A DNA stretch of 64,000 bases from a bacterium. GTDB lineage: Bacteria > Patescibacteriota > Saccharimonadia > UBA4664 > JBBRNT01. Below, piece after piece: positions 1-64,000 of the stretch. The DNA lies in assembly GCA_043767845.1 (NCBI GenBank), contig JAYUFZ010000018.1, forward strand, positions 3,312 through 67,311. The letters are read 5' to 3'. Positions within the stretch are counted from its first letter, which is position 1; the number at the start of each line of letters is the position of its first letter. Both the position numbers and the translations under genes were made by a program. Under the pieces are notes generated by a model that made no database searches, was not told the origin of the DNA, and was given only the letters and a program-made list of their open reading frames with translations.

Positions 1-244
1 TAATAAGCAGGCCGACGAGCAGAATTAATACGACCTGCAGATAACCCTGATAGAAGTATGCGTGCCAGATACCAAAGAGGCCGACAAAAGGGGCCAGCAG
101 CAGAATGGGCGCCGGGCCCAGGGCCCAATAGGCATGGCCTTGGAATAAAACCAGATCATTTTGCGATGCTTGGGCGTGCAGGAAATAGGTTTTGCCATGC
201 AACAGAGACTCGGCCAGGTCGCTGAACTGCTGATTCTTTTCCAT
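1..244 (-). CDS. partial CDS (N-terminal part only, continues past window start): hypothetical polytopic membrane protein
   Basis: Minus-strand ATG at 244 gives MEKNQQFSDLAESLLHGKTYFLHAQ...APFVGLFGIWHAYFYQGYLQVVLILLVGLLI, open to position 1; hydrophobic. Absent from ORF track because it runs off the edge. Confidence 0.35.
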   Translation of the reverse strand, partial: MEKNQQFSDLAESLLHGKTYFLHAQASQNDLVLFQGHAYWALGPAPILLLAPFVGLFGIWHAYFYQGYLQVVLILLVGLLI

Positions 245-432
245 TGATAGACAAGAGACCAGCATAGCCGATAGCTCGAAGATGATGATTGTTATCACCA
301 TAGCCCTGGGTAGAATACGCCTGATACGGGCATAGAAATTGGACAAGTATCCTCCGCTCCGGGCTTAAGTATACTCCTAATTATGCCTTATCGACTGGTC
401 ACCAGCAAGCATAAGCCAATGCTATACTACTA

Positions 433-2271
433 ATGTTTAAGCGGGTGTGCATGTCCAAGAAAAGTATGATTCTGATCGCTGTAGCGACGCTGTGCTTGAT
501 ACTGGCGCTATTAGGTCTCGGCTACCTACTCAGCCGCACTCAGGCGCCACTCAAGCTGAGCCACGAGACAACCGACCTGCGGGTCACTAATGCGTTGCGA
601 GTGAGCTTTAACCAAGAGATCGACGGCTCTTTTCAGGCCGAGCTGGAGGGGTCACCCGCAGGACGCTGGGAGAGGATATCGGGACCATTTGGCGTTCGAG
701 AGGTAGCCTTCGTGCCAGCTAGCCCGCTGCCGGCTGGTAAAAATTTCACTATGTCTCTGCGGCACCTCCGGCGTGCCTACAGTCACAGCCTGATCGCCGA
801 AACTGAGGTTATTAGCTTTCATACCGAGCAAGCGCCCGACATAGCTTCGATCGCCCCGGCCGACGGTAGCTCGGACCAAGCCGTCTCATCTGTCGTTACT
901 ATTCGACTAACCTCACCGAACCATGGGCTGCGAAAGTTAATCCTAGTGATGACACCTCAGGTCGAGACGACGGCGCTCCCCGCTAGCGATGACCAAACTT
1001 TTAGCTGGAAGTTTCAGGTCCCGCTTACCCAAGGCGCGAGCTACCAGATAGTGGTACAAGACCAGAATATTACTGACCCAGCCGCCAGACAACTAGCCAC
1101 CAGCCACTTCACTACAGTCGCCGAACCGAAGGTCACAGGAACTGCCAGGGCTTATTTCCAGCCCGATGAAAAGCTGGCGATATCTTTCGATCAACCCATG
1201 AGACCGCTGGAAACGCATTTCCAATTTGATATCGGCGGCATTGGCGCCTGGACCAACCCCAAAACCTTTGAGTACACGCCATCCGGGATTCAGCCTGGCA
1301 CCACCTACGGCTATAGCGTGCTCAAAGGCGCTACCTCGGTAGCTGGCGGGCAGACCCAAGCCGATCACGCCTTCCAAGTTTCAACGCCTGGCCGAGTGGT
1401 CGTTACCAGCCGTAGTCCCACTGGCAGCAATGTTAGCCGCGCAACCCCAATCCGCTTTAGCTTTGACCAAGCCGTCGACCACAATTCGGCCCAGGGACAT
1501 TTCAGCCTCCAGCCCGGGGCCGCGGGAGCATTTAGCTGGAGCGCTGGCACCATGACCTTCACTCCAAGTGGCCTCGAGTATCAGACCAGCTACACAGCCA
1601 GCCTGAGCGCAGGTATTACTCCCATATTTGGACTACCAAGTAACCAAATCTTTAGCCTCTCTTTCGACACCGAACCGCAAGTCATTAAACTCTCGGTGCC
1701 GCTCTATAGACAAAGCTTGCCACTCAGCTGCGAGGAAGCGGCTTTGAGTATGGCTTTGGCCTACCGCGGTATTAGTGCCTCCGAAATGGATATCTTAACG
1801 CACGTCGGCTACAACCCGCGGCCTCGCGATACCGCCACTAATAGCTGGGACAACCCCTATGATATGTTCGTTGGCGACGTCAATGGCACCCAAAACAGTA
1901 CCGGCTATGGCGTCTATGGCCCTCCGATTGCCGCGGCCGCCCACGCCTATGGCCGAGGCGCTGCTGCCTATAGCGGTGTAACAGCCAATTTTATCGCCGG
2001 CCAAGTCTTGTCGGGCAACCCTGTCATCGTCTGGGGCAGTTCGAGAACACCAATAATGGAGAGCTGGAACACCACGAGTGGCATGGTGTCTGCTTGGAAA
2101 TACGAGCATACCCGGGTAGTGCTTGGGGTTGTTGGCCGGGCTGACGCGCCGCTCGGCTTTTACCTCAACGACCCCGGCACAGGAACCGCCATTTACTGGT
2201 CTACTGCCCAGTTGCTAGCCAATATGAACTCCCTCGGCAATCTCACCAACCAAGCAGTTGTCGTTTTATAG
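433..2271 (+). CDS. membrane-anchored secreted protein with tandem Ig-like repeats and C-terminal C39-like (papain-fold) peptidase domain
   Basis: N-terminal TM helix (ILIAVATLCLILALLGLGYLL). Four ~90-aa repeats with recurring 'ISF/FSFDQ' and 'GTTY/QTSYT' motifs. C-terminus 'LSCEEAALSMALAYRG...YEHTRVVLGVVG...YLNDPG' matches the Cys/His/Asp layout of Peptidase_C39-like domains. Confidence 0.55.
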   Translation: MFKRVCMSKKSMILIAVATLCLILALLGLGYLLSRTQAPLKLSHETTDLRVTNALRVSFNQEIDGSFQAELEGSPAGRWERISGPFGVREVAFVPASPLPAGKNFTMSLRHLRRAYSHSLIAETEVISFHTEQAPDIASIAPADGSSDQAVSSVVTIRLTSPNHGLRKLILVMTPQVETTALPASDDQTFSWKFQVPLTQGASYQIVVQDQNITDPAARQLATSHFTTVAEPKVTGTARAYFQPDEKLAISFDQPMRPLETHFQFDIGGIGAWTNPKTFEYTPSGIQPGTTYGYSVLKGATSVAGGQTQADHAFQVSTPGRVVVTSRSPTGSNVSRATPIRFSFDQAVDHNSAQGHFSLQPGAAGAFSWSAGTMTFTPSGLEYQTSYTASLSAGITPIFGLPSNQIFSLSFDTEPQVIKLSVPLYRQSLPLSCEEAALSMALAYRGISASEMDILTHVGYNPRPRDTATNSWDNPYDMFVGDVNGTQNSTGYGVYGPPIAAAAHAYGRGAAAYSGVTANFIAGQVLSGNPVIVWGSSRTPIMESWNTTSGMVSAWKYEHTRVVLGVVGRADAPLGFYLNDPGTGTAIYWSTAQLLANMNSLGNLTNQAVVVL

Positions 2272-2272
2272 C

Positions 2273-2959
2273 CTAATGCTGGGCAATCGTGGCGCCCCAG
2301 ACCGACCTGGCACCGGCTAGGCTGAGCGCTCTCGCCCCCTCGGCCAAAGTGGCGCCGGTGGTAATGACATCGTCGACGAGCAAAATGCGTGTGCCACGTA
2401 GCAGGCGGGGATAGCGGACATAGAACTGGCCTTCGACCTGCGACAGGCGCTCACTGCGCGATTTCCCAACTTGTCTGGTATTACCTAGGCGGCCAAGGGC
2501 GTTAACGACCGGCAGGTGGCAGAGCGTACTGAGCTCACGAGCTAGCAGTGCCGCCTGATTGTAGCCCCGGAAGCCGTAATGCGTGGCAGTGACCGGGATT
2601 GGCACCAGGAGGTCATAATGCGAAGCATCAATCCGCGGCACTAGCAACTCGGCCCCAAGCACGGCAAGGTCAGTAGCCTGTTCGTACTTGAGGCCAGCCA
2701 CTAATTGCTTGACTACTCCCTCATAGTACGAGGCGACTACAACGCCAGAGAGCGCCGTCTTGCCCAGGCAGCTCGGGCACGTTTTCCCCTCAGGGCTTAA
2801 CTTATTACACAAGTAGCAGACCGGCTGCTTGGCTACAATGGACCGGCTCAAGCAGTCCATACATAGTCGTCCACCCTGCCGACTACAGATCTGGCAACTC
2901 TGCGGCGCGATATAGTCTATGACCCGACCAAACAACTCCTGGTCCCCCTTAGCTAGCAA
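2273..2959 (-). CDS. comF: ComF family protein (double zinc ribbon + phosphoribosyltransferase domain)
   Basis: N-terminal CxxC...CxxC pairs (CQICSRQ...CMDCL, CYLCNK...CPSC). C-terminal PRTase motif 'ILLVDDVITTGATL'. Confidence 0.75.
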   Translation of the reverse strand: MLAKGDQELFGRVIDYIAPQSCQICSRQGGRLCMDCLSRSIVAKQPVCYLCNKLSPEGKTCPSCLGKTALSGVVVASYYEGVVKQLVAGLKYEQATDLAVLGAELLVPRIDASHYDLLVPIPVTATHYGFRGYNQAALLARELSTLCHLPVVNALGRLGNTRQVGKSRSERLSQVEGQFYVRYPRLLRGTRILLVDDVITTGATLAEGARALSLAGARSVWGATIAQH

Positions 2960-2972
2960 CCGAGTGTTGCTA
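2954..2972 (+). promoter_or_regulatory. inverted repeat TAGCAAC-cgagt-GTTGCTA overlapping a putative -35 (TTGCTA) 18 nt upstream of TATAAT (2991-2996); CIRCE-like candidate heat-shock operator for hsp20
   Basis: Perfect 7-bp inverted repeat read from sequence. Ends resemble the CIRCE half-sites (TTAGCA...TGCTAA) but the spacer is 5 not 9 nt. Sits directly upstream of the Hsp20 gene. Confidence 0.3.
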
Positions 2973-3072
2973 TTGTGTGATATATTTGACTATAATAGGC
3001 AAAAGGCTGCAGACATTGCAAACGTAACGGGATTGCAAGCCTCAAATAAGTGGAAAGTTGGAGGAGAGCCCG

Positions 3073-3504
3073 ATGGCAGGCAGGAAAAATGGCGGGAACA
3101 ATGAGGAGAATGTTTTGGAAGATGAATTTCTAGATGAATCGGCTGGAACCAGCGAAGACTGGATGGAAGAAGTTGAAGGCCAACTGGCTGTCGACGTTTA
3201 CCAAACCAAGGAAAATGTAGTTATTAAGGCTCCAATCGCCGGCGTAAAAGCCGAGGACATCGATATCAGCGTCTCTGAAGATGTAGTCACGCTCCGTGGT
3301 GAGCGGATTGAAGAGCGTGAAGTTGACCGTGAGCACTACTACGTTCAGGAGTGCTACTGGGGATCTTTCTCCCGCTCAGTCATCTTGCCAACTTCGACAG
3401 TCGCCGAGAAAGCACAAGCAAGCTTACGTGATGGTGTTCTGACTATCACTATTCCTAAGGTTGCTCAAGACAAGGTCAAGAAAATCAAAGTCCGCCCCGC
3501 GTAG
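3073..3504 (+). CDS. hsp20: Hsp20/alpha-crystallin family small heat shock protein
   Basis: 'VDVYQTKENVVIKAPIAGVKAEDIDISVSEDVVTLRGER...DGVLTITIPK' is a typical alpha-crystallin domain. ATG at 3073 is preceded by GGAGGAG (track start 3058 is a TTG inside that SD). Confidence 0.8.
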   Translation: MAGRKNGGNNEENVLEDEFLDESAGTSEDWMEEVEGQLAVDVYQTKENVVIKAPIAGVKAEDIDISVSEDVVTLRGERIEEREVDREHYYVQECYWGSFSRSVILPTSTVAEKAQASLRDGVLTITIPKVAQDKVKKIKVRPA

Positions 3505-3652
3505 GCTAGTAAGCTGCTGTATTTCGCGCGCTTCTGCGGCAGAGCCTGCGCTGCTCCTTCACCGTATTGCATATACGCCTCAGTCCGCTGCTCGGCTCTT
3601 TCTTGAATCGCATCGAACTACAGCAGCTTACAGGCTAGGACCAGGAATTAAA

Positions 3653-3679
3653 AAGACCCCATATGGGGTCTTTTTAATT
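3653..3679. terminator. bidirectional rho-independent terminator (AAGACCCC-atat-GGGGTCTT flanked by A/T runs)
   Basis: Perfect 8-bp stem with T-run on the plus strand and A-run upstream. Sits between convergent hsp20 (+) and the pilin-like array (-). Confidence 0.7.
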
Positions 3680-3814
3680 GAGCTAGCATTGCCGGTTGTG
3701 TAGGTTGATGCAGATCAAGGAGAACCGAGCACCGTAAGTGAGGCGTACTTCACGGTACGGTGAGTGCGGAGCGCAAGGTTCGACGCTGATATGCGCAACC
3801 TACGCGACCGGCAC

Positions 3815-4189
3815 TTAGACGCGGCCGGCGACGAAGGTGACGGCGGCAAATGCCAATGAGGCAACAATGATGCCGATGATAGCATAGAGAATGGTGTTTT
3901 TGGCACCTTCGACAGCACTGGAGTTACCACTGGAGAGGACGTAGCGGAAACCACCAATGATCAGCATGATCACTGAGATGGCGCCTACTAGGAAGATCAA
4001 GGTGTTTGCAACCTTGCTGAAGATACCGCCAGCACCGAACAGTACGTTGGTGGCGTTGTTTGGCTGTGAGCCATTGATGCCGTTAATCAGGTCATCTGGG
4101 GCAGCCATTGCTGTACCGGCCAGCACGAGCGATGAGGTTGCTACTGCTGTAGCTTTCGCCGCAAAATTATTAATAGTGCTTACTTTCAC
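3815..4189 (-). CDS. T4SS pilin candidate (VirB2/TrbC-like), paralog 1 of 5
   Basis: Signal peptide (...LAGTAMA|AP), then two hydrophobic helices joined by a short polar loop: 'LIFLVGAISVIMLIIGGFRYVLSSGNSSAVEGAKNTILYAIIGIIVASLAF'. Same topology as VirB2/TrbC pilins and adjacent to VirB6/VirB3/VirB4 genes. Confidence 0.5.
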   Translation of the reverse strand: MKVSTINNFAAKATAVATSSLVLAGTAMAAPDDLINGINGSQPNNATNVLFGAGGIFSKVANTLIFLVGAISVIMLIIGGFRYVLSSGNSSAVEGAKNTILYAIIGIIVASLAFAAVTFVAGRV

Positions 4190-4277
4190 GTTTTCTCCTA
4201 TGCGTCTAATAAATTTATGAGATTACTTAGCATTATCATACCATACAGGGCACAAATGCAAGCTAGACTAAGCCGGA

Positions 4278-4649
4278 TTACACACGCGCGGCAATGAAAT
4301 GCGAAATTGCAAAGGCCATGCTGGCTACGATCAAACCGATAATGGCGTAGAGAATCGTATCCTTGGCCCCGCTCACCGCACTGGAGTTGCCGCTGGAGAG
4401 GACGTAGCGGAAACCACCAATAATGAGCATAATCACCGAGGCGGCCCCGACAATGAATACTAGCGTATTGGCCACGGCCATAAACACGCCTCCCGGAGCG
4501 AATAGCTCTGTTTTGGCGCCAGCCGGCTTGGTGTTATCAATGCCGTCGGTCACGGCTTTGATGGCGCCATATACCGGGGATGACAGGGCGAGGCTAAAAC
4601 CTACAATGGCAGCGGCTTGAGTTCTTTTGATGAGTGTTTGAACAGACAT
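4278..4649 (-). CDS. T4SS pilin candidate (VirB2/TrbC-like), paralog 2
   Basis: Start moved to ATG 4649 (MSVQTLIKR...), preceded by AAGGAGA at -6..-12; the track start 4721 overlaps the upstream paralog. Carries the shared motif 'GGFRYVLSSGNSSAVSGAKDTILYAIIGLIV'. Confidence 0.5.
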   Translation of the reverse strand: MSVQTLIKRTQAAAIVGFSLALSSPVYGAIKAVTDGIDNTKPAGAKTELFAPGGVFMAVANTLVFIVGAASVIMLIIGGFRYVLSSGNSSAVSGAKDTILYAIIGLIVASMAFAISHFIAARV

Positions 4650-4668
4650 GATTGTCTCCTTAGGTGGT

Positions 4669-4974
4669 TTAGAAACGGCCCGAGATAAAGGACGAGATAG
4701 CATAGCCGGAAGCGGCCACAATAATACCTACTACAGCATACAGAATACCATCCTTGGCGCTCTTTACAGAGCTTGAATTACCGGCCGATATGACATAACG
4801 AAGGCCACTTACGATAAGGACAATTACCGAGATGACGCCGACAATGAGCAGCAAAGTGTTAACAATCTTTACTGCTACTTCAGAAAGTGAGCCGCTAAAG
4901 AAGCCGGGGCCGCTATCAACAATACCAGTGTTACCAACTGTGATATCAGCCAAGAAGGGGAGTATGTGGTGCAT
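4669..4974 (-). CDS. T4SS pilin candidate (VirB2/TrbC-like), paralog 3
   Basis: 'LLLIVGVISVIVLIVSGLRYVISAGNSSSVKSAKDGILYAVVGIIVAASGYAI': same two-helix hairpin and motif. Confidence 0.5.
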   Translation of the reverse strand: MHHILPFLADITVGNTGIVDSGPGFFSGSLSEVAVKIVNTLLLIVGVISVIVLIVSGLRYVISAGNSSSVKSAKDGILYAVVGIIVAASGYAISSFISGRF

Positions 4975-4989
4975 AGTGGTTTTCCGAAA

Positions 4990-5325
4990 TTAAAATAGTG
5001 TCGTTGCAAAGGCCAGGATCGCCCAGGTCGATAGCGTTACAATAAGCCCAATTACCGCGTAGAGCAAGGTGTCCTTGGCAGTTTTAGTACCGCTCGGGCT
5101 ACCAGCCGATAGAACATATCGCAAGCCGGCGACCACTATGAAGATGACCGACAGCGTGCCGGCGATGAAGAGAGCCAGGGCAACGACATTGTGGATGAGT
5201 TGCTGCACTGCGAACAAGCCGCCAGTCGTACTGTTGTTTGGGTCAACATTCTGGAAAAGCGAGTTTGGCACGGGGTCATCCGCCAAAAGTCTGGGAATAG
5301 TAGCTATAAGTGACCGTAGAATCAT
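4990..5325 (-). CDS. T4SS pilin candidate (VirB2/TrbC-like), paralog 4
   Basis: 'ALALFIAGTLSVIFIVVAGLRYVLSAGSPSGTKTAKDTLLYAVIGLIVTLSTWAILAF': same motif. Confidence 0.5.
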   Translation of the reverse strand: MILRSLIATIPRLLADDPVPNSLFQNVDPNNSTTGGLFAVQQLIHNVVALALFIAGTLSVIFIVVAGLRYVLSAGSPSGTKTAKDTLLYAVIGLIVTLSTWAILAFATTLF

Positions 5326-5328
5326 TGG

Positions 5329-5841
5329 TTAAATTCCTATTAAACGAAGAATGAAGAACATTAGGCTCAATACTATCAGACCGACGACGGCGTTGGCGAT
5401 GCGGTTTTTGGCTTTCTTGATAGCATCCGGGCTGCCCTGGGAGGAAATGAACTGTATCCCCGACACAATAATAACCAGCGCCGCCAACCCGCCAATAATC
5501 CCAAACAACCAGTTGATGGCGAATTCTAAGAGGGCGAAAATGGGGTTTTTATTCGTGCAGTTGAGTGTTAGGCCGGGAGTTGTAACCTTATCGCAGGTGT
5601 ATGGATCAGGTTGTGCAGGATTATTGCCAACTGCGGTACTGGTGTGGCTGTTGCAGTAAGCAACGCCTCCATCATCCTTAATCTCGTTCTCTGGAATAAC
5701 TGTCACGCCATCCGGGCAAAGCGCAGCCGCTCGAGCTACGGGAACGGAGGAGGGTTGAAGAGCTAGCCCGATTAAACCCAGTATAATTTGGAGAAATATC
5801 CCAAACGAAAGCATTAACACAAATTTGTAAAAACGTTTCAT
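5329..5841 (-). CDS. T4SS pilin-like paralog 5 with Cys-rich extracellular insertion
   Basis: Start uncertain (ATG 5841 MKRFYKF... or 5904). N-terminal TM, then a ~80-aa segment with 6 Cys (CPDG..YCNSH..YTCDK..LNCTNK). C-terminal 'IIGGLAALVIIVSGIQFISSQGSPDAIKKAKNRIANAVVGLIVLSLMF' matches the paralog motif. Confidence 0.45.
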   Translation of the reverse strand: MKRFYKFVLMLSFGIFLQIILGLIGLALQPSSVPVARAAALCPDGVTVIPENEIKDDGGVAYCNSHTSTAVGNNPAQPDPYTCDKVTTPGLTLNCTNKNPIFALLEFAINWLFGIIGGLAALVIIVSGIQFISSQGSPDAIKKAKNRIANAVVGLIVLSLMFFILRLIGI

Positions 5842-5957
5842 TGCCGTGATTGTAGCCGAATTCAGGTTGCAAGCGCAAGGGGAGGGCTGTGGAGTAGACT
5901 CCAAGCAAAGCCGTTAATTCAACCTTTTTACTATCTTTAAGCCCTATTTGCCAGCGT

Positions 5958-5998
5958 AAGCAAATTGCTTTGACAAACAGGAGTAAATAGTGTAGAAT
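5958..5998 (+). promoter_or_regulatory. near-consensus sigma70-type promoter for the VirB6-like operon: -35 TTGACA (5970-5975), 17-nt spacer, -10 TAGAAT (5993-5998), abutted by palindrome AAGCAA-A-TTGCTT (5958-5970)
   Basis: Hexamers and spacing read directly. The palindrome touching the -35 is a candidate operator in the divergent pilin/VirB6 intergenic region. Confidence 0.55.
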
Positions 5999-6037
5999 AC
6001 GAGATTCGTGAGCGCCAGAAACTAACGCTAATTAGCC

Positions 6038-8617
6038 ATGAGACATTTCTTCAAAAAATTTAGCCACACACCCCTTGTGCTTGGCCTTGGCGCCGTGGCG
6101 CTAGCTGTTGCAGTCCTTTTGAGCCCGGCCAAAGCAATGGCGGCCAGCGAAAGCTATTTCTATGGCCCGAGCTCCAATTTCAACACCGTCGTCGGCCAAA
6201 ACGGCGTCTTCGCCAAACCGACAGCCTTTACGCTAGCTTCGGAAACTGCTGATGCCAGGACTTATACCGCTACCCAATCCGTCACCTGCAGCAGCAAACC
6301 GGCCACTTCGACGCTTACACTGGTGGCCAAAAAAACCGACGGCAGCGGAAGCTTGGCAGTCGACGCTGCCACCGCCAGCTGCTATACCAGCGCCCCCGAT
6401 GCCACCATAGCTGTAGCCGACACCCAGGCGGCTGCCAAGCCGACAGTTCAGACTGCCGCAGCTGGGACTCCCGCGACAAGCAGACCCGCCGTCAAGCGAT
6501 GTGATGGTGGAGTTCTTACTTGGTTTCTATGTTCGCTCTATGATTGGATACTCAAATCAATCGACCAGATTGAACAAAACGTCATCGTACCCTTCCTCAA
6601 GATAGACCCGCTGGTCTTTGGAGACGCCAACAACCCCGGGTATGCCATTTGGCAAGGCGTGCGTACTCTAGCAAACGTCGTCTTTGTCTTGGCCTTTTTG
6701 GTCATTATATTTGCCAACACTCTTTCGCTGTCACTTGATAGCTACTCACTCAAAAAAACTCTGCCCAAGCTTGTAGCCGCGGCTATCCTGGTGCAGTTCT
6801 CATACTTAATCGTTGGGCTGGCCATCGACCTTACCAATATCGTTGGCTCTGGCCTAGGTGATTTGGTCATGACGCCCTTCAAGGTCGCCCAGCAGACCCA
6901 TATTAGTAATGGTGTAGCGGCGGGCCTCTGGGGCGTCGGCATCGCTGGTAGTATTTCCGCTACCTTGGCGCTCGCTAGTGGCGTGCTGACCGGTGGCATT
7001 CTATTCGTATTAATCGGTGCTTTCTTCGCAGTATTGGGCGTATTCTTAACGCTCGTGGCACGGCAGATTCTCGTGACACTACTGCTTATACTCTCTCCCT
7101 TGGCCTTCGTTGCTTGGGTGCTACCAAATACTAGCCATTACTTCACTATGTGGCGCAAATCGCTGACACGGCTACTAGTGATGTACCCGATTGTCGTTTT
7201 ACTGTTTGTGAGCGGCAAAATATTTAGTACCGTTACAGTGGCAGCCAACGGTGGTGGCGCAGGTAATGACACAATTCGTTCCCTTATAAGTGTCGTCGCT
7301 GGCGTTATTCCACTCTTCCTAATCCCTGCCGCCTTCAAATTTGCCGGTGCCGCGCTCTCAACAGTAGATGGCCTCATGCAGACAGTCCATGGCCGTAGCC
7401 GCAAAGCCTTCGAGGGATCGGGAGTTTACGAGCGGGCAAAAGCCCGTACAGACCAGCGCCGCACCGAACTGGCTAGCGGAAATAAGATTAAGTTCCTGGG
7501 CTCCAAGAAACTAGGCGACGCAATTACGGGCAATAGCCTCACGACATTAACAGCTCAGGGTCTGCCAGGCCTACTCTCGTATGGGGCCGATCACGCGCGG
7601 GCAAGCCTCAAGGGCGTTCCTTATGCTGGCTCGCACCAAGACGTCAAGGCTGTCTCTGACTTCATGAAAGAACGCAACGCCTGGGCTAAACGCCTTGAAG
7701 AAGAAGGCTTAAGCTTCAATGCCTATGCCGTACTAAGTAGAGGCAATAAGTGGGCCGACAAAGAAATAACTGACCTTAATGGCAAAGCTCAAACTGCTGC
7801 TACATCATCGCAAACTGCTGCTCAAACTGCTGCGAACTTCACGGCTGCTGCTCAAGCCTCTCGCCAAGCTGCGCAACAAGCAACAGCCGCGGGCAATACG
7901 ACCCTCGCAACGCAACTCAGCCAAACAGCCACCCAGCAAGATAGCGAAGCTTCCCGCCAGACGGCAATTTCCACGAGCCAGGCACGCAAGCACAGCGGCT
8001 TTCTTAGTGAAGTTAGCTCCATGCAAGGGGCAAAGCTGGAAGCAAGCCGCTATATGGGCGTCAGCGCCGCCCGTGTAGCTGCATTTAAACACCTTTCTGA
8101 CATCGATGTAGCTGGTGAGGACGACCTGAATGCACTTAAAAATTACTCTGGTATGGACGGAGGCTCAACAGTCGGTAAGTTGCTCGCTACCCAGAATTGG
8201 GAGCAACTAAAAGAAGGTGCACGAAAGACTAATGTACACTTGGCTTATAAGAATGTTGATGGCAGTATTGACAACACTGAGCTCTACAAGTTTGTTCAAA
8301 AGAAGAATAAAACAGCCTGGGCTGATTACTCGCTGGATGCCATCCATCACATGGCAGAAACCGGCATCTTGCATGAATTAGCAAAAGATGAAGGTATGCG
8401 CAAAACACTTACTGGAGCAACAAGCCTAGAGGGTGGTCCAAGCCTGGCTGCCCCGCAGGACGTCTTAGTACGCAAAATTCTCGCTGAAACCGACCCTGAT
8501 CCAGCCGTGCGAATCAATGGAACTTTCTCAAGCTACAACAAAAATACGGTCAAGACCTTTACTAAGGCCCAAAAGGACCAATCCAAAGCGAGCGCTGATA
8601 CTCTCGATTTCTCATAG
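6038..8617 (+). CDS. VirB6/TrbL-like T4SS polytopic membrane protein (paralog 1) with secreted N-domain and low-complexity C-terminal tail
   Basis: Signal peptide; conserved 'CDGGVLTWFLCSLYDWILKSIDQ...GYAIWQGVRTLANVVFVLAFLVIIFANTLS' block; about six TM segments. Paralogous to the next gene. Tail is Gln/Ala/Thr-rich. Confidence 0.6.
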   Translation: MRHFFKKFSHTPLVLGLGAVALAVAVLLSPAKAMAASESYFYGPSSNFNTVVGQNGVFAKPTAFTLASETADARTYTATQSVTCSSKPATSTLTLVAKKTDGSGSLAVDAATASCYTSAPDATIAVADTQAAAKPTVQTAAAGTPATSRPAVKRCDGGVLTWFLCSLYDWILKSIDQIEQNVIVPFLKIDPLVFGDANNPGYAIWQGVRTLANVVFVLAFLVIIFANTLSLSLDSYSLKKTLPKLVAAAILVQFSYLIVGLAIDLTNIVGSGLGDLVMTPFKVAQQTHISNGVAAGLWGVGIAGSISATLALASGVLTGGILFVLIGAFFAVLGVFLTLVARQILVTLLLILSPLAFVAWVLPNTSHYFTMWRKSLTRLLVMYPIVVLLFVSGKIFSTVTVAANGGGAGNDTIRSLISVVAGVIPLFLIPAAFKFAGAALSTVDGLMQTVHGRSRKAFEGSGVYERAKARTDQRRTELASGNKIKFLGSKKLGDAITGNSLTTLTAQGLPGLLSYGADHARASLKGVPYAGSHQDVKAVSDFMKERNAWAKRLEEEGLSFNAYAVLSRGNKWADKEITDLNGKAQTAATSSQTAAQTAANFTAAAQASRQAAQQATAAGNTTLATQLSQTATQQDSEASRQTAISTSQARKHSGFLSEVSSMQGAKLEASRYMGVSAARVAAFKHLSDIDVAGEDDLNALKNYSGMDGGSTVGKLLATQNWEQLKEGARKTNVHLAYKNVDGSIDNTELYKFVQKKNKTAWADYSLDAIHHMAETGILHELAKDEGMRKTLTGATSLEGGPSLAAPQDVLVRKILAETDPDPAVRINGTFSSYNKNTVKTFTKAQKDQSKASADTLDFS

Positions 8618-8637
8618 ATTCACCGTCACGTTTTTAA

Positions 8638-8670
8638 ATAGACCACCCATTCTCAGCGGTCTATTTTTTT
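8638..8670 (+). terminator. rho-independent terminator (TAGACC-acccattctcagc-GGTCTA + T8)
   Basis: Hairpin followed by TTTTTTTT, 20 nt after the stop of VirB6-like paralog 1. Confidence 0.6.
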
Positions 8671-8699
8671 TGCCCCGCCGATGTAGTACCATAACTAGT

Positions 8700-11600
8700 A
8701 TGAGAAGAGGTGTAGCAAAGGCTTGGTTAGCGGCATTGGGGCTGTCGCTAGTTTTGCCATTCCTGATTTCTGAAGGCGCTCTGGCCGCCCCACTTAGAAA
8801 AGGTGTTTGGCAAAATGATTCTGCCATTCTTTTTGATGCAAAAACCTTCATCAACAAAACTGGCGACGGGTCTGGCTCTTTTGTGTATGCCAAAGATAGT
8901 AAAGGTGTCGATATTCCTACATCCGACAATAATAATATTTATTGTGTTAAGGATGGAGATAAGATATTTGTGCAACTGGGACAAACTTACAGCGACTTTA
9001 GTACAAATTACGGCATCCCATTCTATGTAATTCGCGATATAAACGATGCTCATGATCGAGCCAACTATGATGTATATGCAAGACTTCTCGTCAATAATAA
9101 CGGTGCAGTATTAACACAGACTCAGTTTAATAGTAAAAAAGGTAGTGAGTCAGTACCAATCAGCTATTATATCCAGTGTCGCAAGACTCAAGCTGAAGAG
9201 CCTATTGAGCTTACAAATGCCTCTGTATCAACTGACGCGTATGCCTGGAAATGGAAAAACGAAATTGATTCCACGAATGGTAAGAAGGCTTGGATATTAA
9301 ATAGCACTGATCCCAAATTCCCTGTAGGCTCCTACGTTTGGCAGGCGGATACAAACCATGATGGCTGCAAAGAATATATCGTACCTAGTGCCGATGGTAC
9401 TAAAGGCAAAAGATATCATGGCGGAGGAAACTCAGCTGGAACTCCACCGCACTGTATCTACGACGATCCGCCAGAAGATATTACTATTGCTAACGCTACC
9501 CATAAAGACGATACGACGGATCCCGGTACCTCCCCTGGTAATCCAGTAAATCCAGGCGGATCAGGCAAGGCTAGTTGTGATGCTGGCGTCCTCGGATGGT
9601 TCTTGTGTCCAGTAATTCGCATGGCCGTGAACCTCTATCAGATTTTGAGCGACCAAGTCATCAAACTACTCGATCTAGGGTCTCTTGAAAGTGGTAGCAA
9701 TGTATTTCTTATATGGCAGAATATGCGCAATTTGGCCAATGTGCTCTTTGTATTAATCTTCCTGATTATCATATTCTCGAACACTCTCTCAATAGGTATT
9801 GATAATTACACCTTTAAAAAGATGCTCCCACGCCTCGTTGCCGCAGCGGTTCTTGTTCAGTTTTCCTGGGTAATCATGACCCTACTATTTGATATCACAG
9901 CGGCAGTTGGAGCGGGGATCGGTGACCTTATTAGTCTGGCAGTAGGTAGCGGTGTACCGAGTGCAGGTAGTACACCTAAAGGCTTTGCGCTAGTCGGAAC
10001 GGCCTTCGGGTTGCTTGGCATTGGCGGGGGGGCGATCGCTGCCATTGTACTTTTTCCTGAGCTCCTGATCCTAGCGCTTCTCTTTACAGTTGGGGCCCTC
10101 TTCGGAATCATGGCAGTATTCTTTACCATTACGATACGTTCTTTCTTGCTTTCCATACTAGTGGCAATTGCGCCGCTAGCTTTTGTGGCTTGGATCCTAC
10201 CAAATACCGAGAGCTACTTTAAAACCTGGTGGAAGACACTTATTCGACTGCTGCTCATGTATCCAATTATCAAGGCGATGTTCGCCTTCGCCGAGGTAGG
10301 CGGCCTACTTACGGTAGGATCAAATTTCTCTAATTTGCATAATGGGCTCGATAAGGCGATGGCGGGCGTTATGGCCGCCCTTTTGCCAATTGTAGCCTTC
10401 TACGCTACCACAAAAGTCTTTACCTGGGCGGGCGGTGCGATGTCGCTGTTTAGCAATGCAGTCAACAAGCGGGCTAGATCGGCCCAAGCGCGCATCGCTA
10501 AGTCCAACGTGCGACGAGACGCAAAAGTCGGGCTTACGAATCGGGTTGCAAACTTCAAAGCTGGTGGTGGGCTTAAGGTGCCACTAAGTTCTAGTCCTAT
10601 CCTAAACAGTGACTCCAGGCTGGGTAGGGCCGCAGCTGGGGCTGCGCGTATAGCTACCCTGACTTCCAAGAATAATGCTACAAGAGGTCGTAATACTGCT
10701 GCAAAGGCAGCTGGGGAAGCAATGGCACTTGAAGGCTGGACGGCGGATGATTATAAAATGCAGATGGGCCAAAAAACTTACTACGACAGCCAGACCGCCG
10801 ATCTCAAAAAGAAAGTCCAATCAGGTGAACTCACGCAGGCAGAGGCAGATCTTAAGCAGTCTAAGCTAAAAGCCAGTCGAGACCGTACCGAGAAGTATTG
10901 GGGAAGTAGTTCGAGGTCTCTTGCTGCTCAACAAAACCTCACTTCAAATGGCTTAGTCGACGACAGTACCCGACAAAACATTATTGACCGGTTCGGCAAG
11001 GACCAGTTTGCCCAGCAACTTTGGACTAATTCAGCAGCTACTGCACGAAACTCTAATCCCCAGCTTATGTTTACAAGCCTGGAGAGCGATGCAGCAGGCA
11101 AGCCGGTAATTGATCGAGCAGGGCTTAAGAGTCATCTGGCTAAGCAGAATCAAGCCACCTGGGCAAGCTTCAGTGAACCGGCTATTCAATCTATGGCCGA
11201 TAACGGTATCCTTGACGAATTCGCCAATGCCAGTAGCTCGAATGCCGAGCTTCTCCTTTCACTTCGATCAAACGAAGGCGGCCCTAGTATTGGTGCTGCT
11301 CAGCAAGCAATTATTGCCGGGGCAGGCACGCACAAAGACGACGCCGGCGTAATTCACAACCCTGGGTCCGTCAACAGGGCGATTGATGCAGTAGCTGCGT
11401 CCAGGGCAGCTGCACGGGCCACTGTAGGGACACCGGCAGGTTCAACAACAACTACCACAACAACTGCCGGCGGTGTTAGTGGCTCAGCGGCCAGCGCGTG
11501 GGCTCCGCCAAGTGGCGGCCTACCAGTCGGCAGCACAGTCCCAAGTATAGGTGGCGTTACCCCAGTCGCGACTCCAGTACCGACCGCGAGCGGTAAGGTG

Positions 11601-12398
11601 GCTTCCGTTGGAGGCTCCAGTTCTGGCGGTGTACTTGGCGGCGTTCTTGGTAGCAGTGGATCTTCAGGCGGCGGCGGTTCATACAGTCCAGGAGTTACGG
11701 CCTCAGCCGTTAGCAGCACACCGGGAAACCCCGGTGCCAACCCAAATACTTCCCGGATTACCCCACCGAGCTCAGTTGGCTGGACACCGACAGCTAGTGG
11801 CTCAGGGCTAGTAATCCCACCGAGCTCCGGCGCCCCGGCACCTACCGTATCAGGCCCGTCAGCACCATCACCAGAAGAGTTAGCCGAACGTGTTGAGCGA
11901 AGCGTGTTCGACGCTACAGCTGCAGCAAGAAAGGCAGCCGATGCAGGAGCTGCAGCAGCAGCCGCTACTTCAACCCCAACGGGCGCATCATCTGGCACCA
12001 CCACAGACTATGCCCCCGGATCAGGCATAAGCAACCCGGATATCGACGTTAAGGTCGAAGCCCCGAGCTCAGCAACAGTCCTCCCCTCGACAGCAGGTGC
12101 AGTACCATTCAGCGCAGGAGCGCCAGCTAGTACAGGGAATAGCAGCGCAACTGGTAGCCCAGCAGCAGGCATGGCCAATCCAGCCCCAGCTCTAGCCACG
12201 CCACCATCAAGCAAGCCTGTCGCGGGTCCAACAAATATGCCCACCAGCGAACCAAACAGCGGCCCAGCAGCTGCAAGCCCGACCCTGGACATCAACTCCA
12301 CGGAGCTACCCAGCCGCCCCTCACTCGGTGAAATAATTAGACCGACCGTAGCCTCCCCAGATGAGACCCCTCCGGCCGATCCACCAACGACTCCATAG
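8700..12398 (+). CDS. VirB6/TrbL-like T4SS polytopic membrane protein (paralog 2), 1232 aa, with ~600-aa Ser/Thr/Pro/Ala/Gly-rich C-terminal tail
   Basis: Start moved to ATG 8700 (MRRGVAKAWLAALGLSLVLPFLISEGALA = signal peptide), downstream of the terminator. Conserved 'CDAGVLGWFLCPVIRMAVNLYQ...FLIWQNMRNLANVLFVLIFLIIIFSNTLS' plus TM bundle. The tail has TTTTTT, SSGSSGGGGS and AAAAAAT runs. Confidence 0.6.
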   Translation: MRRGVAKAWLAALGLSLVLPFLISEGALAAPLRKGVWQNDSAILFDAKTFINKTGDGSGSFVYAKDSKGVDIPTSDNNNIYCVKDGDKIFVQLGQTYSDFSTNYGIPFYVIRDINDAHDRANYDVYARLLVNNNGAVLTQTQFNSKKGSESVPISYYIQCRKTQAEEPIELTNASVSTDAYAWKWKNEIDSTNGKKAWILNSTDPKFPVGSYVWQADTNHDGCKEYIVPSADGTKGKRYHGGGNSAGTPPHCIYDDPPEDITIANATHKDDTTDPGTSPGNPVNPGGSGKASCDAGVLGWFLCPVIRMAVNLYQILSDQVIKLLDLGSLESGSNVFLIWQNMRNLANVLFVLIFLIIIFSNTLSIGIDNYTFKKMLPRLVAAAVLVQFSWVIMTLLFDITAAVGAGIGDLISLAVGSGVPSAGSTPKGFALVGTAFGLLGIGGGAIAAIVLFPELLILALLFTVGALFGIMAVFFTITIRSFLLSILVAIAPLAFVAWILPNTESYFKTWWKTLIRLLLMYPIIKAMFAFAEVGGLLTVGSNFSNLHNGLDKAMAGVMAALLPIVAFYATTKVFTWAGGAMSLFSNAVNKRARSAQARIAKSNVRRDAKVGLTNRVANFKAGGGLKVPLSSSPILNSDSRLGRAAAGAARIATLTSKNNATRGRNTAAKAAGEAMALEGWTADDYKMQMGQKTYYDSQTADLKKKVQSGELTQAEADLKQSKLKASRDRTEKYWGSSSRSLAAQQNLTSNGLVDDSTRQNIIDRFGKDQFAQQLWTNSAATARNSNPQLMFTSLESDAAGKPVIDRAGLKSHLAKQNQATWASFSEPAIQSMADNGILDEFANASSSNAELLLSLRSNEGGPSIGAAQQAIIAGAGTHKDDAGVIHNPGSVNRAIDAVAASRAAARATVGTPAGSTTTTTTTAGGVSGSAASAWAPPSGGLPVGSTVPSIGGVTPVATPVPTASGKVASVGGSSSGGVLGGVLGSSGSSGGGGSYSPGVTASAVSSTPGNPGANPNTSRITPPSSVGWTPTASGSGLVIPPSSGAPAPTVSGPSAPSPEELAERVERSVFDATAAARKAADAGAAAAAATSTPTGASSGTTTDYAPGSGISNPDIDVKVEAPSSATVLPSTAGAVPFSAGAPASTGNSSATGSPAAGMANPAPALATPPSSKPVAGPTNMPTSEPNSGPAAASPTLDINSTELPSRPSLGEIIRPTVASPDETPPADPPTTP

Positions 12399-12534
12399 TC
12401 CCGACAATACGGCAACTAGTCAGCACCCCAGCTAATGTATTACAATGATCAATTGCGGATGAGCAGCCAGAGAAGCAATCATGGTTCGTAATTAGGATTC
12501 ATGATTCATCCTGCTTAAGCTATAATGGAGACAT

Positions 12535-13356
12535 ATGGGCCAGTACAAAGTCCCACAAAACGTTGAGGCGGAAGACAAGATCCTTGGGCCACTGACGCTC
12601 AAGCAGTTTATCTATGCCATCATTGCCGTCGGGGTGGCTGTCGTGACTTACCTCATCGGCAAGTACCTGCCATTCGTCTACATTGCCGGTGTTCCGCCAG
12701 CCCTGCTCTTTGCCCTGCTAGCCACTCCCCGAGGCGATAAGCAGCCCTTCGAGGCCCTCTTCCTGGCCCTGGTCAGCTTCACGGTCAAGCCGCGCAAGCG
12801 CGTATGGCTCAAAGACCCAATCGCCGAAGTCTTCATGATCGAAGCCCCCAAGCCAGTGGAGGAGGCCCCTGCCGTCGATTCCCGCCAAGTCCACGGGCAA
12901 CTCGAGAAATTATCCCAGATCATCGATACTCGCGGCTGGGCGGCCAAGCAGCCTGACATCCAGGAGCCCGACTCCACGTACTTCGATAATCTCACTACCG
13001 ACGACCGCCTAGCCTCGGTGGAGTACGTAACGGTTGGCGACATTAATAGCGACATTAGTGTGGCCGACGACATTCTAGACTTCAAAAACAACCCGTCGGC
13101 CCAAAACCTCGATCAGCTCATCGAAGACAGCGTGGCCAACGTCCGCCTAGAGGCCATGCAGAAGATGCGCGAGCAAGCCAACCATCCAGCCCCAACAACT
13201 GGCGGCGGAGCAATGACCCCGCAAGCTTCTAATGCTATACTGAGACAAGCGATGAGTAGTTCGGAGTTAACGGTTAGCCAAGTTGCGGCTCAAGCCCAGC
13301 GCTACGGACGACTCGAAGAAGGTCAGAAAGTGGAGATATATAATGGCAGCAACTAA
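12535..13356 (+). CDS. PrgI/VirB3-like T4SS membrane protein with acidic C-terminal extension
   Basis: N-terminus 'KVPQNVEAEDKILGPLTLKQFIYAIIAVGVAVVTYLIG...' matches the PrgI-family signature (KIxGPLTxKQ + TM hairpin). TATAAT lies 9 nt before the ATG. Confidence 0.6.
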   Translation: MGQYKVPQNVEAEDKILGPLTLKQFIYAIIAVGVAVVTYLIGKYLPFVYIAGVPPALLFALLATPRGDKQPFEALFLALVSFTVKPRKRVWLKDPIAEVFMIEAPKPVEEAPAVDSRQVHGQLEKLSQIIDTRGWAAKQPDIQEPDSTYFDNLTTDDRLASVEYVTVGDINSDISVADDILDFKNNPSAQNLDQLIEDSVANVRLEAMQKMREQANHPAPTTGGGAMTPQASNAILRQAMSSSELTVSQVAAQAQRYGRLEEGQKVEIYNGSN

Positions 13357-14416
13357 TCAAAAGATTGCCAGCAATCCAAATAGTCAGCTGAAAAGCACGC
13401 AAAACAGCATGCTTATTTCAGAGATTAAGGATGGGATTGTGATACTCAAGGACGGCACTATGCGGGCCGTAGTGCTAGCAAGCGCCATCAACTTCGACTT
13501 GATGAGCCGCCAGGAACAAGACGCCGTCGAGTACAGCTACCAGGGCTTCCTGAACTCACTACATTTCCCAATCCAGATCGTCGTGCGCTCTCAGAAAATC
13601 GACCTCGACCGCTACATCGAGACACTTACCGAACTGCGCGCCAACCAAGGCAATGAGCTGCTCGGACTACTCATGGAAGATTATATTGCCAACATCAAGG
13701 CCCTCATCGACGAAGTAAACATTATGAATAAGCAGTTCTATGTGGTCGTGCCCTACGACCCACCAGTCATTACCAAAACTGGCTTTTTCGATAAGCTCGG
13801 CGGCATCGTGAAGGGGGCTGGCGTTACAGTGGTGAGCGAGCAGGACTTCGCCAACTATAAGACTGAGCTGTCGCAGCGGGTCGCACTGGTAGCCAGCGGA
13901 CTCAACCAGCTGGGCATCCGGGCCATCCCGCTCAATAGCCAAGAACTCATCGACCTCTACTACTCGACATACAATCCCGACGTCGCCGCCAACCAAAAAC
14001 TCATCGACAGCAGCCAGCTGCAAACGCCTGTCGTTTTGCGTAGCGATCAGCCAACCAACACCAGCTACCGCCAAGCCCTGCCAGAAGCCGCTGCCGACTT
14101 TACTGTAGCCCCGGCTTCATCACCTATCGACAACCAGCCGGCAATGCAGATACCGACCCGCTCGGACATCCCGACCTCCAATATGCCAATGGTCGCCCCC
14201 GAAGAACCCCCGACGGCACCAATTACGCAGCCAGGCCCGCTCCCCGAGTACTACGCCCAGCCAGCCGCGCCCGTTCAAGCTCCTGTGGCGGGTGACCCGA
14301 ATGCCGTCATCGACAATCCCAACGCCTACGATCCTTTCATCATCCAGCAGAACCAGGCGGCCTTAGCCGCTGCCCAGGCAGTCGCACCAACTACCACTGA
14401 ACCAGGAGCACAGTAA
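13343..14416 (+). CDS. VirB4 N-terminal domain protein (separate ORF) with Pro-rich disordered C-terminus
   Basis: Start at ATG 13343 overlaps the upstream stop (ATGGCAGCAACTAA). 'IKDGIVILKDGTMRAVVLASAINFDLMSRQEQDAVEYSYQGFLNSLHFPIQIVVRSQKID' resembles the N-terminal region of Gram-positive VirB4/TraE-family ATPases. Tail is P/A/Q-rich. Confidence 0.5.
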   Translation: MAATNQKIASNPNSQLKSTQNSMLISEIKDGIVILKDGTMRAVVLASAINFDLMSRQEQDAVEYSYQGFLNSLHFPIQIVVRSQKIDLDRYIETLTELRANQGNELLGLLMEDYIANIKALIDEVNIMNKQFYVVVPYDPPVITKTGFFDKLGGIVKGAGVTVVSEQDFANYKTELSQRVALVASGLNQLGIRAIPLNSQELIDLYYSTYNPDVAANQKLIDSSQLQTPVVLRSDQPTNTSYRQALPEAAADFTVAPASSPIDNQPAMQIPTRSDIPTSNMPMVAPEEPPTAPITQPGPLPEYYAQPAAPVQAPVAGDPNAVIDNPNAYDPFIIQQNQAALAAAQAVAPTTTEPGAQ

Positions 14417-14418
14417 TC

Positions 14419-16269
14419 ATGGCCTTCGGAAAAAAAGTTGATCCAAACGCTCAGGCAGAGGCGGTAAAGCGCCAAGAACAGGCTGAAGCCGAGCAGATTT
14501 ACCGCCAGGGAATCGTCTCGCTGCGCGACCTGATTGCTCCGCCATCGCTGGAGATTGAGTCTGGCTATTTCCGCATCGGCAAGCGCTTTGCTCGGACAAT
14601 ATTCGTCTACGGCTACCCCCGCCAAATATTCACCGGCTGGATGTCACCGATCATAAATCTCGATGAAGTGCTGGACCTTAGCATTAATATTTATCCGGTC
14701 GAGTCAGCCGTCGTTTTAAATAACCTGAAGCGTAAGGTAGGCCAGCTAGAGGCCGATTTCACCATCAACCAGGAAAAGGGGAGAGTACGCGACCCCGGGC
14801 TTGAAGCCGCCATCCAGGACGCCGAGGAATTGCGCGACAAGCTCCAGGTCGGCGAGGAGCGCTTCTTCCGTTTCGGGCTATATGTCACGATGTACGCTGG
14901 CACGCTTGAGGAACTCAATCAAGTACAGCGCAAGATCGAAGGCATATTCGGCCAATCACTTATCTATACCAAGCCAGCTACCCTTCAAATGGAGCAGGGC
15001 TTTAATTCCAGCCTACCGCTCGGCGCCGACCAGCTCCAAGTGTCGAGAAATATGGATACTGGTTCGCTTTCGACAAGCTTCCCCTTCACCTCGGCCGAAC
15101 TCAGCCGCAATGAAGGCGTGCTCTACGGCCTCAACCGCCACAATAACGGTCTAGTGCTCTTCGACAGATTTAGCCTGGAAAATGCCAATATGGTTGTCTT
15201 CGCTAAATCCGGTGGTGGTAAATCCTTCGCCGTGAAGCTTGAAGCCGTACGCAGCCTGATGCTCGGCGTTGAGATATTGATTATCGATCCCGAGAACGAG
15301 TACCAGACGCTCTGCGACGCAGTTGGCGGTAGCTACCTTCGCCTCAGCCTAGCCTCGGCCACCCGCCTGAATCCCTTCGATCTGCCGCACGTACTCGATA
15401 GCGAGGATGCCGACAACGCTTTGCGCGCCAATATTATTACCCTCCATGGCCTTTTGCGACTGATGATGGGGGGTGCCCAAGCCCAAGCCATGGGTGCGGC
15501 TACCGGCGGCATGGTCTCGAGTGCCAATGCTCTCAGCCCAGCCGAGGACGCTGACCTCGACGTGGCCATCATAAATACCTACGCCCGCGCCGGGATTACC
15601 AATGACCCACTGACCCATGGCGCCACCCCACCAACCATGAACGATCTCTACAACACGCTAGTAAGTATGACTGGCAACGGTCCAGCCCTAGCCCAGCGTC
15701 TGCGTAAATACACCACGGGTACTTTTTCTGGAATCTTTAGCCAGCAGTCCAACGTCGATATCAATAATAAGTTTGTGGTCTTTAATATTCGTGACCTAGA
15801 AGACGAGCTCCGCCCAGTGGCTATGTACATTGTGCTCAACTACATTTGGAACCGGGTCAAAAGTGATAAGCGCAAACGTATTCTGATAGTCGACGAAGCC
15901 TGGCAGCTCATGAAGTACGATGACTCCGCCAACTTCATGTTCTCTATAGCCAAGCGCGCCCGTAAGTATTACCTCGGCCTCACTACTATTTCGCAAGATG
16001 TGGAAGATTTCTTAAGCTCCAGGCTTGGTAGGGCAGTGGTCTCCAACTCCTCACTTCAACTCTTGCTCAAGCAAGCGCCCTCTGCCGTCGACCTCATAGC
16101 CGATACCTTCAAGCTGACCGACGAGGAAAAGAAACGCCTTACCCAATTCCCGGTGGGCGAGGGCCTCTTCTTCGCGGGCCTCAACCATATTATTATTAGA
16201 ATACTGGCCTCACAAACTGAGTCGCAACTCATAAGCACGAACCCGCAACGAAGAGGGGACGGAGTATAG
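14419..16269 (+). CDS. virB4: VirB4/TraE-family T4SS ATPase (ATPase portion)
   Basis: Walker A 'VVFAKSGGGKSFAVK', Walker B 'ILIVDEAWQLM', and 'RTIFVYGYPRQIFTGWMSPI' typical of VirB4. Starts 2 nt after the previous stop, in a different frame. Confidence 0.8.
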   Translation: MAFGKKVDPNAQAEAVKRQEQAEAEQIYRQGIVSLRDLIAPPSLEIESGYFRIGKRFARTIFVYGYPRQIFTGWMSPIINLDEVLDLSINIYPVESAVVLNNLKRKVGQLEADFTINQEKGRVRDPGLEAAIQDAEELRDKLQVGEERFFRFGLYVTMYAGTLEELNQVQRKIEGIFGQSLIYTKPATLQMEQGFNSSLPLGADQLQVSRNMDTGSLSTSFPFTSAELSRNEGVLYGLNRHNNGLVLFDRFSLENANMVVFAKSGGGKSFAVKLEAVRSLMLGVEILIIDPENEYQTLCDAVGGSYLRLSLASATRLNPFDLPHVLDSEDADNALRANIITLHGLLRLMMGGAQAQAMGAATGGMVSSANALSPAEDADLDVAIINTYARAGITNDPLTHGATPPTMNDLYNTLVSMTGNGPALAQRLRKYTTGTFSGIFSQQSNVDINNKFVVFNIRDLEDELRPVAMYIVLNYIWNRVKSDKRKRILIVDEAWQLMKYDDSANFMFSIAKRARKYYLGLTTISQDVEDFLSSRLGRAVVSNSSLQLLLKQAPSAVDLIADTFKLTDEEKKRLTQFPVGEGLFFAGLNHIIIRILASQTESQLISTNPQRRGDGV

Positions 16270-16272
16270 ACC

Positions 16273-19266
16273 ATGGCACTACTGGAGGATGAGAAATTAG
16301 TTCCGGCAGACGACTTACCCAAGCACAGCAAGGGCGAAAGTAAGCTGAGCGAGTCAGTCTCCGACTCCGACGTTGATAGCCGTTTCAATGAATTAGCAAG
16401 CTCCACGCCGGCCATTTCCGATAACGAAGCAGCCAATCGCTACGCCGAGCAAACCGCCCCCGAGGATCAGTACACCAGTGATGGCAACGAACGCCCAAGC
16501 AGATTCCAAGGTACCGTAAAGAAGCTGCGGAAGAGGCGAGGACTACTCATTGGCGGCACTATCACCGCCGCACTGGTAGGTTTTTTAATATTTATCATCC
16601 TATTTCTGATCGGGTTTAAGCTCAACCACATTAAGAACCTCATGCTAGACTACGAGTTCGCGAGCTTTAATCGAGCTCTTTCTAAAGAAATGAACCACAT
16701 GATAACCGAGGACGCTATACTGTCCGAGGGAAGTGGCAGACTTCCTCAGATCGATACTCCAAGTCTAATTGATAAGCTGCGCGGCTACGACCCCGATACC
16801 ATCCTTCGTAATCTTGGGAATGCTGGAATGGAGCTCGATTTCGAGCCAGGTCGCTTGGGTGTCAAGGGTAAGTTAAGGAGTATCACCACACCAGAAGGTG
16901 AAGTCTACTGGCGCGAGGGGGCGGCGGGAACACCGCCGGCTAATGCAAAATCGCTATCAGACGGCGAATTCTTAACCAAGTATAAATCCACAATAGATAC
17001 TCAATTGGTTGATGAAAGAGGTTTTATCCGACGAAGCGTCTGGAAAGACCTTCGCGAGAATAGCGGCATCTCCTTCGCTAAATGGAAGGAATTCCTCGAG
17101 AAATTCAAGGCAATAGACCCTACACCAGAAGAAGCAAGAGCTACTTCACGAGCTGAGAATGACGCCACTATAGCCGACGGGCAAACCATCACTGGAGAAA
17201 ATGTAGACGGACTTGAGGAGGGTGCCAAGCAGGCTGCAGCCGATCATAAGGTCGGCCTGCTGGAGGAGGAGATTAAGCCCAGGTTAAGCGAGCGATTTGG
17301 GCTCGGAAGTAAGATCGCCACAGTGTCACAGGTAGTTTTCTATTTAACTGTTATATGTATTGCCCACGACATATATGCCTCCCTAGAGAAAATTATGGTC
17401 AATAAAAGTGATAGTCTCATGCGTGAAGCAGCCGACTTAAACACCAAGGCAGATCAGCAGAAATATGGTAGTGATCAAGTAACAACTGCCGCTATTAACC
17501 AATCGAATAACGAGTATGATGGCATGGAGGCAGGCGCGGCCTACCAAAGAGCAGCGGGCGAGCCAGTTGCTCTCGACAGTAAGGGTAACCCAGTCAATGA
17601 TCTTCCTGAAGAAGACTACCCCCAGCAAATCATAGGTATGAAGCTAAATGCTTTTGTTACCATCGCCAAAACCGCTGATACCGTGGCTACCGCTGCTGCT
17701 GCTGCTATTATTGCAGGGCCGGAAGCAGCGGCTGTCTGCGTTGCTTCTGACTTCCTGAGCAAAATACCCTTTATTGGACGAGCTGCTGCCTTCATAGCTG
17801 GACACACAATTTCAAAACTATGTAAAAACGCAGCTGATGTTTTTTATAGAGTCGTCTGTAAGCCAATTCTTGATCCTAGATTTCAAATTGGCCTAGCAGT
17901 AGCCGAAATTGGACTCGTCTGGCTTGATGGTGGCCTAAAGGCAGTACTAGCCGCATTTACAGAGGCACTACCTAGACTGGCGCTGCAATACGCCGGAACT
18001 GAGATCTTATTTGGGCATATTATCCCAAGCCTCATGGAAGATCTATCAGGCTTTCACCATAGCGGCCAAGAGACTGCTCCAACGCGTATCGCCAAGGTGG
18101 ACGCAGGCGATAATCTATTAAGAAACTCCACGGCAATGGCAACTGGTGCCCATAAAATTAGTACCAAGAAAGCCCTGCGCGACCAGGCGGTTGCCATAAA
18201 AGAGCGTCAAGATTCCATTCGTAAGCAGAGTCTAGCCTATCGCTGGTTCAACCTCGACAACAACTATTCACTTGCTACCCGCTTCCTGGTAGCAATTCCG
18301 ACCGGCCCACGGAGTATGATGGCAAAGATCAATAGCTTTACCGCCGCCATGCGCAACCCGTTTAGCATTGTGGCTTCATTGAGTACACCAGTTCAAGCCA
18401 GCATAGAGGACTACGGTCCAGAGGCACTCTACGGTATCCAACAATATGGCTGGGATGATACTGAGCTCGATCCGAAGGATGCAACTTTTAACTTTGATAC
18501 CAATACCCACTACGTGGAATCGAAGTACGAAGATTTGCAGAAGAAGTACGGCCAATGTTTCCAGGGCAAGCTCATTGATAGAGAGCTGAAAGGCGCCTTT
18601 GGCGACAGTAAATATGATAACTGTAAGGATGTGGACGCAAAAAGGTTTGGTAAGTACGTACTTGATTGTTACTCGGTAGAACAACTGCTCTCCCAAGGAT
18701 CGACGGACGATACCTATAATAATAGTGACTGTTCAGCGGTTGTGAAAGGCGAGAAAGGGGCTGACAGTACGCCCAACCCATCTAACGACGATACACCAGA
18801 CGATGCCGACATCGGCGCAGGAATTGATACTTCGAGTGTACCCTGCGCCGCAGGGACCGACGCCGGCATTCAAGAAACGTATCAAAAGAATTCCATTCAC
18901 CTCTGCACCGTCGGTGGCATTACCGTAAACGCATCTATCTCCGGCCAGCTAAATAGCTTGTTAACCAAGGCTAAAGCCGCAGGCATAACCCTCACTGGTA
19001 GCGGCTTCCGCAGTTACAAAACACAAATACAGCTCCGAAAAGATCACAATTGTGCCGATATTTACACGGCCTCTGCCAAGACTTGTAATCCGCCCACGGC
19101 AAGACCAGGTACCTCTATGCATGAGCAGGGCTTAGCAATAGATTTCTCGGGTATCGGCCAGCACGATCCAACAAACCCTAAATTCATCTGGCTCTCGGCA
19201 AATGCTGGTCCCGACTTCCAGAACTTACCCTCAGAATCATGGCATTGGTCGACAAATGGACGCTAA
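16273..19266 (+). CDS. membrane-anchored T4SS-associated cell-wall hydrolase, C-terminal peptidase M15 (VanY / D-Ala-D-Ala carboxypeptidase-like) domain
   Basis: Single TM (LLIGGTITAALVGFLIFIILFLIGF) after a ~95-aa cytoplasmic N-terminus. C-terminal 'FRSYKTQIQLR...GTSMHEQGLAIDFS' matches the M15 Zn-binding SxHxxGxAxD motif. Confidence 0.6.
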   Translation: MALLEDEKLVPADDLPKHSKGESKLSESVSDSDVDSRFNELASSTPAISDNEAANRYAEQTAPEDQYTSDGNERPSRFQGTVKKLRKRRGLLIGGTITAALVGFLIFIILFLIGFKLNHIKNLMLDYEFASFNRALSKEMNHMITEDAILSEGSGRLPQIDTPSLIDKLRGYDPDTILRNLGNAGMELDFEPGRLGVKGKLRSITTPEGEVYWREGAAGTPPANAKSLSDGEFLTKYKSTIDTQLVDERGFIRRSVWKDLRENSGISFAKWKEFLEKFKAIDPTPEEARATSRAENDATIADGQTITGENVDGLEEGAKQAAADHKVGLLEEEIKPRLSERFGLGSKIATVSQVVFYLTVICIAHDIYASLEKIMVNKSDSLMREAADLNTKADQQKYGSDQVTTAAINQSNNEYDGMEAGAAYQRAAGEPVALDSKGNPVNDLPEEDYPQQIIGMKLNAFVTIAKTADTVATAAAAAIIAGPEAAAVCVASDFLSKIPFIGRAAAFIAGHTISKLCKNAADVFYRVVCKPILDPRFQIGLAVAEIGLVWLDGGLKAVLAAFTEALPRLALQYAGTEILFGHIIPSLMEDLSGFHHSGQETAPTRIAKVDAGDNLLRNSTAMATGAHKISTKKALRDQAVAIKERQDSIRKQSLAYRWFNLDNNYSLATRFLVAIPTGPRSMMAKINSFTAAMRNPFSIVASLSTPVQASIEDYGPEALYGIQQYGWDDTELDPKDATFNFDTNTHYVESKYEDLQKKYGQCFQGKLIDRELKGAFGDSKYDNCKDVDAKRFGKYVLDCYSVEQLLSQGSTDDTYNNSDCSAVVKGEKGADSTPNPSNDDTPDDADIGAGIDTSSVPCAAGTDAGIQETYQKNSIHLCTVGGITVNASISGQLNSLLTKAKAAGITLTGSGFRSYKTQIQLRKDHNCADIYTASAKTCNPPTARPGTSMHEQGLAIDFSGIGQHDPTNPKFIWLSANAGPDFQNLPSESWHWSTNGR

Positions 19267-21049
19267 ACGGTATCTTCTCAACCTCACCATGATCGTCATG
19301 ATGTTCTCTTCTATGGTGATTACTCCAGCCGCTTATGGCTTTTCAGACGCAGATCGTAATGCCATGCTCAATGATAGTGTTTGGTTTGACTCCTCCAATG
19401 TTACATGCGGCACCAACTCCGGCGGTACTGCACCTGGTAGTGGCGGTTTATATAGCCCCTTCTATCCCACAGGAGCAAATGAAGCACAATTGGCACAGAG
19501 CATCGTAGACTACATCACCAAAAGGCAGCCGAGTTCTCCACTCATTCCACTAGCGGGGAGCTTCGTTTCGCTTGGCAAAGCAGCTAATGTAAACCCAGCG
19601 ATGGCTGTCGGCATGTCTCAGATTGAGACCTCTTTCGCGACTGCTGGCCACGCCGCACCCCCGCTCTATAATTTCTTTAATGTGAGAAATGGACCAGGGG
19701 GTACGTTTGGTAGTATGCCCGGCTACATTGGGGCACTACAGAACTACTATGATCTGATTAGTGGTCCTGTTTACCTGAGCCCACCAACAAGCTTCACAAC
19801 GGTAAATGAGATCGTAAATAAATATGCACCACTCGGTGATGGCGCCAATGACCCCACAGCCTACACGAACGTAGTGAATAATGCTATGAAGGACATCCTT
19901 GGTGGAGCCGGCGCAACTGCCGCAAGCGGGTCGGCTGACACAGGCGCTACCACCAGCGGTACACTTACGAGCCTGCCCACGAGCGTCCCGGAACCATACC
20001 GCACCCTGTTTCCGAAAGCAGCCCAAGCCTTCAATATGGATCTTGGGATATTAACTACCATATTTTATACGGAGAACCGCGGGTTCCCCAATCCACCACC
20101 ACCCTATGGGACGGGACGTGCATGGAGAACATCGTCAGCTGGTGCGCAGGGTCCATTCCAGTTTGTGCCGGGTACCTGGGCAGGACAGGTCGCTGCTGTG
20201 AAAACGGCACTAGGCAAAACCAGCGTGGACATCCTTGATCTCACCGATGCCGCCTATGGCGCGGCACACTTCCTGGAATCGCTTGGTGGTACAGCTGGTA
20301 TTCCACTGGGCAGCAAAGATAACCCCAAACAACGGCCAAGCGTTATCGATGTATTCGCATCATATAATGGAGGCCCGGGCTATCCCGTACCTTTAGTCGC
20401 CGAGACATCACAGTACATCGATATTGCCACGAAGTTCTACCTTGCACTCACTGGTGGCAGTCTCGGCACGACCCCGACTATTTGTGGGGGCGGGGGCGGC
20501 GGTATAGGAATTGGCACCGATGGCTTTGTCTTTCCACAACGAACCACCAAATCGGCCCTGAAAGCCGCCGGCTTCAATGTAAATTGTGTAAATACGGGTC
20601 CAATTGGCCAATGCCATCACGATTATCTAGCAGCTGATATCTTCAATTCGACCGGAACACCCGTGGTAGCAGCTCGCCCAGGAAGAGTAGTCTCGGCGCA
20701 TGACGGCGGTAATATCAGTACAGGTGGCGGATCAATCGGTATGACCGTCCGAATCTATAGCGACACAGCGTTGGGAGGCGATGGGCTTTGGTATTACTAT
20801 GCCCATATGCTTAAGCCACAAGAATCACCAGCTGGTGGGCTCAAGGTAAAAGACGGCGATATCGTGACTGCTGGTCAGGATTTGGGTGTCGTAGGGACCG
20901 ATGCCGATGCCGAGGGCACGCCATCACACACCCATTTCGATGTGAGCCCCGTAGAAAATAGCTTCCATCGTGGCCACGACGGGAGTGCCGGGCCGCTACT
21001 CGACCCCTATCCAGCTCTAAGAGCAAGTTATGCTAACTTACCGGATTAA
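19256..21049 (+). CDS. bifunctional peptidoglycan hydrolase: lytic transglycosylase (SLT) + M23 (LytM) peptidase
   Basis: Start at ATG 19256 (signal peptide MDAKRYLLNLTMIVMMFSSMVITPAAYG), overlapping the upstream stop. SLT motifs 'YTENRGF...GPFQFVPGTW...AAYGAAHFL'. M23 motifs 'HHDYLAADIF' (HxxxD) and 'HTHFDV' (HxH). Confidence 0.7.
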   Translation: MDAKRYLLNLTMIVMMFSSMVITPAAYGFSDADRNAMLNDSVWFDSSNVTCGTNSGGTAPGSGGLYSPFYPTGANEAQLAQSIVDYITKRQPSSPLIPLAGSFVSLGKAANVNPAMAVGMSQIETSFATAGHAAPPLYNFFNVRNGPGGTFGSMPGYIGALQNYYDLISGPVYLSPPTSFTTVNEIVNKYAPLGDGANDPTAYTNVVNNAMKDILGGAGATAASGSADTGATTSGTLTSLPTSVPEPYRTLFPKAAQAFNMDLGILTTIFYTENRGFPNPPPPYGTGRAWRTSSAGAQGPFQFVPGTWAGQVAAVKTALGKTSVDILDLTDAAYGAAHFLESLGGTAGIPLGSKDNPKQRPSVIDVFASYNGGPGYPVPLVAETSQYIDIATKFYLALTGGSLGTTPTICGGGGGGIGIGTDGFVFPQRTTKSALKAAGFNVNCVNTGPIGQCHHDYLAADIFNSTGTPVVAARPGRVVSAHDGGNISTGGGSIGMTVRIYSDTALGGDGLWYYYAHMLKPQESPAGGLKVKDGDIVTAGQDLGVVGTDADAEGTPSHTHFDVSPVENSFHRGHDGSAGPLLDPYPALRASYANLPD

Positions 21050-21052
21050 CTT

Positions 21053-22270
21053 ATGAAGAATATACGAAAAATTGGGATTTTCATCGCACTAGGACTCTTA
21101 TTAACCATCGGTTTGAACGTTTTTATTAACTACCTTTCTACTGGTAGCCTGATTGTCGAAGTAAACATTAAAGATTCCGTTGTGGTAGTACAGAAGGTCG
21201 GCGAAAAAACGACGAGTACGTTCAAGGCTGGCTCCTCTAAACGCCTGAAAGCCGGTAGCTACCTAGTTATTGCTACAGCCAATGGACTTCAGACAAGTGG
21301 CAAGGTAGATGTACGTCGCTTAAAAGACTCCTTATTGAGCCTTACACTAATACCACTTCTAGAGCCTATCAAACTTGCCAGCTACCCAGCGCGAGATCTG
21401 CATTTACTAGGCAATGGTGACATAATATTTGTGAATACTGAATTTAGCGAATTGGAACGCCTACCGAGTGGCCAATCCCAGATGCAGCCATATCTAAGTA
21501 GTTTTTATCAAATCCATGATGCGACCTGGCTAAACGAAACCCAGGCGCTCGTTACAGACATGAGGAATAATCCGTTCTTACTACAATCAGGTAAGATTTC
21601 ACTCATCACACTTGAAGCACCGGGCCTTATTAACGGCGTAATAGACCCGGACAGACTTATTCTCAACGAATTCGGACACATTATCTTCAACTACAACGAT
21701 AATTACTATCTTAAGACATCAGCCGCTACACCAAGTAGCGTTATCTCTTTTGTTACTAGTAATAGTGATGTGGCTGTTTCGGCAGACGGGAAGGTACTTC
21801 ACTACCCAAAATATAGCGGCAGCGAAGGTGGCAAAACCGATGCAAAGAAAATTGCATATGGCGTAACTAACTTAGCTGGAAAACAACTGCCAAACATGGT
21901 AGCAAAAAACGGCGTAGTAGGTTCGGCTAGCTGGTCACGAGATAGCCAGAAGGTCGCCTATTCTGACAACTCCGGTCTCTATGTCTACAACTTTGGCTCA
22001 CAGACAAATACTCAGATTGTTGCTTATGAGGTTCCCTTGGCAAAAACTCTTACTTGGCTGGATGATAATAGTTTAATTTATGCCTACAAGAACCAAATAT
22101 GGAAGGCAAGTGTTAAAGAACAAGCCACTACTGCCATTGCTAACTTTAAAGGGAGTATTAATCCCTTCCATGCCTTTAGTGTAAGCGCCGACGGAAAAAC
22201 CGTCTATTTCGCCACCGAATCACTCGACCCACTCCACCCAGGCTCAATCTATAGCCTAAGCCTGAAGTAG
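21053..22270 (+). CDS. N-terminally membrane-anchored protein with TolB/PD40-like beta-propeller repeats; last gene of T4SS locus
   Basis: TM 'IGIFIALGLLLTIGLNVFINYL'. Repeated 'DG...VYFA/YSDNSGLYVY' beta-strand-rich units. 4 nt after the upstream stop. Confidence 0.4.
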   Translation: MKNIRKIGIFIALGLLLTIGLNVFINYLSTGSLIVEVNIKDSVVVVQKVGEKTTSTFKAGSSKRLKAGSYLVIATANGLQTSGKVDVRRLKDSLLSLTLIPLLEPIKLASYPARDLHLLGNGDIIFVNTEFSELERLPSGQSQMQPYLSSFYQIHDATWLNETQALVTDMRNNPFLLQSGKISLITLEAPGLINGVIDPDRLILNEFGHIIFNYNDNYYLKTSAATPSSVISFVTSNSDVAVSADGKVLHYPKYSGSEGGKTDAKKIAYGVTNLAGKQLPNMVAKNGVVGSASWSRDSQKVAYSDNSGLYVYNFGSQTNTQIVAYEVPLAKTLTWLDDNSLIYAYKNQIWKASVKEQATTAIANFKGSINPFHAFSVSADGKTVYFATESLDPLHPGSIYSLSLK

Positions 22271-22271
22271 C

Positions 22272-22538
22272 CTACAAACTCCTCACCGAAATCGCAATCC
22301 GCTCGATGGCCGGATCCCAGGACTTGATTTCGTTTTGCTTAAAACGCAGCTCACTGGATAGGGAAGCGTTAGGGGTAATAATACGCAGGACACCTTTTTG
22401 CAGACTCAATACCCTGGTGGCCCCGGGGTAGCGGCGGTCGAGCTTAGCCTGGATGTCGCCGAGAATATCTTGGCGCTCCATGCCCAGATCGAGCTGCTTG
22501 CGCTTTAAGTAATCACCGAGATTGTTCATTTTATTCAT
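22272..22538 (-). CDS. DUF721-like small protein (conserved recF-downstream gene)
   Basis: Start moved to ATG 22538 (MNKMNNLGDYLKRKQLDLGMERQDILGDIQAKL...), overlapping the recF stop by 8 nt. Position and size fit the DUF721 protein that usually follows recF. Confidence 0.45.
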   Translation of the reverse strand: MNKMNNLGDYLKRKQLDLGMERQDILGDIQAKLDRRYPGATRVLSLQKGVLRIITPNASLSSELRFKQNEIKSWDPAIERIAISVRSL

Positions 22539-23604
22539 GGTTGAGGCTCGTTTCAATGCGTTTATAGTCGGTCGGGATGTCGGCCAGGATATGGTCGGCG
22601 TCGGTGGTGGTAATAATAGTCTGGTAACCGGTGAGCCTAGAAACCAGAAAAGCCCGCCTAGAACTATCGAGCTCGCTAAATACATCGTCAAGCAATAGGA
22701 TCGGTTTACTCTCCAGGTGCTGCTCCATATAGGCAATCTCGGCCAGCTTCATGGCGAGCACGGCCGTACGGGCCTCGCCGCGGGAGGCCAAGTTGGTAAT
22801 GTCATTATTACGAAAAGCCACCTTAAAGTCCTCACGGTGTGGGCCGATGGTGGTGAAGCCAATGGCCATATCGCGGGCAAGGTTGGTCTCCAGCGCCCTT
22901 AGAAAGCTCGCAGCGTAGTCCCCAGTATCAACACTAGCGCTATAGCTGAGAGCAAAGTCGAGCTGCTCGCCGGCTATCTCGCCATAGTGCACCGGAATAG
23001 CCTTGTTGAGGTATTCGATGAGCGCTAGCCTGGCCTCATAGAGCTTGGCTGCAGCAGCCGTCAGCTTCACGTCCCAGGCAAAGATCTGCGAGCGAATCTG
23101 GCCCTCATCAAAACCATCAAGTAGGCTATTGCGCTGTTTGAGCACCCGCCGATATTCAGCCAAAGTCTTAAAATACTCTCTGTCGGTCTGCGACAAAATA
23201 CTATCTAAGTACTGACGGCGACCACTCGGCGCGCCGCTCAGTAGCAAAAGATCATTTGGTTCAAACAACGTCACACCCACGGTGCCAATGTGCTGCACCA
23301 GACTACGCCTTACGCCGCCGTGACTGACGCGCTTTACCAGGCTGCCATCGAGCAAGCCATAGCCAAAACTCAGGTCGGTAGCAGCCGATGACGCCTCGAT
23401 TCGGAAAAAATCCTGATCGTGCGCCACCAGGGCTGGATCCTTGGCGCGAAAAGACTTGGTAATCGCTAAAACGTAGATTGCTTCTAGTAGATTAGTTTTA
23501 CCGCTAGCATTGGGCCCTACAACAACGGTAATACCTTTGCCCAGCTCAAATCTTTGCTCCTTATAAGACCGGAAGTTTACTAGTTTTAGGGAATTTATAA
23601 CCAT
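22531..23604 (-). CDS. recF: DNA replication and repair protein RecF
   Basis: 'MVINSLKLVNFRSYKE...VVVGPNASGKTNLLEAIY' (Walker A) plus an SMC-like C-terminus 'ILLLDDVFSELD'. Confidence 0.9.
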   Translation of the reverse strand: MVINSLKLVNFRSYKEQRFELGKGITVVVGPNASGKTNLLEAIYVLAITKSFRAKDPALVAHDQDFFRIEASSAATDLSFGYGLLDGSLVKRVSHGGVRRSLVQHIGTVGVTLFEPNDLLLLSGAPSGRRQYLDSILSQTDREYFKTLAEYRRVLKQRNSLLDGFDEGQIRSQIFAWDVKLTAAAAKLYEARLALIEYLNKAIPVHYGEIAGEQLDFALSYSASVDTGDYAASFLRALETNLARDMAIGFTTIGPHREDFKVAFRNNDITNLASRGEARTAVLAMKLAEIAYMEQHLESKPILLLDDVFSELDSSRRAFLVSRLTGYQTIITTTDADHILADIPTDYKRIETSLNHE

Positions 23605-23776
23605 CTTTTGCCTACATTAACCCCACCTATTCCCATCGATCGTCATCTCGACCAGAGTGGAGAGATCTATCTAAGTCCTTGATTAGCTTCATCGTGAATA
23701 TCTATCATTAGATCTCTCGGCTACGCTCGAGATGACGATCGAGGAGCCCAAACAAAAGAGCGTCTGCTGCGAGCGA

Positions 23777-24889
23777 TTACGTCCGCAGCGGCATGATAAT
23801 GTGCAGGTAATCATGGGTGGCGTCCTTACCAGCTGGCGTCAGTACGCAGGGGTTAAGCTTGCCGCTGACCGAGAAATTGACGATGGGGGATTTAAGCGCC
23901 GAGAGGGCGTCGGCTAAAAACTTGGCATTGAGTGACACCTCGGCATCACCACCAGACACTTCACACTCGGCACTCGAGGTATTCTCGCCGACCTGAGAGG
24001 CACTGGTAATAATACTTACCTGGCCCTCGGCCTGCACTTGCAGCCGCATGCTTCCGGCATTTTCCCGGGCAAATAGGCTAGCTATTTTGGTGATCCGGCT
24101 AAACTCACTGGTTCCAATCTCAAAACTTGTCTCGGCCTTGTCTGGAATAATCTGTTTGTAATTCGGGAATTGGCCGTCGATCAGCCGTGAGGTGAGCTCA
24201 ATACCATTAATCTCAAACATCACCTGGTTGTCGCTAGTGAAAACCTTAAGGTCACCTTCGTTGTCGGCTAGGATGCGGGCTAATTCCTGCATGGTGCGGG
24301 CCGGAACGATGACCGATAGTTTGGTATCGGCCTTCATACTGGCCAGCTTAAGCTTCTTCTCGGCCAAGCGGTAGCTATCGGTCGCTACAATCACTAAGTC
24401 TCCGGCCTCGACATACATATAGACCCCAGCTAGAACTGGCCGAGCCTCATCGAGCGAGGCGGCGATCACCACTTGTAAAAGCGCGTCACGGAACAGTCCG
24501 GAGGCGATAGTCAGTACGGCTTGGGACTTAATCTGTGGAATCAACGGGAACTCGTCGCTAGCTATGCCGTTAATCTGCGAGCGGTAGTGAGGTGACTTTA
24601 CAGTCAAGATTGCATCTTCACTGGAGAGTTCAATACTGCCGCTGGGTAGGCTAGTGACAAAATCGGTGAATAAGCGGGCAGGGACAGTGACCGAACCTTC
24701 GGAGTTCGTCTTACAGCCAATCCAATAAGTAATGCCGATTTCTAGGTTGGTAGCCGCTAGCTTAAGCCGGTTCGAATCAGTAGCCAGCAAGACATTACTC
24801 AGTACCGGCAGACTACTGCGTGAGCTCACAACTCGACCTACGACGCCAAGAGCTTTAGCTAGATTTTCTTGAGTTACACTGAGATTCAA
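23777..24889 (-). CDS. dnaN: DNA polymerase III beta sliding clamp
   Basis: 'MNLSVTQENLAKALGVVGRVVSSRSSLPVLSNVLL', 370 aa, three-domain length, between dnaA and recF. Confidence 0.9.
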   Translation of the reverse strand: MNLSVTQENLAKALGVVGRVVSSRSSLPVLSNVLLATDSNRLKLAATNLEIGITYWIGCKTNSEGSVTVPARLFTDFVTSLPSGSIELSSEDAILTVKSPHYRSQINGIASDEFPLIPQIKSQAVLTIASGLFRDALLQVVIAASLDEARPVLAGVYMYVEAGDLVIVATDSYRLAEKKLKLASMKADTKLSVIVPARTMQELARILADNEGDLKVFTSDNQVMFEINGIELTSRLIDGQFPNYKQIIPDKAETSFEIGTSEFSRITKIASLFARENAGSMRLQVQAEGQVSIITSASQVGENTSSAECEVSGGDAEVSLNAKFLADALSALKSPIVNFSVSGKLNPCVLTPAGKDATHDYLHIIMPLRT

Positions 24890-24896
24890 GTTTTCC

Positions 24897-25162
24897 TCAC
24901 ATTTCTTTCTTTATTATAGTTAATTTATGAAGTAGGTATAGTTGTAGTGCTTGTGGATAGTGCGCATAACTACGTTTCATGGCTTGAGGTTGGTATAAAG
25001 TAGGAATTATGGTTGTGGTTAAAGCGGGGACGGCCTGCGGGCAAATTGAGCATAAGCGTGATGCTTTCCCCAGAGGTCTGCACAGCACGGTTGTCAAACC
25101 TCGTACTTACACCCATCTTTGGCACACCTTTTCCATACACTTCCCCCACACTTATCCCCTAC
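24897..25162. promoter_or_regulatory. dnaA-dnaN intergenic origin element: AT-rich tract (24897-24945, candidate DNA unwinding element) plus DnaA-box-like 9-mers (TGTGGATAG 24951-24959; TTATCCCC 25151-25158)
   Basis: Read directly. The arrangement mirrors the bipartite B. subtilis oriC, which has boxes on both sides of dnaA. Confidence 0.45.
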
Positions 25163-26560
25163 CTAGGCCGTTATCCGCTCTTTGATAGCCGATAGCTCGC
25201 CACGCAACGCCTCATCGACCTCTAGGAGTTTTTCGATTTTAGTAACTGAGTGCATGGCTGTGGAGTGGTCTCGGCCACCGACCACGGCCGCGATCTTCGG
25301 AAAACTCAGGCTCAGCTCGTGGCGCATTAGGTACATGGCCACCTGCCTGGGGGTCACAATCTCTTTGTCGCGCTTGGGGCCTATCAGGTCGGCACTACTC
25401 AGGTCGTAGTAATTGGCGACTTTATCGAGAATGGCCTTGGGCGTGACGGCTCGGGCTTTGGTTTTACCATTGGCACGGCTTCCGAACAGGCTGGCAGCAG
25501 CAGCCACACTGGCTTCGACATGATGGAACTCGCAGTGGGCGATAAAGCGTGTCAGGCTGCCCTCGAGTTCACGCACATTACTGGCCACGTTTTTGGCGAT
25601 ATAGTCTATAACCTCCACGGACAGTAGTACTCCTTGGGCGGCCGCTTTGCGCTGCAATATGGCTGAGCGGGTTTCGAGGTCAGGGGCTGAAATGTCGGCC
25701 ATCATACCCGAGGCAAAGCGCGACTTGAGCCGGTCTTCAAGTCCCGGGATGGCTTGGGGCTGTTTATCGCTCGAGAGGATAATTTGCTTATTGGCTTGGT
25801 GGAGGGCATTGAAAGTGTGGAAGAACTCTTCTTGGGTTCGTTCTTTGCTGCCCAGGAATTGGATGTCGTCGACGATGAGTACATCGACCTTGCGGTACTT
25901 GTCGGCAAAGTACTGGGTTTTTTTCTGGCTCAAGGAACGCAGAAATTCGTTGGTAAATTCCTCGCTGGTCACGTAGCAAATCTTTTTGCCTGGGTCCTTA
26001 CGCACAATCTCATTACCAACGGCCTGCATCAGGTGGGTCTTGCCGAGGCCAACCCCGCCATATATAAACAGCGGATTGTACTTGGTGCCAGGGAATTTCA
26101 CGACCGCCACGCTCGCGGCGTAGGCTAGCTCATTACTTGAACCGACAACGAAGTTATCAAAGCTGTAGCGGTTGTTATAGCCACTGGTGGCCGCGGCCTT
26201 GGGTGCTTCTTGCCTGGGGCTTGGCGCCTCGTTGAGGTCGCCATCATCATCGTCGAATGTTGCTCCAGGCTTACCCGATGAGGAGAGCTTAACAGCTGGA
26301 GCCGCCGCCGCTTTTCCAATAGTGTATTCCACTGAGGTCACGGAGCTATTGAGCTTCATGAGCGTTTGCTTAATCTGGACATGATAGCGCTTAGCCAACT
26401 GCTCTTTATGGAACATCGAGGGTGTGCCGATGATTACTCGGCCACTCTCGTTCGAGGCGATCGAGGTACCGTCAAACCATGTAGAAAAGCCAGCCTTCGT
26501 CATATTAGTACTTAACTCAAGCTCACCAAGCACAGCCTGCCACAACCCCTTATCGTCCAT
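25163..26560 (-). CDS. dnaA: chromosomal replication initiator protein DnaA
   Basis: AAA+ Walker A 'GGVGLGKTHLMQAVGNEI', 'LIVDDIQFL', and C-terminal DnaA-box-binding helix 'RDHSTAMHSVTKIEKL'. Confidence 0.95.
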   Translation of the reverse strand: MDDKGLWQAVLGELELSTNMTKAGFSTWFDGTSIASNESGRVIIGTPSMFHKEQLAKRYHVQIKQTLMKLNSSVTSVEYTIGKAAAAPAVKLSSSGKPGATFDDDDGDLNEAPSPRQEAPKAAATSGYNNRYSFDNFVVGSSNELAYAASVAVVKFPGTKYNPLFIYGGVGLGKTHLMQAVGNEIVRKDPGKKICYVTSEEFTNEFLRSLSQKKTQYFADKYRKVDVLIVDDIQFLGSKERTQEEFFHTFNALHQANKQIILSSDKQPQAIPGLEDRLKSRFASGMMADISAPDLETRSAILQRKAAAQGVLLSVEVIDYIAKNVASNVRELEGSLTRFIAHCEFHHVEASVAAAASLFGSRANGKTKARAVTPKAILDKVANYYDLSSADLIGPKRDKEIVTPRQVAMYLMRHELSLSFPKIAAVVGGRDHSTAMHSVTKIEKLLEVDEALRGELSAIKERITA

Positions 26561-26866
26561 TGCCCTCTACCCTCTTTCTGCACTAATCATAACTAGCTTA
26601 CCAACTATCCACAAGCCTGTTAATCAGAGTTATGTGCTGCTTAGAGTTATGCACAGAATAAGTATTACAGATAGGAATAAGGGGATAAGCCTATCTGGTC
26701 TGCGGACAACTAGCGCGATTGGTGATTTATGCCCCTTAATTCAGTTCACTCAACAGGTTGACGCCAGGCTAAAAATAGCGTAATGTTGTGAGGTTAAAGC
26801 CCTGGACTATACTAGGGTTAATGCTTAAGAGTAGCCGAGAGCTTATCGGTCAGAAAAGGTATCACC
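26561..26866. promoter_or_regulatory. dnaA-rpmH intergenic region with DnaA-box-like 9-mers (CTATCCACA 26605-26613; TTATGCACA 26647-26655; GGGGATAAG 26681-26689); probable oriC / dnaA promoter region
   Basis: Motifs read directly. Divergent dnaA(-)/rpmH(+) arrangement as in Firmicutes-type origins. Confidence 0.55.
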
Positions 26867-27004
26867 GTGTCGAAACGAACATTTCAACCAAAAAAAGGTC
26901 GCCGTCAGCGCGTTCATGGCTTTTTAGAGCGCATGAGTACCCGTAATGGCCGCAATGTCTTGAAGCGCCGCCGCCTCAAGGGTCGCGTCCGCGTCGCTAT
27001 CTAG
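26867..27004 (+). CDS. rpmH: 50S ribosomal protein L34
   Basis: GTG start; '[45 protein letters not shown]' (45 aa, below the ORF-track cutoff). Confidence 0.9.
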
Positions 27005-27013
27005 GGCAGGGTT

Positions 27014-27382
27014 ATGCTTGCACGCGAGCAACGCCTCCGTAAAAGCGCCGATATAGCCCGAGTCTATAAGCTCGGGCGTTTTGGTAATTCGGGCGAACTA
27101 CAAGTGAAGGCCTTATTCCGCAAGCAGACAACTACAAGGGCGGCGGTTGTAGTTAGCAAAAAGGTGTCCAAAAAGGCTGTTGTCCGCAACCGTATCCGCC
27201 GTCGCCTCACGGCGAACTTAGCCGCTCGCTGGCAGACACTAGCCGCTGGTTACGATATAGTAGTAAGTGTACGCAGCGATGTGAGTGAACTACCAGCGCC
27301 AGAGCTGAGCCGCAAACTCGACCAATGCCTTACCCGCTGTGGAGTTCAGGGCACCGGCATGGCCTCTAAAATAAGGAAATAA
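27014..27382 (+). CDS. rnpA: ribonuclease P protein component
   Basis: 'LGRFGNSGELQVKALFRKQTTTRAAVVVSKKVSKKAVVRNRIRRRL' plus rpmH-rnpA synteny. Confidence 0.85.
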   Translation: MLAREQRLRKSADIARVYKLGRFGNSGELQVKALFRKQTTTRAAVVVSKKVSKKAVVRNRIRRRLTANLAARWQTLAAGYDIVVSVRSDVSELPAPELSRKLDQCLTRCGVQGTGMASKIRK

Positions 27383-27383
27383 T

Positions 27384-28139
27384 ATGTTTAGTACTTACAT
27401 TGTTCATCCGCTCTTTAATCTGCTGACCTTTATATACGCCGTGATTCCGGGGCACGATTTTGGTGTAGCGATCATTATATTCACCGTGTTAGTCCGGGCC
27501 GCCATGTGGCCACTACTGGCCAAGCAGCTCCACTCCCAGCGCGCCATGCAGCAACTCGCTCCTGAGATCGCCCGGGTCCGCAAAGAAGCCGACGGCGACA
27601 AACAGAAGGAGAGCCAACTGCTCATGGAGCTCTACAAGGAAAAGGAGATTAACCCTTTCGCCTCACTGGTTCCGCTCTTAATCCAGATTCCAATCTTTCT
27701 AGCCCTCTTCGCGGTGCTCAAAGACATTATCAAAACCGGCGAGATCGCCCGCTTGAGCTACTCTTTCGTACGGAGCCAATCGACTATTAAGGATTTGATA
27801 GCTGCTGGCGGTGCTTTTCACCCAACACTCCTGGGACTTATTAACCTAGCCAAACCCAGCGCCATACTCGCAGTACTGGCAGGAGCCGCTCAATACGTAC
27901 AAACCAAGCAGCTCTTACCTAAAAAAACCGAGCCCGGCGACACCCAAGCCCAAACCATGGCCGGTATGACCGTACTCTTCCCTTTCCTGACGGCTGGCAT
28001 TGGCCTGACCCTACCTGCCGCCCTGTCGCTGTACTGGGTGAGTGCTAGTGTGGTGGCTATTATTCAGCAATGGATGCTCCTGCGCCGCGACGTAGAAGAG
28101 ATGGAGGACGTGGCTGATAAAAAGGGGAAGAAGCAGTGA
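27384..28139 (+). CDS. yidC: membrane protein insertase YidC (short, Gram-positive type)
   Basis: Five TM segments, 'LYKEKEINPFASLVPLLIQIPIFLALFAVL', and rnpA-yidC-jag synteny. Confidence 0.85.
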   Translation: MFSTYIVHPLFNLLTFIYAVIPGHDFGVAIIIFTVLVRAAMWPLLAKQLHSQRAMQQLAPEIARVRKEADGDKQKESQLLMELYKEKEINPFASLVPLLIQIPIFLALFAVLKDIIKTGEIARLSYSFVRSQSTIKDLIAAGGAFHPTLLGLINLAKPSAILAVLAGAAQYVQTKQLLPKKTEPGDTQAQTMAGMTVLFPFLTAGIGLTLPAALSLYWVSASVVAIIQQWMLLRRDVEEMEDVADKKGKKQ

Positions 28140-28594
28140 ATGACGAGCTAATAGCTTACGCCAAGAACCAACTCGAGGAGCTCCTAACTTTCTTTGGGCT
28201 CAATACGACAGTCGCCATTGAGCGTGATGGCGAGAACGTCGAACTGCAAGTACCCGCCGATTTAGCTGGTCGGCTCATTGGCCATCACGGCGAGACGCTG
28301 CGGGCTATTCAGCACATTGTGAATATGATGGTGCGGGCCAAGACCCGCGAGCGAGTTTACGTGAGTGTCGATATCGCCGGCTATAAGCAAGCTCGGGCCG
28401 AGGCCTTGACTGCTCAAGCGTTGGCTAGTGCCGATAAGGCTGTGAGCGAGGGCGAGAAGCAAGAACTGCGACCAATGACTCCAGCCGAGCGCCGCGTGGT
28501 GCACATGGCTCTGGCTGAGCGGAGTGACGTGACCACGGAGAGTGCCGGCGAGGGTGCTGATAGGCGAGTAGTGATCGTGCCTGTCGCGAAATAA
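28136..28594 (+). CDS. jag: Jag/R3H-domain RNA-binding protein
   Basis: KH-like N-terminus and an R3H-type C-terminus ('ELRPMTPAERRVVHMALAER..VTTESAGEGADRRVVI'). ATGA overlap with yidC. Confidence 0.75.
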   Translation: MNDELIAYAKNQLEELLTFFGLNTTVAIERDGENVELQVPADLAGRLIGHHGETLRAIQHIVNMMVRAKTRERVYVSVDIAGYKQARAEALTAQALASADKAVSEGEKQELRPMTPAERRVVHMALAERSDVTTESAGEGADRRVVIVPVAK

Positions 28595-28602
28595 CGCTTA
28601 GC

Positions 28603-29952
28603 GTGAAGAAAACCCATCAAGAAACTATTGTCGCCCTAGCTACTCCTTCAGGAGCGGGCGGCATTGCTATTATTCGGATCAGCGGACCGGATTCGGCGGC
28701 GGTTATTCGTCGTATTCATTCTCGGGCGGATCAAGCTATCTCGTCCCCACGCACCCTGGTGCTTGGTCGGCTATTGAGCGATGGCTCGGCCATCGACCAG
28801 GGCTTGGTAGTGTATATGCCCGGCCCCAAGTCCTACACCGGCGAGGATGTGGCTGAGCTCCAAGTCCACACTAGCCCAGCAATTATTAAGCTATTACTTG
28901 AAGCCGCTGTGCAGTTCGGATCAAGGCTCGCCGAACCGGGCGAGTTTACCAAGCGTGCCTACCTCAACGGCAAACTCGACCTCGCCCAGGCTGAGGCCGT
29001 AGCCGATGTGATTGCGGCCAGCAGTACCTCAGCGGTCAAGCTGGCTACCGCCCAGCTGGCTGGATCCTTGTCGAGGCAGGTAGGCGAGCAACGTGCCGCA
29101 CTTGTGGGGATTGTGGCCATGCTGGTGGCTAATCTTGACTTTGGCGAAGAGGATATTCCAGATATCGACGCCGATGAATTGTTGGCCGACTTACAGCGGA
29201 TACAGGCGACCATGAACAGCTGGCTGGCCTCAAGCAAGCAGGGGATGATTATGCGCCATGGACTGGCCGTAGCAATTGTTGGCCTGCCGAACGCCGGCAA
29301 GTCGAGTCTACTGAATGCCTTGATTGGTTATGAACGGGCAATAGTGACCAATATTGCCGGCACCACCCGCGACACCCTGGAAGAGCAGATCGAGATCGAT
29401 GGTTTGGCGGTCCGCATTGTCGACACGGCTGGGCTGACCGAGACCAGTGACGTCGTAGAGGGCATTGGCGTTGCGCGGGCCCACCTGGCGGCGGAGGAGG
29501 CGGACTTGGTGCTTTTGTGCGCCGCAGCCGACCAGGACTTGGGCCAGCTGAAGTTTAAACCCCCGAAGGGTATACCGATGATCGGTGTCCAGACCAAGAT
29601 CGATGAGCTGAGCGGCGCCATTGGGTGGCCCAAGTCGGTTGAGAAGTCAGTAGCCACCTCGGCCAAGACTGGCCAGGGGCTAGACGAGCTGCGCCATGTG
29701 ATTAGCCAGGCGGCGGGGGAGACTGGGTCGGGCGAGATGCCGGTGCTTGCCAACCTGCGCCATATTGAGGCTGTTCGCGAATCACTTGGCTATCTTGAGC
29801 AAACGATTCAAGCCCTAGAAGATGAAGCACCATTAGACATTGTGGCGGGGGAGTTGACGCTTGCGGCCGAGGCACTCTCGTCGATCGTTGGTGAAAACGT
29901 TGGCAAGGAGATTATTGATGCGGTGTTTTCTAAGTTTTGCATCGGAAAGTGA
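28603..29952 (+). CDS. mnmE: tRNA modification GTPase MnmE
   Basis: GTG start; 'TIVALATPSGAGGIAIIRISG', G-domain 'GLPNAGKSSLLNAL..DTAG', and terminal 'CIGK'. Confidence 0.9.
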   Translation: MKKTHQETIVALATPSGAGGIAIIRISGPDSAAVIRRIHSRADQAISSPRTLVLGRLLSDGSAIDQGLVVYMPGPKSYTGEDVAELQVHTSPAIIKLLLEAAVQFGSRLAEPGEFTKRAYLNGKLDLAQAEAVADVIAASSTSAVKLATAQLAGSLSRQVGEQRAALVGIVAMLVANLDFGEEDIPDIDADELLADLQRIQATMNSWLASSKQGMIMRHGLAVAIVGLPNAGKSSLLNALIGYERAIVTNIAGTTRDTLEEQIEIDGLAVRIVDTAGLTETSDVVEGIGVARAHLAAEEADLVLLCAAADQDLGQLKFKPPKGIPMIGVQTKIDELSGAIGWPKSVEKSVATSAKTGQGLDELRHVISQAAGETGSGEMPVLANLRHIEAVRESLGYLEQTIQALEDEAPLDIVAGELTLAAEALSSIVGENVGKEIIDAVFSKFCIGK

Positions 29953-29961
29953 TCTGTTGGT

Positions 29962-31074
29962 CTACTCGAATTCCCGGTAAATAGCTAATGTCTGCTCGGC
30001 CATCCGCCGCCAGGAAAACAGCTTAATATGCTCCGGGCCAGCCAGCCGTAATCGCTCGAGCTGCTTTTTATCGTCCAAAACTGCGCAGATCTTAGCCGCC
30101 ATATCGGCTGTGTCCAGCGGGTCGAAGTAGACAGCGGCTTCGCCACAAACTTCCGGTAGGCAGCTGGCGTGAGCGGCGAGTACCGGCGTGCCTTGAGACA
30201 TGGCCTCCAGTGCCGGCAAGCCAAAGCCCTCGGACAAAGAGGGGAATACAAAGGCTTTGGCATGCTTGTAAAGCCACACCAGCTCGCTATCACTCACGAA
30301 GCCGGCAAAGATCACCTTATTACTAAGACCTAGTCGCTGGGCCTCTAGCTGGAGCTGCCCCTGGAAATAGTCAGCCTTACCAGTTAGCACTAGCTCAAGG
30401 TTAGGATTACTGGCCTGGGCCAGCTTAAAAGCTTTCAATAGTCGCCCAATATTCTTATTCGGATAGTAATTGCCTACATATAGTAGGTAGTCACCCCCTA
30501 CGGCAAAAGCTGGCTTTTTTGGTGAAGCAAAGAGGGGATCGACAGATAGGAGAGTGGTCGTGACTTTGCTCGGGCTGATTTTAAATGGACTATGCTCGTA
30601 ACGGGATATGATTTGCTGCCGCACGAACTCGGTATCAGTGATTAGCCGGGAACGCATAATTGCGCAACGTAGCACCAACCGCATGCCCCAATATTTCAGC
30701 TCGTATAATATTTTCTTAGCACCCTCGCCCTGGTTGGTTTTGTAACTCACTAATGTCAGATCGTGAATAGTCGCTACCCGCCTGCCAAAGTAGAGTGGGG
30801 GAGCGGTAAAGTGTGGGAAGTGGACGAGGTCGGGTCGCAGGCGGTAAAGCGTGATGGGTAGTAAGATCTGCTCGGCTAGGCTGTAGGGCCTTATGTCGGC
30901 TAGCTGCTTCGTAAAGTTGGCCGCTTTCGGCTGCCAGCCCTCGAAATCCTTGGCCAGTAACAGAACGATATATTGATTGCTATGATCAATGTCTTGAAGC
31001 TGGTCAAGCAAATTCCAAGTATAGCGGCCAATGCCGGTCCAGGTAATCATGCGGGCGTCGATGATTATTTTCAT
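29962..31074 (-). CDS. glycosyltransferase family 4
   Basis: C-terminal 'FPSLSEGFGLPALEAMSQGTPVLAAHASCLPEV'. Confidence 0.8.
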   Translation of the reverse strand: MKIIIDARMITWTGIGRYTWNLLDQLQDIDHSNQYIVLLLAKDFEGWQPKAANFTKQLADIRPYSLAEQILLPITLYRLRPDLVHFPHFTAPPLYFGRRVATIHDLTLVSYKTNQGEGAKKILYELKYWGMRLVLRCAIMRSRLITDTEFVRQQIISRYEHSPFKISPSKVTTTLLSVDPLFASPKKPAFAVGGDYLLYVGNYYPNKNIGRLLKAFKLAQASNPNLELVLTGKADYFQGQLQLEAQRLGLSNKVIFAGFVSDSELVWLYKHAKAFVFPSLSEGFGLPALEAMSQGTPVLAAHASCLPEVCGEAAVYFDPLDTADMAAKICAVLDDKKQLERLRLAGPEHIKLFSWRRMAEQTLAIYREFE

Positions 31075-33716
31075 GCTGTATTTATCCGAGCCGCACTGGG
31101 TACTAAGGAGACGTTCTTAAATTCGGGGGCGAACAAGGCTAATCCTAGCAGCGTCCAGAAGACCATATTTAAACTGAAATCACTCGACCAGGTGTGTAAA
31201 AACATAGCATTGAAAGTGAGGCCAACTCCGAGCCAGGCCACCACCGGAGTGCCTTCCCTGAAGGCTGTTCGAATAGCAATAAAAATAAATGCCATATAGA
31301 GAGCTAAACCAATAAGACCCAGTTCTTGGGTGATTTGAATATACCAATTCTCGCTAATCACAACCTCTTCGGAGGTTGCAAAAGTAACTGGTCCGGCCGT
31401 TCCAATGCCACTACCAATTATTAAGTCTGGGGCGCGACGCTTGACCGTCGACACAACATTTGAAGAGGTAATGTCGGCATGCTCATTTGTCGATTCTCCA
31501 TGGAGCAAGACCATTCTGAGACTCTCGTGATACTGTAGCACACCAATGCTTGAGCCTATTAGGATGGAAAAACCAAGTACCAGTACTGGCCAGTTAACTT
31601 GCTTTTTACGAGCATCCGAGATGAACAATCCAAGTCCCAAAACTGCCGTCGCGAGCCAGGCACTACGTGCTTGGGTAAGCCCCAAAAATATGCCCACGGG
31701 TATGACGGCAATGAACCGTCGTTTTCCAGAGAAGAATGTGAGCGCCAGGGCGGCAGCAATAGCCAGTAGGCTACCAAAAGGGTTGGGTCCAGGAGTGAAG
31801 GAACGGATCTGTGGTATCTTGCCTACAAAATGACGCAGCAGATCTTGGTGCGCCCAAACCCGGAAACTGTGGTTAAAGAAGAATTCAATTGTTCCAAAGA
31901 ACATCAGAAAACCAAATAAGCCGACGATGGTTAACAGTATGCGCTTGACCTCTTTGCGCTTGGGTACGACAATCCAGATGGTTAGGAAGCCCAGAAGGCC
32001 GCTAAAGTCCGCCCGTAACCCACGGAAACCCTGCCACGTTGGCGCCTGGCCAATGAATATCGAGAGCGTAGCCCAGGCTAGTATCACAAGGCACAGCACT
32101 ATTACTAAAGGCAGCTTTCCACGACCTCGAAGCTCTGGGTAATAGGTCGCAACGGCCAAGCCAAGACAGGCAATCGGGACAAGCTCCAGGCCATACTTAA
32201 AGGCGCTCAATGCCAAGTGGGGGATATGGCCAGCCATAATAATGTAGGCAAACTCCCGGAGCGGTGTGAATACAAGGCTGATGGCTAGTAAGGCCAAGAT
32301 GGTGGCTCGGAGCTTGGTTCTCATAGTATTGATTCTAGGTAATCGCAGCCAAACATACAAACCGCGAAGCCGCGACTTGCCAGTATGCTTGCCTGTAGCT
32401 AGTCCTGCAAGCAGCGCCATACAAATCCAGATATGGGTCAGGAAGAAGCCGGTAAAACTTTGATATTGGATAATGATCGCTACCAGCGCTGCCAATAGCC
32501 CGGCTACCCAGGCTCGTTTTATACCTTCGGCTTCTTGTAGCGTCCGATAGGCAGAGATGCCAATGCTAAGCACAAAGCCAGACAACAACATGAAGCCCAC
32601 TACGCCTAGCTCGGCCAACAACTCCCAAAAAGCATTATTGGCGGTTGGCCAGTTCTCTGTGGTGAGTGCTGCGGGATAGTTTAAAAGCGCTGGTCCAAAT
32701 CCCCCTATCCCCACCCCAAAAAGCGGGTGTTTCAGGAATATAGCCCGAGCCTGTCCTTGGGTTTGGTGCCGTTCGGTGAAGGAGCCAGTGTGGGTGAGCT
32801 GGGTGGTGAAGAGCCTTAAAAAAATTACCGGGCCCTTGGTGGCATTGCCATAGTATAGCTTTGACGCACCGGCCGTCGCAGAAAGTGTGAGAATGAGTAT
32901 TAGTAAGACTGTTAGGCCGAACTTACGTAGCGTGGATGAGGAGAGTTTTCGGACATCCCTGTGCAGGAGAGCAATCAGCACTAGGCAACCAGCCAGCGCG
33001 GCAAATATGCCACCCCGCGACATTGTAAGAGCAAGGTTTAAGAGTAAAAGGCCGATAACTGGCATGAGCAGGCGTGGGGCTTTTTTGCCATGCACTATGA
33101 TAATACTCAAGCCGACAAGAACCGGGATCAATAGATAGTTGGCGTAGTAGAGTGGTTCAAGGGCAGTAGCTTGGATGCGTGGGAAACCAAAGACTGCTTT
33201 GGTATAAGCCGCTCTTAGCCCTGTAGCACTGGCAGGCAAGCCGAGGATATCACCAACGTATTGGTAGATGCCAAAGCAGGCTACAGCACCAGCAGATCCA
33301 AAGAGCGCTAGCTGGACGGTCCGCAGCCGCTCGGTTGTTATGAGCTGTGAGACAGCGGCAAATAGGACAAAAAGGCCGAGGCCAATAAGGTAGTTGCGGT
33401 TGAGCTGGCTATAGCGTAGTTGCCAGAGCGGAACTAATGACACCAGAGCGGTGCCGGCGAGGTATTTGTAACTGGGCTGATAACTGAACTTCTCGCGGCC
33501 AGTGAGCAGCCGCGCCATATAGGTGAGCACCAAGGCGGCACCGGCAACCTGCACAATGCGTACCACGGGGTGGCCGGTATGGGGGAGTAATATGTAGGAG
33601 CCGATCCGTTCAAATGGGAGCAATAAAACCACTGTAAAGAGACCCCAACTGGGGCGGTGGTAGAAGGTGGCAGCTAGAAAAACTGTGGCTGCAAGAGTCA
33701 GTAGGAGAGTAGTCAC
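31071..33716 (-). CDS. large polytopic membrane protein, O-antigen polymerase/ligase (Wzy)-like
   Basis: 881 aa with more than 20 hydrophobic segments. Overlaps the upstream GT by 4 nt. Sits in a glycan locus with a Wzx-like flippase. Confidence 0.4.
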   Translation of the reverse strand: MTTLLLTLAATVFLAATFYHRPSWGLFTVVLLLPFERIGSYILLPHTGHPVVRIVQVAGAALVLTYMARLLTGREKFSYQPSYKYLAGTALVSLVPLWQLRYSQLNRNYLIGLGLFVLFAAVSQLITTERLRTVQLALFGSAGAVACFGIYQYVGDILGLPASATGLRAAYTKAVFGFPRIQATALEPLYYANYLLIPVLVGLSIIIVHGKKAPRLLMPVIGLLLLNLALTMSRGGIFAALAGCLVLIALLHRDVRKLSSSTLRKFGLTVLLILILTLSATAGASKLYYGNATKGPVIFLRLFTTQLTHTGSFTERHQTQGQARAIFLKHPLFGVGIGGFGPALLNYPAALTTENWPTANNAFWELLAELGVVGFMLLSGFVLSIGISAYRTLQEAEGIKRAWVAGLLAALVAIIIQYQSFTGFFLTHIWICMALLAGLATGKHTGKSRLRGLYVWLRLPRINTMRTKLRATILALLAISLVFTPLREFAYIIMAGHIPHLALSAFKYGLELVPIACLGLAVATYYPELRGRGKLPLVIVLCLVILAWATLSIFIGQAPTWQGFRGLRADFSGLLGFLTIWIVVPKRKEVKRILLTIVGLFGFLMFFGTIEFFFNHSFRVWAHQDLLRHFVGKIPQIRSFTPGPNPFGSLLAIAAALALTFFSGKRRFIAVIPVGIFLGLTQARSAWLATAVLGLGLFISDARKKQVNWPVLVLGFSILIGSSIGVLQYHESLRMVLLHGESTNEHADITSSNVVSTVKRRAPDLIIGSGIGTAGPVTFATSEEVVISENWYIQITQELGLIGLALYMAFIFIAIRTAFREGTPVVAWLGVGLTFNAMFLHTWSSDFSLNMVFWTLLGLALFAPEFKNVSLVPSAARINTA

Positions 33717-33801
33717 AGCTCCATTGTACCAGCCCTAGCTGTTTGCGCTGAATTTGACTTTGAATCTCTACATGCGACAATTGGAGGAGTATTAATCAGG
33801 A

Positions 33802-34812
33802 GTGAGTATGGCAAATACAGCCCCCAAACGAGCGCTTATCACCGGGATTACTGGCCAGGACGGTAGCCATCTCGCTGAGCTACTCTTGAGCAAGAATTAT
33901 GAGGTATTCGGCCTGATACGAGGCCAACACAACCCCCGCCGCCGCAAAGTGGAGGAAGACTTTTCCAAAGTCACGCTCATAGAGGCCGATCTCTGCGATA
34001 GCGCCTCGCTGGTTCGGGCCGTCGAGGTCTCCCAGCCCGATGAAGTCTACAACCTAGCGGCCGTCAGCTTGCCGGGGTATTCCTTTAAGGTCCCCGAACT
34101 TACTGGCGAGGTGACCGGGCTCGGCGTGCTCCGAATGTTGGAGGCCGTCCGCCTATCTGGCAAAAAGGATACGCGTTTCTATCAAGCCTCAACCTCGGAG
34201 ATGTTTGGCGGCATGGACTATAACCGGCCCGAGGGTGGTTACGTGGAGACCTCGTCCTTCCATCCCCGCAGTCCCTATGGCGTAGCAAAGGTCTATGGCC
34301 ACTGGAGCGCTCGCAACTACCGTGATAGCTATGGAATGTTTGTGAGTTGCGGTATTTTGTTCAATCACGAAGGACCCCGTCGTGGTCTAGAGTTTGTGAC
34401 CCGCAAGATTAGTAATGCTGCCGCTCGAATCAAGCTAGGACTGCAAGATGAGTTGGTACTCGGTAGCCTGGACCCTAAGCGCGATTGGGGTTATGCCGGG
34501 GATTATGTCCGCGGAATGTGGCAGATGCTGCAGCAGGACGAGCCGGATGATTTTATATTGGCCACCGGAGAGACCCACTCTATCCGAGAGTTTTTGGATC
34601 TATCCTTTACTGAAGCCGGACTTGGTGATTGGAAGCCCTATGTCCGTCAGGCCCAGGAATTTATGCGCCCGGCAGAGGTGAATCTGCTGCTTGGTAATCC
34701 AGCAAAGGCCGAAAAAGTTTTGGGCTGGAAGCGCGAAGTTGATTTTCCGGATCTAGTCAAAATGATGGTCGAGAACGACCTCAAAATCGAAGCAGCCAAA
34801 AAGCAAGCCTAG
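33802..34812 (+). CDS. gmd: GDP-mannose 4,6-dehydratase
   Basis: 'ALITGITGQDGSHLAELLLSKNYEVFGLIRG', 'YQASTSEMFG', 'SPYGVAKVYGHW' (catalytic YxxxK), 'GILFNHEGPRRG'. Confidence 0.85.
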   Translation: MSMANTAPKRALITGITGQDGSHLAELLLSKNYEVFGLIRGQHNPRRRKVEEDFSKVTLIEADLCDSASLVRAVEVSQPDEVYNLAAVSLPGYSFKVPELTGEVTGLGVLRMLEAVRLSGKKDTRFYQASTSEMFGGMDYNRPEGGYVETSSFHPRSPYGVAKVYGHWSARNYRDSYGMFVSCGILFNHEGPRRGLEFVTRKISNAAARIKLGLQDELVLGSLDPKRDWGYAGDYVRGMWQMLQQDEPDDFILATGETHSIREFLDLSFTEAGLGDWKPYVRQAQEFMRPAEVNLLLGNPAKAEKVLGWKREVDFPDLVKMMVENDLKIEAAKKQA

Positions 34813-35915
34813 GCTGTTAGTAGCTTCTGTAGTTCGGCAGCGCTTTTCGCCCAGGAGAACTTTGCAACTTGCCCATCGCCTTTATGTCGGAGGCTGTCGC
34901 GTAGCTTGGTGTTTGTGAGTATCGCAGAAAGCACCCCTGCTATAGCCTTGGTACCAAGCGGGTCGAAGGTCAGAGCGGCCTCCCCGGTCACTTCTGGGAG
35001 CGAGGTGGCGTTTGATGAGGCTACGGGGGTGTGGGAGGCCATTGCCTCCAAGACTGGCAAGCCAAAGCCTTCATAGGTACTCGGAAATACGAAAGCTGTG
35101 GCTAGGGCGTAGACTCGCGGTAAGTCGGCATCATCAATAAAACCAGTCAGGCGGATGTGCGAATCGCCATCCAGTGAAACCTCTTGGTTGTGCCATTTCG
35201 CGCCAGCTATAATCAGCGGATAGCCATTGCGCAAAGCTGGTGCAAGCAAGCGGTGGGCGGCAATAGCGCTGACTACATTCTTGCGTGGCTCGCTACCACC
35301 AATCGTCAGTACAAATTGCTTGGGTAGATTGTAGCGTTTGACTGTAGTTTCCAGTTCGGCTTTGCTGTGGGTTACGAAAAATTGCGGGTCAGCCTGCAGG
35401 TAGATGACCTGGATTTTGCTAGCCGGGATAGCGAGTTGCCGTACAGCGATATCCTTACTGTACCGGGAGATGGCCGTAAATTCATCGGCAACTTTTACCG
35501 AGCGCTGCATAATGTGGGTCACGATCAGTCGCCGCAAAGTGAACTTGGTGCTGCCGAAGTAGAGGTCAGGCTTTTCTACCGGAATCATATCGAGCAAAGA
35601 AACAATAGTTCGGCAGGTTTTGAAGCCAGGGCTGCTGAGATTATGGAATGAGTAAAAGACGTCGGCCTTCAGTCTAAGTAGGATGAATGGTAGCCTGAAT
35701 GTTAGCCAGATTGCCCGCTTACTGGCGGTTACTTTGTATACTTCGAAGTTAGGAGCGCTAATACCTGACGTAATGAAGCTATGATTAGCGTTGACCATAA
35801 TAATGTACTTGTTGGCAGTGTCGAGCGCCTGTAACTCGCGCAACATATTATAAGCCAGCCGGTCGCTGCCGGTGATATGGGGGGCTGCCTGGTAGGCGTC
35901 GATGATGATGGTCAT
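34809..35915 (-). CDS. glycosyltransferase family 4
   Basis: 'FVFPSTYEGFGLPVLEAMASHTPVASSNATSLPEV'. Confidence 0.8.
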   Translation of the reverse strand: MTIIIDAYQAAPHITGSDRLAYNMLRELQALDTANKYIIMVNANHSFITSGISAPNFEVYKVTASKRAIWLTFRLPFILLRLKADVFYSFHNLSSPGFKTCRTIVSLLDMIPVEKPDLYFGSTKFTLRRLIVTHIMQRSVKVADEFTAISRYSKDIAVRQLAIPASKIQVIYLQADPQFFVTHSKAELETTVKRYNLPKQFVLTIGGSEPRKNVVSAIAAHRLLAPALRNGYPLIIAGAKWHNQEVSLDGDSHIRLTGFIDDADLPRVYALATAFVFPSTYEGFGLPVLEAMASHTPVASSNATSLPEVTGEAALTFDPLGTKAIAGVLSAILTNTKLRDSLRHKGDGQVAKFSWAKSAAELQKLLTA

Positions 35916-35927
35916 AGCTGGTTTGTC

Positions 35928-37001
35928 CTAGGTTAATTGCTCAAGCATATCCTGAGCTATCTTGTCCCACTCGTACATATCGGCCAGAGCCTGGAGCTCA
36001 CTTTTGTGAGTGTTCCGAAAGCTTGCTTTGAGCACTTGAGTTATGGCTTTGGCCAGAGCTGGGGGATTTTTTTCGGGAGTCATCGTAATTGCCGAACTGT
36101 CTAGTAAGTTGGGCGGGGTTTGGGGTCCGAATGTGGTGATAACCGGACAGAGATTAACAATCGCAGCCAGGGTACTCGTACTGTTGGCTCTTACTCCACC
36201 GTGAAAAGGTGACACCGAGCAGATTGCATACTGCAAATATTGGCTTACCACTGCCTCCGGGCAAACGCCAACCCAGTGTACTCGATCTTCAATGCCCAAT
36301 TTCTTGGCTAGATCTTGGTAGCGCAGATCGACTCGACCGATTAGAGCCAGCTGCAAGCCCTCAGTTCTGGTTAGTGCTTCGAGAATATCGCCTAAGCCTT
36401 TCTTATCCTGCTGTAATCCAAAGTAGACGATATAGGGTCCGATGATAGGTCTTTCTTTTGCAGGCACATATCCAATTGCAGAGCCCATTCTTGATAGACT
36501 ACCATTGACCACATTGTCGAGCCCCATCTCACTAAGGTCGCTCTGATTAAAGACTATTACCCGGTTACTCCAGCGCAGTGTTTTCACTAAGGCCTGCCTA
36601 TTGGCCGCAAGAGTCTGTTGGTACTCATGTATTATCACGCAGACCCGGATCCAAGGGAATAGAATGCGTATCAGTATTGGGCCCCAAACTGTAAGGTTTG
36701 CGTCGGCGGCCGGCAGTACAGCTGGATACTGGAAAAGTATCTGCGTCGGTCGAAAGCGTAAGATTGGCCAGATAAGCTGATAGAAATAGAGCACATCCCA
36801 GCGTCTGATAATAGGCTTCACCTCAAGATTCTTGCTTTTGTAGGGGCTAGTGTCGAATTGCGCGGAGGTTAAGACGAGGCATTGGTGACCGATATTTGAA
36901 AAGGCTGTCATAAGTTTCTGGCCGTAGTCGCCCACTCCGCAAACCACAGGTGGCCAGGAGCTATTAACAAGCATGATTCGTTTAGGTTGGAATTTCGCCA
37001 T
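35928..37001 (-). CDS. glycosyltransferase (GT4-like N-terminal domain)
   Basis: 'IMLVNSSWPPVVCGVGDYGQKLMTAFSNIGHQCLVLT' resembles Glyco_trans_4-like N-domains. Lies within the GT cluster. Confidence 0.5.
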   Translation of the reverse strand: MAKFQPKRIMLVNSSWPPVVCGVGDYGQKLMTAFSNIGHQCLVLTSAQFDTSPYKSKNLEVKPIIRRWDVLYFYQLIWPILRFRPTQILFQYPAVLPAADANLTVWGPILIRILFPWIRVCVIIHEYQQTLAANRQALVKTLRWSNRVIVFNQSDLSEMGLDNVVNGSLSRMGSAIGYVPAKERPIIGPYIVYFGLQQDKKGLGDILEALTRTEGLQLALIGRVDLRYQDLAKKLGIEDRVHWVGVCPEAVVSQYLQYAICSVSPFHGGVRANSTSTLAAIVNLCPVITTFGPQTPPNLLDSSAITMTPEKNPPALAKAITQVLKASFRNTHKSELQALADMYEWDKIAQDMLEQLT

Positions 37002-37887
37002 AATATTTACGATAATAAGCTATTGTACCCCGGATTGACCACTGCAGTGTATGCCAACGTGTTTTATGGAAGCGCAACTTGCCGAGCGGCTTGAGCATTG
37101 TAATACTAAGGCGAAGTAGGTCACCGAATACGGTCAATTGTGCTTGATGATACTCCTTCCTTGTGCCGTGCTTATGGCTAAAGTAGAGCCTGTTGCGATA
37201 GAAGTAATAATGTTGCTTAGGACTACCTTCTCCAAGGCTGGCAGAGACGTAGTGGCGGCAGCTGGCTTGGGGATCGACAAGCAGCTGGTAGCCCGCCTGC
37301 TGGATCCTCAAGGTAAGGTCAGCATCCTCGAAGTATGCGAAGTAATTAGGGTCGAATAGCCCGACTTCTCTAAGCACCGAGCTACGCAGTAGCAGGCAGG
37401 CAGCATTGAGTGTCGCGCTACTATAGATTGTGTCCTGCTGAATATTTTGCAAATGCTGATTGCTAGCCTTGGCAATCAGCGGTCGTGAGCCGGCAAACCA
37501 AATTGTTTTACCATCGGGGTAGAGTATGAGCGGGGATACTGCCCCGGCTTTTGGGTGGTTCTTCAGGACTTGCTCAAGCTGTAGGATGGTTGAGGCCTCA
37601 AGCCGGACATCGGTATTGAGTGTCAGAATAAACTCATAATCCTGCTCCAGTGCCCTTTGAATACCCTGGTTGCTGGCTGTGGCGTAGCCAAGATTTTTCT
37701 TATTCTTGATAACGATAGTGTCCGGGAAAGCATCAAGAATGGTCTTTAAGGACGCTGGCTTAGAACCATTATCGACTAGAAAAGCATCGACTTTTCTTTC
37801 TTGAAGCTCTAACAAGCATGCCAGGCTGTTGGCTGTAGCATTCCAGTTGAGTATAACGGCTGCTGTTCTTGAGTGAGTCATGGCCAC
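36982..37887 (-). CDS. glycosyltransferase family 2
   Basis: 'AAVILNWNATANSLACLLELQE..DAFLVDNGS', 'LNTDVRLE'. Confidence 0.7.
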   Translation of the reverse strand: MAMTHSRTAAVILNWNATANSLACLLELQERKVDAFLVDNGSKPASLKTILDAFPDTIVIKNKKNLGYATASNQGIQRALEQDYEFILTLNTDVRLEASTILQLEQVLKNHPKAGAVSPLILYPDGKTIWFAGSRPLIAKASNQHLQNIQQDTIYSSATLNAACLLLRSSVLREVGLFDPNYFAYFEDADLTLRIQQAGYQLLVDPQASCRHYVSASLGEGSPKQHYYFYRNRLYFSHKHGTRKEYHQAQLTVFGDLLRLSITMLKPLGKLRFHKTRWHTLQWSIRGTIAYYRKYYGEIPT

Positions 37888-38939
37888 AGTGTTTTTACCC
37901 TCTCGGCAAAGCTGGCTAGCGTATGACTATTGCTGGCGTGGTGAGCCGCCTTGGCTTGCTTAGTTAGCTGGTCCAGAGGGCTACTGATTAGCTCTGTCGT
38001 TTGTAGAGCCAAATCAGTGGGATTCTTCCAGAGCCTTCCGAACTGGGGGCCAACTATTTCTAGCTGGCCCCCATCAGCATAGACAAGTGGAATGCATCCA
38101 TAGCTCATGGCTTCAATGGTTGTCATCCCGAAGTGCTCTGCTTTCTCTGGTGCACTGTTTGCTCGCAAGTAACCGGTAGCATGCCAGAAGAAGGAAGCTT
38201 CTTGGTAGAGTGAGGAGAGCTCCACCTGGCTAATATTTGAGAGGAATTCGATATTCAAGCCTTTTGCTAAAGATTGTAACTGAGCAAAGTAAGTCTTATC
38301 GGTGGGGTTATCAAGAAGGCCTCCGGCTAGTGTTAGCTTCCATGAAGACTGTACGGACGCCGGTAATTGAGAGTAGGCCTCGATAAGGGCGTCATGTCGT
38401 TTATTATGCCCACCAGCAAAAAAGCGGCCAACGGCCAAGATGAGGGGCTGCTTGAGTGATTTGTCGTAATTACCGGTTACGATTGGCGGAGAAAGGATTA
38501 CTGAGCGCTTGTGCCAGCGTTGCAATAGCCACTTTTGGGCGTACTCGGAGTATACAATGTGCTTATAGCTAGCTAAGGCTCGTGCTTGGCGAATGCGCAA
38601 TAAGGGATTATCAAAAGATGATAATTGGTCAAAAGGGAATTGAACAACCAGCCAGGAGTTATCTGCTAAGCTGCGGGGCGGTATAGTATTTGTTAGATAA
38701 ATGACCAGATCATAGTCGCCGCTTAGACGGCTAAAGTCTTCAGCTGGCAGGCATTTGTAATATAATTCTGCGGGCAGGCCGAGCTGCTGCAGTCTTTCGG
38801 CAGTCGGAAGGCGTGGAGAGCCAACTGTTAGGTTGTAGCGCTTCTGTAATAGCTCGGCCAGAGTCAGTATATAGCGCTCCCCGCCGCCCAGAGTCGTGAG
38901 GTAGGGGTCGTAGACGAGTAAACTAGGCAATTTTTTCAC
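37878..38939 (-). CDS. glycosyltransferase (GT4/GT1-like)
   Basis: 'LLVYDPYLTTLGGGERYILTLAELL', and C-terminal 'TGYLRANSAPEKAEHFGMTTIEAMSYGCIPLV'. Confidence 0.6.
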   Translation of the reverse strand: MKKLPSLLVYDPYLTTLGGGERYILTLAELLQKRYNLTVGSPRLPTAERLQQLGLPAELYYKCLPAEDFSRLSGDYDLVIYLTNTIPPRSLADNSWLVVQFPFDQLSSFDNPLLRIRQARALASYKHIVYSEYAQKWLLQRWHKRSVILSPPIVTGNYDKSLKQPLILAVGRFFAGGHNKRHDALIEAYSQLPASVQSSWKLTLAGGLLDNPTDKTYFAQLQSLAKGLNIEFLSNISQVELSSLYQEASFFWHATGYLRANSAPEKAEHFGMTTIEAMSYGCIPLVYADGGQLEIVGPQFGRLWKNPTDLALQTTELISSPLDQLTKQAKAAHHASNSHTLASFAERVKTLWP

Positions 38940-39621
38940 AGTAGAAGTACCAACTCTTACCGAAATGCTGGCTCATAAGACCTAGCCCGCGGTTGAGCAC
39001 CGGTGTCTTAGCCCAAGTTTTGAAGAAACTATTTAGAACGCGGTCTACGCCACTATGATTGAGTATCTTGCCAGTATGATCAGACTTACTGCGTAGCAGG
39101 GCGTGGAAGAACCAAGATATAGCTGGTACGAAGTTCTTGGTTTCGATCTTTAAGACTCGATATCCTGCGGCTTCAATAAGCTCCTTGAGCTGGCGCTTGG
39201 AAAATATTTTGACGTGGGTAGCGTTACTTGCATAACCTGGATGTAGACGCCAATAAACCCTCTCGGTGTAGCCGGTGGGTACGCCTATACACAATACCCC
39301 GCCTGGTTTGAGCACTCGATTAACCTCCTGTAGCAGTTGCTCGGTAGGCTTGATGTGCTCAATCACCTCTAGTAAGATGGCGCCGTCGAAAGAATTTGCC
39401 TTAAAAGGCATGTTTGTTGCATCACCTTCAATAATAGTGATGCCTTTAGCTGCTGCGTTGTTATTGAAGTCTTCGACAAGGTTTGGGTCAATTTCAATGG
39501 CCGTAATTGTCGCTCCCTTAGCCTTAAGGGCAATAGAATTGTGACCTTCAGCCGAGCCTATGTCTAGAAGATGAAGGCCCTTGCTTGCCGGAAAGATTAT
39601 TGGATTAATATTCTCAATCAT
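38923..39621 (-). CDS. class I SAM-dependent methyltransferase
   Basis: 'LLDIGSAEGHNS' (motif I), 'VLKPGGVLCIGVP'. Confidence 0.7.
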   Translation of the reverse strand: MIENINPIIFPASKGLHLLDIGSAEGHNSIALKAKGATITAIEIDPNLVEDFNNNAAAKGITIIEGDATNMPFKANSFDGAILLEVIEHIKPTEQLLQEVNRVLKPGGVLCIGVPTGYTERVYWRLHPGYASNATHVKIFSKRQLKELIEAAGYRVLKIETKNFVPAISWFFHALLRSKSDHTGKILNHSGVDRVLNSFFKTWAKTPVLNRGLGLMSQHFGKSWYFYCEKIA

Positions 39622-40411
39622 TTCGTACTCGCTCCCAGTCCTTATATTGTTGGTCTATTGAGGGCTTCTGCTGTAGCTCCCAGAGCCTGGCGTAAACAAC
39701 AAACCAAGACAATGGACGATATAGCATCTCGATTACCCCGGGCGCTCCATCACGGTAGATGCGTTGTTTTATAGCCAACTTATAAAACTCCCGCAGCATA
39801 ACTCCGACTAGTGTCCTACGTGTTACGGGCGGATGGCCAGTCTGGAGCATCTCATGAGCCTGGATATTGGCGTACTGCATGGTTTTGGGTAGATTATCCA
39901 TGACTGAGCGGTGCGAGAAATGAGCTACGGGTAGGTTTATGAAGCCAGTTTTTGGAGTACTCACTCTAAAAACCAGCTGCTCATGTATATCGCCCTCATA
40001 GCGCGCTGCCTCGTGTAGAAATAGCCGGGTGTGGATTTCTTGGCTGTCGCAATAAACCATCTTGTGTCCGTAGTAGTAGTTCTGCCATGGCATAGTATAA
40101 GCATCATAATCTCCTTCTAGCGCCGTGCGGATGGCCTGGGCTAATGACTTAGAGATTCGTTCATCTGCATCAAGGATAAAAACCCAATCACCACTACAGG
40201 CATCTATAAGCTTGTTCTTGGCCACCGAGAATCCTTTGGCAGTATCTATAGTAATCACCTTGGCACCCGATTTTGTTGCTAAAGCCTGGGTCATATCGGT
40301 ACTAGTAGAATCAATGCCTACGACTATCTCATCTGCCCATCTGGCGCTTTCTAGTGCGCCGCCGATCATAAACTGTTCATTTTTGGCGAGTATCGCGATA
40401 GATAGTTTCAT
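39614..40411 (-). CDS. glycosyltransferase family 2
   Basis: 'KLSIAILAKNEQFMIGGALES..DEIVVGIDSTSTD', 'FILDADE'. Confidence 0.7.
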   Translation of the reverse strand: MKLSIAILAKNEQFMIGGALESARWADEIVVGIDSTSTDMTQALATKSGAKVITIDTAKGFSVAKNKLIDACSGDWVFILDADERISKSLAQAIRTALEGDYDAYTMPWQNYYYGHKMVYCDSQEIHTRLFLHEAARYEGDIHEQLVFRVSTPKTGFINLPVAHFSHRSVMDNLPKTMQYANIQAHEMLQTGHPPVTRRTLVGVMLREFYKLAIKQRIYRDGAPGVIEMLYRPLSWFVVYARLWELQQKPSIDQQYKDWERVRND

Positions 40412-41862
40412 GAAGCCCTCACCAGTTGTTTTATCTCATCAATATTAAACTGCTTGGTAGTAATTGCCAAGGCTGCATAGCTAACTACCCCGATAGCAAC
40501 ACAGAGCACAAGTACGAGGATATTGCTATAGCCTCTAGTGACTAAAAAATCTCTAGCCAAGTATACGGCTATACCCATCGCAATAGCATTTAATAAGGCT
40601 GGTAGGTGTAGCTTCAGGCTGTCGGGCGCGACAAGCCATTTTCTATAATAATAGCGCAGTAGAAAAAGCTGTAGCCCTTCGGTTAGCACAACTGAAGTCG
40701 CAGCACCGGCCAGGCCCCATAGGGGTATGGCGACTAAATTGAGGATTATATTTGTACTAATAGTGATATAGGTAAGCCTCAGCAGACGTTTTTGGTAGTT
40801 AGCTGCAATTAAGCTACTGGAATAAACTGCATTGAAATAAATTAGGTAGTTACCAAGCATTAGGATCGACATCGGCAGTGCTGCTCCTATGAACGCTTTA
40901 CCCCCTAGTAATATCGAGATATTCGATGAAAGGATAATGACGCCTACAGTTATGGGAGCCGCTGCCATACCAAGTAGGCGTGTCGACTTGATGGTTAAGT
41001 CGTGCAGCTTTGCTGGGTCTTCTACGACCCGACACATGAGAGGATAGACTGCCCCCATGAAGAATATTGGAAAAGACATGGTTAGCTCGATCACTTTATA
41101 GGCGATGCCGTAGATGCCGACTTGGGCGCTCGTCAGGAATAGTGATATTAAAAAACTGTCTGCCCGAAAGTAGATAGTATTTAAGATGCTAGCTACAGCA
41201 AGAGGTACAGTTAACCCGATAATATAGCGTAGGTACCGCGGGTCGTAACGTATAACCGGGCGGCTGGCTGCGAGTCCAAGACACATGTCGCTCGTAAAGT
41301 TTACTGTTGCTCCGGCTAGCGTCGCCAGAATTAATCCATGGAAACCAAGGTCCCTGGAGATGACGTAGTAAGTAAGTGCGATAGTAGTGATACGCCCCAA
41401 TATATCGCCAATAACGATCAGATCATTACGCAGACGGGCGACAAGTGTTGAAGTGACGGTGCTTTGAAGGGTCGCCAGGATGAGTGTAATACTCAGGTAG
41501 GCGATCGCTTGGCGTGTATAGGCTTGACCACTCATATGGTACAGTAGGCTGCCTGATGCAGCTGCTACTATAGCAATGAAAATAGAGACTAGAACTCGTA
41601 AGAATAGAATACTGCCAATTATTTCCGCCGCTGGCCGTTTATTCTGGGCTAATTCACGAATTGTAATATTGCTAATGCCAGCATCGGTCAGGGTGGCAAA
41701 CAGGCCTATAAAAATTGCGGCTGTAGCGAGCTGGCCATAATTCGTAACACCAAGGTAGCGAGTAGACAGGCTGATCACTAGAATACCTAGCCCAGATACC
41801 ACAATGCGACCAACGATTTGGGCAACAGAATTATAGGCTACACGCTGGCTATTAGTCGCCAT
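40408..41862 (-). CDS. polysaccharide flippase (Wzx/MOP superfamily)
   Basis: 484 aa, ~14 TM segments, N-terminal 'NSVAQIVGRIVVSGLGILVISLSTRYLGVTNYGQLATA' typical of oligosaccharide flippases. Confidence 0.65.
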   Translation of the reverse strand: MATNSQRVAYNSVAQIVGRIVVSGLGILVISLSTRYLGVTNYGQLATAAIFIGLFATLTDAGISNITIRELAQNKRPAAEIIGSILFLRVLVSIFIAIVAAASGSLLYHMSGQAYTRQAIAYLSITLILATLQSTVTSTLVARLRNDLIVIGDILGRITTIALTYYVISRDLGFHGLILATLAGATVNFTSDMCLGLAASRPVIRYDPRYLRYIIGLTVPLAVASILNTIYFRADSFLISLFLTSAQVGIYGIAYKVIELTMSFPIFFMGAVYPLMCRVVEDPAKLHDLTIKSTRLLGMAAAPITVGVIILSSNISILLGGKAFIGAALPMSILMLGNYLIYFNAVYSSSLIAANYQKRLLRLTYITISTNIILNLVAIPLWGLAGAATSVVLTEGLQLFLLRYYYRKWLVAPDSLKLHLPALLNAIAMGIAVYLARDFLVTRGYSNILVLVLCVAIGVVSYAALAITTKQFNIDEIKQLVRAS

Positions 41863-41938
41863 AGGTTGATAACAAGACTAAATAAGGCACATTCATATAG
41901 ACAGTTTAACAGAGTCCGGGCCGTTTTTCTGGGGCCGG

Positions 41939-42871
41939 CTAGCGGCTTTTCTTGCTATCCAGATCTATGAGTGGCAGCTTATCAAGAATATTCCAAGCCT
42001 CTGTATCCGTCATGTCGATAAACTCTCCGGCATCATTCTTACTTTCGCGATGCTTGCCGCGTACATAACCTTCTTCGGGGGTCAGCTTCTTAAGTGTAGC
42101 CGGCAAGAGATCGTTTCGCACGAAGAAAGCATTGAGGCCCTGACTATTGCAGCCAATAAAAGAGTATCCCTTGGTTTCGGCTAGCTGGCACAGACCAGCC
42201 AGCGAGGCTCCGTAGTAGATTAGCGGATTACCGGGTTTGGTGCGTACAAAAGTGGATTGATAGGGTATCGTTACCGCTCGCTTGTTCCCATAACGGTAGT
42301 TATACTCAGTAATTACTATGGCAGGATTAAGGTCGTCGATAGCTTGCCATATCCAGTAATCGTTACCGTCAATATCGATAGACAGTATACCGATTTCCCC
42401 GACCATTCCGTTATCGGCAAGTAGCTGGTTGATATTATCCTTTGTGATAAATGAGCAGATTGCCTTGAGTCCGTAGCCCCAGAAAACACTGTCGGATTTA
42501 ATCTTGTTTATGTTACCGTGGTCTCCATCAATTACCAGGCCATCCCAACGATCGTTCAGTAACAAAAAACGAGTATTTGCTTCTTTGTAGTCCTCAACAC
42601 CGAACTCGACAAAAGACTTATTCTTGATTGGTACTTCATGTATTAGCCGCTGAATTATACCGTCTTCTCCCCACTGCGAAAAAGCTCGAAATTCTGACAG
42701 CTGTACGTTCGGCCCATCGAGGCCTGCTAGCTGGCGATTTTCGATGCGACCCAAGGCTTCGCGTATTAATTCTAGCTGTCGATCGAGCTGTATCTGCTCA
42801 ATAGTGTCGGTAATCTTCTGCGATCCACTTAACCGACGTATAGTCCTGAGTAATTTTGATTTAAAGGGCAT
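41939..42871 (-). CDS. FkbM-family methyltransferase
   Basis: 'FVEFGVEDYKEANTRFL' and 'ILSIDIDGNDYWIWQAIDDLNPAIVITEYN' match the FkbM (Methyltransf_21) pattern. Confidence 0.5.
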   Translation of the reverse strand: MPFKSKLLRTIRRLSGSQKITDTIEQIQLDRQLELIREALGRIENRQLAGLDGPNVQLSEFRAFSQWGEDGIIQRLIHEVPIKNKSFVEFGVEDYKEANTRFLLLNDRWDGLVIDGDHGNINKIKSDSVFWGYGLKAICSFITKDNINQLLADNGMVGEIGILSIDIDGNDYWIWQAIDDLNPAIVITEYNYRYGNKRAVTIPYQSTFVRTKPGNPLIYYGASLAGLCQLAETKGYSFIGCNSQGLNAFFVRNDLLPATLKKLTPEEGYVRGKHRESKNDAGEFIDMTDTEAWNILDKLPLIDLDSKKSR

Positions 42872-42934
42872 TACAATACATCCTCGTTAGACTTTCAATT
42901 AGTATAAGGCATAAGTCCCTAATCTTGATATGGA

Positions 42935-45451
42935 CTAACGGAGGATTACCTGCAAGAAAGTGCCAGGGTCATTCATCGTGCTACCGCCCTCTACGATAGG
43001 CTGGTAATACTCTATATAGGTACCATTCGGTAGTCCAGGCGAGCGAGTATACAGGAAGCTGAATTGGGCCGATTCACCGGGTGCTACGATATGGGGATTG
43101 ATTGAATAGGCGCTACCATCGGCTTTATAGACACTCGCAAACTGGCCTGTCGGCCTATTTTGGTCTGGGTTCCAGGTAGATCCGAGGTTATCGCGCCGAT
43201 TAATTGGACGGCTAGTAGCTAGGTGGACGGGTCTCTTGCCTGCCCCGGGGGCGCTGATATCATCATACCAAGGAATGTTGCCGTTGTTCTTATAGGTAAT
43301 GAAGCCGATCGCCGTGCTACCTGCCGTACCTAGGACAGGATAGTTAGATTGAGTTACGTATTGCGAGCTGTAGTAGCCTGCAATGAGCGTCACATCCAAG
43401 AAAGTACCCGGATCGTTCATGAGGCTACCTCCCTCGACTATTGGCCTAAACCACTCCCGGGAGACGGTGGTAATGGGTACCGGGTCGGAGGCAATACTGA
43501 AGCTGAAGCGGGCTGATTCACCTGGTAGCACGACGTGAGGGTTGGCTCCATAAGGATTGCCATGAGAGTCGAAGACGGTATTGAAGTTGTAGGCCGCTCG
43601 GTTCTGGTCGCCACCCCAACGCATCCCTACGGCGCTTCGGCGGTTGATTGGGTTAGCGGTTGCTAAGTGGACGGGCCTACTGCCGGCCGCCGCCGAGCTT
43701 AGGCCTAGGTCGTCGTACCAGGGCATGTTACCGGTGTTGGTATACTCGATATATCCAGTGGCGACTTCATTGCCAGATAGTACGCTGGGATAGCCAGACT
43801 GCCCATGATAGGCTGACATCCAGGTTGGCGCGCCGACACTTACATCCAAGAATGTACCAGAATCATTGATGCTCGAGCCGTTGTCCGGATACAGCTGGAA
43901 CCACTCACGATAGTTGCCCGCCGAGATATTGCCTGGGGCATCGAAATTGAAGCCTAGCTTCACTATCTGGCCAGGTACGGCCTGGTGTTGGCTGGCCGCC
44001 AGAGTAGTGCCATCGGCCTCATAGACAGCTGTAAAGCCGGTGGCCGGGATGTTGCGGCCAGTCCCCCAATTGACTCCAAACTGGGAGCTGCGATCCTTGG
44101 CACGGCTGGTACCCAGGTAGACGTGAGTTTGGCCGGAAATAGTATTGTCGTACCAATTTAGGTTGCCGGTGTTCTTGAAGGTGAAGTAAGCTGGCGCGCT
44201 TGCCCCGGGAAGCAGTGACGGGTAGCTCGATTGGCTGACATAGGTCGAATTATACGTTGGTGTCACGCTCACATCCAGGAACGTGCCTGGGTCGTTCATG
44301 GTCGAACCACCTTCTAGGATTGGCTGGAAGTATTCCCGGTAGGTGCCCGGTACTAGGCTTATGGGGGCCGTGAGGGTGAAACTAAATTTCACGGATTCGG
44401 CTGGCTGGACGGCGTGCGGATTGACGCTGTAGGCGCTGCCATCGGATTTATAGACCGTCGCAAAGACCATTGCTGGACGGTTTTGGTCACGGTTCCAGCC
44501 CGTTCCTAGCCGGCTGGTACGGTTAATAGGCTGGCCGGTTGAGAGGTGGACAGGCAGGGCACTCACGCCAGCTGCAGAAACATCATCGTACCAGGGCTGG
44601 TTGCCGGCATTTTGATAGGTCAAATATACAGTGGTCGTGCCGCCAGCTGTAAGCGTTGGATACGAAGACTGGCCTTTATAGGCCGACAGATAATTACCCG
44701 CCCAAGTCGTCCCGAACCAACTATTAAAGAAGCTTATGAAGTTATAATTGCCATAGTAGTAGGTACCGCTAACAAGCGTGTAAGCGCTGTCTGGGCGGTG
44801 GGGGGTGTAATTGTAGAGCGAGCCGGTGGCGCAGGTTTGCAAGAACGTATCGCGGCCATCTACCGGAGTCGTGTTACCTCTTGCCCACTTGCTATTTACC
44901 GACCAGCTGGGGAAGGAGGTGGTATTACCACAGTCACGGTCTTGGCCAACCTTGAGTAATGTCGCTCCTAGGTGGACTTGGTTGTAAAAACCGTAATACT
45001 GGGCATCGCAAACACTCTGAGTCTCGGGGCAGCCGTAGCCCATGGCTGATTTATATTGGCTGGGATAGGGCCAGGTATCAGTCACTAGGCTTTGTTCTTT
45101 TTGCAGAGTCACCAGTATGACCTGCGGGTTTAGCCCAGCAGCCATTGCTTCGTCATATATTAAGCGAGCTGCCGACTTGCTAGTGGTTGGGTCAATGTAG
45201 TCCTTCAAACAGACGTAGGGCACTGTGGCTCCGCCATGATAAGAATCGCAAGTCGGAACCTTGCCATTGAGAAAGTTCTGGATATCGGCGACCGACATTG
45301 TGGCGGTGTTGGCGAACACAAAATCGTCGATAATCCGTGAATTGTAGGCTGGGTCGACAATCGGAGTGTTGGCATAGCCCATGGCGGCCTGCGCACCGAA
45401 TAGGCCGGCGGCGATAATAAGGTATTTAAGGATTCGTATAGCTTGTTTCAT
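42935..45451 (-). CDS. secreted cell-surface protein: N-terminal Cys-containing domain + four ~150-aa tandem repeats
   Basis: Signal peptide 'LIIAAGLFGAQAAMG'. Repeats each carry 'Y.GQS.YP.L..G...Y..Y.N.GN.PWYDD...RPVHLAT..PINR.S..G..W..DQNR....F..VY...G..Y..NPH.V.PGES..FSF......G.Y.E.FQPI.EGGS.MNDPGTFLDV'. Confidence 0.6.
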   Translation of the reverse strand: MKQAIRILKYLIIAAGLFGAQAAMGYANTPIVDPAYNSRIIDDFVFANTATMSVADIQNFLNGKVPTCDSYHGGATVPYVCLKDYIDPTTSKSAARLIYDEAMAAGLNPQVILVTLQKEQSLVTDTWPYPSQYKSAMGYGCPETQSVCDAQYYGFYNQVHLGATLLKVGQDRDCGNTTSFPSWSVNSKWARGNTTPVDGRDTFLQTCATGSLYNYTPHRPDSAYTLVSGTYYYGNYNFISFFNSWFGTTWAGNYLSAYKGQSSYPTLTAGGTTTVYLTYQNAGNQPWYDDVSAAGVSALPVHLSTGQPINRTSRLGTGWNRDQNRPAMVFATVYKSDGSAYSVNPHAVQPAESVKFSFTLTAPISLVPGTYREYFQPILEGGSTMNDPGTFLDVSVTPTYNSTYVSQSSYPSLLPGASAPAYFTFKNTGNLNWYDNTISGQTHVYLGTSRAKDRSSQFGVNWGTGRNIPATGFTAVYEADGTTLAASQHQAVPGQIVKLGFNFDAPGNISAGNYREWFQLYPDNGSSINDSGTFLDVSVGAPTWMSAYHGQSGYPSVLSGNEVATGYIEYTNTGNMPWYDDLGLSSAAAGSRPVHLATANPINRRSAVGMRWGGDQNRAAYNFNTVFDSHGNPYGANPHVVLPGESARFSFSIASDPVPITTVSREWFRPIVEGGSLMNDPGTFLDVTLIAGYYSSQYVTQSNYPVLGTAGSTAIGFITYKNNGNIPWYDDISAPGAGKRPVHLATSRPINRRDNLGSTWNPDQNRPTGQFASVYKADGSAYSINPHIVAPGESAQFSFLYTRSPGLPNGTYIEYYQPIVEGGSTMNDPGTFLQVILR
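42938..44710 (-). repeat. four in-frame tandem ~450-nt coding repeats inside the surface-protein gene
   Basis: Recurring DNA strings (e.g. 'catccaggaacgtgcctgggtcgttcatgg' ~44270, 'catccaagaaagtacccggatcgttcatgag' ~43395, 'catccaagaatgtaccagaatcattgatgc' ~43850) and the protein-level repeats. Confidence 0.6.
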
Positions 45452-45453
45452 GC

Positions 45454-46017
45454 TTAGAAATTCACCGCTACATCGGCGACATTTATTTCTGAGGAGTCGG
45501 TTGGGCTAATACTAAAGACCTGTAGCTCTCCGCTGTCGCCGGCCTTGGCCTGGCTGGTAAAAGCTAACTCAAAAGAAAAATTCTGGGTAATAGTTGGATC
45601 ACCGGTGAGCGCAAAAATACCCTCCCCCAGCTGGCCTGATGACACTGCCTTGACGCGCCAATGCAGTTTGCCATCGACGACCTTCGCTTGGCCGGTAACT
45701 TTGGTGCCAGAAGTAACAGTCGCGCCGTTTGAGGGGCTCAGGATAGTGACGAGTCCAGAGGCGCTCGACTGCGGTGGAGCAGGAGTGGGAGTGGGGCTTG
45801 AGCTAATTGGCAGGGGCGTGATCACGGTTGTCGGCGTGCCAGGTTCGTCAGCTTTCGGTCGGTAGGCGGTATCTTGAGGGGTGGGGGTGGTTGACTTGCT
45901 GAGACCGCCTCGAGTATTGACCTTGGTATAGCTAGCATATAAAACCCCACCTGCGGCGACGAGTCCCAGGATGAGAACGATCCAATTTTTACGGTCACTG
46001 GCAAATGACATACACAC
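45454..46017 (-). CDS. membrane-anchored small protein with Pro/Thr-rich linker and Ig-like beta domain
   Basis: TM 'WIVLILGLVAAGGVLYA', linker 'TPTPQD..PGTPTTVITPLPISSSPTPTPAPPQSS', then a ~100-aa beta-rich domain. Start uncertain (MCMSFASD vs MSFASD). Confidence 0.4.
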   Translation of the reverse strand: MCMSFASDRKNWIVLILGLVAAGGVLYASYTKVNTRGGLSKSTTPTPQDTAYRPKADEPGTPTTVITPLPISSSPTPTPAPPQSSASGLVTILSPSNGATVTSGTKVTGQAKVVDGKLHWRVKAVSSGQLGEGIFALTGDPTITQNFSFELAFTSQAKAGDSGELQVFSISPTDSSEINVADVAVNF

Positions 46018-46106
46018 CCTCGTATCTAGCTGATTATACCATAGGCGGCGGGTAGGGCGGCTGGGTGCGGTGCCCAGTTCGGTGAATGGTTTGCTACAAT
46101 AGGCAT

Positions 46107-47147
46107 ATGATTATCTGCATTATCGCCGGAGGGTCGGGTACTAGGTTGTGGCCGTTGTCGCAGCCAAACTACCCCAAGCACTTACTGCGCCTGACTGGCA
46201 AAACTTCGATGCTCCAGAACACTTTCGCCCGGGCCAAGGGCCTAACCGACGACATCTATATCATTACCGAGGCTTCGCACGCCGCCGAAGTGCGCGAACA
46301 ATTGCCGGATCTTGAGGTAAGCCATGTTTTAGTCGAACCGGGGCGGCGGGGGACGGCCTCCTGCATCGCTTTGGCGCTGGCCATCATTAGTCGTGACCAG
46401 CCCGACGAAACAGTCGTATTCTTGCACGCCGACCACCACATTATAGATACCGAGGGTTTTGGGACTACCGTACGAGCCGCCGCCCAGTCCTCTGAGCTTG
46501 ATAGCCGGATTGCACTCATAGGCCTAGAACCTACCCATGCCGCCACCGGCTTTGGCTATATCAAAAGTGGTCGGGAAGTCCGCAATGTTGATGGCATCAG
46601 TGTCCGCACCGCTGAGCGTTTTGTCGAGAAGCCAAGTTTCGAAGTAGCTGAAGGCTATCTGGCAGAGGGTAATTATCTATGGAACTTAGGATTGTTTGCC
46701 GCTCCTGTGGCTGTCTTTGTTCGCGCCATGCGCCGTCATGCGCCAGACTTGTTCGCAGGTTTTGAGCGCTTGCGGCAGAGTGAAACTGAGGAGGATCTGG
46801 CGAGCGCCTATCTCGATCTCGCCAATCAGGCCATAGACTACGCCCTGATGGAAAAGATTGATGATTTGCTGGTGGTGCCAGGCCGCTTTGACTGGGCCGA
46901 TATCGGCTCCTACTTCGACCTCCATAAGATTCTCCAGGGCGTTGATAGTAATGCTTTGTCTGGCGACATCTACCAGATCGACTGTAGCGACAGTATGATT
47001 CATGGCTCCGGCAAGCCCATCGTGGCCATTGGGCTGTCGGGTATCGTAGTAGTCGACACCCCCGACGGCCTGCTGGTCTGCGCCAAGGACCAATCGCAGC
47101 TAGTCGGTGACATGGTCAAGCAATTGCAGGCCAAAAAAGCCGCCTAG
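46107..47147 (+). CDS. manC: mannose-1-phosphate guanylyltransferase (GDP-mannose pyrophosphorylase)
   Basis: 'IIAGGSGTRLWPLSQPNYPKHLL' is the nucleotidyl-transferase signature. Start at ATG 46107 preferred over 46086. Confidence 0.7.
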   Translation: MIICIIAGGSGTRLWPLSQPNYPKHLLRLTGKTSMLQNTFARAKGLTDDIYIITEASHAAEVREQLPDLEVSHVLVEPGRRGTASCIALALAIISRDQPDETVVFLHADHHIIDTEGFGTTVRAAAQSSELDSRIALIGLEPTHAATGFGYIKSGREVRNVDGISVRTAERFVEKPSFEVAEGYLAEGNYLWNLGLFAAPVAVFVRAMRRHAPDLFAGFERLRQSETEEDLASAYLDLANQAIDYALMEKIDDLLVVPGRFDWADIGSYFDLHKILQGVDSNALSGDIYQIDCSDSMIHGSGKPIVAIGLSGIVVVDTPDGLLVCAKDQSQLVGDMVKQLQAKKAA

Positions 47148-47185
47148 CTACGGTTATTGAGCCTATTCATATATAATGAATAGCA

Positions 47186-49054
47186 ATGGCAAAAAAAGTC
47201 GTAAACACAACCGAAGTAAGCAGTAGCCTGGCACCAAAAGCCAAAAAAGCCAAAGTCATAACGGCTGCCCCAGTCCCCGAAGTCGCTCCCGATGAGACTG
47301 TTTTTGAGCTACCCGCCCCCGAGGGCCAGGCCGACTGGATGCAGTTGCTTGGCGGACTATTGGCGCTGGCGCTTGTCGCCATGGCCTTGGTCGGCGGCTT
47401 TGAGCTGCTCTACCGGGGTAAGGTCTATCCCGGCGTGCGCGCCGAGGGCGTTTATCTCGGCGGCTTGACCCGCGAGCAGGCTAAGGCTGCCCTGGCTACC
47501 CGTCTCGACCAATTCTCCCACGAGCAAATCCCTGTGACCTACGGCAATACCACCTTGCGGGTGAGCGTTGCCCAGCTTGAGACTAAGTATGATACCGACA
47601 AAATCACTAGAGAGGCGCTGAGCTTCGGTCGCAACGCCAGTTGGCCAATCCGTTTGCACGAGCAGGCCCGGGCACTGTTTGGCCGCTCCACCAGCCTAAG
47701 CAGCGTGAGCTTCAATATAGCCCGCCTACTACCCTACCTAAACCAGATCGATGACGACCTCAATCGGCCAGTAGCCAATGCCCAACTCAACTTTGTGAGT
47801 GGCAAAGTGGCGGTGGTGGCCGCCAAGGCTGGCCAACGCCTGGATCGTGGCCTGCTTGTCGCCCAGCTGGCCAGCGCGCTTGAGCTAACATCGGTCGAAG
47901 ACATTGAGGCGCCATATTATCGCCTGGCACCAATTGTTGAAACCACCGACCTAGAAGGTGCCAAGGATCAAGCTAGTCGCTATTTGGATACTCCGTTGAC
48001 GCTAAAGGCCGACACGGTTACGCAGACCGTTGAGCCGGGGGACATTATTAACTGGCTGCATTTTGGCGATCCGCACCGCTCTGAAATTACCGGCTCCTTC
48101 CCGGTCAACGACTACTACCAGCTGAATCGCACGACTACCTTGAGCTTCGACGACGCTAAGCTGGAGGCCTATGTGGCCGAGCTAGCTACTCATATAGACC
48201 GTCCCGCCCAGAACGCCCAACTGTCGATCGTCGATGGTAAGGCGACGGTATTTGTGCTCAGCCGCAATGGTATGAAACTCGACCAGGCTGGATCGGTGAC
48301 GGCCATCCAGAAGGCCCTTGATACTACCGGAAGTGAGCGGACCGTAGCGCTCCCAACCGCTGTCGCCAAGGCCGAGATCAATGAAGATACGCTGAACAAT
48401 CTGGGTATCAAAGAGCTCATCAGCGAAGGCACCACCTACTTCCCTGGCTCGCCCTCTACCCGTCTCATCAACGTCCGCGCCGGCGCTAGCAAAATGAACG
48501 GTGTGCTCATTAAGCCTGGCGAAACCTGGTCGTTCGACGAAGCGCTGGGACCGATCGGCCCCGAAACCGGCTATGTGCCAGAATTAGTCATTCTCAATAA
48601 CCACGAAGAAAAGCAGTATGGCGGGGGACTGTGCCAAGTTTCCAGCACGGCCTACCGCGCGGCACTGCTGGCCGGCCTGCCGATCGTCCAACGCCAGAAC
48701 CACTCTTTTGCCATTAGCTATTACACCGCGCCGTTTGGCGTCCCAGGCGTCGATGCTACTATTTACCCGCCCGATGTTGACCTGAAATTCACCAACGACA
48801 CCGGCAGCTACATCCTCATCCAGACCATTATGAAGGGCACCACCCTGACCTTCCAGTACTACGGCACCAAAACCAAGTCCGGCGTCATCCGTGGACCATT
48901 CTTCGTGAGCGGTACCACCGACACCACCCAGCCCTCGCACACCATATTCTATAGAGACGTCCTCGACCTGGCTGGCAATGTCATTAAGACCGACGCCACC
49001 AACACCTGGTATAAATCCAGCAAGGATTTTCCGATCACGCAGCAAATTAATTAA
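47186..49054 (+). CDS. VanW family protein (membrane-anchored)
   Basis: N-terminal TM 'LLGGLLALALVAMALVGGF'. C-terminal 'GETWSFDEALGPIGPETGYVPELVILNNHEEKQYGGGLCQVSSTAYRAALLAGLPIVQRQNHSF' is the VanW core. Confidence 0.75.
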   Translation: MAKKVVNTTEVSSSLAPKAKKAKVITAAPVPEVAPDETVFELPAPEGQADWMQLLGGLLALALVAMALVGGFELLYRGKVYPGVRAEGVYLGGLTREQAKAALATRLDQFSHEQIPVTYGNTTLRVSVAQLETKYDTDKITREALSFGRNASWPIRLHEQARALFGRSTSLSSVSFNIARLLPYLNQIDDDLNRPVANAQLNFVSGKVAVVAAKAGQRLDRGLLVAQLASALELTSVEDIEAPYYRLAPIVETTDLEGAKDQASRYLDTPLTLKADTVTQTVEPGDIINWLHFGDPHRSEITGSFPVNDYYQLNRTTTLSFDDAKLEAYVAELATHIDRPAQNAQLSIVDGKATVFVLSRNGMKLDQAGSVTAIQKALDTTGSERTVALPTAVAKAEINEDTLNNLGIKELISEGTTYFPGSPSTRLINVRAGASKMNGVLIKPGETWSFDEALGPIGPETGYVPELVILNNHEEKQYGGGLCQVSSTAYRAALLAGLPIVQRQNHSFAISYYTAPFGVPGVDATIYPPDVDLKFTNDTGSYILIQTIMKGTTLTFQYYGTKTKSGVIRGPFFVSGTTDTTQPSHTIFYRDVLDLAGNVIKTDATNTWYKSSKDFPITQQIN

Positions 49055-49055
49055 G

Positions 49056-49757
49056 ATGAAACTGCTCCTCACCTCCAACGGCCTATCCAATCCGTCTATT
49101 GCCAACGCGCTTGAAGAGCTGGTCGGCAAGCCGCGTGAACAGATCAAGATCGCCTTCATTCCGACTGCGGCATTTCCCGAAGATGATGATGAGCACGAAT
49201 CCAGGGACTGGCTTATCGACGATTTATACCGGATTAAAGAGTTCTGCGGTTTTATTGATGTCGTAAGCCTGGCCGATCTTCCCAAGCAAGTGGTTATGGC
49301 TCGGCTTGAATATGTCGATGTCATCTTCGTAGGTGGAGGCAATACTTTCTACCTGAGTTATTGGATGGAAAAAATCGGTTTATTTGATTCCCTACCTAAG
49401 TTTCTCGAGACAAGAGTCTATGCCGGCATCAGTGCTGGTAGTATGATCGCCACCGCGAGTATCCGGACCGCTTCGCAGGCAATCGAAGACACTGGTAAAT
49501 ACTATGATGAATTATACGATGAGCTCGGACCGAAAGGGCAGTCGGCTGGCCGCGCAGCTCAGCTGGTTGATTTTGCTTTGCGGCCCCATTTTGGCAGTGT
49601 CAGCTTCCCGAATGTTAAAGGCGACTTCTTACAGGCGATCGCCGATGACACCAAGCTGCCTTTGTATGCCATCGATGACAATAGTGCCATTAAGGTGGTA
49701 GACGGTGCGATCGAGGTTATAAGCGAAGGCCAATGGGAGCTATTTAATCCCGCCTGA
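49056..49757 (+). CDS. peptidase S51 family (dipeptidase E-like)
   Basis: Start at ATG 49056, 1 nt after the VanW stop. 'MKLLLTSNGLSNPSIANALEELVGK..KIAFIPTAA' and 'VIFVGGGNTFYL' are typical S51. Confidence 0.7.
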   Translation: MKLLLTSNGLSNPSIANALEELVGKPREQIKIAFIPTAAFPEDDDEHESRDWLIDDLYRIKEFCGFIDVVSLADLPKQVVMARLEYVDVIFVGGGNTFYLSYWMEKIGLFDSLPKFLETRVYAGISAGSMIATASIRTASQAIEDTGKYYDELYDELGPKGQSAGRAAQLVDFALRPHFGSVSFPNVKGDFLQAIADDTKLPLYAIDDNSAIKVVDGAIEVISEGQWELFNPA

Positions 49758-49777
49758 TTCATGTTTCGCAAAACGCT

Positions 49778-49812
49778 TGACACTTCGGCTTATGTTCGGT
49801 AAAATGCTTATG
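49778..49812 (+). promoter_or_regulatory. lexA promoter: -35 TTGACA, 17-nt spacer, -10 TAAAAT; spacer/downstream holds GCTTATG direct repeat and a GTTCG half-site (candidate SOS operator)
   Basis: Read directly: 'TTGACActtcggcttatgttcggTAAAATgcttatg', followed by SD AAGGAGGG before the lexA ATG. Confidence 0.4.
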
Positions 49813-49840
49813 AAGGATATTAATCTAGTAAGGAGGGCAT

Positions 49841-50461
49841 ATGGCCGAACCACTCACCAGGCGTCAAAAAGAAGTATTAGACTTTGTAACCCAATACATT
49901 GAGGTCCATGGCTATGCGCCGAGCTACCGCGAGATCGCTTCGGCTTTCAAGCTGGGCTCTGTGGCTACCATTGCCGAGCATGTGGAAACGCTCGTCACCA
50001 AGGGCTTTTTAACCAAGCGCGACAACGACGCCCGCTCGCTGCAAACAGTGAAGATCGAAGAGTTCGAGAGTGAGCGCTCTGTGGGCCTGCCCATCCTCGG
50101 CCTCATCGCTGCCGGTCGACCCATTGAGGCCATCGAAGGCCACACCGAGACCCTGGAAGTTCCGCCGTTCATGGTTGGCCGCAAGCACTCCTACGTATTG
50201 CAGGTCAAAGGCGACAGCATGATCGAAGACGGTATCTTTGATGGTGACTACGTCGTCATCCAAGAAAAAGACATTCCCTCCAATGGCGAAATGGTCGTTG
50301 CTCTCATCAACGGTGGCGAAGCTACCCTCAAGCGCTACTACAAGGAAAAAGACCACATTCGCCTGCAGCCAGCCAACAATGCTTACAAGCCAATCCTCGT
50401 GAAGCCCGGCACTCCCATCACTATTCAGGGTATCTGCATCGGCGTAATACGTAAATACTAG
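49841..50461 (+). CDS. lexA: LexA repressor
   Basis: N-terminal HTH 'LTRRQKEVLDFVTQYIEVHGYAPSYREIA'. Cleavage and peptidase motifs 'IAAGRP', 'LQVKGDSMIEDGIFDGDYVVIQ' (Ser-Lys dyad region). Confidence 0.9.
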   Translation: MAEPLTRRQKEVLDFVTQYIEVHGYAPSYREIASAFKLGSVATIAEHVETLVTKGFLTKRDNDARSLQTVKIEEFESERSVGLPILGLIAAGRPIEAIEGHTETLEVPPFMVGRKHSYVLQVKGDSMIEDGIFDGDYVVIQEKDIPSNGEMVVALINGGEATLKRYYKEKDHIRLQPANNAYKPILVKPGTPITIQGICIGVIRKY

Positions 50462-50682
50462 ATCAAGACCAGATCGCATTGATCACTACAAAAAGTCAGA
50501 TCGAAAGACCAAATGAAAGTTAGGTGGGGCGAACATGAATAAACGACAAATGAGAGCAACATTTCGAAAATACCTCTTTGGGTTCACCTTTGAGGTAATA
50601 AGCCCGGCCACGGACTCAGACGGAGCTAGTCAAAGTCTGCAGGTAAGCGACGATATCTCACGAATCGATCTAAACAATGAAG

Positions 50683-51864
50683 CTACTTATACAGATGTTC
50701 GCGAGTTAGCGGGCGATCGTAGTCAAAGCCCTTACTAAACACCCAGTGCGAGAGGCCAAGGCTACCACTCCGGAATGCGGCTACACAGCCCGCTAGGTAA
50801 AAGCGCCACATACGGTAGAAGTTTTCATCGAAATCTTCAATAACCTGCTCCTTGTTCTCTTCAAAACGCTTCGACCATTCTAGAAGGGTGCGCGCATAAT
50901 GAGGACCAATGTTCTCATAGTCGGTTAAGTAAAAGTTGTATTCTGGTAAAAGCGCAGTAATTTCACGAATACTTGGTATGTAGCCGCCCGGGAAGATATA
51001 GCGGTCGAGCCATGGGTCGACTGAAACTTCCTTTTGCTGGCTAATGCTGTGGAGTACTGAAATACCCTTGGGCTTCAGTAGCTTATCGACGACCTCGAAA
51101 TACTGGCGATGGTTGTGTTGGCCGACATGCTCGAGCATACCCACACTTACAACGCGGTCGAAAGTCTGACCCAGCGTTGGTGTGTCTTGGTAGTTCATAA
51201 GCTCGAAGCGCACTTGCTTCTCAACACCTTGTTCCTTGGCATATTCGCGGGCCCTAGCGACCTGCTCGGAGCTCAGTGTTACACCAACCCCGGTAATTCC
51301 GTATTGTTTTGCAGCCCGTACAAGTAAGTATCCCCAGCCACACCCTAAGTCGATAAGCGATTGGCCTTTTTTGAGCTGAAGTTTCTTGATAACGTGGTCG
51401 TATTTTTGGACCTGGGCTTGTTCTAGGGTGTCATTATCGGTTTTATAGTAAGCACAGGTATAACCCCAGGCTTCCTGGTCGAGCCAGAGGTGGTAGAAGT
51501 CATTGCCCAGGTCGTAGTGTTTGGCAATGTAGTCGCGTTGCTTGTGCTTAGTATTTTTGTTCTCTGTTTTGCCACCCCGAAAGCGCTTAAGTCCTGCGCG
51601 CGTGACGTCGTAATTGAAATGGCCTATCTCAAGCAAATCGGCAATCGGCTCGCTTATCAATAAGTCGCCACTCATGTAGCTCTCGCCAACGCCGAGGCTT
51701 ACGTTGGATATAATGGCTCGCAAAGCCTTGATGTTTTTAATGGTGATGTGCGACGATGGCTTTCCGGAGCCGTAAGTCTGGGTGTCGCCGTCCCAGAGCG
51801 TTACCGTTACAGTGCCGACTTTGGTGCGGCTGAGGATCGATGCGAGGAGTCGTTTTTCTAACAT
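50683..51864 (-). CDS. cfa: cyclopropane-fatty-acyl-phospholipid synthase family methyltransferase
   Basis: 'QSLIDLGCGWGYLLVRAAKQYGITGVGVTLSSEQ' (SAM motif I) plus the Cfa-type C-terminus. Start uncertain (51864 vs 51942). Confidence 0.75.
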   Translation of the reverse strand: MLEKRLLASILSRTKVGTVTVTLWDGDTQTYGSGKPSSHITIKNIKALRAIISNVSLGVGESYMSGDLLISEPIADLLEIGHFNYDVTRAGLKRFRGGKTENKNTKHKQRDYIAKHYDLGNDFYHLWLDQEAWGYTCAYYKTDNDTLEQAQVQKYDHVIKKLQLKKGQSLIDLGCGWGYLLVRAAKQYGITGVGVTLSSEQVARAREYAKEQGVEKQVRFELMNYQDTPTLGQTFDRVVSVGMLEHVGQHNHRQYFEVVDKLLKPKGISVLHSISQQKEVSVDPWLDRYIFPGGYIPSIREITALLPEYNFYLTDYENIGPHYARTLLEWSKRFEENKEQVIEDFDENFYRMWRFYLAGCVAAFRSGSLGLSHWVFSKGFDYDRPLTREHLYK

Positions 51865-52076
51865 GAGGGTATCATAGCATGCGATATTTGAGTTGTCAGG
51901 ACGGATTGCGATCTGTCGGCGCCTACTATAAACAACCAACACTCTTATGATTGACTCACCCCCGTATTCTTGCCTATACTTTACAGGTGCTAGAGGTGGT
52001 AATTTAGCCTCAAATAGTTTACACTCTCTGTCTAGTCAGTAGTCTCGCGGCCGAAATATGGCCCGTAATCCCGTAA

Positions 52077-52151
52077 TCCGAAGTAGCTCAGTGGTAGAGC
52101 AGTTCGCTGTTAACGAATTGGTCGTCGGTTCGAATCCGACCTTCGGAGCCA
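52077..52151 (+). tRNA. tRNA-Asn (anticodon GTT), CCA encoded
   Basis: Hand-folded cloverleaf. Acceptor TCCGAAG/CTTCGGA, D-arm GCTC-AGTGGTA-GAGC, anticodon arm GTTCG-CTGTTAA-CGAAT, T-arm GTCGG-TTCGAAT-CCGAC, discriminator G + CCA. Confidence 0.85.
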
Positions 52152-52159
52152 AGAAAAGA

Positions 52160-52187
52160 GTCGAGCTTATGCTCGGCTTTTTTCTTG
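52160..52187. terminator. rho-independent terminator (GTCGAGC-ttat-GCTCGGC + T6), bidirectional
   Basis: Stem-loop followed by TTTTTT on plus. Lies between tRNA-Asn (+) and the minus-strand tRNA-like element. Confidence 0.6.
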
Positions 52188-52291
52188 CCGTTCGCAGAAC
52201 CGGATTCGAACCGAAGGTTCGGCGTAGTCAAGGCTAGCCATAAGCTAGACGAGCGACGAAGGCGTAGCCGCTATCCGACCTTTGGAGCCGC
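52188..52291 (-). ncRNA. tRNA-like element A (canonical T-loop GGTTCGAATCC, long-variable-arm size) whose acceptor stem cannot be folded; possible degenerate tRNA or att-site remnant
   Basis: Minus-strand 'CCTTCGGTTCGAATCCGGTTCTGCGAACGG' gives a T-arm. No 5' segment pairs with the 3' acceptor strand by hand. Shares the 15-nt core AAGGTCGGATAGCGG with element B. Confidence 0.3.
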
Positions 52292-52330
52292 GTAATTATT
52301 ATGGCTCAAGAAAGCTAGTAAAATCATCAA

Positions 52331-52353
52331 GAGACCTTCAGGTCTCTTTTTGG
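52331..52353 (+). terminator. hairpin AGAGACC-ttca-GGTCTCT + T5
   Basis: Perfect 7-bp stem plus T-run. Lies inside the track's 52282 ORF N-terminus, so the real CDS start is placed at 52366. Confidence 0.5.
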
Positions 52354-52365
52354 TATGATGGGCTT

Positions 52366-52671
52366 ATGAAGATTTCAATAAATGAACTACGCGAGAAGTT
52401 ACTGGGCACTTTGCAGGAAAACTTCAGCAAGGAACAATCTAACCAGGTAGCCGATGTGTTGTTATGGTGTGATATGTCTGGCATTAACATCATGGGCACC
52501 ATGAAGTTAACAGGTAGTGAACCGCTCCAAAACATAACGCCAAAGTATGATATGAAGATCGACAGGGAGACCAAGCTCTCTGCGCTCATTGATGCTGGGG
52601 CTAACCCGGCGCCCCTAGCCGCTCAAATCGCGACCGATATGGTTATAAAGAGCTCGGCTACATTTAAATGA
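52366..52671 (+). pseudogene. truncated N-terminal fragment (~100 aa) of an Ldh_2-family (malate/L-lactate/ureidoglycolate dehydrogenase-type) gene
   Basis: 'MKISINELREKLLGTLQENFSKEQSNQVADVLLWCDMSGINIMG...KLSALIDAGANPAPLAAQIATDMVIKSS' parallels the first ~100 aa of Ldh_2 enzymes (e.g. AllD 'MKISRETLHQLIENKL...VAEVLVYADARGIHSHG'). The HSHG His is lost and the ORF stops at 101 aa instead of ~340. ATGA overlap with the transporter gene. Confidence 0.45.
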
Positions 52672-53588
52672 GTATACTGCGCCTACTGATCCCTCTACTT
52701 CTTATCATCTTGGCGGGCTTCGTATCGGGTAAAGTTAGACTATTTGATGATAATAGCCGAAAGGCTCTAGCTAAGTTTGTATTCTATATAGCAACTAGCG
52801 CTCTGATAATTAGTTCTATAACGTCAATCCAGCTTAGTGATCTAAATAAGTTCCCTCGATTTGTTTTTGCCAATACTTTCATTGTTATTCTGACCTACAT
52901 TGCCACCTATATTGTGCTACGCATGATGAAGGTCAGCTATAAGACCGGTGCGAGTATTCTCTATGCCGGGAATGTAGCAAATAACATCTACCTCGGCCTA
53001 CCACTTATTAGAGCGCTGTATGGTTCGAGGGGATTGATCTACGCCATTGCTTTTCTAGCGATCCCAATGACGGTCTCAGACATTGTAGACTTTTATATCC
53101 TGAGCCGGTGGAGAAAGGGGAAGGTCTCTCTCAAACTAATACTCAACGACTTCATCAAGAATCCCATTGTTGCCTCAACTCTTGTTGGTATTGTGTTATT
53201 ACTTTCGCGAGCCACCCTGCCAAACGAAGTTAAAGATGGTCTAGATTACCTTGGGGTCTCGGCGACCGGCATAGCTCTGTTTGCTATGGGTGTATTTTTA
53301 TCATTATCCTCCTGGAAAAGGTTCAATGTCAGAGCCTCTGTAGCAACTACAGTAGCCAAACTGGTCGCCGCACCAGCAATAGCTTATTTTTTAGCACGAT
53401 TTTTGTTTAATCTTCAAGGCACGCCATTGTTCATTTCGGTTATCATGGCATCACTACCTTCGGCTATCTTCTGTATGGTCGTAGCGTCCGAATACGACTT
53501 CGATGAGAGAAACACTGCAGACTCCATTTTGCTCAGCACAGTTCTATTTTTATTTACATCAATATTCTGGGTTGCAGTGCTTAAGTAG
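52668..53588 (+). CDS. AEC (auxin efflux carrier) family transporter
   Basis: 306 aa, ten TM segments in two 5-TM halves, N-terminal 'ILRLLIPLLLIILAGFVSGK'. Confidence 0.65.
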   Translation: MSILRLLIPLLLIILAGFVSGKVRLFDDNSRKALAKFVFYIATSALIISSITSIQLSDLNKFPRFVFANTFIVILTYIATYIVLRMMKVSYKTGASILYAGNVANNIYLGLPLIRALYGSRGLIYAIAFLAIPMTVSDIVDFYILSRWRKGKVSLKLILNDFIKNPIVASTLVGIVLLLSRATLPNEVKDGLDYLGVSATGIALFAMGVFLSLSSWKRFNVRASVATTVAKLVAAPAIAYFLARFLFNLQGTPLFISVIMASLPSAIFCMVVASEYDFDERNTADSILLSTVLFLFTSIFWVAVLK

Positions 53589-53654
53589 GGATGTTAGAAG
53601 ACTGCATCAGCGTTCTAGCGTCCTCCACCACTCGGAGCCAATCCAGAATAGATG

Positions 53655-53690
53655 AAGTTAGAACTATTAATTCAGTTCTGATTTTTTGTG
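53655..53690 (+). terminator. rho-independent terminator (AGAACT-attaattc-AGTTCT + T6)
   Basis: Hairpin plus T-run ~70 nt after the transporter stop. Confidence 0.5.
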
Positions 53691-53755
53691 TACGCAGAAT
53701 AGAGTTGAAACTCAGGACTTAAACCTCTCCATTAACAGTTTGGTATACTGAGCTA

Positions 53756-54205
53756 ATGAACCACGAAGATATTATGAAACTAGCACTCCAAGAAGCTGAG
53801 TTGGCAGTACGCGAAGGCAACGCTCCATTTGCATGCATCGTTGTTGATAAAGAGTGTGGCGTCGTTGCAAAAGATCATGATCGCGTGAAGGAACTTATGG
53901 ACCCAACCGCACATGGCGAAGTGAATGCCATTCGCTCGTTATGCAAACAGCTAAATTCTCTATCACTCAAGGAATATACTTTCTATACAACATCCGAGCC
54001 TTGCCCGACATGTATGACCGCAATGATTAAAGCCAAAGTACCGGCAGTATACTATGGGGCAAAAACGGAGGAAGCCGCATCATTACCTATTCCTGCAGAG
54101 TTTATCGCGTCTAAATCTCTAAAATCTCCAATATCAGTGACAGGTGGCATTTTAGTAGAAGAGGCACTTGAGCAAAGAAATCGTCTGTTAGCTATGATAG
54201 GCTAA
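53756..54205 (+). CDS. CMP/dCMP-type zinc deaminase (TadA/guanine-deaminase-like)
   Basis: 'HAEVNAIR'-type 'HGEVNAIRS' and 'PCPTCMTAMI' zinc-binding motifs. TATACT -10 ~12 nt before the ATG (near-leaderless). Confidence 0.75.
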   Translation: MNHEDIMKLALQEAELAVREGNAPFACIVVDKECGVVAKDHDRVKELMDPTAHGEVNAIRSLCKQLNSLSLKEYTFYTTSEPCPTCMTAMIKAKVPAVYYGAKTEEAASLPIPAEFIASKSLKSPISVTGGILVEEALEQRNRLLAMIG

Positions 54206-54255
54206 AATCGAACTTAATAGCGGTCATAACTTCCTCTATCGTAGTGAGCCAAGAA

Positions 54256-54295
54256 AATGACCTCACCTTACGGGGGGTCATTTTCTTTGATTCGA
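54256..54295. terminator. bidirectional terminator (AAAATGACC-n13-GGTCATTTT + CTTTG)
   Basis: Perfect 9-bp stem with T-rich tails on both strands. Confidence 0.55.
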
Positions 54296-54296
54296 T

Positions 54297-54392
54297 GCCG
54301 GCTCGAACCGACGACGCGCATGACTATGCGCAAGTCGGCGGGGCGGCGAAGAAGGGCTTTAACCCGCTATCCGACCTTCGAAGTCACCATTA
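54297..54392 (-). ncRNA. tRNA-like element B (T-loop-like GGTTCGAGCC; shares 15-nt core with element A); non-canonical, possible pseudo-tRNA
   Basis: Minus-strand '...GTCGGTTCGAGCCGGCATCGAATCA' at the 3' end next to a terminator. 5' region 'GACTTCGAAGGTCGGATAGCGGG'. T-stem and acceptor pair only partially by hand. Confidence 0.25.
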
Positions 54393-54448
54393 CGGCGCGA
54401 CAGGCGTTAAAACAATCGGATCATTCATACGGAGACTGCTCGTCTGCC

Positions 54449-54492
54449 CTGACAATAGGTAACTTGCATCTTATATTCAAACATGCGAATAT
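54449..54492 (+). promoter_or_regulatory. promoter (-35 CTGACA 54449-54454, 17-nt spacer, -10 TATATT 54472-54477) overlapped by 20-bp palindrome ATATTC-aaacatgc-GAATAT (54473-54492): candidate ArsR/SmtB autoregulatory operator
   Basis: Read directly. An inverted repeat covering the -10 and start region is the usual ArsR/SmtB operator layout. Confidence 0.5.
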
Positions 54493-54498
54493 AGTAAT

Positions 54499-55008
54499 AT
54501 GTATCACAAACTCTTTAGCTTGCAGGAAGATGTTTTCAAAGTAATCGCCAATCAAAAACGGTTGGAGCTTATCCAGCTGCTGAAAAGCCAGGAACTCACC
54601 GTCTCCGAGATGGTCGAAATGCTTGGAATCCGCCAAGCCAACCTCTCTCAACACCTGTCCTTACTGCGTTTGCACGGAGTTGTAACTTCGCGCAAAGTCG
54701 GTCTAAATGTGTACTACAAACTGACCGATGAGCGTATCGCTGAGGCAACGTTTCTGATAAGGGAATTTCTCATGAGCCAGCAAAAGATCGACCCAGCGGT
54801 GGTGCATGGCATAAGCAAGGCTGAGGGTGCACTCTACCCAATCGTTCTCGACCCGGTCTGCCGTATGCGAATTAGCTCATCTGAGGCCGGCGCGGTGGTT
54901 GAACATAAAAGCCAAGCTGTGTATTTCTGCGCCGTTGGTTGTAGGGATAAGTTCGTGGCTAACCCCGGGCACTATTCCCTAACCAGCAAGGAGGCCTCAA
55001 ATGGCTGA
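54499..55008 (+). CDS. ArsR/SmtB-family metalloregulator with C-terminal TRASH/YHS-like Cys metal-binding domain
   Basis: HTH 'DVFKVIANQKRLELIQLLKSQELTVSEMVEMLGIRQANLSQHLSLLRLHGVVTSRKVGLNVYYKL'. C-terminal 'DPVCRMRIS...AVYFCAVGC' has the CxxC...C..C pattern. Confidence 0.75.
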   Translation: MYHKLFSLQEDVFKVIANQKRLELIQLLKSQELTVSEMVEMLGIRQANLSQHLSLLRLHGVVTSRKVGLNVYYKLTDERIAEATFLIREFLMSQQKIDPAVVHGISKAEGALYPIVLDPVCRMRISSSEAGAVVEHKSQAVYFCAVGCRDKFVANPGHYSLTSKEASNG

Positions 55009-57142
55009 TCATGAAATGAATACTGAGTCCAATATGCAGCCAATGGTAGGCCATGAGCACCATGCACACACAATGGGAAATGACAAAATGTCAGGGTGGC
55101 AAAAATTCAAGATGAGCATGAGTATGACCATGGGAATGGATCACACGGGGCTAGCCGGGCGCGAAATGGCCAAAATGATGGAGCTGGATATAAAGCGCAA
55201 ATTCTTTTTCGCTCTGCTGTTTTCAATACCGATTATCGGGTATTCGCCACTGGGAACGAACTTACTCAAACTCAATCTACCCCAACCCATCCCTTCTGCC
55301 TGGATAATGCTCATTCTTACCACGCCGGTGTTCTTCTATGCGGGTTGGATATTCTTGTATTCGAGCTATTATGCACTTAAGGCCAAAACACTCAACATGG
55401 CCGTACTCATCGCTACGGGAATTTCGGCTGCTTACTTTGCTAGTATCGGCCTAACACTTGCTGGCAGTCCCGATTCGTACTATGAGGCGGCGGCCCTTTT
55501 GATTACTTTCGTGCTCTTCGGGCACTGGATGGAGATGAAGTCGCGGCGGGGGACGACTGATGCATTACAGGCTTTATTCGACTTAGTCCCACCACAAGCC
55601 CGGCTTATCCGAAATGGCAAAGAAGTAATGGTAGCTACAAGCGAAGTCCAAGTGGGCGATATAGTGGTACTCAAGCCCGGCGACAAAGTGCCGGTCGATG
55701 GGGTAGTAATAAGCGGCGAAACATCGATTGATGAAGCGCTGGTGACCGGCGAATCATTGCCCGTGAGCAAAGCAAAGGGCGACCAAGTGACCGGCGGCTC
55801 AATCAACCAGTCGGGGACCGTACAATTTAGGGCCATCAAGGTTGGTTCAGATACAGCGTTAGCTCAAATAGTTAAGCTGGTGGAAAATGCCCAGAACTCA
55901 AAAGCGCCCGGCCAGCGTCTGGCCGATAAATTTGCCGGATATTTAGTGATCCTGGCCGTATCGTCGGGTATTCTTACGTTTGCGGCCTGGTCATTGTTCT
56001 CGAGCCACGGCTGGCTCTTTGCACTTACGCTCGCCATTTCGGCGGTTGTTATTGCCTGCCCCGACGCTCTGGGGCTTGCCACGCCCACGGCCGTTGCTGT
56101 AGGAACCGGCCTCGGCGCTAAGCATAATATTCTCATCAAAGACGCTGCGACCCTTGAACAGGCTGCAAAAATCCAAGCCGTTGTGCTCGATAAGACGGGC
56201 ACGTTAACAGAAGGAAAGCCTAAAGTTACTGATGTAGTAGTGGCCAGAGGCGTGCAGCAAGATGCTTTAATCTCTTTCGTCGCAGCAGCCGAAAGTGGCT
56301 CAAGCCATCCTCTGGCTCAAACCGTTATGAATGAAGCAAATAAACGAAGTCTGAAACTCGGGAACGTGACGAAGTTCGCCAACCTAGCCGGTCTGGGCGT
56401 AGAGGCTATGGTCGATGGTACGAAGGTGCTTGTCGGAACCGAGCGGCTCATGAAGGACAAGAGCATCTCAACAAAAGTACTGCAGCCCGACATAGACCGA
56501 CTACTAGTGGAAGGCAAGACGCTGATGATCGGTGCCATTGATGGTAAGGTGGCGGGGGTCATCGCGGCATCCGATGAACTTAAGCCGACCGCCCTGCGGG
56601 CAATCACGGCTATGAAGGAGCTGGGGCTAGAAGTAGTCATGATCACTGGCGACAACCAAAAAACTGCCGATGCCGTCGCTGGACAACTTGGTATCGAAAG
56701 GTACTTTGCCGAGGTGATGCCCGCCGATAAGGCCAATTATGTTAAAAAGCTGCAGCATGAAGGAAAGTTTACGGCAATGGTTGGCGATGGTGTCAATGAT
56801 GCCCCGGCTCTTGCCCAGGCCGATATTGGTATCGCTATTGGCGCGGGCACGGACGTTGCCATTGCTACCGCAAAAATCGTCCTCATGAAGTCCGACCCGG
56901 CAGACATTATCCGGGCAATCCGCCTCAGCAAAGCAACCATCCGCAAAATGAAGCAAAACTTAGGTTGGGCGAGTGTCTACAACATCGCCGCGATTCCCAT
57001 TGCCGCAGGCGTGCTATACCCGGCTTATGGGATTTACTTGCGGCCTGAAATTGCGGCTCTACTGATGTCTGTTTCATCAATCTTTGTGGCGATAAACGCC
57101 GTAATGCTCAAGCGGGCAGAAAAACAGCTAGTGGAGGTGTAG
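55001..57142 (+). CDS. heavy-metal translocating P1B-type ATPase with His/Met-rich N-terminus and atypical CPD transmembrane motif
   Basis: 'DKTGTLTEGKP', 'ITGDN', 'MVGDGVNDAPAL', TGES 'LVTGESLPV'. TM6 reads 'VVIACPDALGLATP' (codons gcc tgc ccc gac). N-terminus 'HEHHAHTMGNDKMSGWQKFKMSMSMTMGMDH'. ATGA-type overlap with the regulator. Confidence 0.8.
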   Translation: MADHEMNTESNMQPMVGHEHHAHTMGNDKMSGWQKFKMSMSMTMGMDHTGLAGREMAKMMELDIKRKFFFALLFSIPIIGYSPLGTNLLKLNLPQPIPSAWIMLILTTPVFFYAGWIFLYSSYYALKAKTLNMAVLIATGISAAYFASIGLTLAGSPDSYYEAAALLITFVLFGHWMEMKSRRGTTDALQALFDLVPPQARLIRNGKEVMVATSEVQVGDIVVLKPGDKVPVDGVVISGETSIDEALVTGESLPVSKAKGDQVTGGSINQSGTVQFRAIKVGSDTALAQIVKLVENAQNSKAPGQRLADKFAGYLVILAVSSGILTFAAWSLFSSHGWLFALTLAISAVVIACPDALGLATPTAVAVGTGLGAKHNILIKDAATLEQAAKIQAVVLDKTGTLTEGKPKVTDVVVARGVQQDALISFVAAAESGSSHPLAQTVMNEANKRSLKLGNVTKFANLAGLGVEAMVDGTKVLVGTERLMKDKSISTKVLQPDIDRLLVEGKTLMIGAIDGKVAGVIAASDELKPTALRAITAMKELGLEVVMITGDNQKTADAVAGQLGIERYFAEVMPADKANYVKKLQHEGKFTAMVGDGVNDAPALAQADIGIAIGAGTDVAIATAKIVLMKSDPADIIRAIRLSKATIRKMKQNLGWASVYNIAAIPIAAGVLYPAYGIYLRPEIAALLMSVSSIFVAINAVMLKRAEKQLVEV

Positions 57143-57186
57143 CCCGTAGCCGCATGTGATCAACGCAGCTGTTAAATAAGGAGTAA

Positions 57187-57696
57187 ATGAACATGGAATC
57201 ACACAACCCCGGTCCTATCAGAAGCAGTTTAGCGATCCTAGCCATCAAGCTGATATTGGTGGTGATGTTAGCCGACATTGGCTACGCATTGGTGTTCTAC
57301 TTGTTGACGCTCCAGTTCGCAGTACCGCTGGACTGGCATCACCACATTTCAGTTGGACTTGCAGCGTTGCAGCTGTTCAAAATTATCATGGAAGTAGCAT
57401 TGGTGGTATTTGTGACGCTTGATTGGTCCAACATGGTCTATGAATTTAGCGGTCAAAACCTCGTTATAAAACACGGCTTCTGGCGAGCTACCGAGGACAT
57501 TCACGAGCTTAAACACTTACGCCTGGCACATATCAAACAGTCGCTGATAGGGAAGTTCTTGGGCTTCGGTGATATTGTGCTGATCAGCAGCATGCCAGGC
57601 AGTGATCAGGGCAAAGTTGTCCTCTATGGTGTAGCCAACCCAGTTAGGTTTGACCCGATCATAAAGGCTTGCCTAGCTCAAGGTAGTCAACAGTAA
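57187..57696 (+). CDS. small membrane protein with bacterial PH (bPH_2/DUF304-like) domain
   Basis: Two N-terminal TM segments, then 'YEFSGQNLVIKHGFWRATEDIHELKHLRLAHIKQSLIGKFLGFGDIVLIS', typical of YdbS/YdbT-type bPH_2 proteins. Confidence 0.45.
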   Translation: MNMESHNPGPIRSSLAILAIKLILVVMLADIGYALVFYLLTLQFAVPLDWHHHISVGLAALQLFKIIMEVALVVFVTLDWSNMVYEFSGQNLVIKHGFWRATEDIHELKHLRLAHIKQSLIGKFLGFGDIVLISSMPGSDQGKVVLYGVANPVRFDPIIKACLAQGSQQ

Positions 57697-57862
57697 CGTG
57701 CAATTGATCGCACGGAACATTAGTAAAGAATAGCGATTATACCAAAGATACCTTATGGGGGTTGTTGGTTATTCTTAGTCCTATTTGCAAGCTGGCTGAC
57801 CTCCGCTAAATGGTTGACACAAACCCACACTTAAATTATAGTTAACCAATAAGTTAACTATA

Positions 57863-58198
57863 ATGAATATACCATACGATTCTCCCCCGCTAGATAGTGC
57901 GCTCAACGCTCTTGCCAACGCAAAGCGCCGCAGTATTATTCATGAACTCGCTTTTCATCCCGTTACTGTGACGATCCTCGCCCAAAGTAATGGGCTTACC
58001 CTGCCGGCTATTCATAAACATATTCGCATATTAGAAAAATCGAATTTAATTGTTCGCAAGAAGAGCGGTCGTACAAACTTTGTGGCGCTCAACCAGGACA
58101 CGCTTGCTATGGTACAAAAATGGATCATGCAATATCAGACCGGATGGGGGAGCGGTGCTGCCTCACTAGAAAATTATATTTCTGGGATGAAAACATGA
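57863..58198 (+). CDS. ArsR-family HTH transcriptional regulator
   Basis: 'LNALANAKRRSIIHELAFHPVTVTILAQSNGLTLPAIHKHIRILEKSNLIVRKKSGRTNFVAL'. Confidence 0.65.
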   Translation: MNIPYDSPPLDSALNALANAKRRSIIHELAFHPVTVTILAQSNGLTLPAIHKHIRILEKSNLIVRKKSGRTNFVALNQDTLAMVQKWIMQYQTGWGSGAASLENYISGMKT

Positions 58199-58557
58199 AT
58201 CCTGGGAGTATTAAGGTTACTAATCATGGCTCAAATGGGCCAGAAGGAGATTATAAAATGGGAAAGTATGTATACGTATATTACGCCGGCACAGACACAG
58301 ATGCGGGCGACAATGAGGCGTGGGGCAAGTGGTTTGGCGTACTCGGCGACAAGCTAATGGATGCGGGAAATCCTTTTAACGAAGGCGGTCAAGCAGTCCA
58401 TATGGGTGGCGTAATGGCTGTTGCTGATAAGCCAGTCACCGGCTACAGCATCGTAACAGCCGATAGTATGGAGGCAGCCGTCGAGCTCGCCAAGGGCTGT
58501 CCGCTTGTGGCATCCAAAGACGGTGCAGTCTGTGTCTATGAAGCCTTACCTATGTAG
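58195..58557 (+). CDS. YciI-like family protein
   Basis: Start at ATG 58195 (ATGA overlap with the ArsR stop). 'GYSIVTADSMEAAVELAKGCPLVASKDGAVCVYE' resembles the YciI-like domain. Confidence 0.4.
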   Translation: MNPGSIKVTNHGSNGPEGDYKMGKYVYVYYAGTDTDAGDNEAWGKWFGVLGDKLMDAGNPFNEGGQAVHMGGVMAVADKPVTGYSIVTADSMEAAVELAKGCPLVASKDGAVCVYEALPM

Positions 58558-58585
58558 TCAGCCGGGTAGTGCTATAGTGACAAAT

Positions 58586-58617
58586 AAAGGTCCCGCCATG
58601 CGCGGGACCTTTATTTT
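58586..58617 (+). terminator. rho-independent terminator (AAAGGTCCCGC-catg-GCGGGACCTTT + ATTTT)
   Basis: Perfect 11-bp stem plus T-run, 30 nt after the YciI-like stop. Marks the left edge of the GC-rich island. Confidence 0.7.
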
Positions 58618-58681
58618 AGGGTAGTAGGAAGTGTCACTTGCGCTAAGAAATGATAGTTTTATTGATGAATGAAACTTAGTG

Positions 58682-58746
58682 TTGACAGAACACAAACAAC
58701 GGCCTAGTATGTAAGTGTACGATGTACATTAACATAAGGAGCAGAG
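58682..58746 (+). promoter_or_regulatory. consensus-like promoter (-35 TTGACA, 17-nt spacer, -10 TAGTAT) plus strong SD AAGGAG for the SPFH gene
   Basis: 'TTGACAgaacacaaacaacggccTAGTAT...aacataAGGAGcagagATG' read directly. Confidence 0.55.
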
Positions 58747-59610
58747 ATGTTTGGATTCCACTACTTCCGCAAAGCCGGCCCCACCGACCACGTCGTTGTC
58801 TTCCGCCGTGGCCAAAAGCGCGCCGAGGGCCTCGGGCTGACCTTCTGGGCTGGCCCCAGGACTACGGCCGCCATCGTCCCCGTCAACATCCAAAGCATCC
58901 CGTTCCAGGTTACGGAAGTAACCAAGGACGACCAAGCGGTAGTGGTGTCCGGTGAGATCACCGGGATATTTAATCCCGAGGTAGCCTTACAGCTGTACGA
59001 TTTCACCATCGACACCGAGACCGCCAATTACCGCAGCGACGGTGTCGAGCGTGCCCAGGCAATGGTCCGCAACCGCGTGCCGGCCGCTGTGCGGCCGCTG
59101 CTGGCGGCTGTGGACTTGCAGGAGGTCATCAAGAACAAGGCGGCTATTCAGCAAGCCTTGGCCGCGGCCCTGATTGGCACGGCTGTGGATGATCTAGGCG
59201 TGAGAGTCACCGATGTCGCCATCCACACCATCACCCCGTCCAATGCCGAACTGGCCCGAGCCTTAGAGGCCGAAGAGCGCGAACGGATGCTCTCCAAAGC
59301 CGACATGGCTACCGCCGACCGGCGCATGAACATCGCCCAAAAAGACCGCGAAACCAGGCTGTACGAGGCTCAAACGGCCGAGCACCTAGAAGCCGAGCGG
59401 GCCAAGCTGGTCGACGCTCGGGTTGCCAACCAACAAAAGGAAGCCGAAGGTGAGGCAGAGGCCATCAAGGCTCGGCTCGGGGCATACGAAGGTGCCGACA
59501 CCCAAGTGCTCCTGGCCATGGCCTTCCAGCAGATGGCTGCCGGACACATCGGCGAACTCAACATCACGCCAGACCTTCTGACAGCACTGACTCGCGGGCG
59601 GGACAAGTGA
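58747..59610 (+). CDS. SPFH/Band-7 (flotillin/YqiK-like) domain protein, GC-rich
   Basis: N-terminal SPFH core 'TDHVVVFRRGQ..LTFWAGPRTTAAIVPVNIQSIPFQVTEV'. C-terminal Ala/Glu-rich coiled coil 'AERAKLVDARVANQQKEAEGEAEAIKARLGAYEG'. GC3 ~80% vs ~55% elsewhere. Confidence 0.6.
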   Translation: MFGFHYFRKAGPTDHVVVFRRGQKRAEGLGLTFWAGPRTTAAIVPVNIQSIPFQVTEVTKDDQAVVVSGEITGIFNPEVALQLYDFTIDTETANYRSDGVERAQAMVRNRVPAAVRPLLAAVDLQEVIKNKAAIQQALAAALIGTAVDDLGVRVTDVAIHTITPSNAELARALEAEERERMLSKADMATADRRMNIAQKDRETRLYEAQTAEHLEAERAKLVDARVANQQKEAEGEAEAIKARLGAYEGADTQVLLAMAFQQMAAGHIGELNITPDLLTALTRGRDK

Positions 59611-60518
59611 GCGTCGACCGCTTGGTGCTCGTAACCAAGAAGACGGCGCTCGAGGAACTTCTCGAACGGCACTACTCCAGAGGCCAGGCTCAGTTTTTCC
59701 TGGCTTCGCGGGGGAGCGCTATCGAGCCCTACATCCGCACCCACGAGGTCTATCACAAGGCGCTGGACAAGCTGGTCACAACGCTGCCCAGGGACATTCC
59801 CCATGCAAGTGTTGAGCGCGACGAGCTGTACAACTTCCTTTTCCGGCCTACCGACTTAGTGGTGGCTATCGGCCCCGATGGACTGTTCGTCAACTTGGCC
59901 AAATACCTGCACGGCCAGCCAGTCATTGGGGTCAATCCCGACCCGACGACCATCAAGGGCGTAACCATGCGGCATAAGCCCTGCCAGGTCCCAGCTGCAA
60001 TTGTGGCAGTTGCATCCGGGCAAGCCGAGCTTGACTCGGTAACGCTGGCTGAGCTCACCACCAACGACGGGCGGCGTTTGACCGCCGTTAACGACTTCTT
60101 GATCGGCCGCTGCGACCAGGTATCGGCCCGCTATCGCCTGGGCCACGGGCTGGGGCAAGAGCACCAGTCATCGAGCGGCATCCTGGTCTCTACCGGGCTA
60201 GGGCAGTCAGGCTGGCTGAGCTCGATCATCAACATGGTCACCAGCTTTGGTGGACAGCCAGGTACGCTCGGAACATTGGCCTGGGGCGATCCAGCGCTAA
60301 CCTTCGTAGTACGCGAGCCGTTTGTATCAAGCGATACCCAGGCCGAGCTAGTACATGGGCTCATCCAGGCCAAGTTGCTGCTGACCGTGGAGTCTGAAAT
60401 GCCCGAAGGTGGCTACATTATCTCCGACGGCATGGTGGACGACGGCTTGCAGTTCAATGCCGGCACCACCATAACCATCAAACCAGCACTCGAGCAAGCC
60501 AAGCTGGTCAAGCCATGA
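59607..60518 (+). CDS. NAD-kinase-fold (NadK/ATP-NAD kinase superfamily) protein, translationally coupled (GTGA) to the SPFH gene
   Basis: GTG start overlapping the TGA stop. 'DLVVAIGPDGLF' (GGDG-like), 'NDFLIGR' (NE/D motif), 'SSGILVSTGLGQSGWLSS' (cf. NadK 'DGlivSTPTGSTAYSlSAGG'). Confidence 0.5.
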   Translation: MSVDRLVLVTKKTALEELLERHYSRGQAQFFLASRGSAIEPYIRTHEVYHKALDKLVTTLPRDIPHASVERDELYNFLFRPTDLVVAIGPDGLFVNLAKYLHGQPVIGVNPDPTTIKGVTMRHKPCQVPAAIVAVASGQAELDSVTLAELTTNDGRRLTAVNDFLIGRCDQVSARYRLGHGLGQEHQSSSGILVSTGLGQSGWLSSIINMVTSFGGQPGTLGTLAWGDPALTFVVREPFVSSDTQAELVHGLIQAKLLLTVESEMPEGGYIISDGMVDDGLQFNAGTTITIKPALEQAKLVKP

Positions 60519-60528
60519 AGCACACCGC

Positions 60529-60590
60529 CCCTGCTAGTAACCCGAAAGGGAAATTAGCGGGGGACTTTTTATTAGGTGCAGCCAGTCGGT
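60529..60590 (+). terminator. structured terminator: outer stem CCCCTGCTA/TTAGCGGGGG enclosing CCC-GAAA-GGG tetraloop hairpin, followed by ACTTTTTATT
   Basis: Read directly, 10 nt after the NadK-like stop. Confidence 0.55.
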
Positions 60591-60684
60591 TGGAGCCAAC
60601 AAACTTTCTCAATGGAAAGGGACGGTTTGTTGGTAGCGGTGGGGCTTAGTCTAGTCTTGTCCAGTGCGGCGGTTCCCAAAAAGT

Positions 60685-60715
60685 GAGAGGAGGGTTTTAT
60701 AAGGACCCTCCGGAA
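60685..60715 (-). terminator. rho-independent terminator for minus-strand small gene (GGAGGGT-cttataaa-ACCCTCC, then TCTCACTTTTTGGG on minus)
   Basis: 7-bp stem plus T-run on the minus strand, immediately downstream of the 60727 stop. Confidence 0.45.
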
Positions 60716-60726
60716 CCTTTTGCTAC

Positions 60727-60969
60727 TCAGCAGCTGTCAGAGTGGGTGATACATCCGCCGACCGCCGTGTCGCAACCGCCGGGGCACATACGCCCAGCGG
60801 CAACCTCCCGGCTTATTTGCTGATCGTAATCCCAGCGTCGGCGGGCATCTTCGGCATCGTCACCGCGCATTGCCCGAGCGCTTTGCTCGAATCCCTGGGC
60901 TCGCAATCTTGCCGCTCGAGCGTGGCCTTCCAGCTCGGCTGCGCGGGCCATGTCTTCGTAGCTTGGCAT
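60727..60969 (-). CDS. small GC-rich hypothetical protein with C-terminal 4-Cys cluster (CPGGCDTAVGGCITHSDSC)
   Basis: 80-aa ORF, GC-rich codon usage matching the island, own terminator. The overlapping plus-strand ORF 60742..61053 is the alternative. Confidence 0.3.
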   Translation of the reverse strand: MPSYEDMARAAELEGHARAARLRAQGFEQSARAMRGDDAEDARRRWDYDQQISREVAAGRMCPGGCDTAVGGCITHSDSC

Positions 60970-61091
60970 ATTTCTCCTTTTCGAGGTGCTCTGAGCTTAG
61001 CTGGCTATCCAGCTTGTCAGTCGGGGCTGTCCCTTGGCCTGGTTTTAGGTTGACAACAGGATAGCAACAATAAAGTAAAAAGTCAATAATA

Positions 61092-61185
61092 TATTGACGA
61101 ATAAGAGAATCATAAGATAGAATAATATTAATTATAATGTCAAAATAGCATTGACAAAAATAATCATCAGCTGTATTATTGACAT
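61092..61185 (+). promoter_or_regulatory. AT-rich regulatory region with two perfect palindromes (GTCAATA-ata-TATTGAC 61092-61108; TGTCAA-aatagca-TTGACA 61138-61157) and repeated TTGAC boxes upstream of the TrmB-family regulator
   Basis: Read directly. The last TTGACA is followed by 'aaaataatcatcagctgtatTATTGACATatg'. Confidence 0.5.
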
Positions 61186-61956
61186 ATGAATACTGATCTA
61201 CTCCAGCAAGTCGGCCTTACACCGAGCCAGGCAAAAGCCTATATTGCTTTAGTTAAAAATGGTGAGCTGACAGCCCCAGAGTTAGCACTCAAGATCGGTG
61301 AAGCGCGCACCAACTGCTATATGGTGCTTGATAAGCTTGTGGGCTTGGGCCTGGCGCAGAAAGCTACCACAACTAAAAAACTCACCTACTTCCCGACCAA
61401 TCCAACCAATCTGGAGCGGCTGATAGAAGAAAAGCGGCGGACTATTATGAGCACCGAGAAGCAGGTTCGTGACAGTATGCCCCAGCTACTCAGCTATTTT
61501 TATACCTATCAGCACCAGCCGGGAGTGCGTTTCTTCCAGGGCAAAGCTGGGATTGCCAAAATGTATGAGGATCAGCGCCGCACAGGCAAAGAGATCTTCT
61601 TCATCCGTTCTAATGCCGACTTCAATGTGCTGGGCAAGGATCTCTACGACCACGTCGAGGCGCGCGCCAAGCTGGGCATCAAATCCCACGGCATAGAGCC
61701 GGCCGAGCCGGATAACATAGAATTTGGACGCCAAAATGATGCTCGCCTGAAGCGCGACATGCTCTGGGCGCCACCGGAAGCCTTTGACGCGCCAGTAAAT
61801 ATCTACATCTATGGCAACAAGACGGCACTCATCTCCTATGGCGAGGAGGTCGTAGGTACGATTATCGAAAGTGCCCAGATTGCCGAAGGCATGAAGCAAC
61901 TCTTTGGGCTAGCGCGACGAGCGATTAGTGCCATGAACGACAACCCTGGCGCTTGA
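61186..61956 (+). CDS. TrmB-family transcriptional regulator
   Basis: 'LQQVGLTPSQAKAYIALVKNGELTAPELALKIGEARTNCYMVLDKLVGLGLAQK' is the TrmB N-terminal wHTH signature. 256 aa with a C-terminal sensor domain. Confidence 0.7.
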   Translation: MNTDLLQQVGLTPSQAKAYIALVKNGELTAPELALKIGEARTNCYMVLDKLVGLGLAQKATTTKKLTYFPTNPTNLERLIEEKRRTIMSTEKQVRDSMPQLLSYFYTYQHQPGVRFFQGKAGIAKMYEDQRRTGKEIFFIRSNADFNVLGKDLYDHVEARAKLGIKSHGIEPAEPDNIEFGRQNDARLKRDMLWAPPEAFDAPVNIYIYGNKTALISYGEEVVGTIIESAQIAEGMKQLFGLARRAISAMNDNPGA

Positions 61957-61971
61957 TCGTCCGGCTAGCCT

Positions 61972-62757
61972 CTACTTGGTTTGAAATTCCTGCCCCAAAA
62001 ACGGCTCATCATTCAGTTCGAAAGTCGTCACGTCGCGGCAGAGCATAAAGTGCTCTTTGCTGAGGGCTTCATCGCCACGCGAGAGGATGAAGTCCGGGTT
62101 TTGGGAGGCGTGTGCCCGGATGGCCTGCTTTTTCTTGTCGAGGACAGAGCTGACGTCGAGGGTCAAATCAATATCGCTGGCCTTATAGCCTGCGGGCATA
62201 AAAACGAAACCGGTTTTCCGTGCCTCCGGTATGTAGGTGAGGGGTATACAAATATAGAGAAGGCGGGCCTTTTTTACTGACGGGAATAGCTCGTCCAAAT
62301 ATTGGTAAAAGTAGGTGGTAATCATACTCATCGCAATGTGGTCGAGGTGGCCGGATATGCCCTGCCGCTCGACGGTAATGAGCGTGAGGTCGATATCTTC
62401 GTCGCCAATGAACGAACTGGCGGCCTTTACAATGCCAGCCAGTACAGCCTTATATATAGAGTTACTCAAGCTGCCATCGGCAAATCCCAGAGAAAAATGC
62501 TTGGTCAGGCCAAGGGCCTTCGATGCATTATGGGCCTCAGTGACGCGCACTTTGGCAATCTCGGGGGTATCGCCACCCAGCTGGCCATCGGTAGCCGTAA
62601 TAACATAGGTATCTATGCCTTGCATTACGCTCAAGGCAAAAGCGCCGCCCGGCCCAAAGGATTCATCGTCGGGGTGGGCAAATATTCCAAGGGTAATCTT
62701 CTTCATGTAGCCAGTATACCCCAAAGGATCTTGGGATGACGGTAAGATACTTGCCAT
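61972..62757 (-). CDS. PIG-L/LmbE family N-acetylglucosaminyl deacetylase
   Basis: '[19 protein letters not shown]' metal-binding motif plus the downstream 'HLDH' His. Confidence 0.8.
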
Positions 62758-62793
62758 TGCAAAAGCGATGTTGATGGATGTGGGAATATTAAG

Positions 62794-63483
62794 CTAAGGA
62801 CGTTGCCTCGCTAGCAAGAACTGGGCAAAATCATTCATCTCCTGTCGATAGCGAACGAGCTGAGCTGCGTCTGGCGGATGCTCATTAATTAGTTCTGGGG
62901 GACTCTGTAACTTAAAAGCACCAAAAACTCCCATCTCGGCCATGTGCAGTGCAACGCTGGGGTCGCTTGGGTGCTCTTGGTAAAAGGCGTCAAGCAGCCC
63001 TGCCACTTCGTTCCTAAATGACTCGTTGGCTACTCGCCACTCAGCTTGCAGCTGCTGGCTGGTTTGCCAGCCTTCCGGTTCAGGAGCATATATTTGTACC
63101 CATGGGTAAGGATTCCCGTGGTCTAAATGACCTTCGCAGGACTGATTCGTTGGAATACCGAATGCGCGCAGGGCAACCACGGGCTCCTTGATGCCCTCGT
63201 CCAGCCGCTTTCCTAGGGCATCTTCGAGTGACTCAACCTGGGTGCGAGCGACGCGCTCGGCTTCAGGCATGCTGGAGTCAGCGGGAGCTCCTTCTCGATG
63301 ATCCCTTGTAGCCTCTGCCTGTGTCTCTACTGCTGGGCCGGTCGAGGTGGCGTCTAGTTCTTTGTCAGCAGAAGCAGAAGACCCCATCTCAGCCAGATAA
63401 GCACTACGAGCGGCCTCAAGACCAGCCACGTCTATTTGAGGGCTGATGTCGCTAGTGTCTTCAGTTCTTTCACTGTCGATCAT
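62794..63483 (-). CDS. hypothetical protein (acidic, disordered N-terminus; conserved C-terminal domain)
   Basis: 229-aa ORF with no recognised motif. The C-terminal 120 aa are balanced and Trp/His-containing (QSCEGHLDHGNPYPWVQIY...). Confidence 0.35.
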   Translation of the reverse strand: MIDSERTEDTSDISPQIDVAGLEAARSAYLAEMGSSASADKELDATSTGPAVETQAEATRDHREGAPADSSMPEAERVARTQVESLEDALGKRLDEGIKEPVVALRAFGIPTNQSCEGHLDHGNPYPWVQIYAPEPEGWQTSQQLQAEWRVANESFRNEVAGLLDAFYQEHPSDPSVALHMAEMGVFGAFKLQSPPELINEHPPDAAQLVRYRQEMNDFAQFLLARQRP

Positions 63484-63564
63484 TAAAGATATCCTTATCT
63501 AAGCATGTTGTGCCGCAGTGGTAACGCGGCGAAGAGACTCATTTTTAAGTAGGGGTAGTGAGCC

Positions 63565-63834
63565 CTATATCTTCCCGGTCCGCTCGCGGTGCGAGCAGCC
63601 CGCCCAGCAGCACGGTCGGCGCATACCACTATGCATTTTCGACATACCGACTTTGATGCGCTTCACTCGGGTTTCGGCCAGGGCGCCACTGATGACCCAG
63701 CAAATCCATTCATTGCGGGCCAGGGGAGTGATGTCTTCCCAGAGGGCTAAGACCTTGGGGTCGGACACAATGGCTTTTTGGAAGTCAGCTGGCATTTCGT
63801 GTACTACGCCGCCGGCAATCTCAACTGTTCTCAT
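63565..63834 (-). CDS. YdeI/OmpD-associated family small protein
   Basis: 'FQKAIVSDPKVLALWEDITPLARNEWICWVISGALAETRVKRI' matches the YdeI/OmpD-associated (bacteriocin-protection) pattern (ARNEWIxWI...ETRxKR). Confidence 0.5.
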   Translation of the reverse strand: MRTVEIAGGVVHEMPADFQKAIVSDPKVLALWEDITPLARNEWICWVISGALAETRVKRIKVGMSKMHSGMRRPCCWAGCSHRERTGKI

Positions 63835-64000
63835 AGGCTTATTATACCAGGTTTGGGTGCTTTAATCTAGATCAATAAGTGTTGACATATATGTAATAAA
63901 GTTATATTCTAACCAAATTGAGGAACTCCCTCAAGCACAAAGACCGAAAGCTGGTTGATGATGAGTTCTGTCGATTTGCTCCAAAGAATGGACGTCAGCA

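Follow-up and report, generated by a model that had tools for sequence, protein, structure and literature searches.

The window analysed here is a 64 kb stretch of DNA from a Saccharibacteria (Saccharimonadia) genome. At positions 3815–22270 it encodes five VirB2-type pilins, two VirB6-like paralogs, a PrgI/VirB3 protein, a TrsD-like protein, a VirB4 ATPase, two hydrolases and a β-propeller protein, every component being assigned by a family, profile or fold match. The genes lie where an earlier sequence-only reading had placed them, and most of its assignments scored above curated cut-offs. The layout suggests a five-gene pilin operon read leftwards and an eight-gene machinery operon read rightwards, both of which would be driven from the divergent promoter region at 5841–6038. 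This intergenic region contains, 5′ of the first VirB6-like gene, the best sigma-70-like promoter match in the locus (TTGACA-17-TAGAAT, 5970–5998, forward strand; 11 of 12 consensus positions), a candidate promoter by consensus match. A perfect palindrome of 17+17 nt with A/T runs on either side (3646–3679; inverted repeat, 100 % complementary) separates hsp20 from the end of the pilin operon and appears terminator-like in both directions. Of at least 558 VirB4 matches, 80 related loci were retained, nearly all labelled Saccharibacteria.

All five pilin ORFs, on the reverse strand, exceeded the Pfam T4SS_pilin gathering score of 26.6 bits, in agreement with the five pilin-like proteins reported earlier. 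Pilin 1 (124 aa, 3815–4189, 30.6 bits), assigned also by its TM profile and a five-pilin alignment, possesses a signal peptide and two hydrophobic helices. The others are pilin 2 (123 aa from the ATG at 4649, 4278–4649, 31.7 bits), pilin 3 (101 aa, 4669–4974, 34.0 bits, with an additional DUF6112 match), pilin 4 (111 aa, 4990–5325, 37.2 bits) and pilin 5 (170 aa, 5329–5841, 39.6 bits), the last of which also matched the NCBIfam Mbov_0395 pilin-like family (E=2.9e-6) and has an extracellular N-terminal segment that is longer and contains Cys. The mechanical ORFs of pilins 2 and 5 extend to 4721 and 5904; the starts are probably at 4649 and 5841, and independent gene calls gave proteins of 123 and 170 aa. 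Pilins 2–5 were 28–58 % identical to pilin 1, with 58 % for pilin 2. Phylum-wide, 441 pilin arrays have been surveyed, each of 2–11 divergent VirB2-like pilins (Quinonero-Coronel et al., 2025; PMC12102498), and the six-pilin array of Candidatus Southlakia epibionticum is essential (PMC10633639).

Two extended VirB6/TrbL-like proteins are encoded on the forward strand. VirB6a (859 aa, 6038–8617) comprises a signal peptide, a β-rich outer domain (residues 39–127), a helical polytopic core (158–480) and a long helical C-terminal domain (533–817). Its paralog VirB6b (1233 aa from an ATG probably at 8697, the corrected start; 8697–12398) has an outer domain of ~290 aa and a C-terminal tail of ~560 aa that is rich in S, G, P, T and A. 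Our own Pfam scan gave no match for either protein. Their assignment, as in the sequence-only reading, is carried by 35 % identity to each other over the TM core (E=1e-59), by TrbL matches in 12 of 33 members of the VirB6-like family, by TrbL_3 as the stored Pfam assignment of a window VirB6-like protein and most homologs, and by R388 TrwI/VirB6 as the best Foldseek PDB matches of a VirB6-like AF2 model. The two genes are separated by 79 nt and no VirB8-like gene was recognisable in the locus; seven of nine relatives with two VirB6 genes have an ORF of 230–330 aa between them. Downstream lies the PrgI/VirB3-like membrane protein (273 aa, 12535–13356, forward strand; Pfam PrgI 50.2 bits against a cut-off of 27), which was found in all 49 related loci with upstream DNA.

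The next gene encodes a TrsD-like protein of 357 aa (13343–14416, forward strand, start probably at 13343 after correction), with matches to NCBIfam TrsD (E=6e-8) and to the VirB4_plasma N-terminus (E=8.6e-9). It consists of a stand-alone VirB4 N-terminal-like domain (residues ~25–226) and a disordered P/Q/A-rich tail of ~110 aa. Its homologs number more than 3,613, are typically 245–255 aa long and carry the JGI name ‘VirB4 component’. All 14 best Foldseek PDB matches of its AF2 model were TrwK/VirB4; profile–profile comparison of TrsD with VirB4 gave no significant match. By sequence and predicted fold the protein appears to resemble the VirB4 N-terminal domain. The VirB4 ATPase itself (616 aa, 14419–16269, forward strand) is a short version, from which the first ~200 residues of single-chain VirB4 proteins are missing. 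It scored 373.5 bits against NCBIfam conju_CD1110 (cut-off 325), covering model positions 174–730 of 752, and aligned with residues 214–774 of an 804-aa plasmid VirB4; its profile matched the VirB4 C-terminal domain (PDB 4ag5) with E=5.6e-59. The nearest plasmid VirB4s, at 30–39 % identity, are from the single-membrane bacteria Embleya, Streptomyces, Pontibacillus and Clostridium. A VirB4 split into two chains, as proposed earlier, is in keeping with these matches, but neither the split nor the pilin array is the local variant that had been suggested: both are class-wide and published, with TrsD beside VirB4 in 1,664 cases (PMC12102498).

The remaining genes of the rightward operon encode envelope proteins, all on the forward strand. 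A 997-aa protein with TM segments in its TM profile (16273–19266) carries a C-terminal M15B (VanY/LdcB-type) peptidoglycan peptidase domain (VanY 37.1 bits against a cut-off of 25), and its family profile matched PDB VanY/LdcB structures with E about 1e-21. It is the counterpart of SEML1_0007 of S. epibionticum ML1, which has a C-terminal DD-peptidase fold. The M15 peptidase, PrgI/VirB3 and VirB4 named by the sequence-only reading each lay above their family cut-offs, and the T4SS family searches it had proposed gave above-threshold matches to T4SS_pilin, PrgI and conju_CD1110. A 597-aa signal-anchored hydrolase follows (19256–21049, start probably corrected to 19256), for which an SLT+M23 architecture had been claimed. 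The M23 domain (residues 478–582) scored 40.5 bits against a cut-off of 28.7, whereas SLT alone reached 17.3 bits, below its cut-off of 21.3; the lytic transglycosylase-like region (residues ~257–393) is supported by 35–44 % identity to proteins from other loci with above-threshold SLT or SLT_2. This hydrolase may have a VirB1/PrgK-like role and is the positional counterpart of SEML1_0006. The hydrolase cassette varies between genomes, the version found here being VanY/SLT/M23. The last operon gene (405 aa, 21053–22270) encodes a single N-terminal TM helix as membrane anchor, a β-rich segment and a TolB/WD40-like β-propeller. Searched as a single sequence it gave a weak propeller signal, whilst the family profile matched PDB WD40 2ymu (E=2.7e-19) and TolB (E=3e-12), as the earlier assignment would predict; 167 relatives were identified by exhaustive HMMER search, and same-position ORFs by profile in 16 loci.

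To the left of the block lie a ComF/GntX-like phosphoribosyltransferase gene (2273–2959, reverse strand; Pfam Pribosyltran and DZR_2), which 21 of the 80 related loci also have at this position and which was noted beside the TM7x T4SS region (McLean et al., 2020; PMC7427843), and hsp20 (3058–3504, forward strand; Pfam HSP20, E=2.2e-19), a conserved neighbour in ML1 (SEML1_0020) and, of the 49 loci whose upstream DNA extends to 9 kb or more, in 28. To the right are an 88-aa ORF (22272–22538, reverse strand, start probably corrected to 22538) and recF, dnaN and dnaA (22531–26560, reverse strand; Pfam). The recF flank was as described; the small ORF, reported as DUF721, is DciA/DUF721-like with a Pfam match below the cut-off (E=5.9e-4, 20.4 bits against 24) and homologs in the three closest loci only. 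Beyond these lie rpmH (26867–27004), then rnpA, yidC, jag and mnmE. The cumulative GC-skew minimum falls at ~27–29 kb, with DnaA-box-like 9-mers on both sides of dnaA.

The block is a near gene-for-gene match to the T4SS of ML1 (SEML1_0004–0019; Wang et al., 2023; PMC10633639), an organism of the same class. The chromosomal site is shared, with dnaA-dnaN-recF on one side and Hsp20 on the other, as is the order of pilin array, two VirB6-like proteins of ~1000 aa, PrgI, a TrsD-like protein of ~290 aa and a 612-aa VirB4, followed by a protein of ~1100 aa with a C-terminal DD-peptidase (M15) fold, a hydrolase and small exported proteins. The ML1 locus likewise lacks a relaxase and a coupling protein. 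The differences are that ML1 has six pilins rather than five, a non-essential NTF2/VirB8-like gene between the VirB6 genes (SEML1_0012) with no counterpart here, a hydrolase with two lysozyme-like domains and a cysteine protease in place of SLT+M23, and PEGA and prealbumin-like proteins (SEML1_0005 and 0004) instead of the single propeller protein; only the window has the DciA-like ORF inserted beside recF and long low-complexity tails on TrsD and VirB6b. The lack of a VirB8-like gene, the five pilins and the VanY/SLT/M23 cassette are minor local peculiarities.

Nor does the locus differ categorically from the T4SSs of the Patescibacteria clade, of which it is one more instance: the phylum-wide survey had already described a VirB4 within MPF-FATA, TrsD beside it, PrgI-type VirB3, VirB6, pilin arrays and the absence of a relaxase (Quinonero-Coronel et al., 2025; PMC12102498), and proximity to dnaA/dnaN/rnpA/rpmH with a GntX/ComF neighbour is shared with that survey and with TM7x (McLean et al., 2020; PMC7427843). 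The small secreted-protein array was likened to ptx/ptl in the latter work, whereas the small proteins arrayed here are pilins of the VirB2 type rather than toxin subunits. Bordetella Ptl and Brucella VirB also work without a locus-encoded coupling protein but are MPF-T systems of the double-membrane kind, with an outer-membrane core of VirB7/9/10. Conjugative MPF-FATA systems (pGO1 Trs, pCF10 Prg, CTn2/CD1110-type) share the CD1110-family VirB4 and the lack of an outer-membrane core; the pGO1 subclass has the TrsD+TrsE-like split, and a Brevibacillus plasmid (NZ_CP144923), which shows the ancestral layout MobC-relaxase-VirD4...PrgI-VirB4(804 aa)-NlpC/P60, has PrgI, VirB4 and a large membrane-anchored peptidoglycan hydrolase in common order with the window. 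Those systems possess a relaxase, MobC and a VirD4-type coupling protein and lack VirB2 pilins, the reverse of the locus described here, which is also set apart by two extended copies of VirB6 and by a chromosomal location fixed at oriC.

In the mechanism that we propose, a VirB4 hexamer would be docked on the membrane by PrgI/VirB3 together with the TrsD-like protein, which would supply the N-terminal portion of VirB4 as a chain of its own. As the sole ATPase of the locus, VirB4 would power the extraction of Sec-inserted pilins and their polymerisation on a platform of the two VirB6 paralogs. The membrane-anchored M15 peptidase and the SLT/M23 hydrolase would open the cell's own peptidoglycan and possibly that of the host, the anchored β-propeller protein presumably being an accessory envelope component. 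The product would be a pilus or conduit at the epibiont–host interface, through which proteins or other macromolecules would pass; pilus assembly and any cargo in this organism are predicted from the gene content. Relaxase-dependent conjugation would not be carried out. The absence of a coupling protein claimed earlier held for the locus and the 64 kb window but cannot be extended beyond them: ML1 encodes coupling-protein-like (T4CP-like) ATPases outside its T4SS locus, and 5,713 VirD4 homologues, mostly far from virB4, have been reported in Patescibacteria (Quinonero-Coronel et al., 2025; PMC12102498). A coupling protein may thus be encoded elsewhere in the genome, which would make DNA transfer possible.

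Transport could also run inwards, the machine being mainly an importer of host nucleic acids or building blocks, like H. pylori ComB or archaeal Ced, rather than an effector exporter. The lack of a coupling protein and relaxase and the conserved ComF/GntX-like neighbour fit such a role, a T4SS route for nucleotide acquisition has been proposed in the literature because comEC is dispensable in ML1, and a 2026 preprint describes a patescibacterium that feeds on RNA from its host, with what may be T4SS pili at the contact interface. However, the weak NCBIfam matches of the ATPase to CedB and CedD, ATPases of DNA import, are confined to the shared P-loop region, the hydrolases and pilins are equally compatible with export, and no patescibacterium has provided direct support for import, so that we regard this role as possible but rather unlikely. 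A locus that makes nothing more than an adhesive pilus for attaching to the host, with no transport through it, seems improbable. The five divergent pilins suggest surface variation, conjugative pili have been reviewed as mainly attachment organelles and the locus has no substrate-recruiting ATPase, but two type IV pili already serve adhesion and motility in Saccharibacteria, the essentiality of the T4SS in ML1 is separate from theirs, and a translocation channel is what two large extended VirB6 proteins with hydrolases of their own typically indicate.

The locus is strongly conserved in place and sequence. Among related loci with at least 9 kb of downstream DNA, the T4SS cluster abuts recF/dnaN/dnaA in 49 of 52. 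The order comF-hsp20-pilins-VirB6-PrgI-TrsD-VirB4-large protein-hydrolase-...-recF-dnaN-dnaA is conserved among related loci, and synteny extends to ML1. What had been read as a local replacement of gyrB is therefore the usual arrangement, ML1 carrying gyrB as SEML1_0145. VirB4 was 66–84 % identical across the 80 loci, reaching at least 80 % in only four, which marks a poorly sampled Saccharimonadia lineage; median identity in the same genomes was higher for VirB4 (68 %) than for DnaA (48 %), DnaN (47 %) and RecF (40 %). The block has a GC content of 51.3 % compared with 52.4 % for the other window genes, with a codon-usage correlation of 0.88. No integrase, relaxase or VirD4 domain was found among the scanned ORFs of the 64 kb window, as the earlier reading had stated for the block; around the block there were no att-like direct repeats, flanking repeats being only short and imperfect, and no tRNA adjoins it, the only one being at 52077. 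That the block is a decayed ICE or integrated plasmid, now stripped of relaxase, coupling protein and integrase, which lies beside oriC here by chance, is largely refuted and very improbable: the machinery descends from single-membrane conjugation, with a CD1110-family VirB4 above cut-off whose closest plasmid homologs are conjugative, and GC3 is lower than in neighbouring genes for the 405-aa protein (0.43), VirB6b (0.45) and the 997-aa protein (0.49), but the conserved position and order, the conservation of VirB4 beyond that of DnaA, the flank-like overall composition, the missing repeats and tRNA, the essentiality of the orthologous locus in ML1, and the published VirB4 tree (Quinonero-Coronel et al., 2025; PMC12102498), in which Patescibacteria are monophyletic and classes rarely exchange the gene, all speak against it.

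The locus at 3815–22270 is thus very probably the canonical, vertically inherited Saccharibacteria T4SS, of the ‘Patescibacteria clade’ nested in MPF-FATA, and the ortholog of ML1 SEML1_0004–0019, which is needed for growth on the host; this high confidence applies jointly to identity, orthology and the proposed mechanism. A review treats the Patescibacteria system as a distinct T4SS type, and tubular structures, possibly T4SS pili, have been described at the parasite–host interface (2026 preprint). The essentiality that the sequence-only reading mentioned is documented by Tn-seq in ML1, where the genes of the locus are essential except for the VirB8-like SEML1_0012 (Wang et al., 2023; PMC10633639). 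The observation of a T4SS cluster beside the replication origin is correct but not new, such a cluster being present in nearly all Saccharibacteria and already published. Its non-mobile reading is upheld by the retained oriC position and the lack of att-like repeats: as a chromosomal T4SS of Gram-positive (single-membrane) type with a fixed place beside oriC, the locus behaves like a housekeeping machine for host interaction in Saccharibacteria rather than a mobile element.

The T4SS gene cluster at 3815–22270 holds the genes that the sequence-only reading had listed there, as the ORF listing and family scans confirmed. Eight tightly packed genes (gaps of -14 to 136 nt) lie on the plus strand in the order: 859-aa and 1233-aa polytopic membrane proteins (VirB6a and VirB6b), PrgI, a 357-aa protein, VirB4 (616 aa), a 997-aa membrane protein with a VanY/M15 end, a 597-aa SLT/M23 hydrolase and a 405-aa N-terminally anchored protein (p405). 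They are separated from the minus-strand pilin genes by a 196-nt intergenic region, which contains the best sigma-70-like site in the locus (5970–5998), and the pilin operon is closed by a perfect, terminator-like palindrome (3646–3679). The mechanical ORF starts were too long for several genes; on the evidence of signal peptides, and for the pilins of an independent gene call that matched, the starts are more plausibly 4649 (pilin 2), 5841 (pilin 5), 8697 (VirB6b), 13343 (the 357-aa, TrsD-like protein), 19256 (the SLT/M23 hydrolase) and 22538 (a DciA-like ORF to the right of the cluster).

The five small minus-strand proteins all combined a signal peptide with two hydrophobic helices, and all five ORFs matched the Pfam family T4SS_pilin (30.6–39.6 bits; gathering threshold 26.6). 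The pilins diverge, with 28–58 % identity to pilin 1. A cluster-borne array of such dissimilar VirB2-like pilins and the presence of VirB6/TrbL-like polytopic proteins are both features of the T4SSs of the Patescibacteria clade. Only 79 nt (8617–8697) separate the two VirB6 paralogs. In seven of nine relatives with two VirB6 copies, this gap is occupied by a 230–330-aa ORF with one membrane anchor (bitopic); the ORF was absent from the window and from the related loci L005 and L030, and no homolog was detectable elsewhere in the window. Its counterpart in Southlakia epibionticum ML1 is the NTF2/VirB8-like SEML1_0012, which is non-essential there (Wang et al., 2023; PMC10633639), and a window without this gene is consistent with that. 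VirB6b ends in a stretch of about 560 aa rich in S/G/P/T/A (10700–12398).

PrgI (50.2 bits, Pfam) is a PrgI-type VirB3 encoded upstream of the TrsD-like gene, which in turn lies directly upstream of virB4, the arrangement found in the Patescibacteria clade. The 357-aa TrsD-like protein matched NCBIfam TrsD (E=6e-8) and the N-terminus of mycoplasma ICE VirB4 (E=8.6e-9), and TrwK/VirB4 accounted for all 14 top-ranking PDB matches of its predicted model. Its homologs number more than 3,613, are typically 245–255 aa long and are named ‘VirB4 component’ by JGI; these typical members lack the disordered C-terminal extension of about 110 aa, rich in P/Q/A, that the 357-aa protein carries (14100–14416). 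VirB4 itself covers positions 174–730 of 752 in the CD1110 family model, aligns to residues 214–774 of an 804-aa plasmid VirB4 and scored 373.5 bits against the conju_CD1110 equivalog (cut-off 325), which makes it an MPF-FATA-type VirB4. Given this partial coverage and the VirB4 N-terminal matches of the TrsD-like protein, the ‘split VirB4’ suspected from the sequence is real, and corresponds to the known TrsD+TrsE-type arrangement.

A VirB4 scan with one genome per species confirmed at least 558 loci, of which 80 were kept for comparison. Nearly all of these are labelled Saccharibacteria or Saccharimonadales, and their VirB4 proteins are 66–84 % identical to that of the window; the monophyly of the VirB4 clade is taken from a published tree (PMC12102498). 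When all window proteins were compared with the 80 loci by tblastn, a conserved order emerged: comF, hsp20, pilins (minus strand), one or two VirB6, PrgI, TrsD and VirB4, followed by 5–8 kb of plus-strand genes and then recF, dnaN and dnaA. Where at least 9 kb of downstream sequence was available, the latter three genes were reached in 49 of 52 loci; of the 49 loci with as much sequence upstream, all contained PrgI and TrsD, 45 contained VirB6 and 35 contained pilins. Within the same genomes, median identities were 68 % for VirB4, 48 % for TrsD, 48 % for DnaA, 47 % for DnaN, 40 % for RecF, 35 % for PrgI and about 31 % for VirB6. The ATPase is therefore more tightly constrained than DnaA, the replication initiator, while the parts exposed at the surface evolve fast.

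The locus is already known and has been described in the literature. McLean et al. (2020; PMC7427843) reported a conserved Saccharibacteria T4SS region with VirB4, VirB6, PrgI, GntX and an array of four to six small secreted proteins. In ML1, the cluster SEML1_0006–0019 was found to be essential by Tn-seq, pilins included; it resembles Gram-positive conjugative systems, and coupling and relaxase proteins are absent (Wang et al., 2023; PMC10633639). The ML1 order is dnaA, dnaN, recF, SEML1_0004, 0005 (PEGA), 0006 (lysozymes and cysteine protease), 0007 (1113 aa, C-terminal DD-peptidase fold), 0008 (VirB4, 612 aa), 0009, 0010 (PrgI), 0011 and 0013 (VirB6-like, about 1000 aa) on either side of 0012, 0014–0019 (pilins) and 0020 (Hsp20) (PMC10633639), and the window follows it gene for gene. 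A survey of 3,035 Patescibacteria genomes (Quinonero-Coronel et al., 2025; PMC12102498) described a VirB4 clade that is monophyletic and nested within MPF-FATA, with TrsD adjoining VirB4 in 1,664 cases, PrgI-type VirB3, VirB6 and 441 arrays of 2–11 divergent pilins. Hardly any relaxases were present, most coupling-protein homologs were encoded at a distance from virB4, and the locus was situated close to dnaA/dnaN/rnpA/rpmH. The system is listed as a distinct T4SS type in a 2025 T4SS nomenclature review.

The aspects that the sequence-only reading had singled out as a possible variant are thus the published norm for the class, while its overall interpretation was largely right. The locus does occupy the place of gyrB, as a property of the whole class rather than a discovery in this window, gyrB in ML1 being SEML1_0145. 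Likewise, the lack of a coupling protein holds for the locus and for the scans of the 64-kb window but is not new to it, as T4CP-like ATPases, e.g. SEML1_0142, are encoded elsewhere in the ML1 genome; one such homologue has been reported not to be essential.

Among the scanned ORFs of the 64-kb window, none had an integrase, relaxase or VirD4 domain, and neither the relaxase nor the VirD4/TcpA coupling protein of a conjugative MPF-FATA T4SS was found in them. Conjugative systems of that type are also marked by adhesin-based mating and the lack of a VirB2-type pilin, whereas this locus encodes five VirB2-type pilins. It is chromosomal, adjoins recF-dnaN-dnaA and has no relaxase in the cluster, as is usual in the Patescibacteria clade. 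An ICE would be expected to bring an integrase and flanking att direct repeats, and either to stand out in composition or to vary in its presence. The block was instead flanked merely by short imperfect repeats and adjoined no tRNA, its GC content (51.3 %) was close to that of the rest of the window (52.4 %) with correlated codon usage (r=0.88), and its site is kept in 49 of 52 relatives; for these reasons an ICE remnant was rejected. The nearest mobile relatives are plasmid VirB4s of single-membrane bacteria (30–39 % identity to the window VirB4). A Brevibacillus plasmid has the ancestral layout, in which MobC, relaxase and VirD4 lie upstream of PrgI, VirB4 (804 aa) and NlpC/P60.

To the right of the block, a small DciA-like ORF, recF, dnaN and dnaA lie on the minus strand, followed beyond dnaA by rpmH-rnpA-yidC-jag-mnmE on the plus strand. 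The region around dnaA is the origin region, with a cumulative GC-skew minimum at ~27–29 kb and DnaA-box-like 9-mers on both sides of dnaA. The DUF721/DciA-like ORF (22272–22736) probably encodes only 88 aa, and scored 20.4 bits against a Pfam threshold of 24; homologs could be detected in no locus beyond the three closest (L001, L002 and L004). A 34-nt inverted repeat with 85 % complementarity and a spacing of 39 nt (23636–23742) lies between recF and dnaN and could act as a terminator or as a hairpin with a regulatory role. On the opposite side of the origin, a long cell-surface polysaccharide cluster (29962–45451) encodes several GT1/GT2 glycosyltransferases, an 881-aa Wzy/O-antigen-ligase-like protein, a GDP-mannose dehydratase, a flippase, a methyltransferase and an 838-aa Ig-like protein; GC content falls to ~46–49 % at 37–43 kb within it. 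To the left of the block are Hsp20 and a ComF/GntX-like gene, and directly left of comF a 612-aa protein (433–2271) with Big_5 Ig-like and Peptidase_C39_2 domains, the latter likewise present between virB4 and recF in three ORFs of other loci.

The genes between virB4 and recF (16273–22270 in the window) keep their positions across the related loci (L001–L077), but their catalytic domains differ between genomes, even those of close relatives within Saccharibacteria. The positions are occupied by an anchored protein of ~1000 aa, a hydrolase of 400–1000 aa and then one to three smaller exported proteins. Pfam domains in 80 ORFs from 23 loci comprised Phage_lysozyme2 (16), M23 (12), VanY (7), GDSL esterase (7), SLT and SLT_2 (4 each), C39_2 (3), PEGA (3), GH3 (2), Amidase_3 (2) and CHAP (2). 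In the window, the VanY domain of the 997-aa protein and the M23 domain of the 597-aa protein are solid assignments; the putative SLT region of the latter was itself sub-threshold and is supported by homologs above threshold. In the closest relative, VirB4 is 84 % identical but the adjacent 997-aa protein just ~30 %. The family profile of p405 (21053–22270) is that of a TolB/WD40-like beta-propeller (E=2.7e-19 and 3e-12). A word-indexed search returned no p405 homologs; exhaustive HMMER searching recovered 167 relatives at 21–31 % identity, a divergent, membrane-anchored family that occurs in 16 related loci, mostly as the final T4SS-operon gene before recF. The GC3 of p405 (0.43) is the lowest of the block.

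The conserved positions with variable domains, the ~30 % identity in the closest relative and the distribution of p405 raise the idea, which we consider doubtful, that these genes form a cassette setting host range, with enzymes that would target the host envelope instead of the epibiont's own wall and would be exchanged or replaced upon host switch. If so, the T4SS would be a feeding tube that breaches the host wall, its specificity readable from the cassette, and the version in the window would read VanY, SLT/M23 and TolB-like propeller.

With the parts list, operon layout, conservation pattern and lack of conjugation-specific genes in the window established, the most likely mode of action can be drawn from established T4SS biology. 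PrgI/VirB3 and TrsD would anchor and complete a VirB4 hexamer, which would pull Sec-inserted VirB2-type pilins and polymerise them on the VirB6 platform, whilst the anchored M15 and SLT/M23 enzymes would cleave peptidoglycan and so open a passage for the structure. The product would be a pilus or conduit where the epibiont touches its host. Variants of this model would have the apparatus export effectors, import host nucleic acids or nutrients, or serve purely in adhesion.

The window adds one further example of this type of T4SS, from a lineage of Saccharimonadia that has been sampled sparsely; it raises no new question and makes cargo and direction of transport no more testable. Its small comparative additions are that VirB4 is more conserved than DnaA, that the VirB8-like gene is dispensable and that the hydrolase cassette varies between genomes. 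The significance of the system is already in the literature (Wang et al., 2023; Quinonero-Coronel et al., 2025; the 2025 T4SS nomenclature review). No other T4SS is known to be essential to its own carrier bacterium; that epibiotic growth requires the system is known only for ML1, via Tn-seq (PMC10633639). It is also the sole T4SS of a single-membrane lineage with VirB2-type pilins, and it is the leading candidate for the extraction of resources from, or manipulation of, hosts by ultrasmall epibionts.

Follow-up and report, generated by a model that had tools for sequence, protein, structure and literature searches.

A probable array of specialised VirB2-like pilins encoded beside the chromosomal monoderm-type secretion system of a Saccharimonadia bacterium

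Five tandem genes in the genome of a Saccharimonadia bacterium (Patescibacteria/CPR) very probably form a VirB2-like pilin array belonging to a chromosomal type IV secretion system (T4SS) of the monoderm type, and would encode specialised subunits of a pilus or of a short conduit. Arrays of this type are already known, and nothing in the 64,000-nucleotide stretch of DNA analysed here (the window) amounts to a new type of system.

The initial annotation had placed five paralogous genes in tandem between positions 3815 and 5904, and this was borne out: minus-strand open reading frames lie at 3815-4189, 4278-4721, 4669-4974, 4990-5325 and 5329-5904. The second and the last of these extend too far 5': their public gene calls start at 4649 (P0036) and 5841 (P0001). 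We refer to the genes by coordinate as P1 to P5, all on the minus strand, P5 being the first gene of the array and P1 the last. P5 (5329..5841) encodes a pilin of 170 aa from an ATG at 5841 (MKRFYKF...), and its stop is followed after 3 nt by the start of P4 (4990..5325, 111 aa). P3 (4669..4974) encodes 101 aa; P2 (4278..4649) encodes 123 aa from an ATG at 4649 (MSVQ...), preceded by the Shine-Dalgarno (SD) sequence AAGGAG; and P1 (3815..4189) encodes 124 aa from a GTG and matches a public gene call (P0011) exactly. With the start of P2 moved to 4649, its overlap with P3 is only apparent and vanishes.

Pilin family PF18895, which had been suggested at the outset, proved to match all five proteins above its gathering cut-off of 26.6 bits, with 30.6 bits for P1, 31.7 for P2, 34.0 for P3, 37.2 for P4 and 39.6 for P5, matches that chance could hardly produce. 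For P1, the database contains 3,546 relatives at E<=1e-5. Among the matches listed, 120 of 120 carry PF18895, 15 of 120 carry PF04956 TrbC/VirB2 (best E 5e-6) and 6 of 120 carry CagC; the public names of relatives are 'pilin' or 'Type IV secretion system pilin'. PF04956 itself was not matched by any window pilin at E<=0.1, and their link to TrbC/VirB2 appears to be transitive only, through these relatives. All five gave weak matches (20-27 bits, cut-off 40) to NF045849, the Mbov_0395 family of pilin-like conjugal transfer proteins from mycoplasma integrative and conjugative elements (ICEs). A profile of the 120 relatives found no pilin among all PDB sequences, the only matches being to heliorhodopsin at E~8 and rejected as chance. 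A tblastn search of P1 against 72,556 plasmids returned two weak matches only, and thus the PF18895-type P1 family is no common plasmid pilin. One of the two is a PF18895 gene on Priestia megaterium pFDU301A, which lies in a Bacillota T4SS cluster adjoining PrgI and VirB4. Taken with the gene neighbourhood and the synteny described below, the profile matches support the proposed identity as VirB2/TrbC-like T4SS pilins.

The fold expected of such pilins, a two-helix hydrophobic hairpin, is seen by hydropathy in all five proteins, and AlphaFold2 agrees for P1 and P5. In P1 the helices span residues 56-84 and 90-123 with pLDDT >95, giving a hairpin region of 56-124, and in P5 they span 100-133 and 138-168. 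They are joined by a short polar, basic loop, and two basic residues, R82 and K97 in P1, are invariant or nearly so among the 120 relatives listed. The motif described as shared, GGFRYVLSSGNSS, is exact in P1 and P2 only, being replaced by SGLRYVISAGNSS in P3, AGLRYVLSAGSPS in P4 and SGIQFISSQGSPD in P5. Similarly, the cores had been called nearly identical, which holds for P1 and P2 only (54/69 residues, 78%), while the remaining pairs share 28-57% of core residues. The expectation that divergence is concentrated in the presumably exposed N-terminal segments was upheld: among the relatives of P1, the mean frequency of the most common residue is ~0.8 in the core and 0.5 in the mature N-terminus.

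A signal peptide or N-terminal anchor had been ascribed to every pilin, which agrees with P1, P2 and P5 but not with P3, which has no N-terminal hydrophobic segment, and is doubtful for P4; these assignments are readings of the sequences, the hydropathy threshold itself being passed by P2 and P5 only. The putative signal peptide of P1 ends ...AMA/AP and that of P2 ...VYG/AI. By hydropathy P3 begins with an acidic N-tail of ~30 residues and no signal peptide, and P4 has a short, doubtful signal sequence. In P5 the N-terminal anchor or signal is followed by a presumably exposed insert of ~55 aa, with a TPGL..C..KNPIF motif before helix 1. P5 had been credited with six cysteines, of which four are present in the protein (C42, C63, C83, C95); the other two fall in the untranslated extension of the open reading frame (...PCAC...). 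A cysteine pair directly before helix 1, spaced as Cys-x(8-11)-Cys, recurs in many pilins encoded at the first position of related arrays, whose N-terminal module ranges from ~25 to >400 residues in length. A disulfide role for the cysteines of P5 is plausible from this arrangement. The AlphaFold2 model of P5, built from only 10 homologues, gives the cysteine insert (residues 28-95) a pLDDT <50, so the disulfide topology is not readable from it.

The array is transcribed divergently from a monoderm-type T4SS cluster on the plus strand. The cluster opens with a VirB6/TrbL-like polytopic membrane protein of 859 aa (6038..8617) that has no Pfam match of its own and is 35% identical (E=3e-133) to a 713-aa protein with PF19590 TrbL_3 in a related locus, L082. 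A second, extended VirB6-like paralog follows (8700..12398; the open reading frame runs from 8517, with a likely start at 8700), which has a long C-terminal tail rich in P/S/T/A and is 28% identical (E=4e-51) to the 940-aa protein in the same position in L082. Next come a PrgI-family, VirB3-like protein (12535..13356; PF12666, 50.2 bits) and a TrsD/TraD-like protein of uncertain start (13283..14416), which matches the NCBIfam models NF041427 and NF045975, both under cut-off, and resembles the VirB4 N-terminal domain; the syntenic gene of L082 has PF26593 TraC-like. A VirB4-like ATPase of the CD1110 family (14419..16269; NF045971 at 373.5 bits against a cut-off of 325, with PF19044 and PF12846) precedes two large cell-wall hydrolase genes (16273..21049), one with a VanY domain and the other with M23 plus SLT, which we take as VirB1/PrgK-like in function. 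No VirB5, VirB7, VirB9, VirB10 or VirB11 was found in the cluster, and the scanned genes of the window include neither a relaxase nor a coupling protein. With recF, dnaN and dnaA adjoining it (22531..26560, minus strand), the cluster sits next to the origin of replication; YidC is encoded at 27384-28139. On the far side of the array lie two conserved flanking genes, Hsp20 (3058-3504, plus strand) and a ComFC-like gene (2273-2959, minus strand), which are also present in L082.

This gene order matches both L082 and Table S1 for Candidatus Southlakia epibionticum. In strain ML1 of the latter, SEML1_0014-0019 are likewise tandem PF18895 pilins, divergent from a VirB6-like gene whose T4SS cluster lies close to dnaA. 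PrgI, VirB4 and hydrolases are common to the two clusters, and Hsp20 and ComFC come after the array in each case (SEML1_0020/0021 in Southlakia). Gene sizes are also similar, with a pilin of ~100 aa in mid-array and pilins of ~125-140 aa at the end. The two differ in that Southlakia has six array genes and a solitary seventh pilin, whereas the window has five, with two of the P1 type in tandem and no solitary pilin anywhere in its 64 kb, and its first pilin bears a longer insert, with four cysteines. Transposon sequencing in S. epibionticum classed all six array pilins as essential (ES) at the two later time points and the solitary seventh as non-essential (Wang 2023, Cell, PMC10633639); a requirement of such an array for epibiotic growth is on record for this species alone. 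Part of the essentiality assigned to individual pilins could be due to polarity, with transposon insertions disturbing the last gene.

The window also fits the VirB2 arrays of Patescibacteria as the pilin, VirB2 and paralog passages of Quinonero-Coronel et al. 2025 (PMC12102498) describe them: 441 arrays, each with 2-11 VirB2-like pilins in tandem, which abound in Saccharimonadia, lie close to virB4 and dnaA, mostly in clusters without a relaxase, and include the 'Sec secreted array' of TM7x. Identity within those arrays is given there as 25% on average and 54% at most; in the window it runs from 23% to about 58-60%, the upper figure being the overall identity of P1 and P2, slightly above that maximum. 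Those same passages make no mention of a position-matched grouping, an internal promoter or the cysteine pair. Comparison can be extended to the diderm VirB2/TrbC/TraA pilins (PF04956) of the T-pilus and F-pilus, which have in common with the window pilins small size, a signal peptide (putative in the window), two hydrophobic helices, a short basic loop and genes adjoining those for VirB3, VirB4 and VirB6. Unlike those systems, the window belongs to a monoderm host, two of its paralogs have no clear signal peptide, it has several specialised paralogs where a diderm T4SS usually has one pilin, and any filament that it assembles is putative.

The initial annotation had offered both antigenic or host-range variation and a set of major and minor pilins as explanations for the array. 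We compared the paralogs with those of 84 related loci, mostly labelled Saccharimonadia, of which 54 have complete arrays. Six genes is the commonest size of a complete array (30 loci), with arrays of 4, 5, 7 and 8 genes in 7, 13, 3 and 1 loci, respectively, and the loci compared agree in array size and in the length of the gene at each position. Every pair of window pilins has a pS of 0.68-1.0, and even P1 and P2, despite 78% identity in the core, have a core pS of 0.75; synonymous sites are thus saturated and the paralogs old. An identical run of 29 nt in P1 and P2 had suggested recent gene conversion, which was rejected in view of the core pS. Against the counterparts in the closest genome, L002, pS is 0.53-0.83, and with synonymous sites saturated or heavily diverged, omega (dN/dS) is not meaningful. 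BLAST best matches and a neighbour-joining tree (84 columns, no support values) point to position-specific subfamilies common to different genomes: in the tree P5 falls among position-1 pilins and P1 and P2 among last-position pilins, while P4 pairs with position 3 of L002 and P3 with position 4. On this comparison P2 arose by an old duplication within the P1 type. The top-scoring cross-genome matches of all five window pilins lie in the last-position group, and core identity to the L002 counterpart is 83% (57/69) for P1 and 49-67% for P3 to P5; on both counts, conservation is highest in the last-position type.

The position classes also differ in their upstream spacing. In related arrays the gap preceding the last gene has a median of 70 nt, against -1 nt at other gaps, and strong promoter matches occur in 20/54 last-gene upstream regions, 1/199 internal ones and 3/270 shuffled sequences. 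In the window, the 88-nt gap upstream of P1 holds a promoter-like site (4235..4262, minus strand) consisting of CTTGCA at 4262-4257 and the extended -10 TGG-TATGAT at 4243-4235, with the SD sequence AGGAG at 4199-4195. With a score of 9 this is a weak promoter match; the same geometry is repeated in L002. A candidate promoter for the array as a whole (5849..5878, minus strand) comprises TTGCGC at 5878-5873, an 18-nt spacer and TACAAT at 5854-5849, ending 7 nt before the ATG of P5, which has no SD sequence, a geometry as in leaderless mRNA. Its -35 matches at only 3/6 positions; an equal 7-nt distance combined with a better -35 occurs in 12/54 arrays and in 8/253 other genes, the arrays being mostly of the window's clade (L002, L003, L005, L047, L082). 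Facing the T4SS operon is a divergent promoter-like site, TTGACA-17-TAGAAT, with 11/12 matches (5970..5998, plus strand). A generic scan of 3500-6200 for promoters and terminators found sites no more frequent than in shuffled sequence, so the case for promoters rests on conservation across genomes rather than on the window alone.

These comparisons bear directly on whether the array is a redundant repertoire, whose interchangeable copies would serve to evade host defences or to switch host strain. That idea is put forward in the passages of PMC12102498 cited above, which liken such arrays to the tandem VirB2 copies of Bartonella and Anaplasma phagocytophilum, whose exposed parts diverge in the same way. 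It accords with the variability of the presumably exposed N-terminal segments, with the presence of at least two P1-like pilins in 48/84 loci, and with a cassette-like mosaic in 3/65 within-genome pairs of P1-like genes (L002, L011, L051), where core pS is <=0.09 and that of the N-terminal half 0.53-0.88. However, the Bartonella and Anaplasma arrays are read as lineage-specific amplifications, whereas those of the window are old: every pair, P1/P2 included, is saturated at synonymous sites, and each pilin groups with those of the same position in other genomes, a pattern that does not fit recent amplification of redundant variants. The conservation of array size and of gene length per position, the essentiality of all six Southlakia array pilins and the lack of silent cassettes or repeats pointing to switching speak against redundancy as well. 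We therefore regard variation by interchangeable copies as distinctly improbable and, for the window, unsupported; what survives of it is a weaker form, in variable N-termini and the three mosaics. Major plus minor pilins is the better fit, given old paralogs, position-matched grouping and Southlakia counterparts that were each called essential.

Other readings concern what the hairpins are rather than why there are several. They might line a translocation channel or an envelope stub with no extended extracellular pilus, as in the 'uncoupling' functions of VirB2 or with the pilin-like proteins that ICEs encode in wall-less Mycoplasma. The weak NF045849 matches of all five pilins and the single PF18895 gene next to PrgI and VirB4 on the Priestia plasmid lean this way, as does the lack of any report of a T4SS pilus from Patescibacteria or another monoderm; on the T4SS of Patescibacteria no filament has been observed, and reviews treat a pilus there as only a possibility (PMC12857230). 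The mycoplasma and pFDU301A genes share the hairpin and the PrgI and VirB4 neighbours but, unlike the window array, are single-copy and lie on mobile elements, and five to six specialised paralogs with signal peptides and variable, exposed N-terminal modules bearing a conserved cysteine pair seem excessive for a buried lining. We consider a channel without a pilus rather unlikely; it differs from our preferred explanation solely in the length of the polymer. That the proteins are small T4SS effectors or substrates exported by Sec is very unlikely. The TM7x literature named T4SS-adjoining genes putative effectors, the TM7x array appears in PMC12102498 as a 'Sec secreted array', and three of the five pilins have putative signal peptides, but two long C-terminal hydrophobic helices predicted with high confidence do not suit a soluble effector, all five proteins match the pilin model, and the TM7x array is re-interpreted as VirB2 pilins in the passages of PMC12102498 that deal with it. 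Finally, two-helix hairpins are generic, and fold searches return thousands of unrelated ones, so an unrelated family of small membrane proteins such as holins or bacteriocin immunity proteins could have the same look. A PHROGs search for a holin or phage origin gave nothing relevant (the sole match, at E=0.0078, is to an uncharacterised family), the surroundings of the array contain neither bacteriocin nor lysis genes, and the place of these genes within a T4SS cluster is conserved in Saccharimonadia, Ca. Southlakia and a Bacillota plasmid, leaving such an origin barely credible.

Taking the array as one of specialised T4SS subunits, we propose that each pilin would sit in the membrane as a two-helix hairpin with both termini outside and the conserved basic loop (R82...K97 in P1) toward the cytoplasm. 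P1, P2 and P5 would be inserted by Sec with their signal peptides, and P3 and P4 perhaps by a YidC-type route for N-tails. The VirB4/VirB3/VirB6 machine may then pull the pilins out and polymerise them into a pilus or a short conduit across the cell wall toward the host bacterium, in which the array subunits would not be interchangeable. P1 is the likely major subunit on account of its own promoter-like site and strong SD sequence AGGAG, and more generally the last-position pilin is suggested as the major pilin by its high conservation, greater than that of the other types, and by the promoter-bearing gap of 70 nt upstream. P3, P4 and P5 would be minor or initiating subunits made from a tightly packed, probably leaderless transcript, and P5, as a position-1 type, may display its variable, probably disulfide-bonded N-terminal module at the surface or tip.

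A more specific model, which we offer tentatively as possible rather than probable, is a heteromeric monoderm T4SS pilus with a shaft of the P1 type expressed from its own promoter and an initiator or tip of the P5 type, whose Cys-x(8-11)-Cys loop and N-terminal module would pick the host. To our knowledge, no VirB2 family has such a division of labour between shaft and tip. If true, it would offer a tangible way into the host specificity of Saccharibacteria. Few systems enriched in Patescibacteria have been demonstrated to be essential for epibiotic life, and the T4SS with its pilins is one of them. The value of the cross-genome comparison is that it sharpens the hypotheses for these arrays, whose paralogs look like fixed, specialised subunits and not a variable repertoire: for the role of major pilin the last gene stands out, and the variable cysteine module of the first gene is a natural candidate for host recognition.

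Five tandem minus-strand ORFs lie within 3815-5904, which we call, in order of transcription, P5 (5329-5841), P4 (4990-5325), P3 (4669-4974), P2 (4278-4649) and P1 (3815-4189). Upstream TTG codons stretch the listed ORFs of P5 to 5904 and of P2 to 4721; the exactly matching public gene calls are shorter, giving a P5 of 170 aa that starts MKRFYKF and a P2 of 123 aa that starts MSVQTL, and good Shine-Dalgarno sequences precede P2 and P1. All five proteins exceed the Pfam gathering score for PF18895 (T4SS_pilin), and the tandem pilin-like genes of the initial annotation are real. Each also has the C-terminal hairpin described there, a pair of long hydrophobic helices linked through a short polar loop with a conserved Arg and Lys, and AlphaFold2 predicts that of P1 with pLDDT >95; fold searches lack the power to discriminate a two-helix hairpin. 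Every testable feature of PF18895 membership was found apart from signal-peptide cleavage. With classical VirB2/TrbC the homology link is transitive only, in that PF04956 is matched by 15 of the 120 listed P1 relatives and, in the Pfam scan, by none of the five window pilins. Several details in the initial annotation were too broad: the shared motif GGFRYVLSSGNSS is exact in P1 and P2 but inexact in P3, P4 and P5, the near-identity of the cores (the hairpin parts) holds for P1/P2 (78%) but not for the remaining pairs (28-57%), and the N-terminal signal peptide or anchor ascribed to each protein is absent from P3 and doubtful in P4.

Divergent from the array, a plus-strand T4SS operon encodes an 859-aa VirB6-like protein orthologous to a TrbL_3 protein (E=3e-133), a second, extended VirB6-like paralog (ORF 8517-12398), PrgI/VirB3-like and TrsD-like proteins, a CD1110-family VirB4 ATPase (scoring above the NCBIfam cut-off) and two large cell-wall hydrolases, one VanY and the other M23 plus SLT. 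recF, dnaN, dnaA, rnpA, yidC and mnmE come next, which places the cluster beside the replication origin; Hsp20 and a ComFC-like gene lie on the opposite side of the array. The C-terminal ~450 residues of the extended VirB6-like paralog are a low-complexity Pro/Ser/Thr/Ala/Gly-rich tail, and the first 100 nt of its ORF overlap the gene before it, the likely start being at 8700 (MRRGVAKAW...). Directly past the ComFC/Hsp20 flank, 433-2271 encodes an exported 612-aa protein with Ig-like Big_5 and Big_10 domains fused to Peptidase_C39_2, which may act at the surface as a protease or an adhesin. A surface-polysaccharide cluster at 29962-46017 comprises several GT4 glycosyltransferases, a GDP-mannose 4,6-dehydratase, a Polysacc_synt flippase, an 881-aa Wzy_C/O-antigen-ligase-like protein and an Ig-like-domain protein of 838 aa.

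The initial reading of the array is correct and the feature already described: three papers deal with such loci, so both the observation and its interpretation are in print. Gene order is identical in Candidatus Southlakia epibionticum (Tables S1 and S2, PMC10633639), whose T4SS was described by Wang et al. 2023 (PMC10633639): dnaA-dnaN-recF, hydrolases, VirB4, PrgI, VirB6-like, six divergent PF18895 pilins, Hsp20 and ComFC. All six array pilins there (SEML1_0014-0019) were called essential (ES) at both later Tn-seq time points and a solitary seventh was non-essential (PMC10633639), essentiality calls that transposon polarity may have inflated. In place of that solitary pilin (SEML1_0024) the window has two tandem P1-type genes, with no solitary extra pilin gene anywhere in its 64 kb; in many related loci such a gene lies on the opposite strand, 1.5-4 kb away from the array. 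Quinonero-Coronel et al. 2025, in the portion drawn on here, report 441 arrays, each of 2-11 VirB2-like genes, from 383 Patescibacteria assemblies, with Saccharimonadia and Microgenomatia having them most frequently; they note the proximity of the arrays to dnaA and, from the parallel with Bartonella and Anaplasma, raise the antigenic/host-range idea (PMC12102498). The window array differs from the recently amplified type of those two genera. In a 2025 review a pilus is still no more than a possibility (PMC12857230), and our literature search found no later paper demonstrating one.

Scanning genomes at one per species yielded 568 relatives, from which 80 loci were kept, most of them labelled Saccharibacteria or Saccharimonadia MAGs and the closest being Saccharimonadia isolate La1_metabat2.191 (L002). 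A five-gene array is ordinary: an HMM built on the window pilins together with their relatives, run on 84 fetched loci, gave complete arrays of four genes in 7 loci, five in 13, six in 30, seven in 3 and eight in 1. Typical Saccharimonadia-type arrays also occur on contigs filed under unrelated taxa, namely a Candidatus Nanoarchaeia archaeon (L003), Acidobacteriota (L025), Magnetospirillaceae (L066), Parcubacteria (L005, L034) and Woesebacteria (L037), labels that probably reflect binning contamination or misclassified MAGs.

Synonymous sites are saturated in every pair of window pilins, P1/P2 included (synonymous-site difference, pS, 0.68-1.0). Best BLAST matches and neighbour joining on the 84-column core, a short tree without support values, put P5 among the pilins encoded first in the arrays of other genomes; P4 has its partner at position 3 of L002 and P3 at position 4, and the last-position clade contains P1, with P2 just outside. 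Thus, the paralogs are old and position-specific, which together with the Southlakia essentiality calls favours a set of putative non-redundant subunits rather than interchangeable variants; of the functions first proposed, major/minor-type specialisation is preferred and interchangeability is unlikely. At least two P1-like pilins were present in 48 of the 84 loci, and three of 65 within-genome P1-like pairs combined a core almost unchanged at the DNA level (pS 0.00-0.09) with a saturated N-terminal half (pS 0.53-0.88) (L002, 9947-10885; L011, 1016-2008; L051, 2654-3037 with a solitary pilin at 4410-4829 or 5098-5511). Such mosaics suggest gene conversion of the assembly core, or exchange of exposed segments, and show that surface variation of the major-type pilin does at times arise in this class; P1 and P2 are not a mosaic pair.

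Array-internal genes touch or overlap, with a median spacing of -1 nt, and the gap before the last gene has a median of 70 nt; in the window it is 88 nt. Of 54 arrays, 20 have a strong sigma-70-type extended -10 promoter (TTAACA-N17-TGnTATAA) in this gap, compared with 1/199 internal upstream regions and 3/270 shuffles at the same criterion; in L059, L070, L035 and L019, for example, ribosome-binding sites of the GAAAGGA or AAGGAG type come after it. The window has a weaker promoter-like site there (4235-4262, minus strand; TGG/TGC-TATGAT, common to L002, 45 nt before the start), with AGGAG 3' of the TATGAT before P1. The last-position type is the most conserved, being the top cross-genome match of all five window pilins, and among the 120 listed P1 relatives top-residue frequency is ~0.8 in the core versus 0.5 in the mature N-terminus. 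From this gap and promoter, the last-position conservation and the conserved core we infer, short of demonstration, that P1 is the major pilin. At the first gene, P5, a -10 box ends 7 nt before the ATG, with no Shine-Dalgarno sequence, in a candidate array promoter (5849-5878, minus strand; TACAAT 5854-5849, poor -35). Of 54 arrays, 12 show this geometry, mostly from the window's Saccharimonadia clade, for which it suggests a leaderless array transcript; loci with it include L047, L082, L005, L003, L002, L033, L030, L026 and L010.

P5, thought to carry six cysteines, has four, the other two falling in the untranslated ORF extension. Many listed position-1 pilins (72 arrays) have a Cys pair 8-11 residues apart directly before the hairpin, which in P5 is C83 and C95; C42 and C63 belong to an insert with poor conservation among relatives and a poor AlphaFold2 model. 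The commonest Cys counts upstream of the core are two (29/72) and four (12/72), slightly inflated by the use of longest ORFs, and the N-terminal modules span ~25 to >400 residues. The P5 subfamily is rarer (10 sequences in a database search, P5 included), with the motif TPGL..C..KNPIF and a nearly invariant Cys directly before helix 1. Disulfide bonds could plausibly form on the exposed side.

Family membership, fold, neighbourhood, synteny and paralog age are thus shown. By analogy with what is established for VirB2, TraA and TrbC, the pilins would adopt an N-out/C-out hairpin in the membrane whose basic loop is cytoplasmic, be extracted and polymerised by the VirB4/VirB3/VirB6 machine, and then turn the loop towards the lumen and the N-terminus outward; the product would be either a long pilus or a short conduit that crosses the wall to reach the host cell. 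That they are channel-only subunits without a long pilus overlaps with this model and is a possible, if doubtful, alternative. Secreted effectors, an early label in TM7x, are very improbable, and holins or immunity proteins scarcely credible. No relaxase or coupling protein was found among the window genes scanned, as in published surveys (the portion of PMC12102498 drawn on here), so protein or other host-derived or host-directed cargo is more likely than DNA.

The comparison adds modestly to what is published, with evidence for specialised position-specific pilin subfamilies, a separately promoted last gene and a recurring first-gene Cys pair. Priestia megaterium plasmid pFDU301A (NZ_CP045273.1, 8845-13071) carries a single unannotated PF18895 gene (41.8 bits) just upstream of PrgI-family and VirB4-like P-loop ATPase genes, with a T4CP-like gene nearby, and the 'Mbov_0395 pilin-like' family of mycoplasma ICEs is weakly matched by all five window pilins. 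Some monoderm T4SS outside the Patescibacteria therefore do have VirB2-like pilins, which bears on the published idea that Patescibacteria co-opted their pilin from diderm systems.

Follow-up and report, generated by a model that had tools for sequence, protein, structure and literature searches.

The window analysed is a stretch of 64,000 nucleotides, and two long open reading frames (ORFs), hereafter P1 and P2, are present on its plus strand at positions 6038-12398. The pair lies between five genes for VirB2-like pilins and the genes for PrgI, TrsD and VirB4, close to dnaA. The features of the locus are the following:

3815..5904, minus strand: array of five VirB2-like pilin genes (PF18895), divergent from P1
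5970..5998, plus strand: promoter-like site upstream of P1, TTGACA-17-TAGAAT (11 of 12 consensus positions; a consensus match only)
6038..8617, plus strand: P1, ORF for an extended VirB6-like protein of 859 aa, identical to P0001, with a precomputed PF19590 (TrbL_3) match
8636..8671, plus strand: hairpin and U-run between P1 and P2 (9-bp stem AAAUAGACC/GGUCUAUUU, then U8; z-score -1.79)
8700..12398, plus strand: P2, extended VirB6-like protein of 1232 aa (ATG at 8700; 35% identical to the P1 core)
11354..12415, minus strand: antisense ORFs 11354-12004 and 12008-12415, judged spurious
12535-13356, plus strand: PrgI/VirB3-like gene (PrgI, E 3.8e-13)
13283-14416, plus strand: TrsD-like gene (TrsD, E 8e-8)
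14419-16269, plus strand: VirB4 ATPase gene (CD1110 family, 373 bits; cut-off 325)
16273..21049, plus strand: two large proteins, each ending in a cell-wall hydrolase domain (Pfam VanY, E 3.1e-9; Peptidase_M23, E 3.2e-10)

Four of the five pilin genes were recognised by direct Pfam scan (E 3.6e-7 to 5.6e-10) and the fifth (4669-4974) by a precomputed match on an identical Logan contig. The VanY and M23 hydrolase proteins are likely VirB1 analogues. The genes dnaA, dnaN and recF are found 4-8 kb past the last gene of the cluster. The hairpin between P1 and P2 might possibly act as an attenuator or terminator; it had no match in the terminator scan because its loop is longer than 8 nt. With respect to the TrsD-like protein, it carries a P/A/Q-rich tail of ~115 aa and has neither a signal peptide nor a membrane segment, so that tails of this kind are no marker of surface exposure in this bacterium (JBBRNT01).

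Domain layout and paralogy of P1 and P2

Both proteins can be divided into consecutive regions, whose location with respect to the membrane is predicted:

6038..6142, plus strand: P1 signal peptide, residues 1-35, cleavage motif AMA↓A (read from the sequence; hydrophobic segment 13-31)
6143..6487, plus strand: P1 putative extracytoplasmic N-domain, residues 36-150, small beta-sandwich (AF2 strands 39-127, pLDDT ~85-96)
6497..6535, plus strand: P1 Cys-pair motif RCDGGVLTWFLCS, C155 and C165 (at least 90% conserved in the family)
6512..7417, plus strand: P1 VirB6 membrane core, residues 159-460 (hydropathy, AF2 helices, hhalign, Foldseek)
7634..8497, plus strand: P1 helical C-domain, predicted cytoplasmic, residues 533-820 (pLDDT 92-98; first ten residues, 82)
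8700..8789, plus strand: P2 signal peptide, residues 1-30, cleavage motif ALA↓A (read from the sequence)
8790..9569, plus strand: P2 putative extracytoplasmic N-domain, residues 31-290, with four cysteines and no confident fold
9573..9611, plus strand: P2 Cys-pair motif SCDAGVLGWFLCP, C293 and C303 (invariant in the P2-centred alignment, A4)
9585..10529, plus strand: P2 VirB6 membrane core, residues 296-610 (AF2 helices, Foldseek, hhalign)
10620..11267, plus strand: P2 helical C-domain, predicted cytoplasmic, residues 641-856, homologous to that of P1
11370..12395, plus strand: P2 low-complexity S/T/P/G/A-rich tail, residues 891-1232 (entropy, composition)

The two proteins are paralogs, as the original prediction held: BLASTP aligns them at 35% identity over 402 aa (E 1e-59), with the transmembrane bundles in the same register, and finds a second block in the tails (28% over 168 aa, E 5e-11). 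The motifs quoted in that prediction are all present, namely RCDGGVLTWFLCS in P1 and SCDAGVLGWFLCP in P2, and also NVVFVLAFLVIIFANTLS and NVLFVLIFLIIIFSNTLS. The C-x9-C pair is indeed conserved, being invariant or nearly so across ~75 homologs (at least 90% in an alignment of 76 sequences, without exception in another alignment). All the cysteines of P1 (four, including Cys84 and Cys115 of the N-domain) and P2 (six) are located in the N-terminal part, which, together with the Sec-type signal peptides, supports the proposal that the N-domains are secreted.

The most likely start of P2 is the ATG at 8700, rather than 8517; the NCBI call that it matches (P0077, 1220 aa) starts at TTG 8736. The 61 codons upstream of 8700 overlap the 3' end of P1, and thus the N-domain of P2, for which ~320 extracellular residues had been proposed, keeps its predicted extracytoplasmic location but measures ~260 aa after the 30-aa signal peptide. 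Its AF2 pLDDT is 26-55 (mostly 30-40), and only one homolog, P0056 (29% identity, E 5e-11), was detected among 189 fetched relatives. The closest homologs of the P1 N-domain show weak similarity only; the mean pLDDT of the whole P1 model is 80.7.

The description of both C-terminal extensions as low-complexity tails of 600 aa applies only in part. The tail of P2 has 621 aa, of which ~340 (about 891-1232) are of low complexity, but that of P1 has 389 aa and is mostly helical domain, an A/Q/T-rich stretch at 575-650 lying inside this confidently predicted fold. The C-domain of P2 is recognised by the C-domain HMM (1e-27), and most of its blocks have an AF2 pLDDT of 83-96. This domain is limited to a narrow subclade: among 1.84 billion proteins just 16 cluster representatives (clustering at 50% identity) have it, and the HMM recognises it in 56 of 191 relatives. 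In all the full-length matches it forms the C-terminal part of a VirB6-like protein; four of the matches are short proteins, taken to be fragments.

Assignment to the VirB6/TrbL family

Independent lines of evidence, namely Pfam TrbL_3, hhalign, Foldseek and gene context, support the assignment of P1 and P2 to the VirB6/TrbL family, as originally proposed. The HMM evidence is mixed. PF19590 (TrbL_3) is a precomputed, unmarked match (E <= 1e-5) on P1 and most of ~190 homologs, and 15 of 39 distant members match PF04610 (TrbL), P0065 scoring highest (30.1 bits; cut-off 25.9), but live scans of P1 and P2 with the Pfam and NCBIfam libraries gave nothing significant (TrbL, E 5.6 on P2).

For profile comparison, a VirB6 profile was built from 11 annotated bona fide plasmid MPF_T VirB6 proteins, including TrwI of R388. 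The family alignment matched it with 93.1% probability (P 3.1e-7, 101 columns) and alignment A4 with 91.5% (P 8.5e-7), whereas reversed-profile controls gave P 0.012-0.027. Residues 323-425 of P1 pair with TrwI 151-252: the family-invariant R342, P354 and W372 align to K170, P181 and W199, and the near-invariant T365 and F369 to T192 and F196. Both P181 and W199 are invariant within the 11-protein set. A search of PDB sequences with the family profile did not find VirB6. In Foldseek searches of the PDB, the best match of the P1 model is R388 TrwI/VirB6 (probability 0.96), and the top eight matches of P2 are all TrwI/VirB6 chains (probability up to 0.98; TM-score 0.36-0.41 over ~290 columns); no match of either model reached E <= 0.001, and the superpositions deviate strongly (rmsd 8-13 A).

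A different kind of polytopic membrane protein is very unlikely. Some database records call relatives "MFS transporter" or "ABC transporter permease", and direct scans of P1 and P2 gave no TrbL match or no significant one, as mentioned above. However, neither protein has an MFS or ABC match in Pfam or NCBIfam at E <= 0.1, and the four lines of evidence all favour VirB6. P1 and P2 are real but ordinary members of a family already known, although some of their appendages are unusual.

Topology and C-terminal extensions

From hydropathy, the positive-inside rule and the monomer AF2 model, we infer that the N-domains are outside and that the C-terminal extensions, including the low-complexity, presumably disordered tail of P2 (891-1232), are cytoplasmic. 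The mean net charges of the predicted inside segments (76 sequences) are +2.3, +1.8 and +5.2, and those of the predicted outside segments -1.2, -1.0 and -0.5. The value of +5.2, a family-wide mean, is that of the 40 residues which follow the last membrane helix, and no hydrophobic segment is present beyond the membrane core. The 11 canonical VirB6 proteins all have basic C-terminal tails of 50-122 aa, made up to 57-79% of G, S, A, T, P, Q or N; the solved TrwI chains comprise 260-272 of 342 residues, which is consistent with an unresolved tail. Since canonical VirB6 proteins also have such short G/S/A-rich tails, that of P2 exaggerates a family trait. Topology work on Agrobacterium tumefaciens VirB6 reportedly places these tails in the cytoplasm.

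The original prediction had the tails exposed at the surface. This alternative keeps the assignment to VirB6, but in it the tail of P2, and perhaps the C-domains of both proteins, would form a mucin-like, possibly glycosylated, wall-spanning stalk in contact with the host. S/T/P-rich composition is commoner in extracellular linkers than in cytoplasmic segments, which counts against the cytoplasmic reading, and the P2 tail, S/T/P/G/A-rich and with T-runs, is typical of such linkers. Moreover, the number of helices in P1 296-365 is ambiguous (five or seven in total), with a low-confidence stretch at 285-316, and a glycosyltransferase-rich cluster is found within the window. However, both counts are odd and therefore place the C-terminus in the cytoplasm if the N-terminus is outside. 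The positive charge past the last helix, the folded helical tail of P1 and the analogous canonical tails also argue against exposure, no extra hydrophobic segment, LPXTG motif or C-terminal anchor was found, and the P2 tail has no cysteines, compared to six in the N-region. We consider this alternative unlikely.

It is also improbable that P2 is a decaying or relaxed duplicate with no role in secretion, its tail being neutral junk derived from stop-codon loss or read-through into GC-rich sequence. No homolog of the tail was found in 189 relatives or in a JGI metagenome scan, it is the second-longest low-complexity tail of 191 family members (median 0), its codon bias, although favouring the plus frame, is just midway between uniform and genome-typical usage, and the hairpin with its U-run stands upstream of P2. 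Nevertheless, P2 keeps all the family-invariant residues, the Cys pair, the C-domain and an intact frame of 1232 codons. Of 72 related loci, at least 9 have a tandem VirB6 pair, with two copies on separate contigs in six further genome bins, several other family members have independently acquired low-complexity tails of 100-370 aa, and the slot adjoining prgI corresponds to an essential gene, SEML1_0011. An assembly artefact, i.e. a collapsed or chimeric repeat, is extremely unlikely, even though the sequence is of low complexity and its antisense frames are open. The DNA of the tail has essentially no repeats (just four micro-repeats, 22-27 nt long, and three pairs of direct repeats, 19-30 nt long) and therefore does not indicate mis-assembly; the frame runs on from the conserved C-domain and its codon bias is frame-specific. 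The warning that the antisense ORFs are spurious was justified, as their synonymous codon usage is no better than uniform while that of the plus frame is genome-like.

Possible role and comparison with known systems

P1 and P2 are probably enlarged forms of VirB6, the protein that serves as membrane platform in a type IV secretion system (T4SS), in an ultra-small Saccharimonadia (CPR) bacterium. They would be paralogous subunits of a chromosomal, origin-proximal system, each with a cleaved signal peptide, a fast-evolving extracytoplasmic N-domain that is probably disulfide-bonded, a putative C-x9-C clamp where the first helix begins and a VirB6 core whose N-terminus would face outward and whose C-terminus would lie in the cytoplasm. 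Judging from R388 TrwI and pCF10 PrgH as analogues, these cores are likely to form an oligomeric (pentameric) platform, on which the adjacent VirB2-like pilins could polymerise and through which substrates could cross. The lineage-restricted, cytoplasmic helical C-domain may dock the PrgI/TrsD/VirB4 motor or recruit cargo, and the system would work without a coupling protein. Only in P2 would this domain be followed by a disordered S/T/P/G/A-rich tail of ~340 aa, an exaggerated version of the canonical one.

This type of gene cluster is already known, and it is essential in a cultured relative. The gene context matches that of the published T4SS of Patescibacteria (PMC12102498, PMC10633639, PMC12857230), and the VirB6-like proteins of Southlakia epibionticum, SEML1_0013 and SEML1_0011 (TrbL_3, PF19590), resemble P1 and P2 and belong to the same phylum-level system (PMC10633639, PMC12102498). 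The best AlphaFold-database match of SEML1_0013 is a protein named TrbL/VirB6; that of SEML1_0011 (998 aa, adjoining prgI), which was scored essential, is named "Type IV secretion system protein". The virB6 gene detected in the S. epibionticum strain was reported as essential. Both systems have proteins of ~1000 aa between a VirB2-like pilin array and prgI/trsD/virB4, two large VirB6/T4SS-like genes per locus (P1 with the TrbL_3 match) and a chromosomal location near the replication origin, with no coupling protein or relaxase nearby. Unlike in these relatives, no NTF2/VirB8-like gene lies between the paralogs, and few family members approach the 340 aa of the low-complexity tail of P2.

The core is homologous to that of canonical MPF_T VirB6 (R388 TrwI, PDB 7O3V/8RT9/8RTD; A. 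tumefaciens VirB6; PF04610 TrbL), its best structural match, with which it shares K/R, G-P, T, F-F and W positions, the outward N-terminus and the basic low-complexity C-terminal tail. However, sequence identity is just 13-19%, and canonical proteins have 310-405 aa and lack the signal peptide with folded N-domain, the C-x9-C motif and the helical cytoplasmic domain. In diderm bacteria their partners are VirB5 and VirB7-10, none of which was seen in the window.

Among extended VirB6 proteins, PrgH of monoderm conjugation is a predicted pentameric platform for VirB2-like pilins (PMC12857230; bioRxiv 10.64898/2025.12.18.695078). Like P1 and P2, these proteins join a VirB6 core to at least one large hydrophilic domain, and the VirB4 of the locus is of the MPF_FATA type (CD1110 family), resembling monoderm conjugation systems. 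Unlike PrgH systems, that of P1 and P2 is chromosomal, apparently non-conjugative and essential in the cultured relative; tblastn against 72,556 plasmids gave no detectable similarity. The Rickettsiales would share with this bacterium an obligately host-associated life, a reduced genome and duplicated VirB6 beside duplicated, divergent VirB2 pilins, but they are diderm alphaproteobacteria with a full VirB7-11/VirD4 set. Their VirB6 duplication would be independent of that of P1 and P2, and the appended domains would be unrelated. They possess multiple VirB6 paralogs, of which Ehrlichia chaffeensis, for instance, has four (PMC2612412, cited in PMC12857230).

A tandem of VirB6-like genes in a secretion locus

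P1 and P2 are two extended VirB6-like proteins encoded one after the other. Both lie within a type IV secretion system (T4SS) locus whose components are the following.

Type IV secretion locus and adjoining genes
3815-5904, minus strand: five T4SS_pilin genes (PF18895), in tandem, divergent, VirB2-like
5970-5998, plus strand: consensus-like promoter
6038-12398, plus strand: P1 and P2
6038-8617, plus strand: P1 ORF, 859 aa
8517-12398, plus strand: second long ORF, open from 8517; P2 is taken as 8700-12398, 1232 aa
12535-13356, plus strand: PrgI/VirB3-like gene
13283-14416, plus strand: TrsD-like gene, homologous to the N-terminal part of VirB4 and separate from VirB4
14419-16269, plus strand: VirB4 of the CD1110 family (373 bits, cut-off 325)
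16273-21049, plus strand: two large proteins with C-terminal VanY and M23 wall-hydrolase domains
22.5-26.6 kb: recF, dnaN and dnaA
22531-29952: recF, dnaN, dnaA, yidC and mnmE

The presence of recF, dnaN, dnaA, yidC and mnmE indicates that the secretion locus adjoins the chromosomal replication origin. The TrsD-like protein has its probable start at an ATG near 13343, in an overlap with the 3' end of prgI. The initial 61 codons of the second long ORF overlap the 3' end of P1 and precede the ATG at 8700, which opens a typical signal peptide, MRRGVAKAWLAALGLSLVLPFLISEGALA|AP. The NCBI start of the identical protein P0077 (1220 aa) is the TTG at 8736, 12 codons downstream of this ATG.

P1 and P2 share 35% identity over 402 aa (BLASTP, E 1e-59), and a second block of similarity is located within their tails (28% identity over 168 aa, E 5e-11). 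By sequence comparison they are clearly paralogs, and the motifs quoted in the original prediction were found in both. A cysteine pair, C-x9-C, is formed by C155/C165 in P1 and C293/C303 in P2; it is at least 90% conserved in one alignment of 76 sequences and invariant in another alignment.

The 82-nt gap between both genes contains a 9-bp hairpin followed by eight U (8636-8671, plus strand; MFE -11.7 kcal/mol, z-score -1.79), which the terminator scan overlooked because of its long loop. This hairpin could attenuate transcription into P2.

Other genes of this region also deserve mention. In the pilin nearest P1 (5329-5904, 191 aa), the pilin domain is preceded by a long N-terminal extension that contains Cys. 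Downstream of virB4, the 16273-22270 segment (plus strand) codes for a 997-aa VanY protein, a 615-aa M23 peptidase protein and a 405-aa protein with weak beta-propeller matches. Most of each of these three proteins lacks a recognisable family, and they are likely to serve the secretion system in wall remodelling or as structural parts. Close upstream of the pilin genes, a 612-aa protein with Big_5 Ig-like and Peptidase_C39-like domains (433-2271, plus strand) may be a secreted or surface protease. A large surface-polysaccharide cluster, comprising several GT1/GT2 glycosyltransferases, a Wzy-like ligase, a flippase and a GDP-mannose dehydratase, occupies positions 29962-46017.

Membership in the VirB6/TrbL family

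A precomputed, unmarked match to PF19590 (TrbL_3; E ≤ 1e-5), whose description is "TrbL/VirB6 plasmid conjugal transfer like protein", is on record for the protein identical to P1, and precomputed TrbL_3 matches are also present on most of about 190 relatives. P2 has no precomputed TrbL_3 match and is linked to the family through its 35% identity to P1. Scanned singly against live Pfam and NCBIfam, P1 and P2 gave no significant family (TrbL on P2, E 5.6); version.4 of TrbL_3, used by live Pfam, misses P1 and P2, whereas the precomputed version.5 matches P1. The classical model PF04610 (TrbL) touches 15 of 39 distant members of the family, one of which, P0065, scores above the cut-off (30.1 versus 25.9 bits). 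The profile of 76 family sequences did not recover VirB6 from the PDB sequences, and a tblastn search with the P1 core against 72,556 plasmids gave no match.

For profile-profile comparison, 11 annotated VirB6 proteins of plasmid origin, among them TrwI, the VirB6 of plasmid R388 (record NC_028464), were aligned independently. The P1-centred family alignment matched this set with hhalign over 101 columns (93.1% probability, P 3.1e-7) and the P2-centred alignment with 91.5% probability (P 8.5e-7), while reversed profiles, which retain composition and hydrophobicity, gave P values of 0.012-0.027. This comparison supersedes that of a 12-sequence core alignment with TrwI alone, which was weak (15% probability, P 0.0017) and in which the PLAF...W motif was aligned. 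P1 residues R342, P354, T365, F369 and W372 pair with TrwI K170, P181, T192, F196 and W199. The family shows no variation at R342, P354 and W372 and almost none at T365 and F369; in the VirB6 set, the TrwI positions G180, P181 and W199 do not vary. The VirB6 core motif, a basic residue followed by G-P-(L/I)-F and T-x-x-F-F-x-x-W with invariant Pro and Trp, is therefore present.

In Foldseek searches against 350,542 PDB chains, TrwI/VirB6 ranked first for the P1 model (probability 0.96). The best eight matches of the P2 model were TrwI chains (probability up to 0.98, TM-score 0.36-0.41, about 290 columns). E values were weak (0.06-0.12 across P1 and P2) and rmsd was large in both cases. A family sequence model, a polytopic topology deduced computationally and a T4SS gene context were all found. 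The precomputed TrbL_3 matches, TrbL on distant members, profile-profile comparison, a tentative fold match and gene context agree with the VirB6/TrbL character originally proposed, and VirB6 membership of P1 and P2 can be regarded as established.

Extended VirB6 proteins have been defined as a core plus one or more large hydrophilic domains in central or C-proximal position (PMC12857230). P1 and P2 correspond to this definition, with C-terminal extensions of 389 aa (a folded helical domain) and 621 aa, respectively; their N-domains measure 115-260 aa.

Several relatives appear in public records as "MFS transporter" or "ABC transporter permease", and one of them comes from a bin labelled Nanoarchaeia. 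These cases are probably due to mis-annotation and mis-binning. No Pfam or NCBIfam match of the MFS or ABC permease type was obtained on P1 or P2 at E ≤ 0.1, and a DUF7027 match on P2 (E 0.008), under the cut-off, was disregarded.

Architecture and orientation of the appended domains

The AF2 models of P1 and P2 (mean pLDDT 80.7 and 65.6, respectively) can be divided into the following regions.

Domain organisation of P1 and P2
P1, residues 1-35: signal peptide
P1, residues 39-127: small beta-sandwich, pLDDT about 85-96, containing Cys84 and Cys115
P1, residues 155/165: Cys clamp, at the start of helix 159-187
P1, to about residue 460: membrane core
P1, residues 486-525: disordered linker
P1, residues 533-820: all-helical domain, pLDDT 92-98 (82 for the first ten residues)
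P2, residues 31-290: N-domain with no confident fold, pLDDT 26-55, mostly 30-40
P2, residues 296-620: core, confident
P2, residues 641-856: helical C-domain, counterpart of the P1 C-domain
P2, residues about 891-1232: low-complexity tail, with 31-42 S/T/P/G/A per 50 residues and almost no charge

The original prediction described low-complexity tails of 600 aa in both proteins. In P1, the A/Q/T-rich stretch (residues 575-650) is modelled as a long hairpin inside the helical domain, so that this protein has no structurally low-complexity tail; the description holds only for residues ~891-1232 of P2. Among 191 family members, N-domain length ranges from 0 to 735 aa (median 320) and median tail length is 331 aa, with a median low-complexity content of zero. 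The 344 low-complexity residues of the P2 tail are the second highest value.

A search with the P1 C-domain among 1.84 billion proteins retrieved only 16 cluster representatives. In every full-length match the domain forms the C-terminus of a VirB6-like protein, and the four short matches are taken to be fragments. In local BLAST searches among the fetched proteins, the P2 N-domain had one detectable relative and the P2 tail none. To judge from these searches, the distribution of the appended domains is narrow. The resemblance of the C-domain to ESCRT-III/Vipp1 and SNARE-like coiled coils (Foldseek probability ≤0.75, E > 1) was set aside as generic helical-hairpin similarity.

With respect to orientation, the cleaved signal peptide places the N-domain outside the cell. 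All cysteines (four in P1, six in P2) are in the N-terminal part, which would fit disulfides outside the cytoplasm. The net charge of the segments flanking the membrane helices, averaged over 76 family sequences, is distributed as follows.

Mean net charge and predicted side of each segment
Pre-membrane helix: -1.2, outside
Loop a-b: +2.3, inside
Loop b-c: -1.0, outside
Loop e-f: +1.8, inside
Loop f-g: -0.5, outside
40 residues after the last helix: +5.2, inside

Hydropathy and the AF2 models indicate five or seven membrane helices, depending on how the central region is read; their number is odd either way, which predicts a cytoplasmic C-terminus. Beyond the core, neither P1 nor P2 has a further hydrophobic segment, an LPXTG motif or an anchor.

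The main argument for the alternative originally put forward, that the tails are surface-exposed extensions, is the S/T/P-rich composition of the P2 tail. However, similar tails are found in canonical VirB6 proteins: all 11 that were fetched (MPF_T) end in basic, G/S/A-rich tails of 50-122 aa, in which G/S/A/T/P/Q/N make up 57-79% of the residues, and the tail of one Caballeronia VirB6 is very similar in style to that of P2. Solved TrwI chains cover 260-272 of its 342 residues, which is consistent with a disordered tail. The C-terminus of Agrobacterium tumefaciens VirB6 is reportedly cytoplasmic. In addition, the TrsD-like protein of the locus carries a P/A/Q-rich end of about 115 aa, although it lacks both a signal peptide and a membrane segment. 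The charge pattern, the odd helix count, the lack of an anchor and the canonical VirB6 tails argue for a cytoplasmic location, and a surface extension is not supported. A wall-anchored, mucin-like surface protein was likewise rejected, as the P2 C-terminus (...PSLGEIIRPTVASPDETPPADPPTTP) has neither LPXTG nor a hydrophobic anchor and the tail is predicted to be intracellular. The P2 tail would rather represent an enlarged form of the cytoplasmic disordered tail typical of the family. When TrwI is matched to itself, its final 60 residues are masked by the BLAST low-complexity filter.

Mis-assembly of a repeat is an unlikely origin for this tail, since its DNA lacks meaningful repeats: the search detected only four micro-repeats, 22-27 nt long, and three direct pairs measuring 19-30 nt. 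The synonymous codon score of the tail in the plus-strand frame is -1.399, compared with -1.494 ± 0.023 for uniform usage (about 4 SD better). For the antisense ORFs at 11354-12004 and 12008-12415, the score does not exceed that of uniform usage. As had been anticipated, they are spurious, by-products of coding rich in GCN/CCN/ACN/GGN, and should be disregarded in annotation. Only one other assembly contains P1, and it covers just the first 52 codons of P2; a scan of JGI metagenomes for close relatives of P2 found none, with a distant core match only.

Pairing, possible functions and relation to the Patescibacteria T4SS

Homologs of P1 and P2 come nearly all from Candidatus Saccharimonadia/Saccharibacteria genome bins. 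Tandem VirB6-like cores are present in nine of 72 related loci from species-representative genomes, with variable order and N-domain sizes. Another six genome bins carry two copies that lie on different contigs. Several homologs of the P1 and P2 types are found on contigs of the same length and are probably linked. In Southlakia epibionticum, the best match of SEML1_0013 is an AlphaFold-database protein named TrbL/VirB6, and that of SEML1_0011 (998 aa, adjoining prgI and scored essential in this organism) is a protein named "Type IV secretion system protein". The orthologues in this species are reported as essential in the literature. The tandem loci, the two-copy bins and this pair of genes indicate that pairing recurs across Saccharimonadia T4SS loci. 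No discussion of it was found in the literature searched.

In the R388 stalk, a VirB6 pentamer is situated beneath the VirB5/VirB2 assembly, and an AlphaFold-based model of a PrgH/PrgF pilus has been proposed for monoderm bacteria (bioRxiv 10.64898/2025.12.18.695078). By analogy, the cores of P1 and/or P2 would probably constitute the membrane platform for polymerisation of the adjacent pilins. The N-domains, which are variable, could either encircle the base inside the wall or be turned towards the host, and the cytoplasmic helical domain might contact the PrgI/TrsD/VirB4 motor or the cargo.

VirB5, VirB7-10 and a coupling protein are not recognisable in this T4SS. It is improbable that the appended domains of the duplicated VirB6 fill these missing functions, the N-domains as host adaptors and the C-domain together with the P2 tail as a substitute for the coupling protein. 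If they did, the hypervariable, disulfide-stabilised N-domains would be host-specific adaptors of the pilus base or tip, each working with particular pilins of the five, and the clade-restricted helical domain, with the long disordered P2 tail, would provide a built-in coupling-protein substitute that catches cargo for VirB4.

The Patescibacteria T4SS is the sole T4SS reported to be essential for the growth of its owner, and VirB6 is its central membrane component. The features of patescibacterial VirB6 seen at this locus (tandem pairs, variable outward N-domains behind a Cys clamp, and sizeable cytoplasmic extensions) provide handles on the transported cargo and on host recognition. The family to which P1 and P2 belong is known, and the system was described in 2023-2025; the interest of the appended domains and of the extreme P2 tail is modest.

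Patescibacteria T4SSs are monoderm, MPF_FATA-like systems with pilin arrays, located near the origin and usually devoid of coupling protein and relaxase, and this T4SS is essential for the epibiotic growth of S. epibionticum (PMC12102498, PMC10633639, PMC12857230). As in the published system (PMC12102498), the locus is origin-proximal and no coupling-protein or relaxase family was matched among the window ORFs scanned, a set from which seven ORFs of at least 150 aa were left out. It likewise combines a monoderm-type VirB4, TrsD, PrgI, a VirB2-like pilin array and VirB6. The locus is the published Patescibacteria T4SS, whose current picture is unchanged by P1 and P2.
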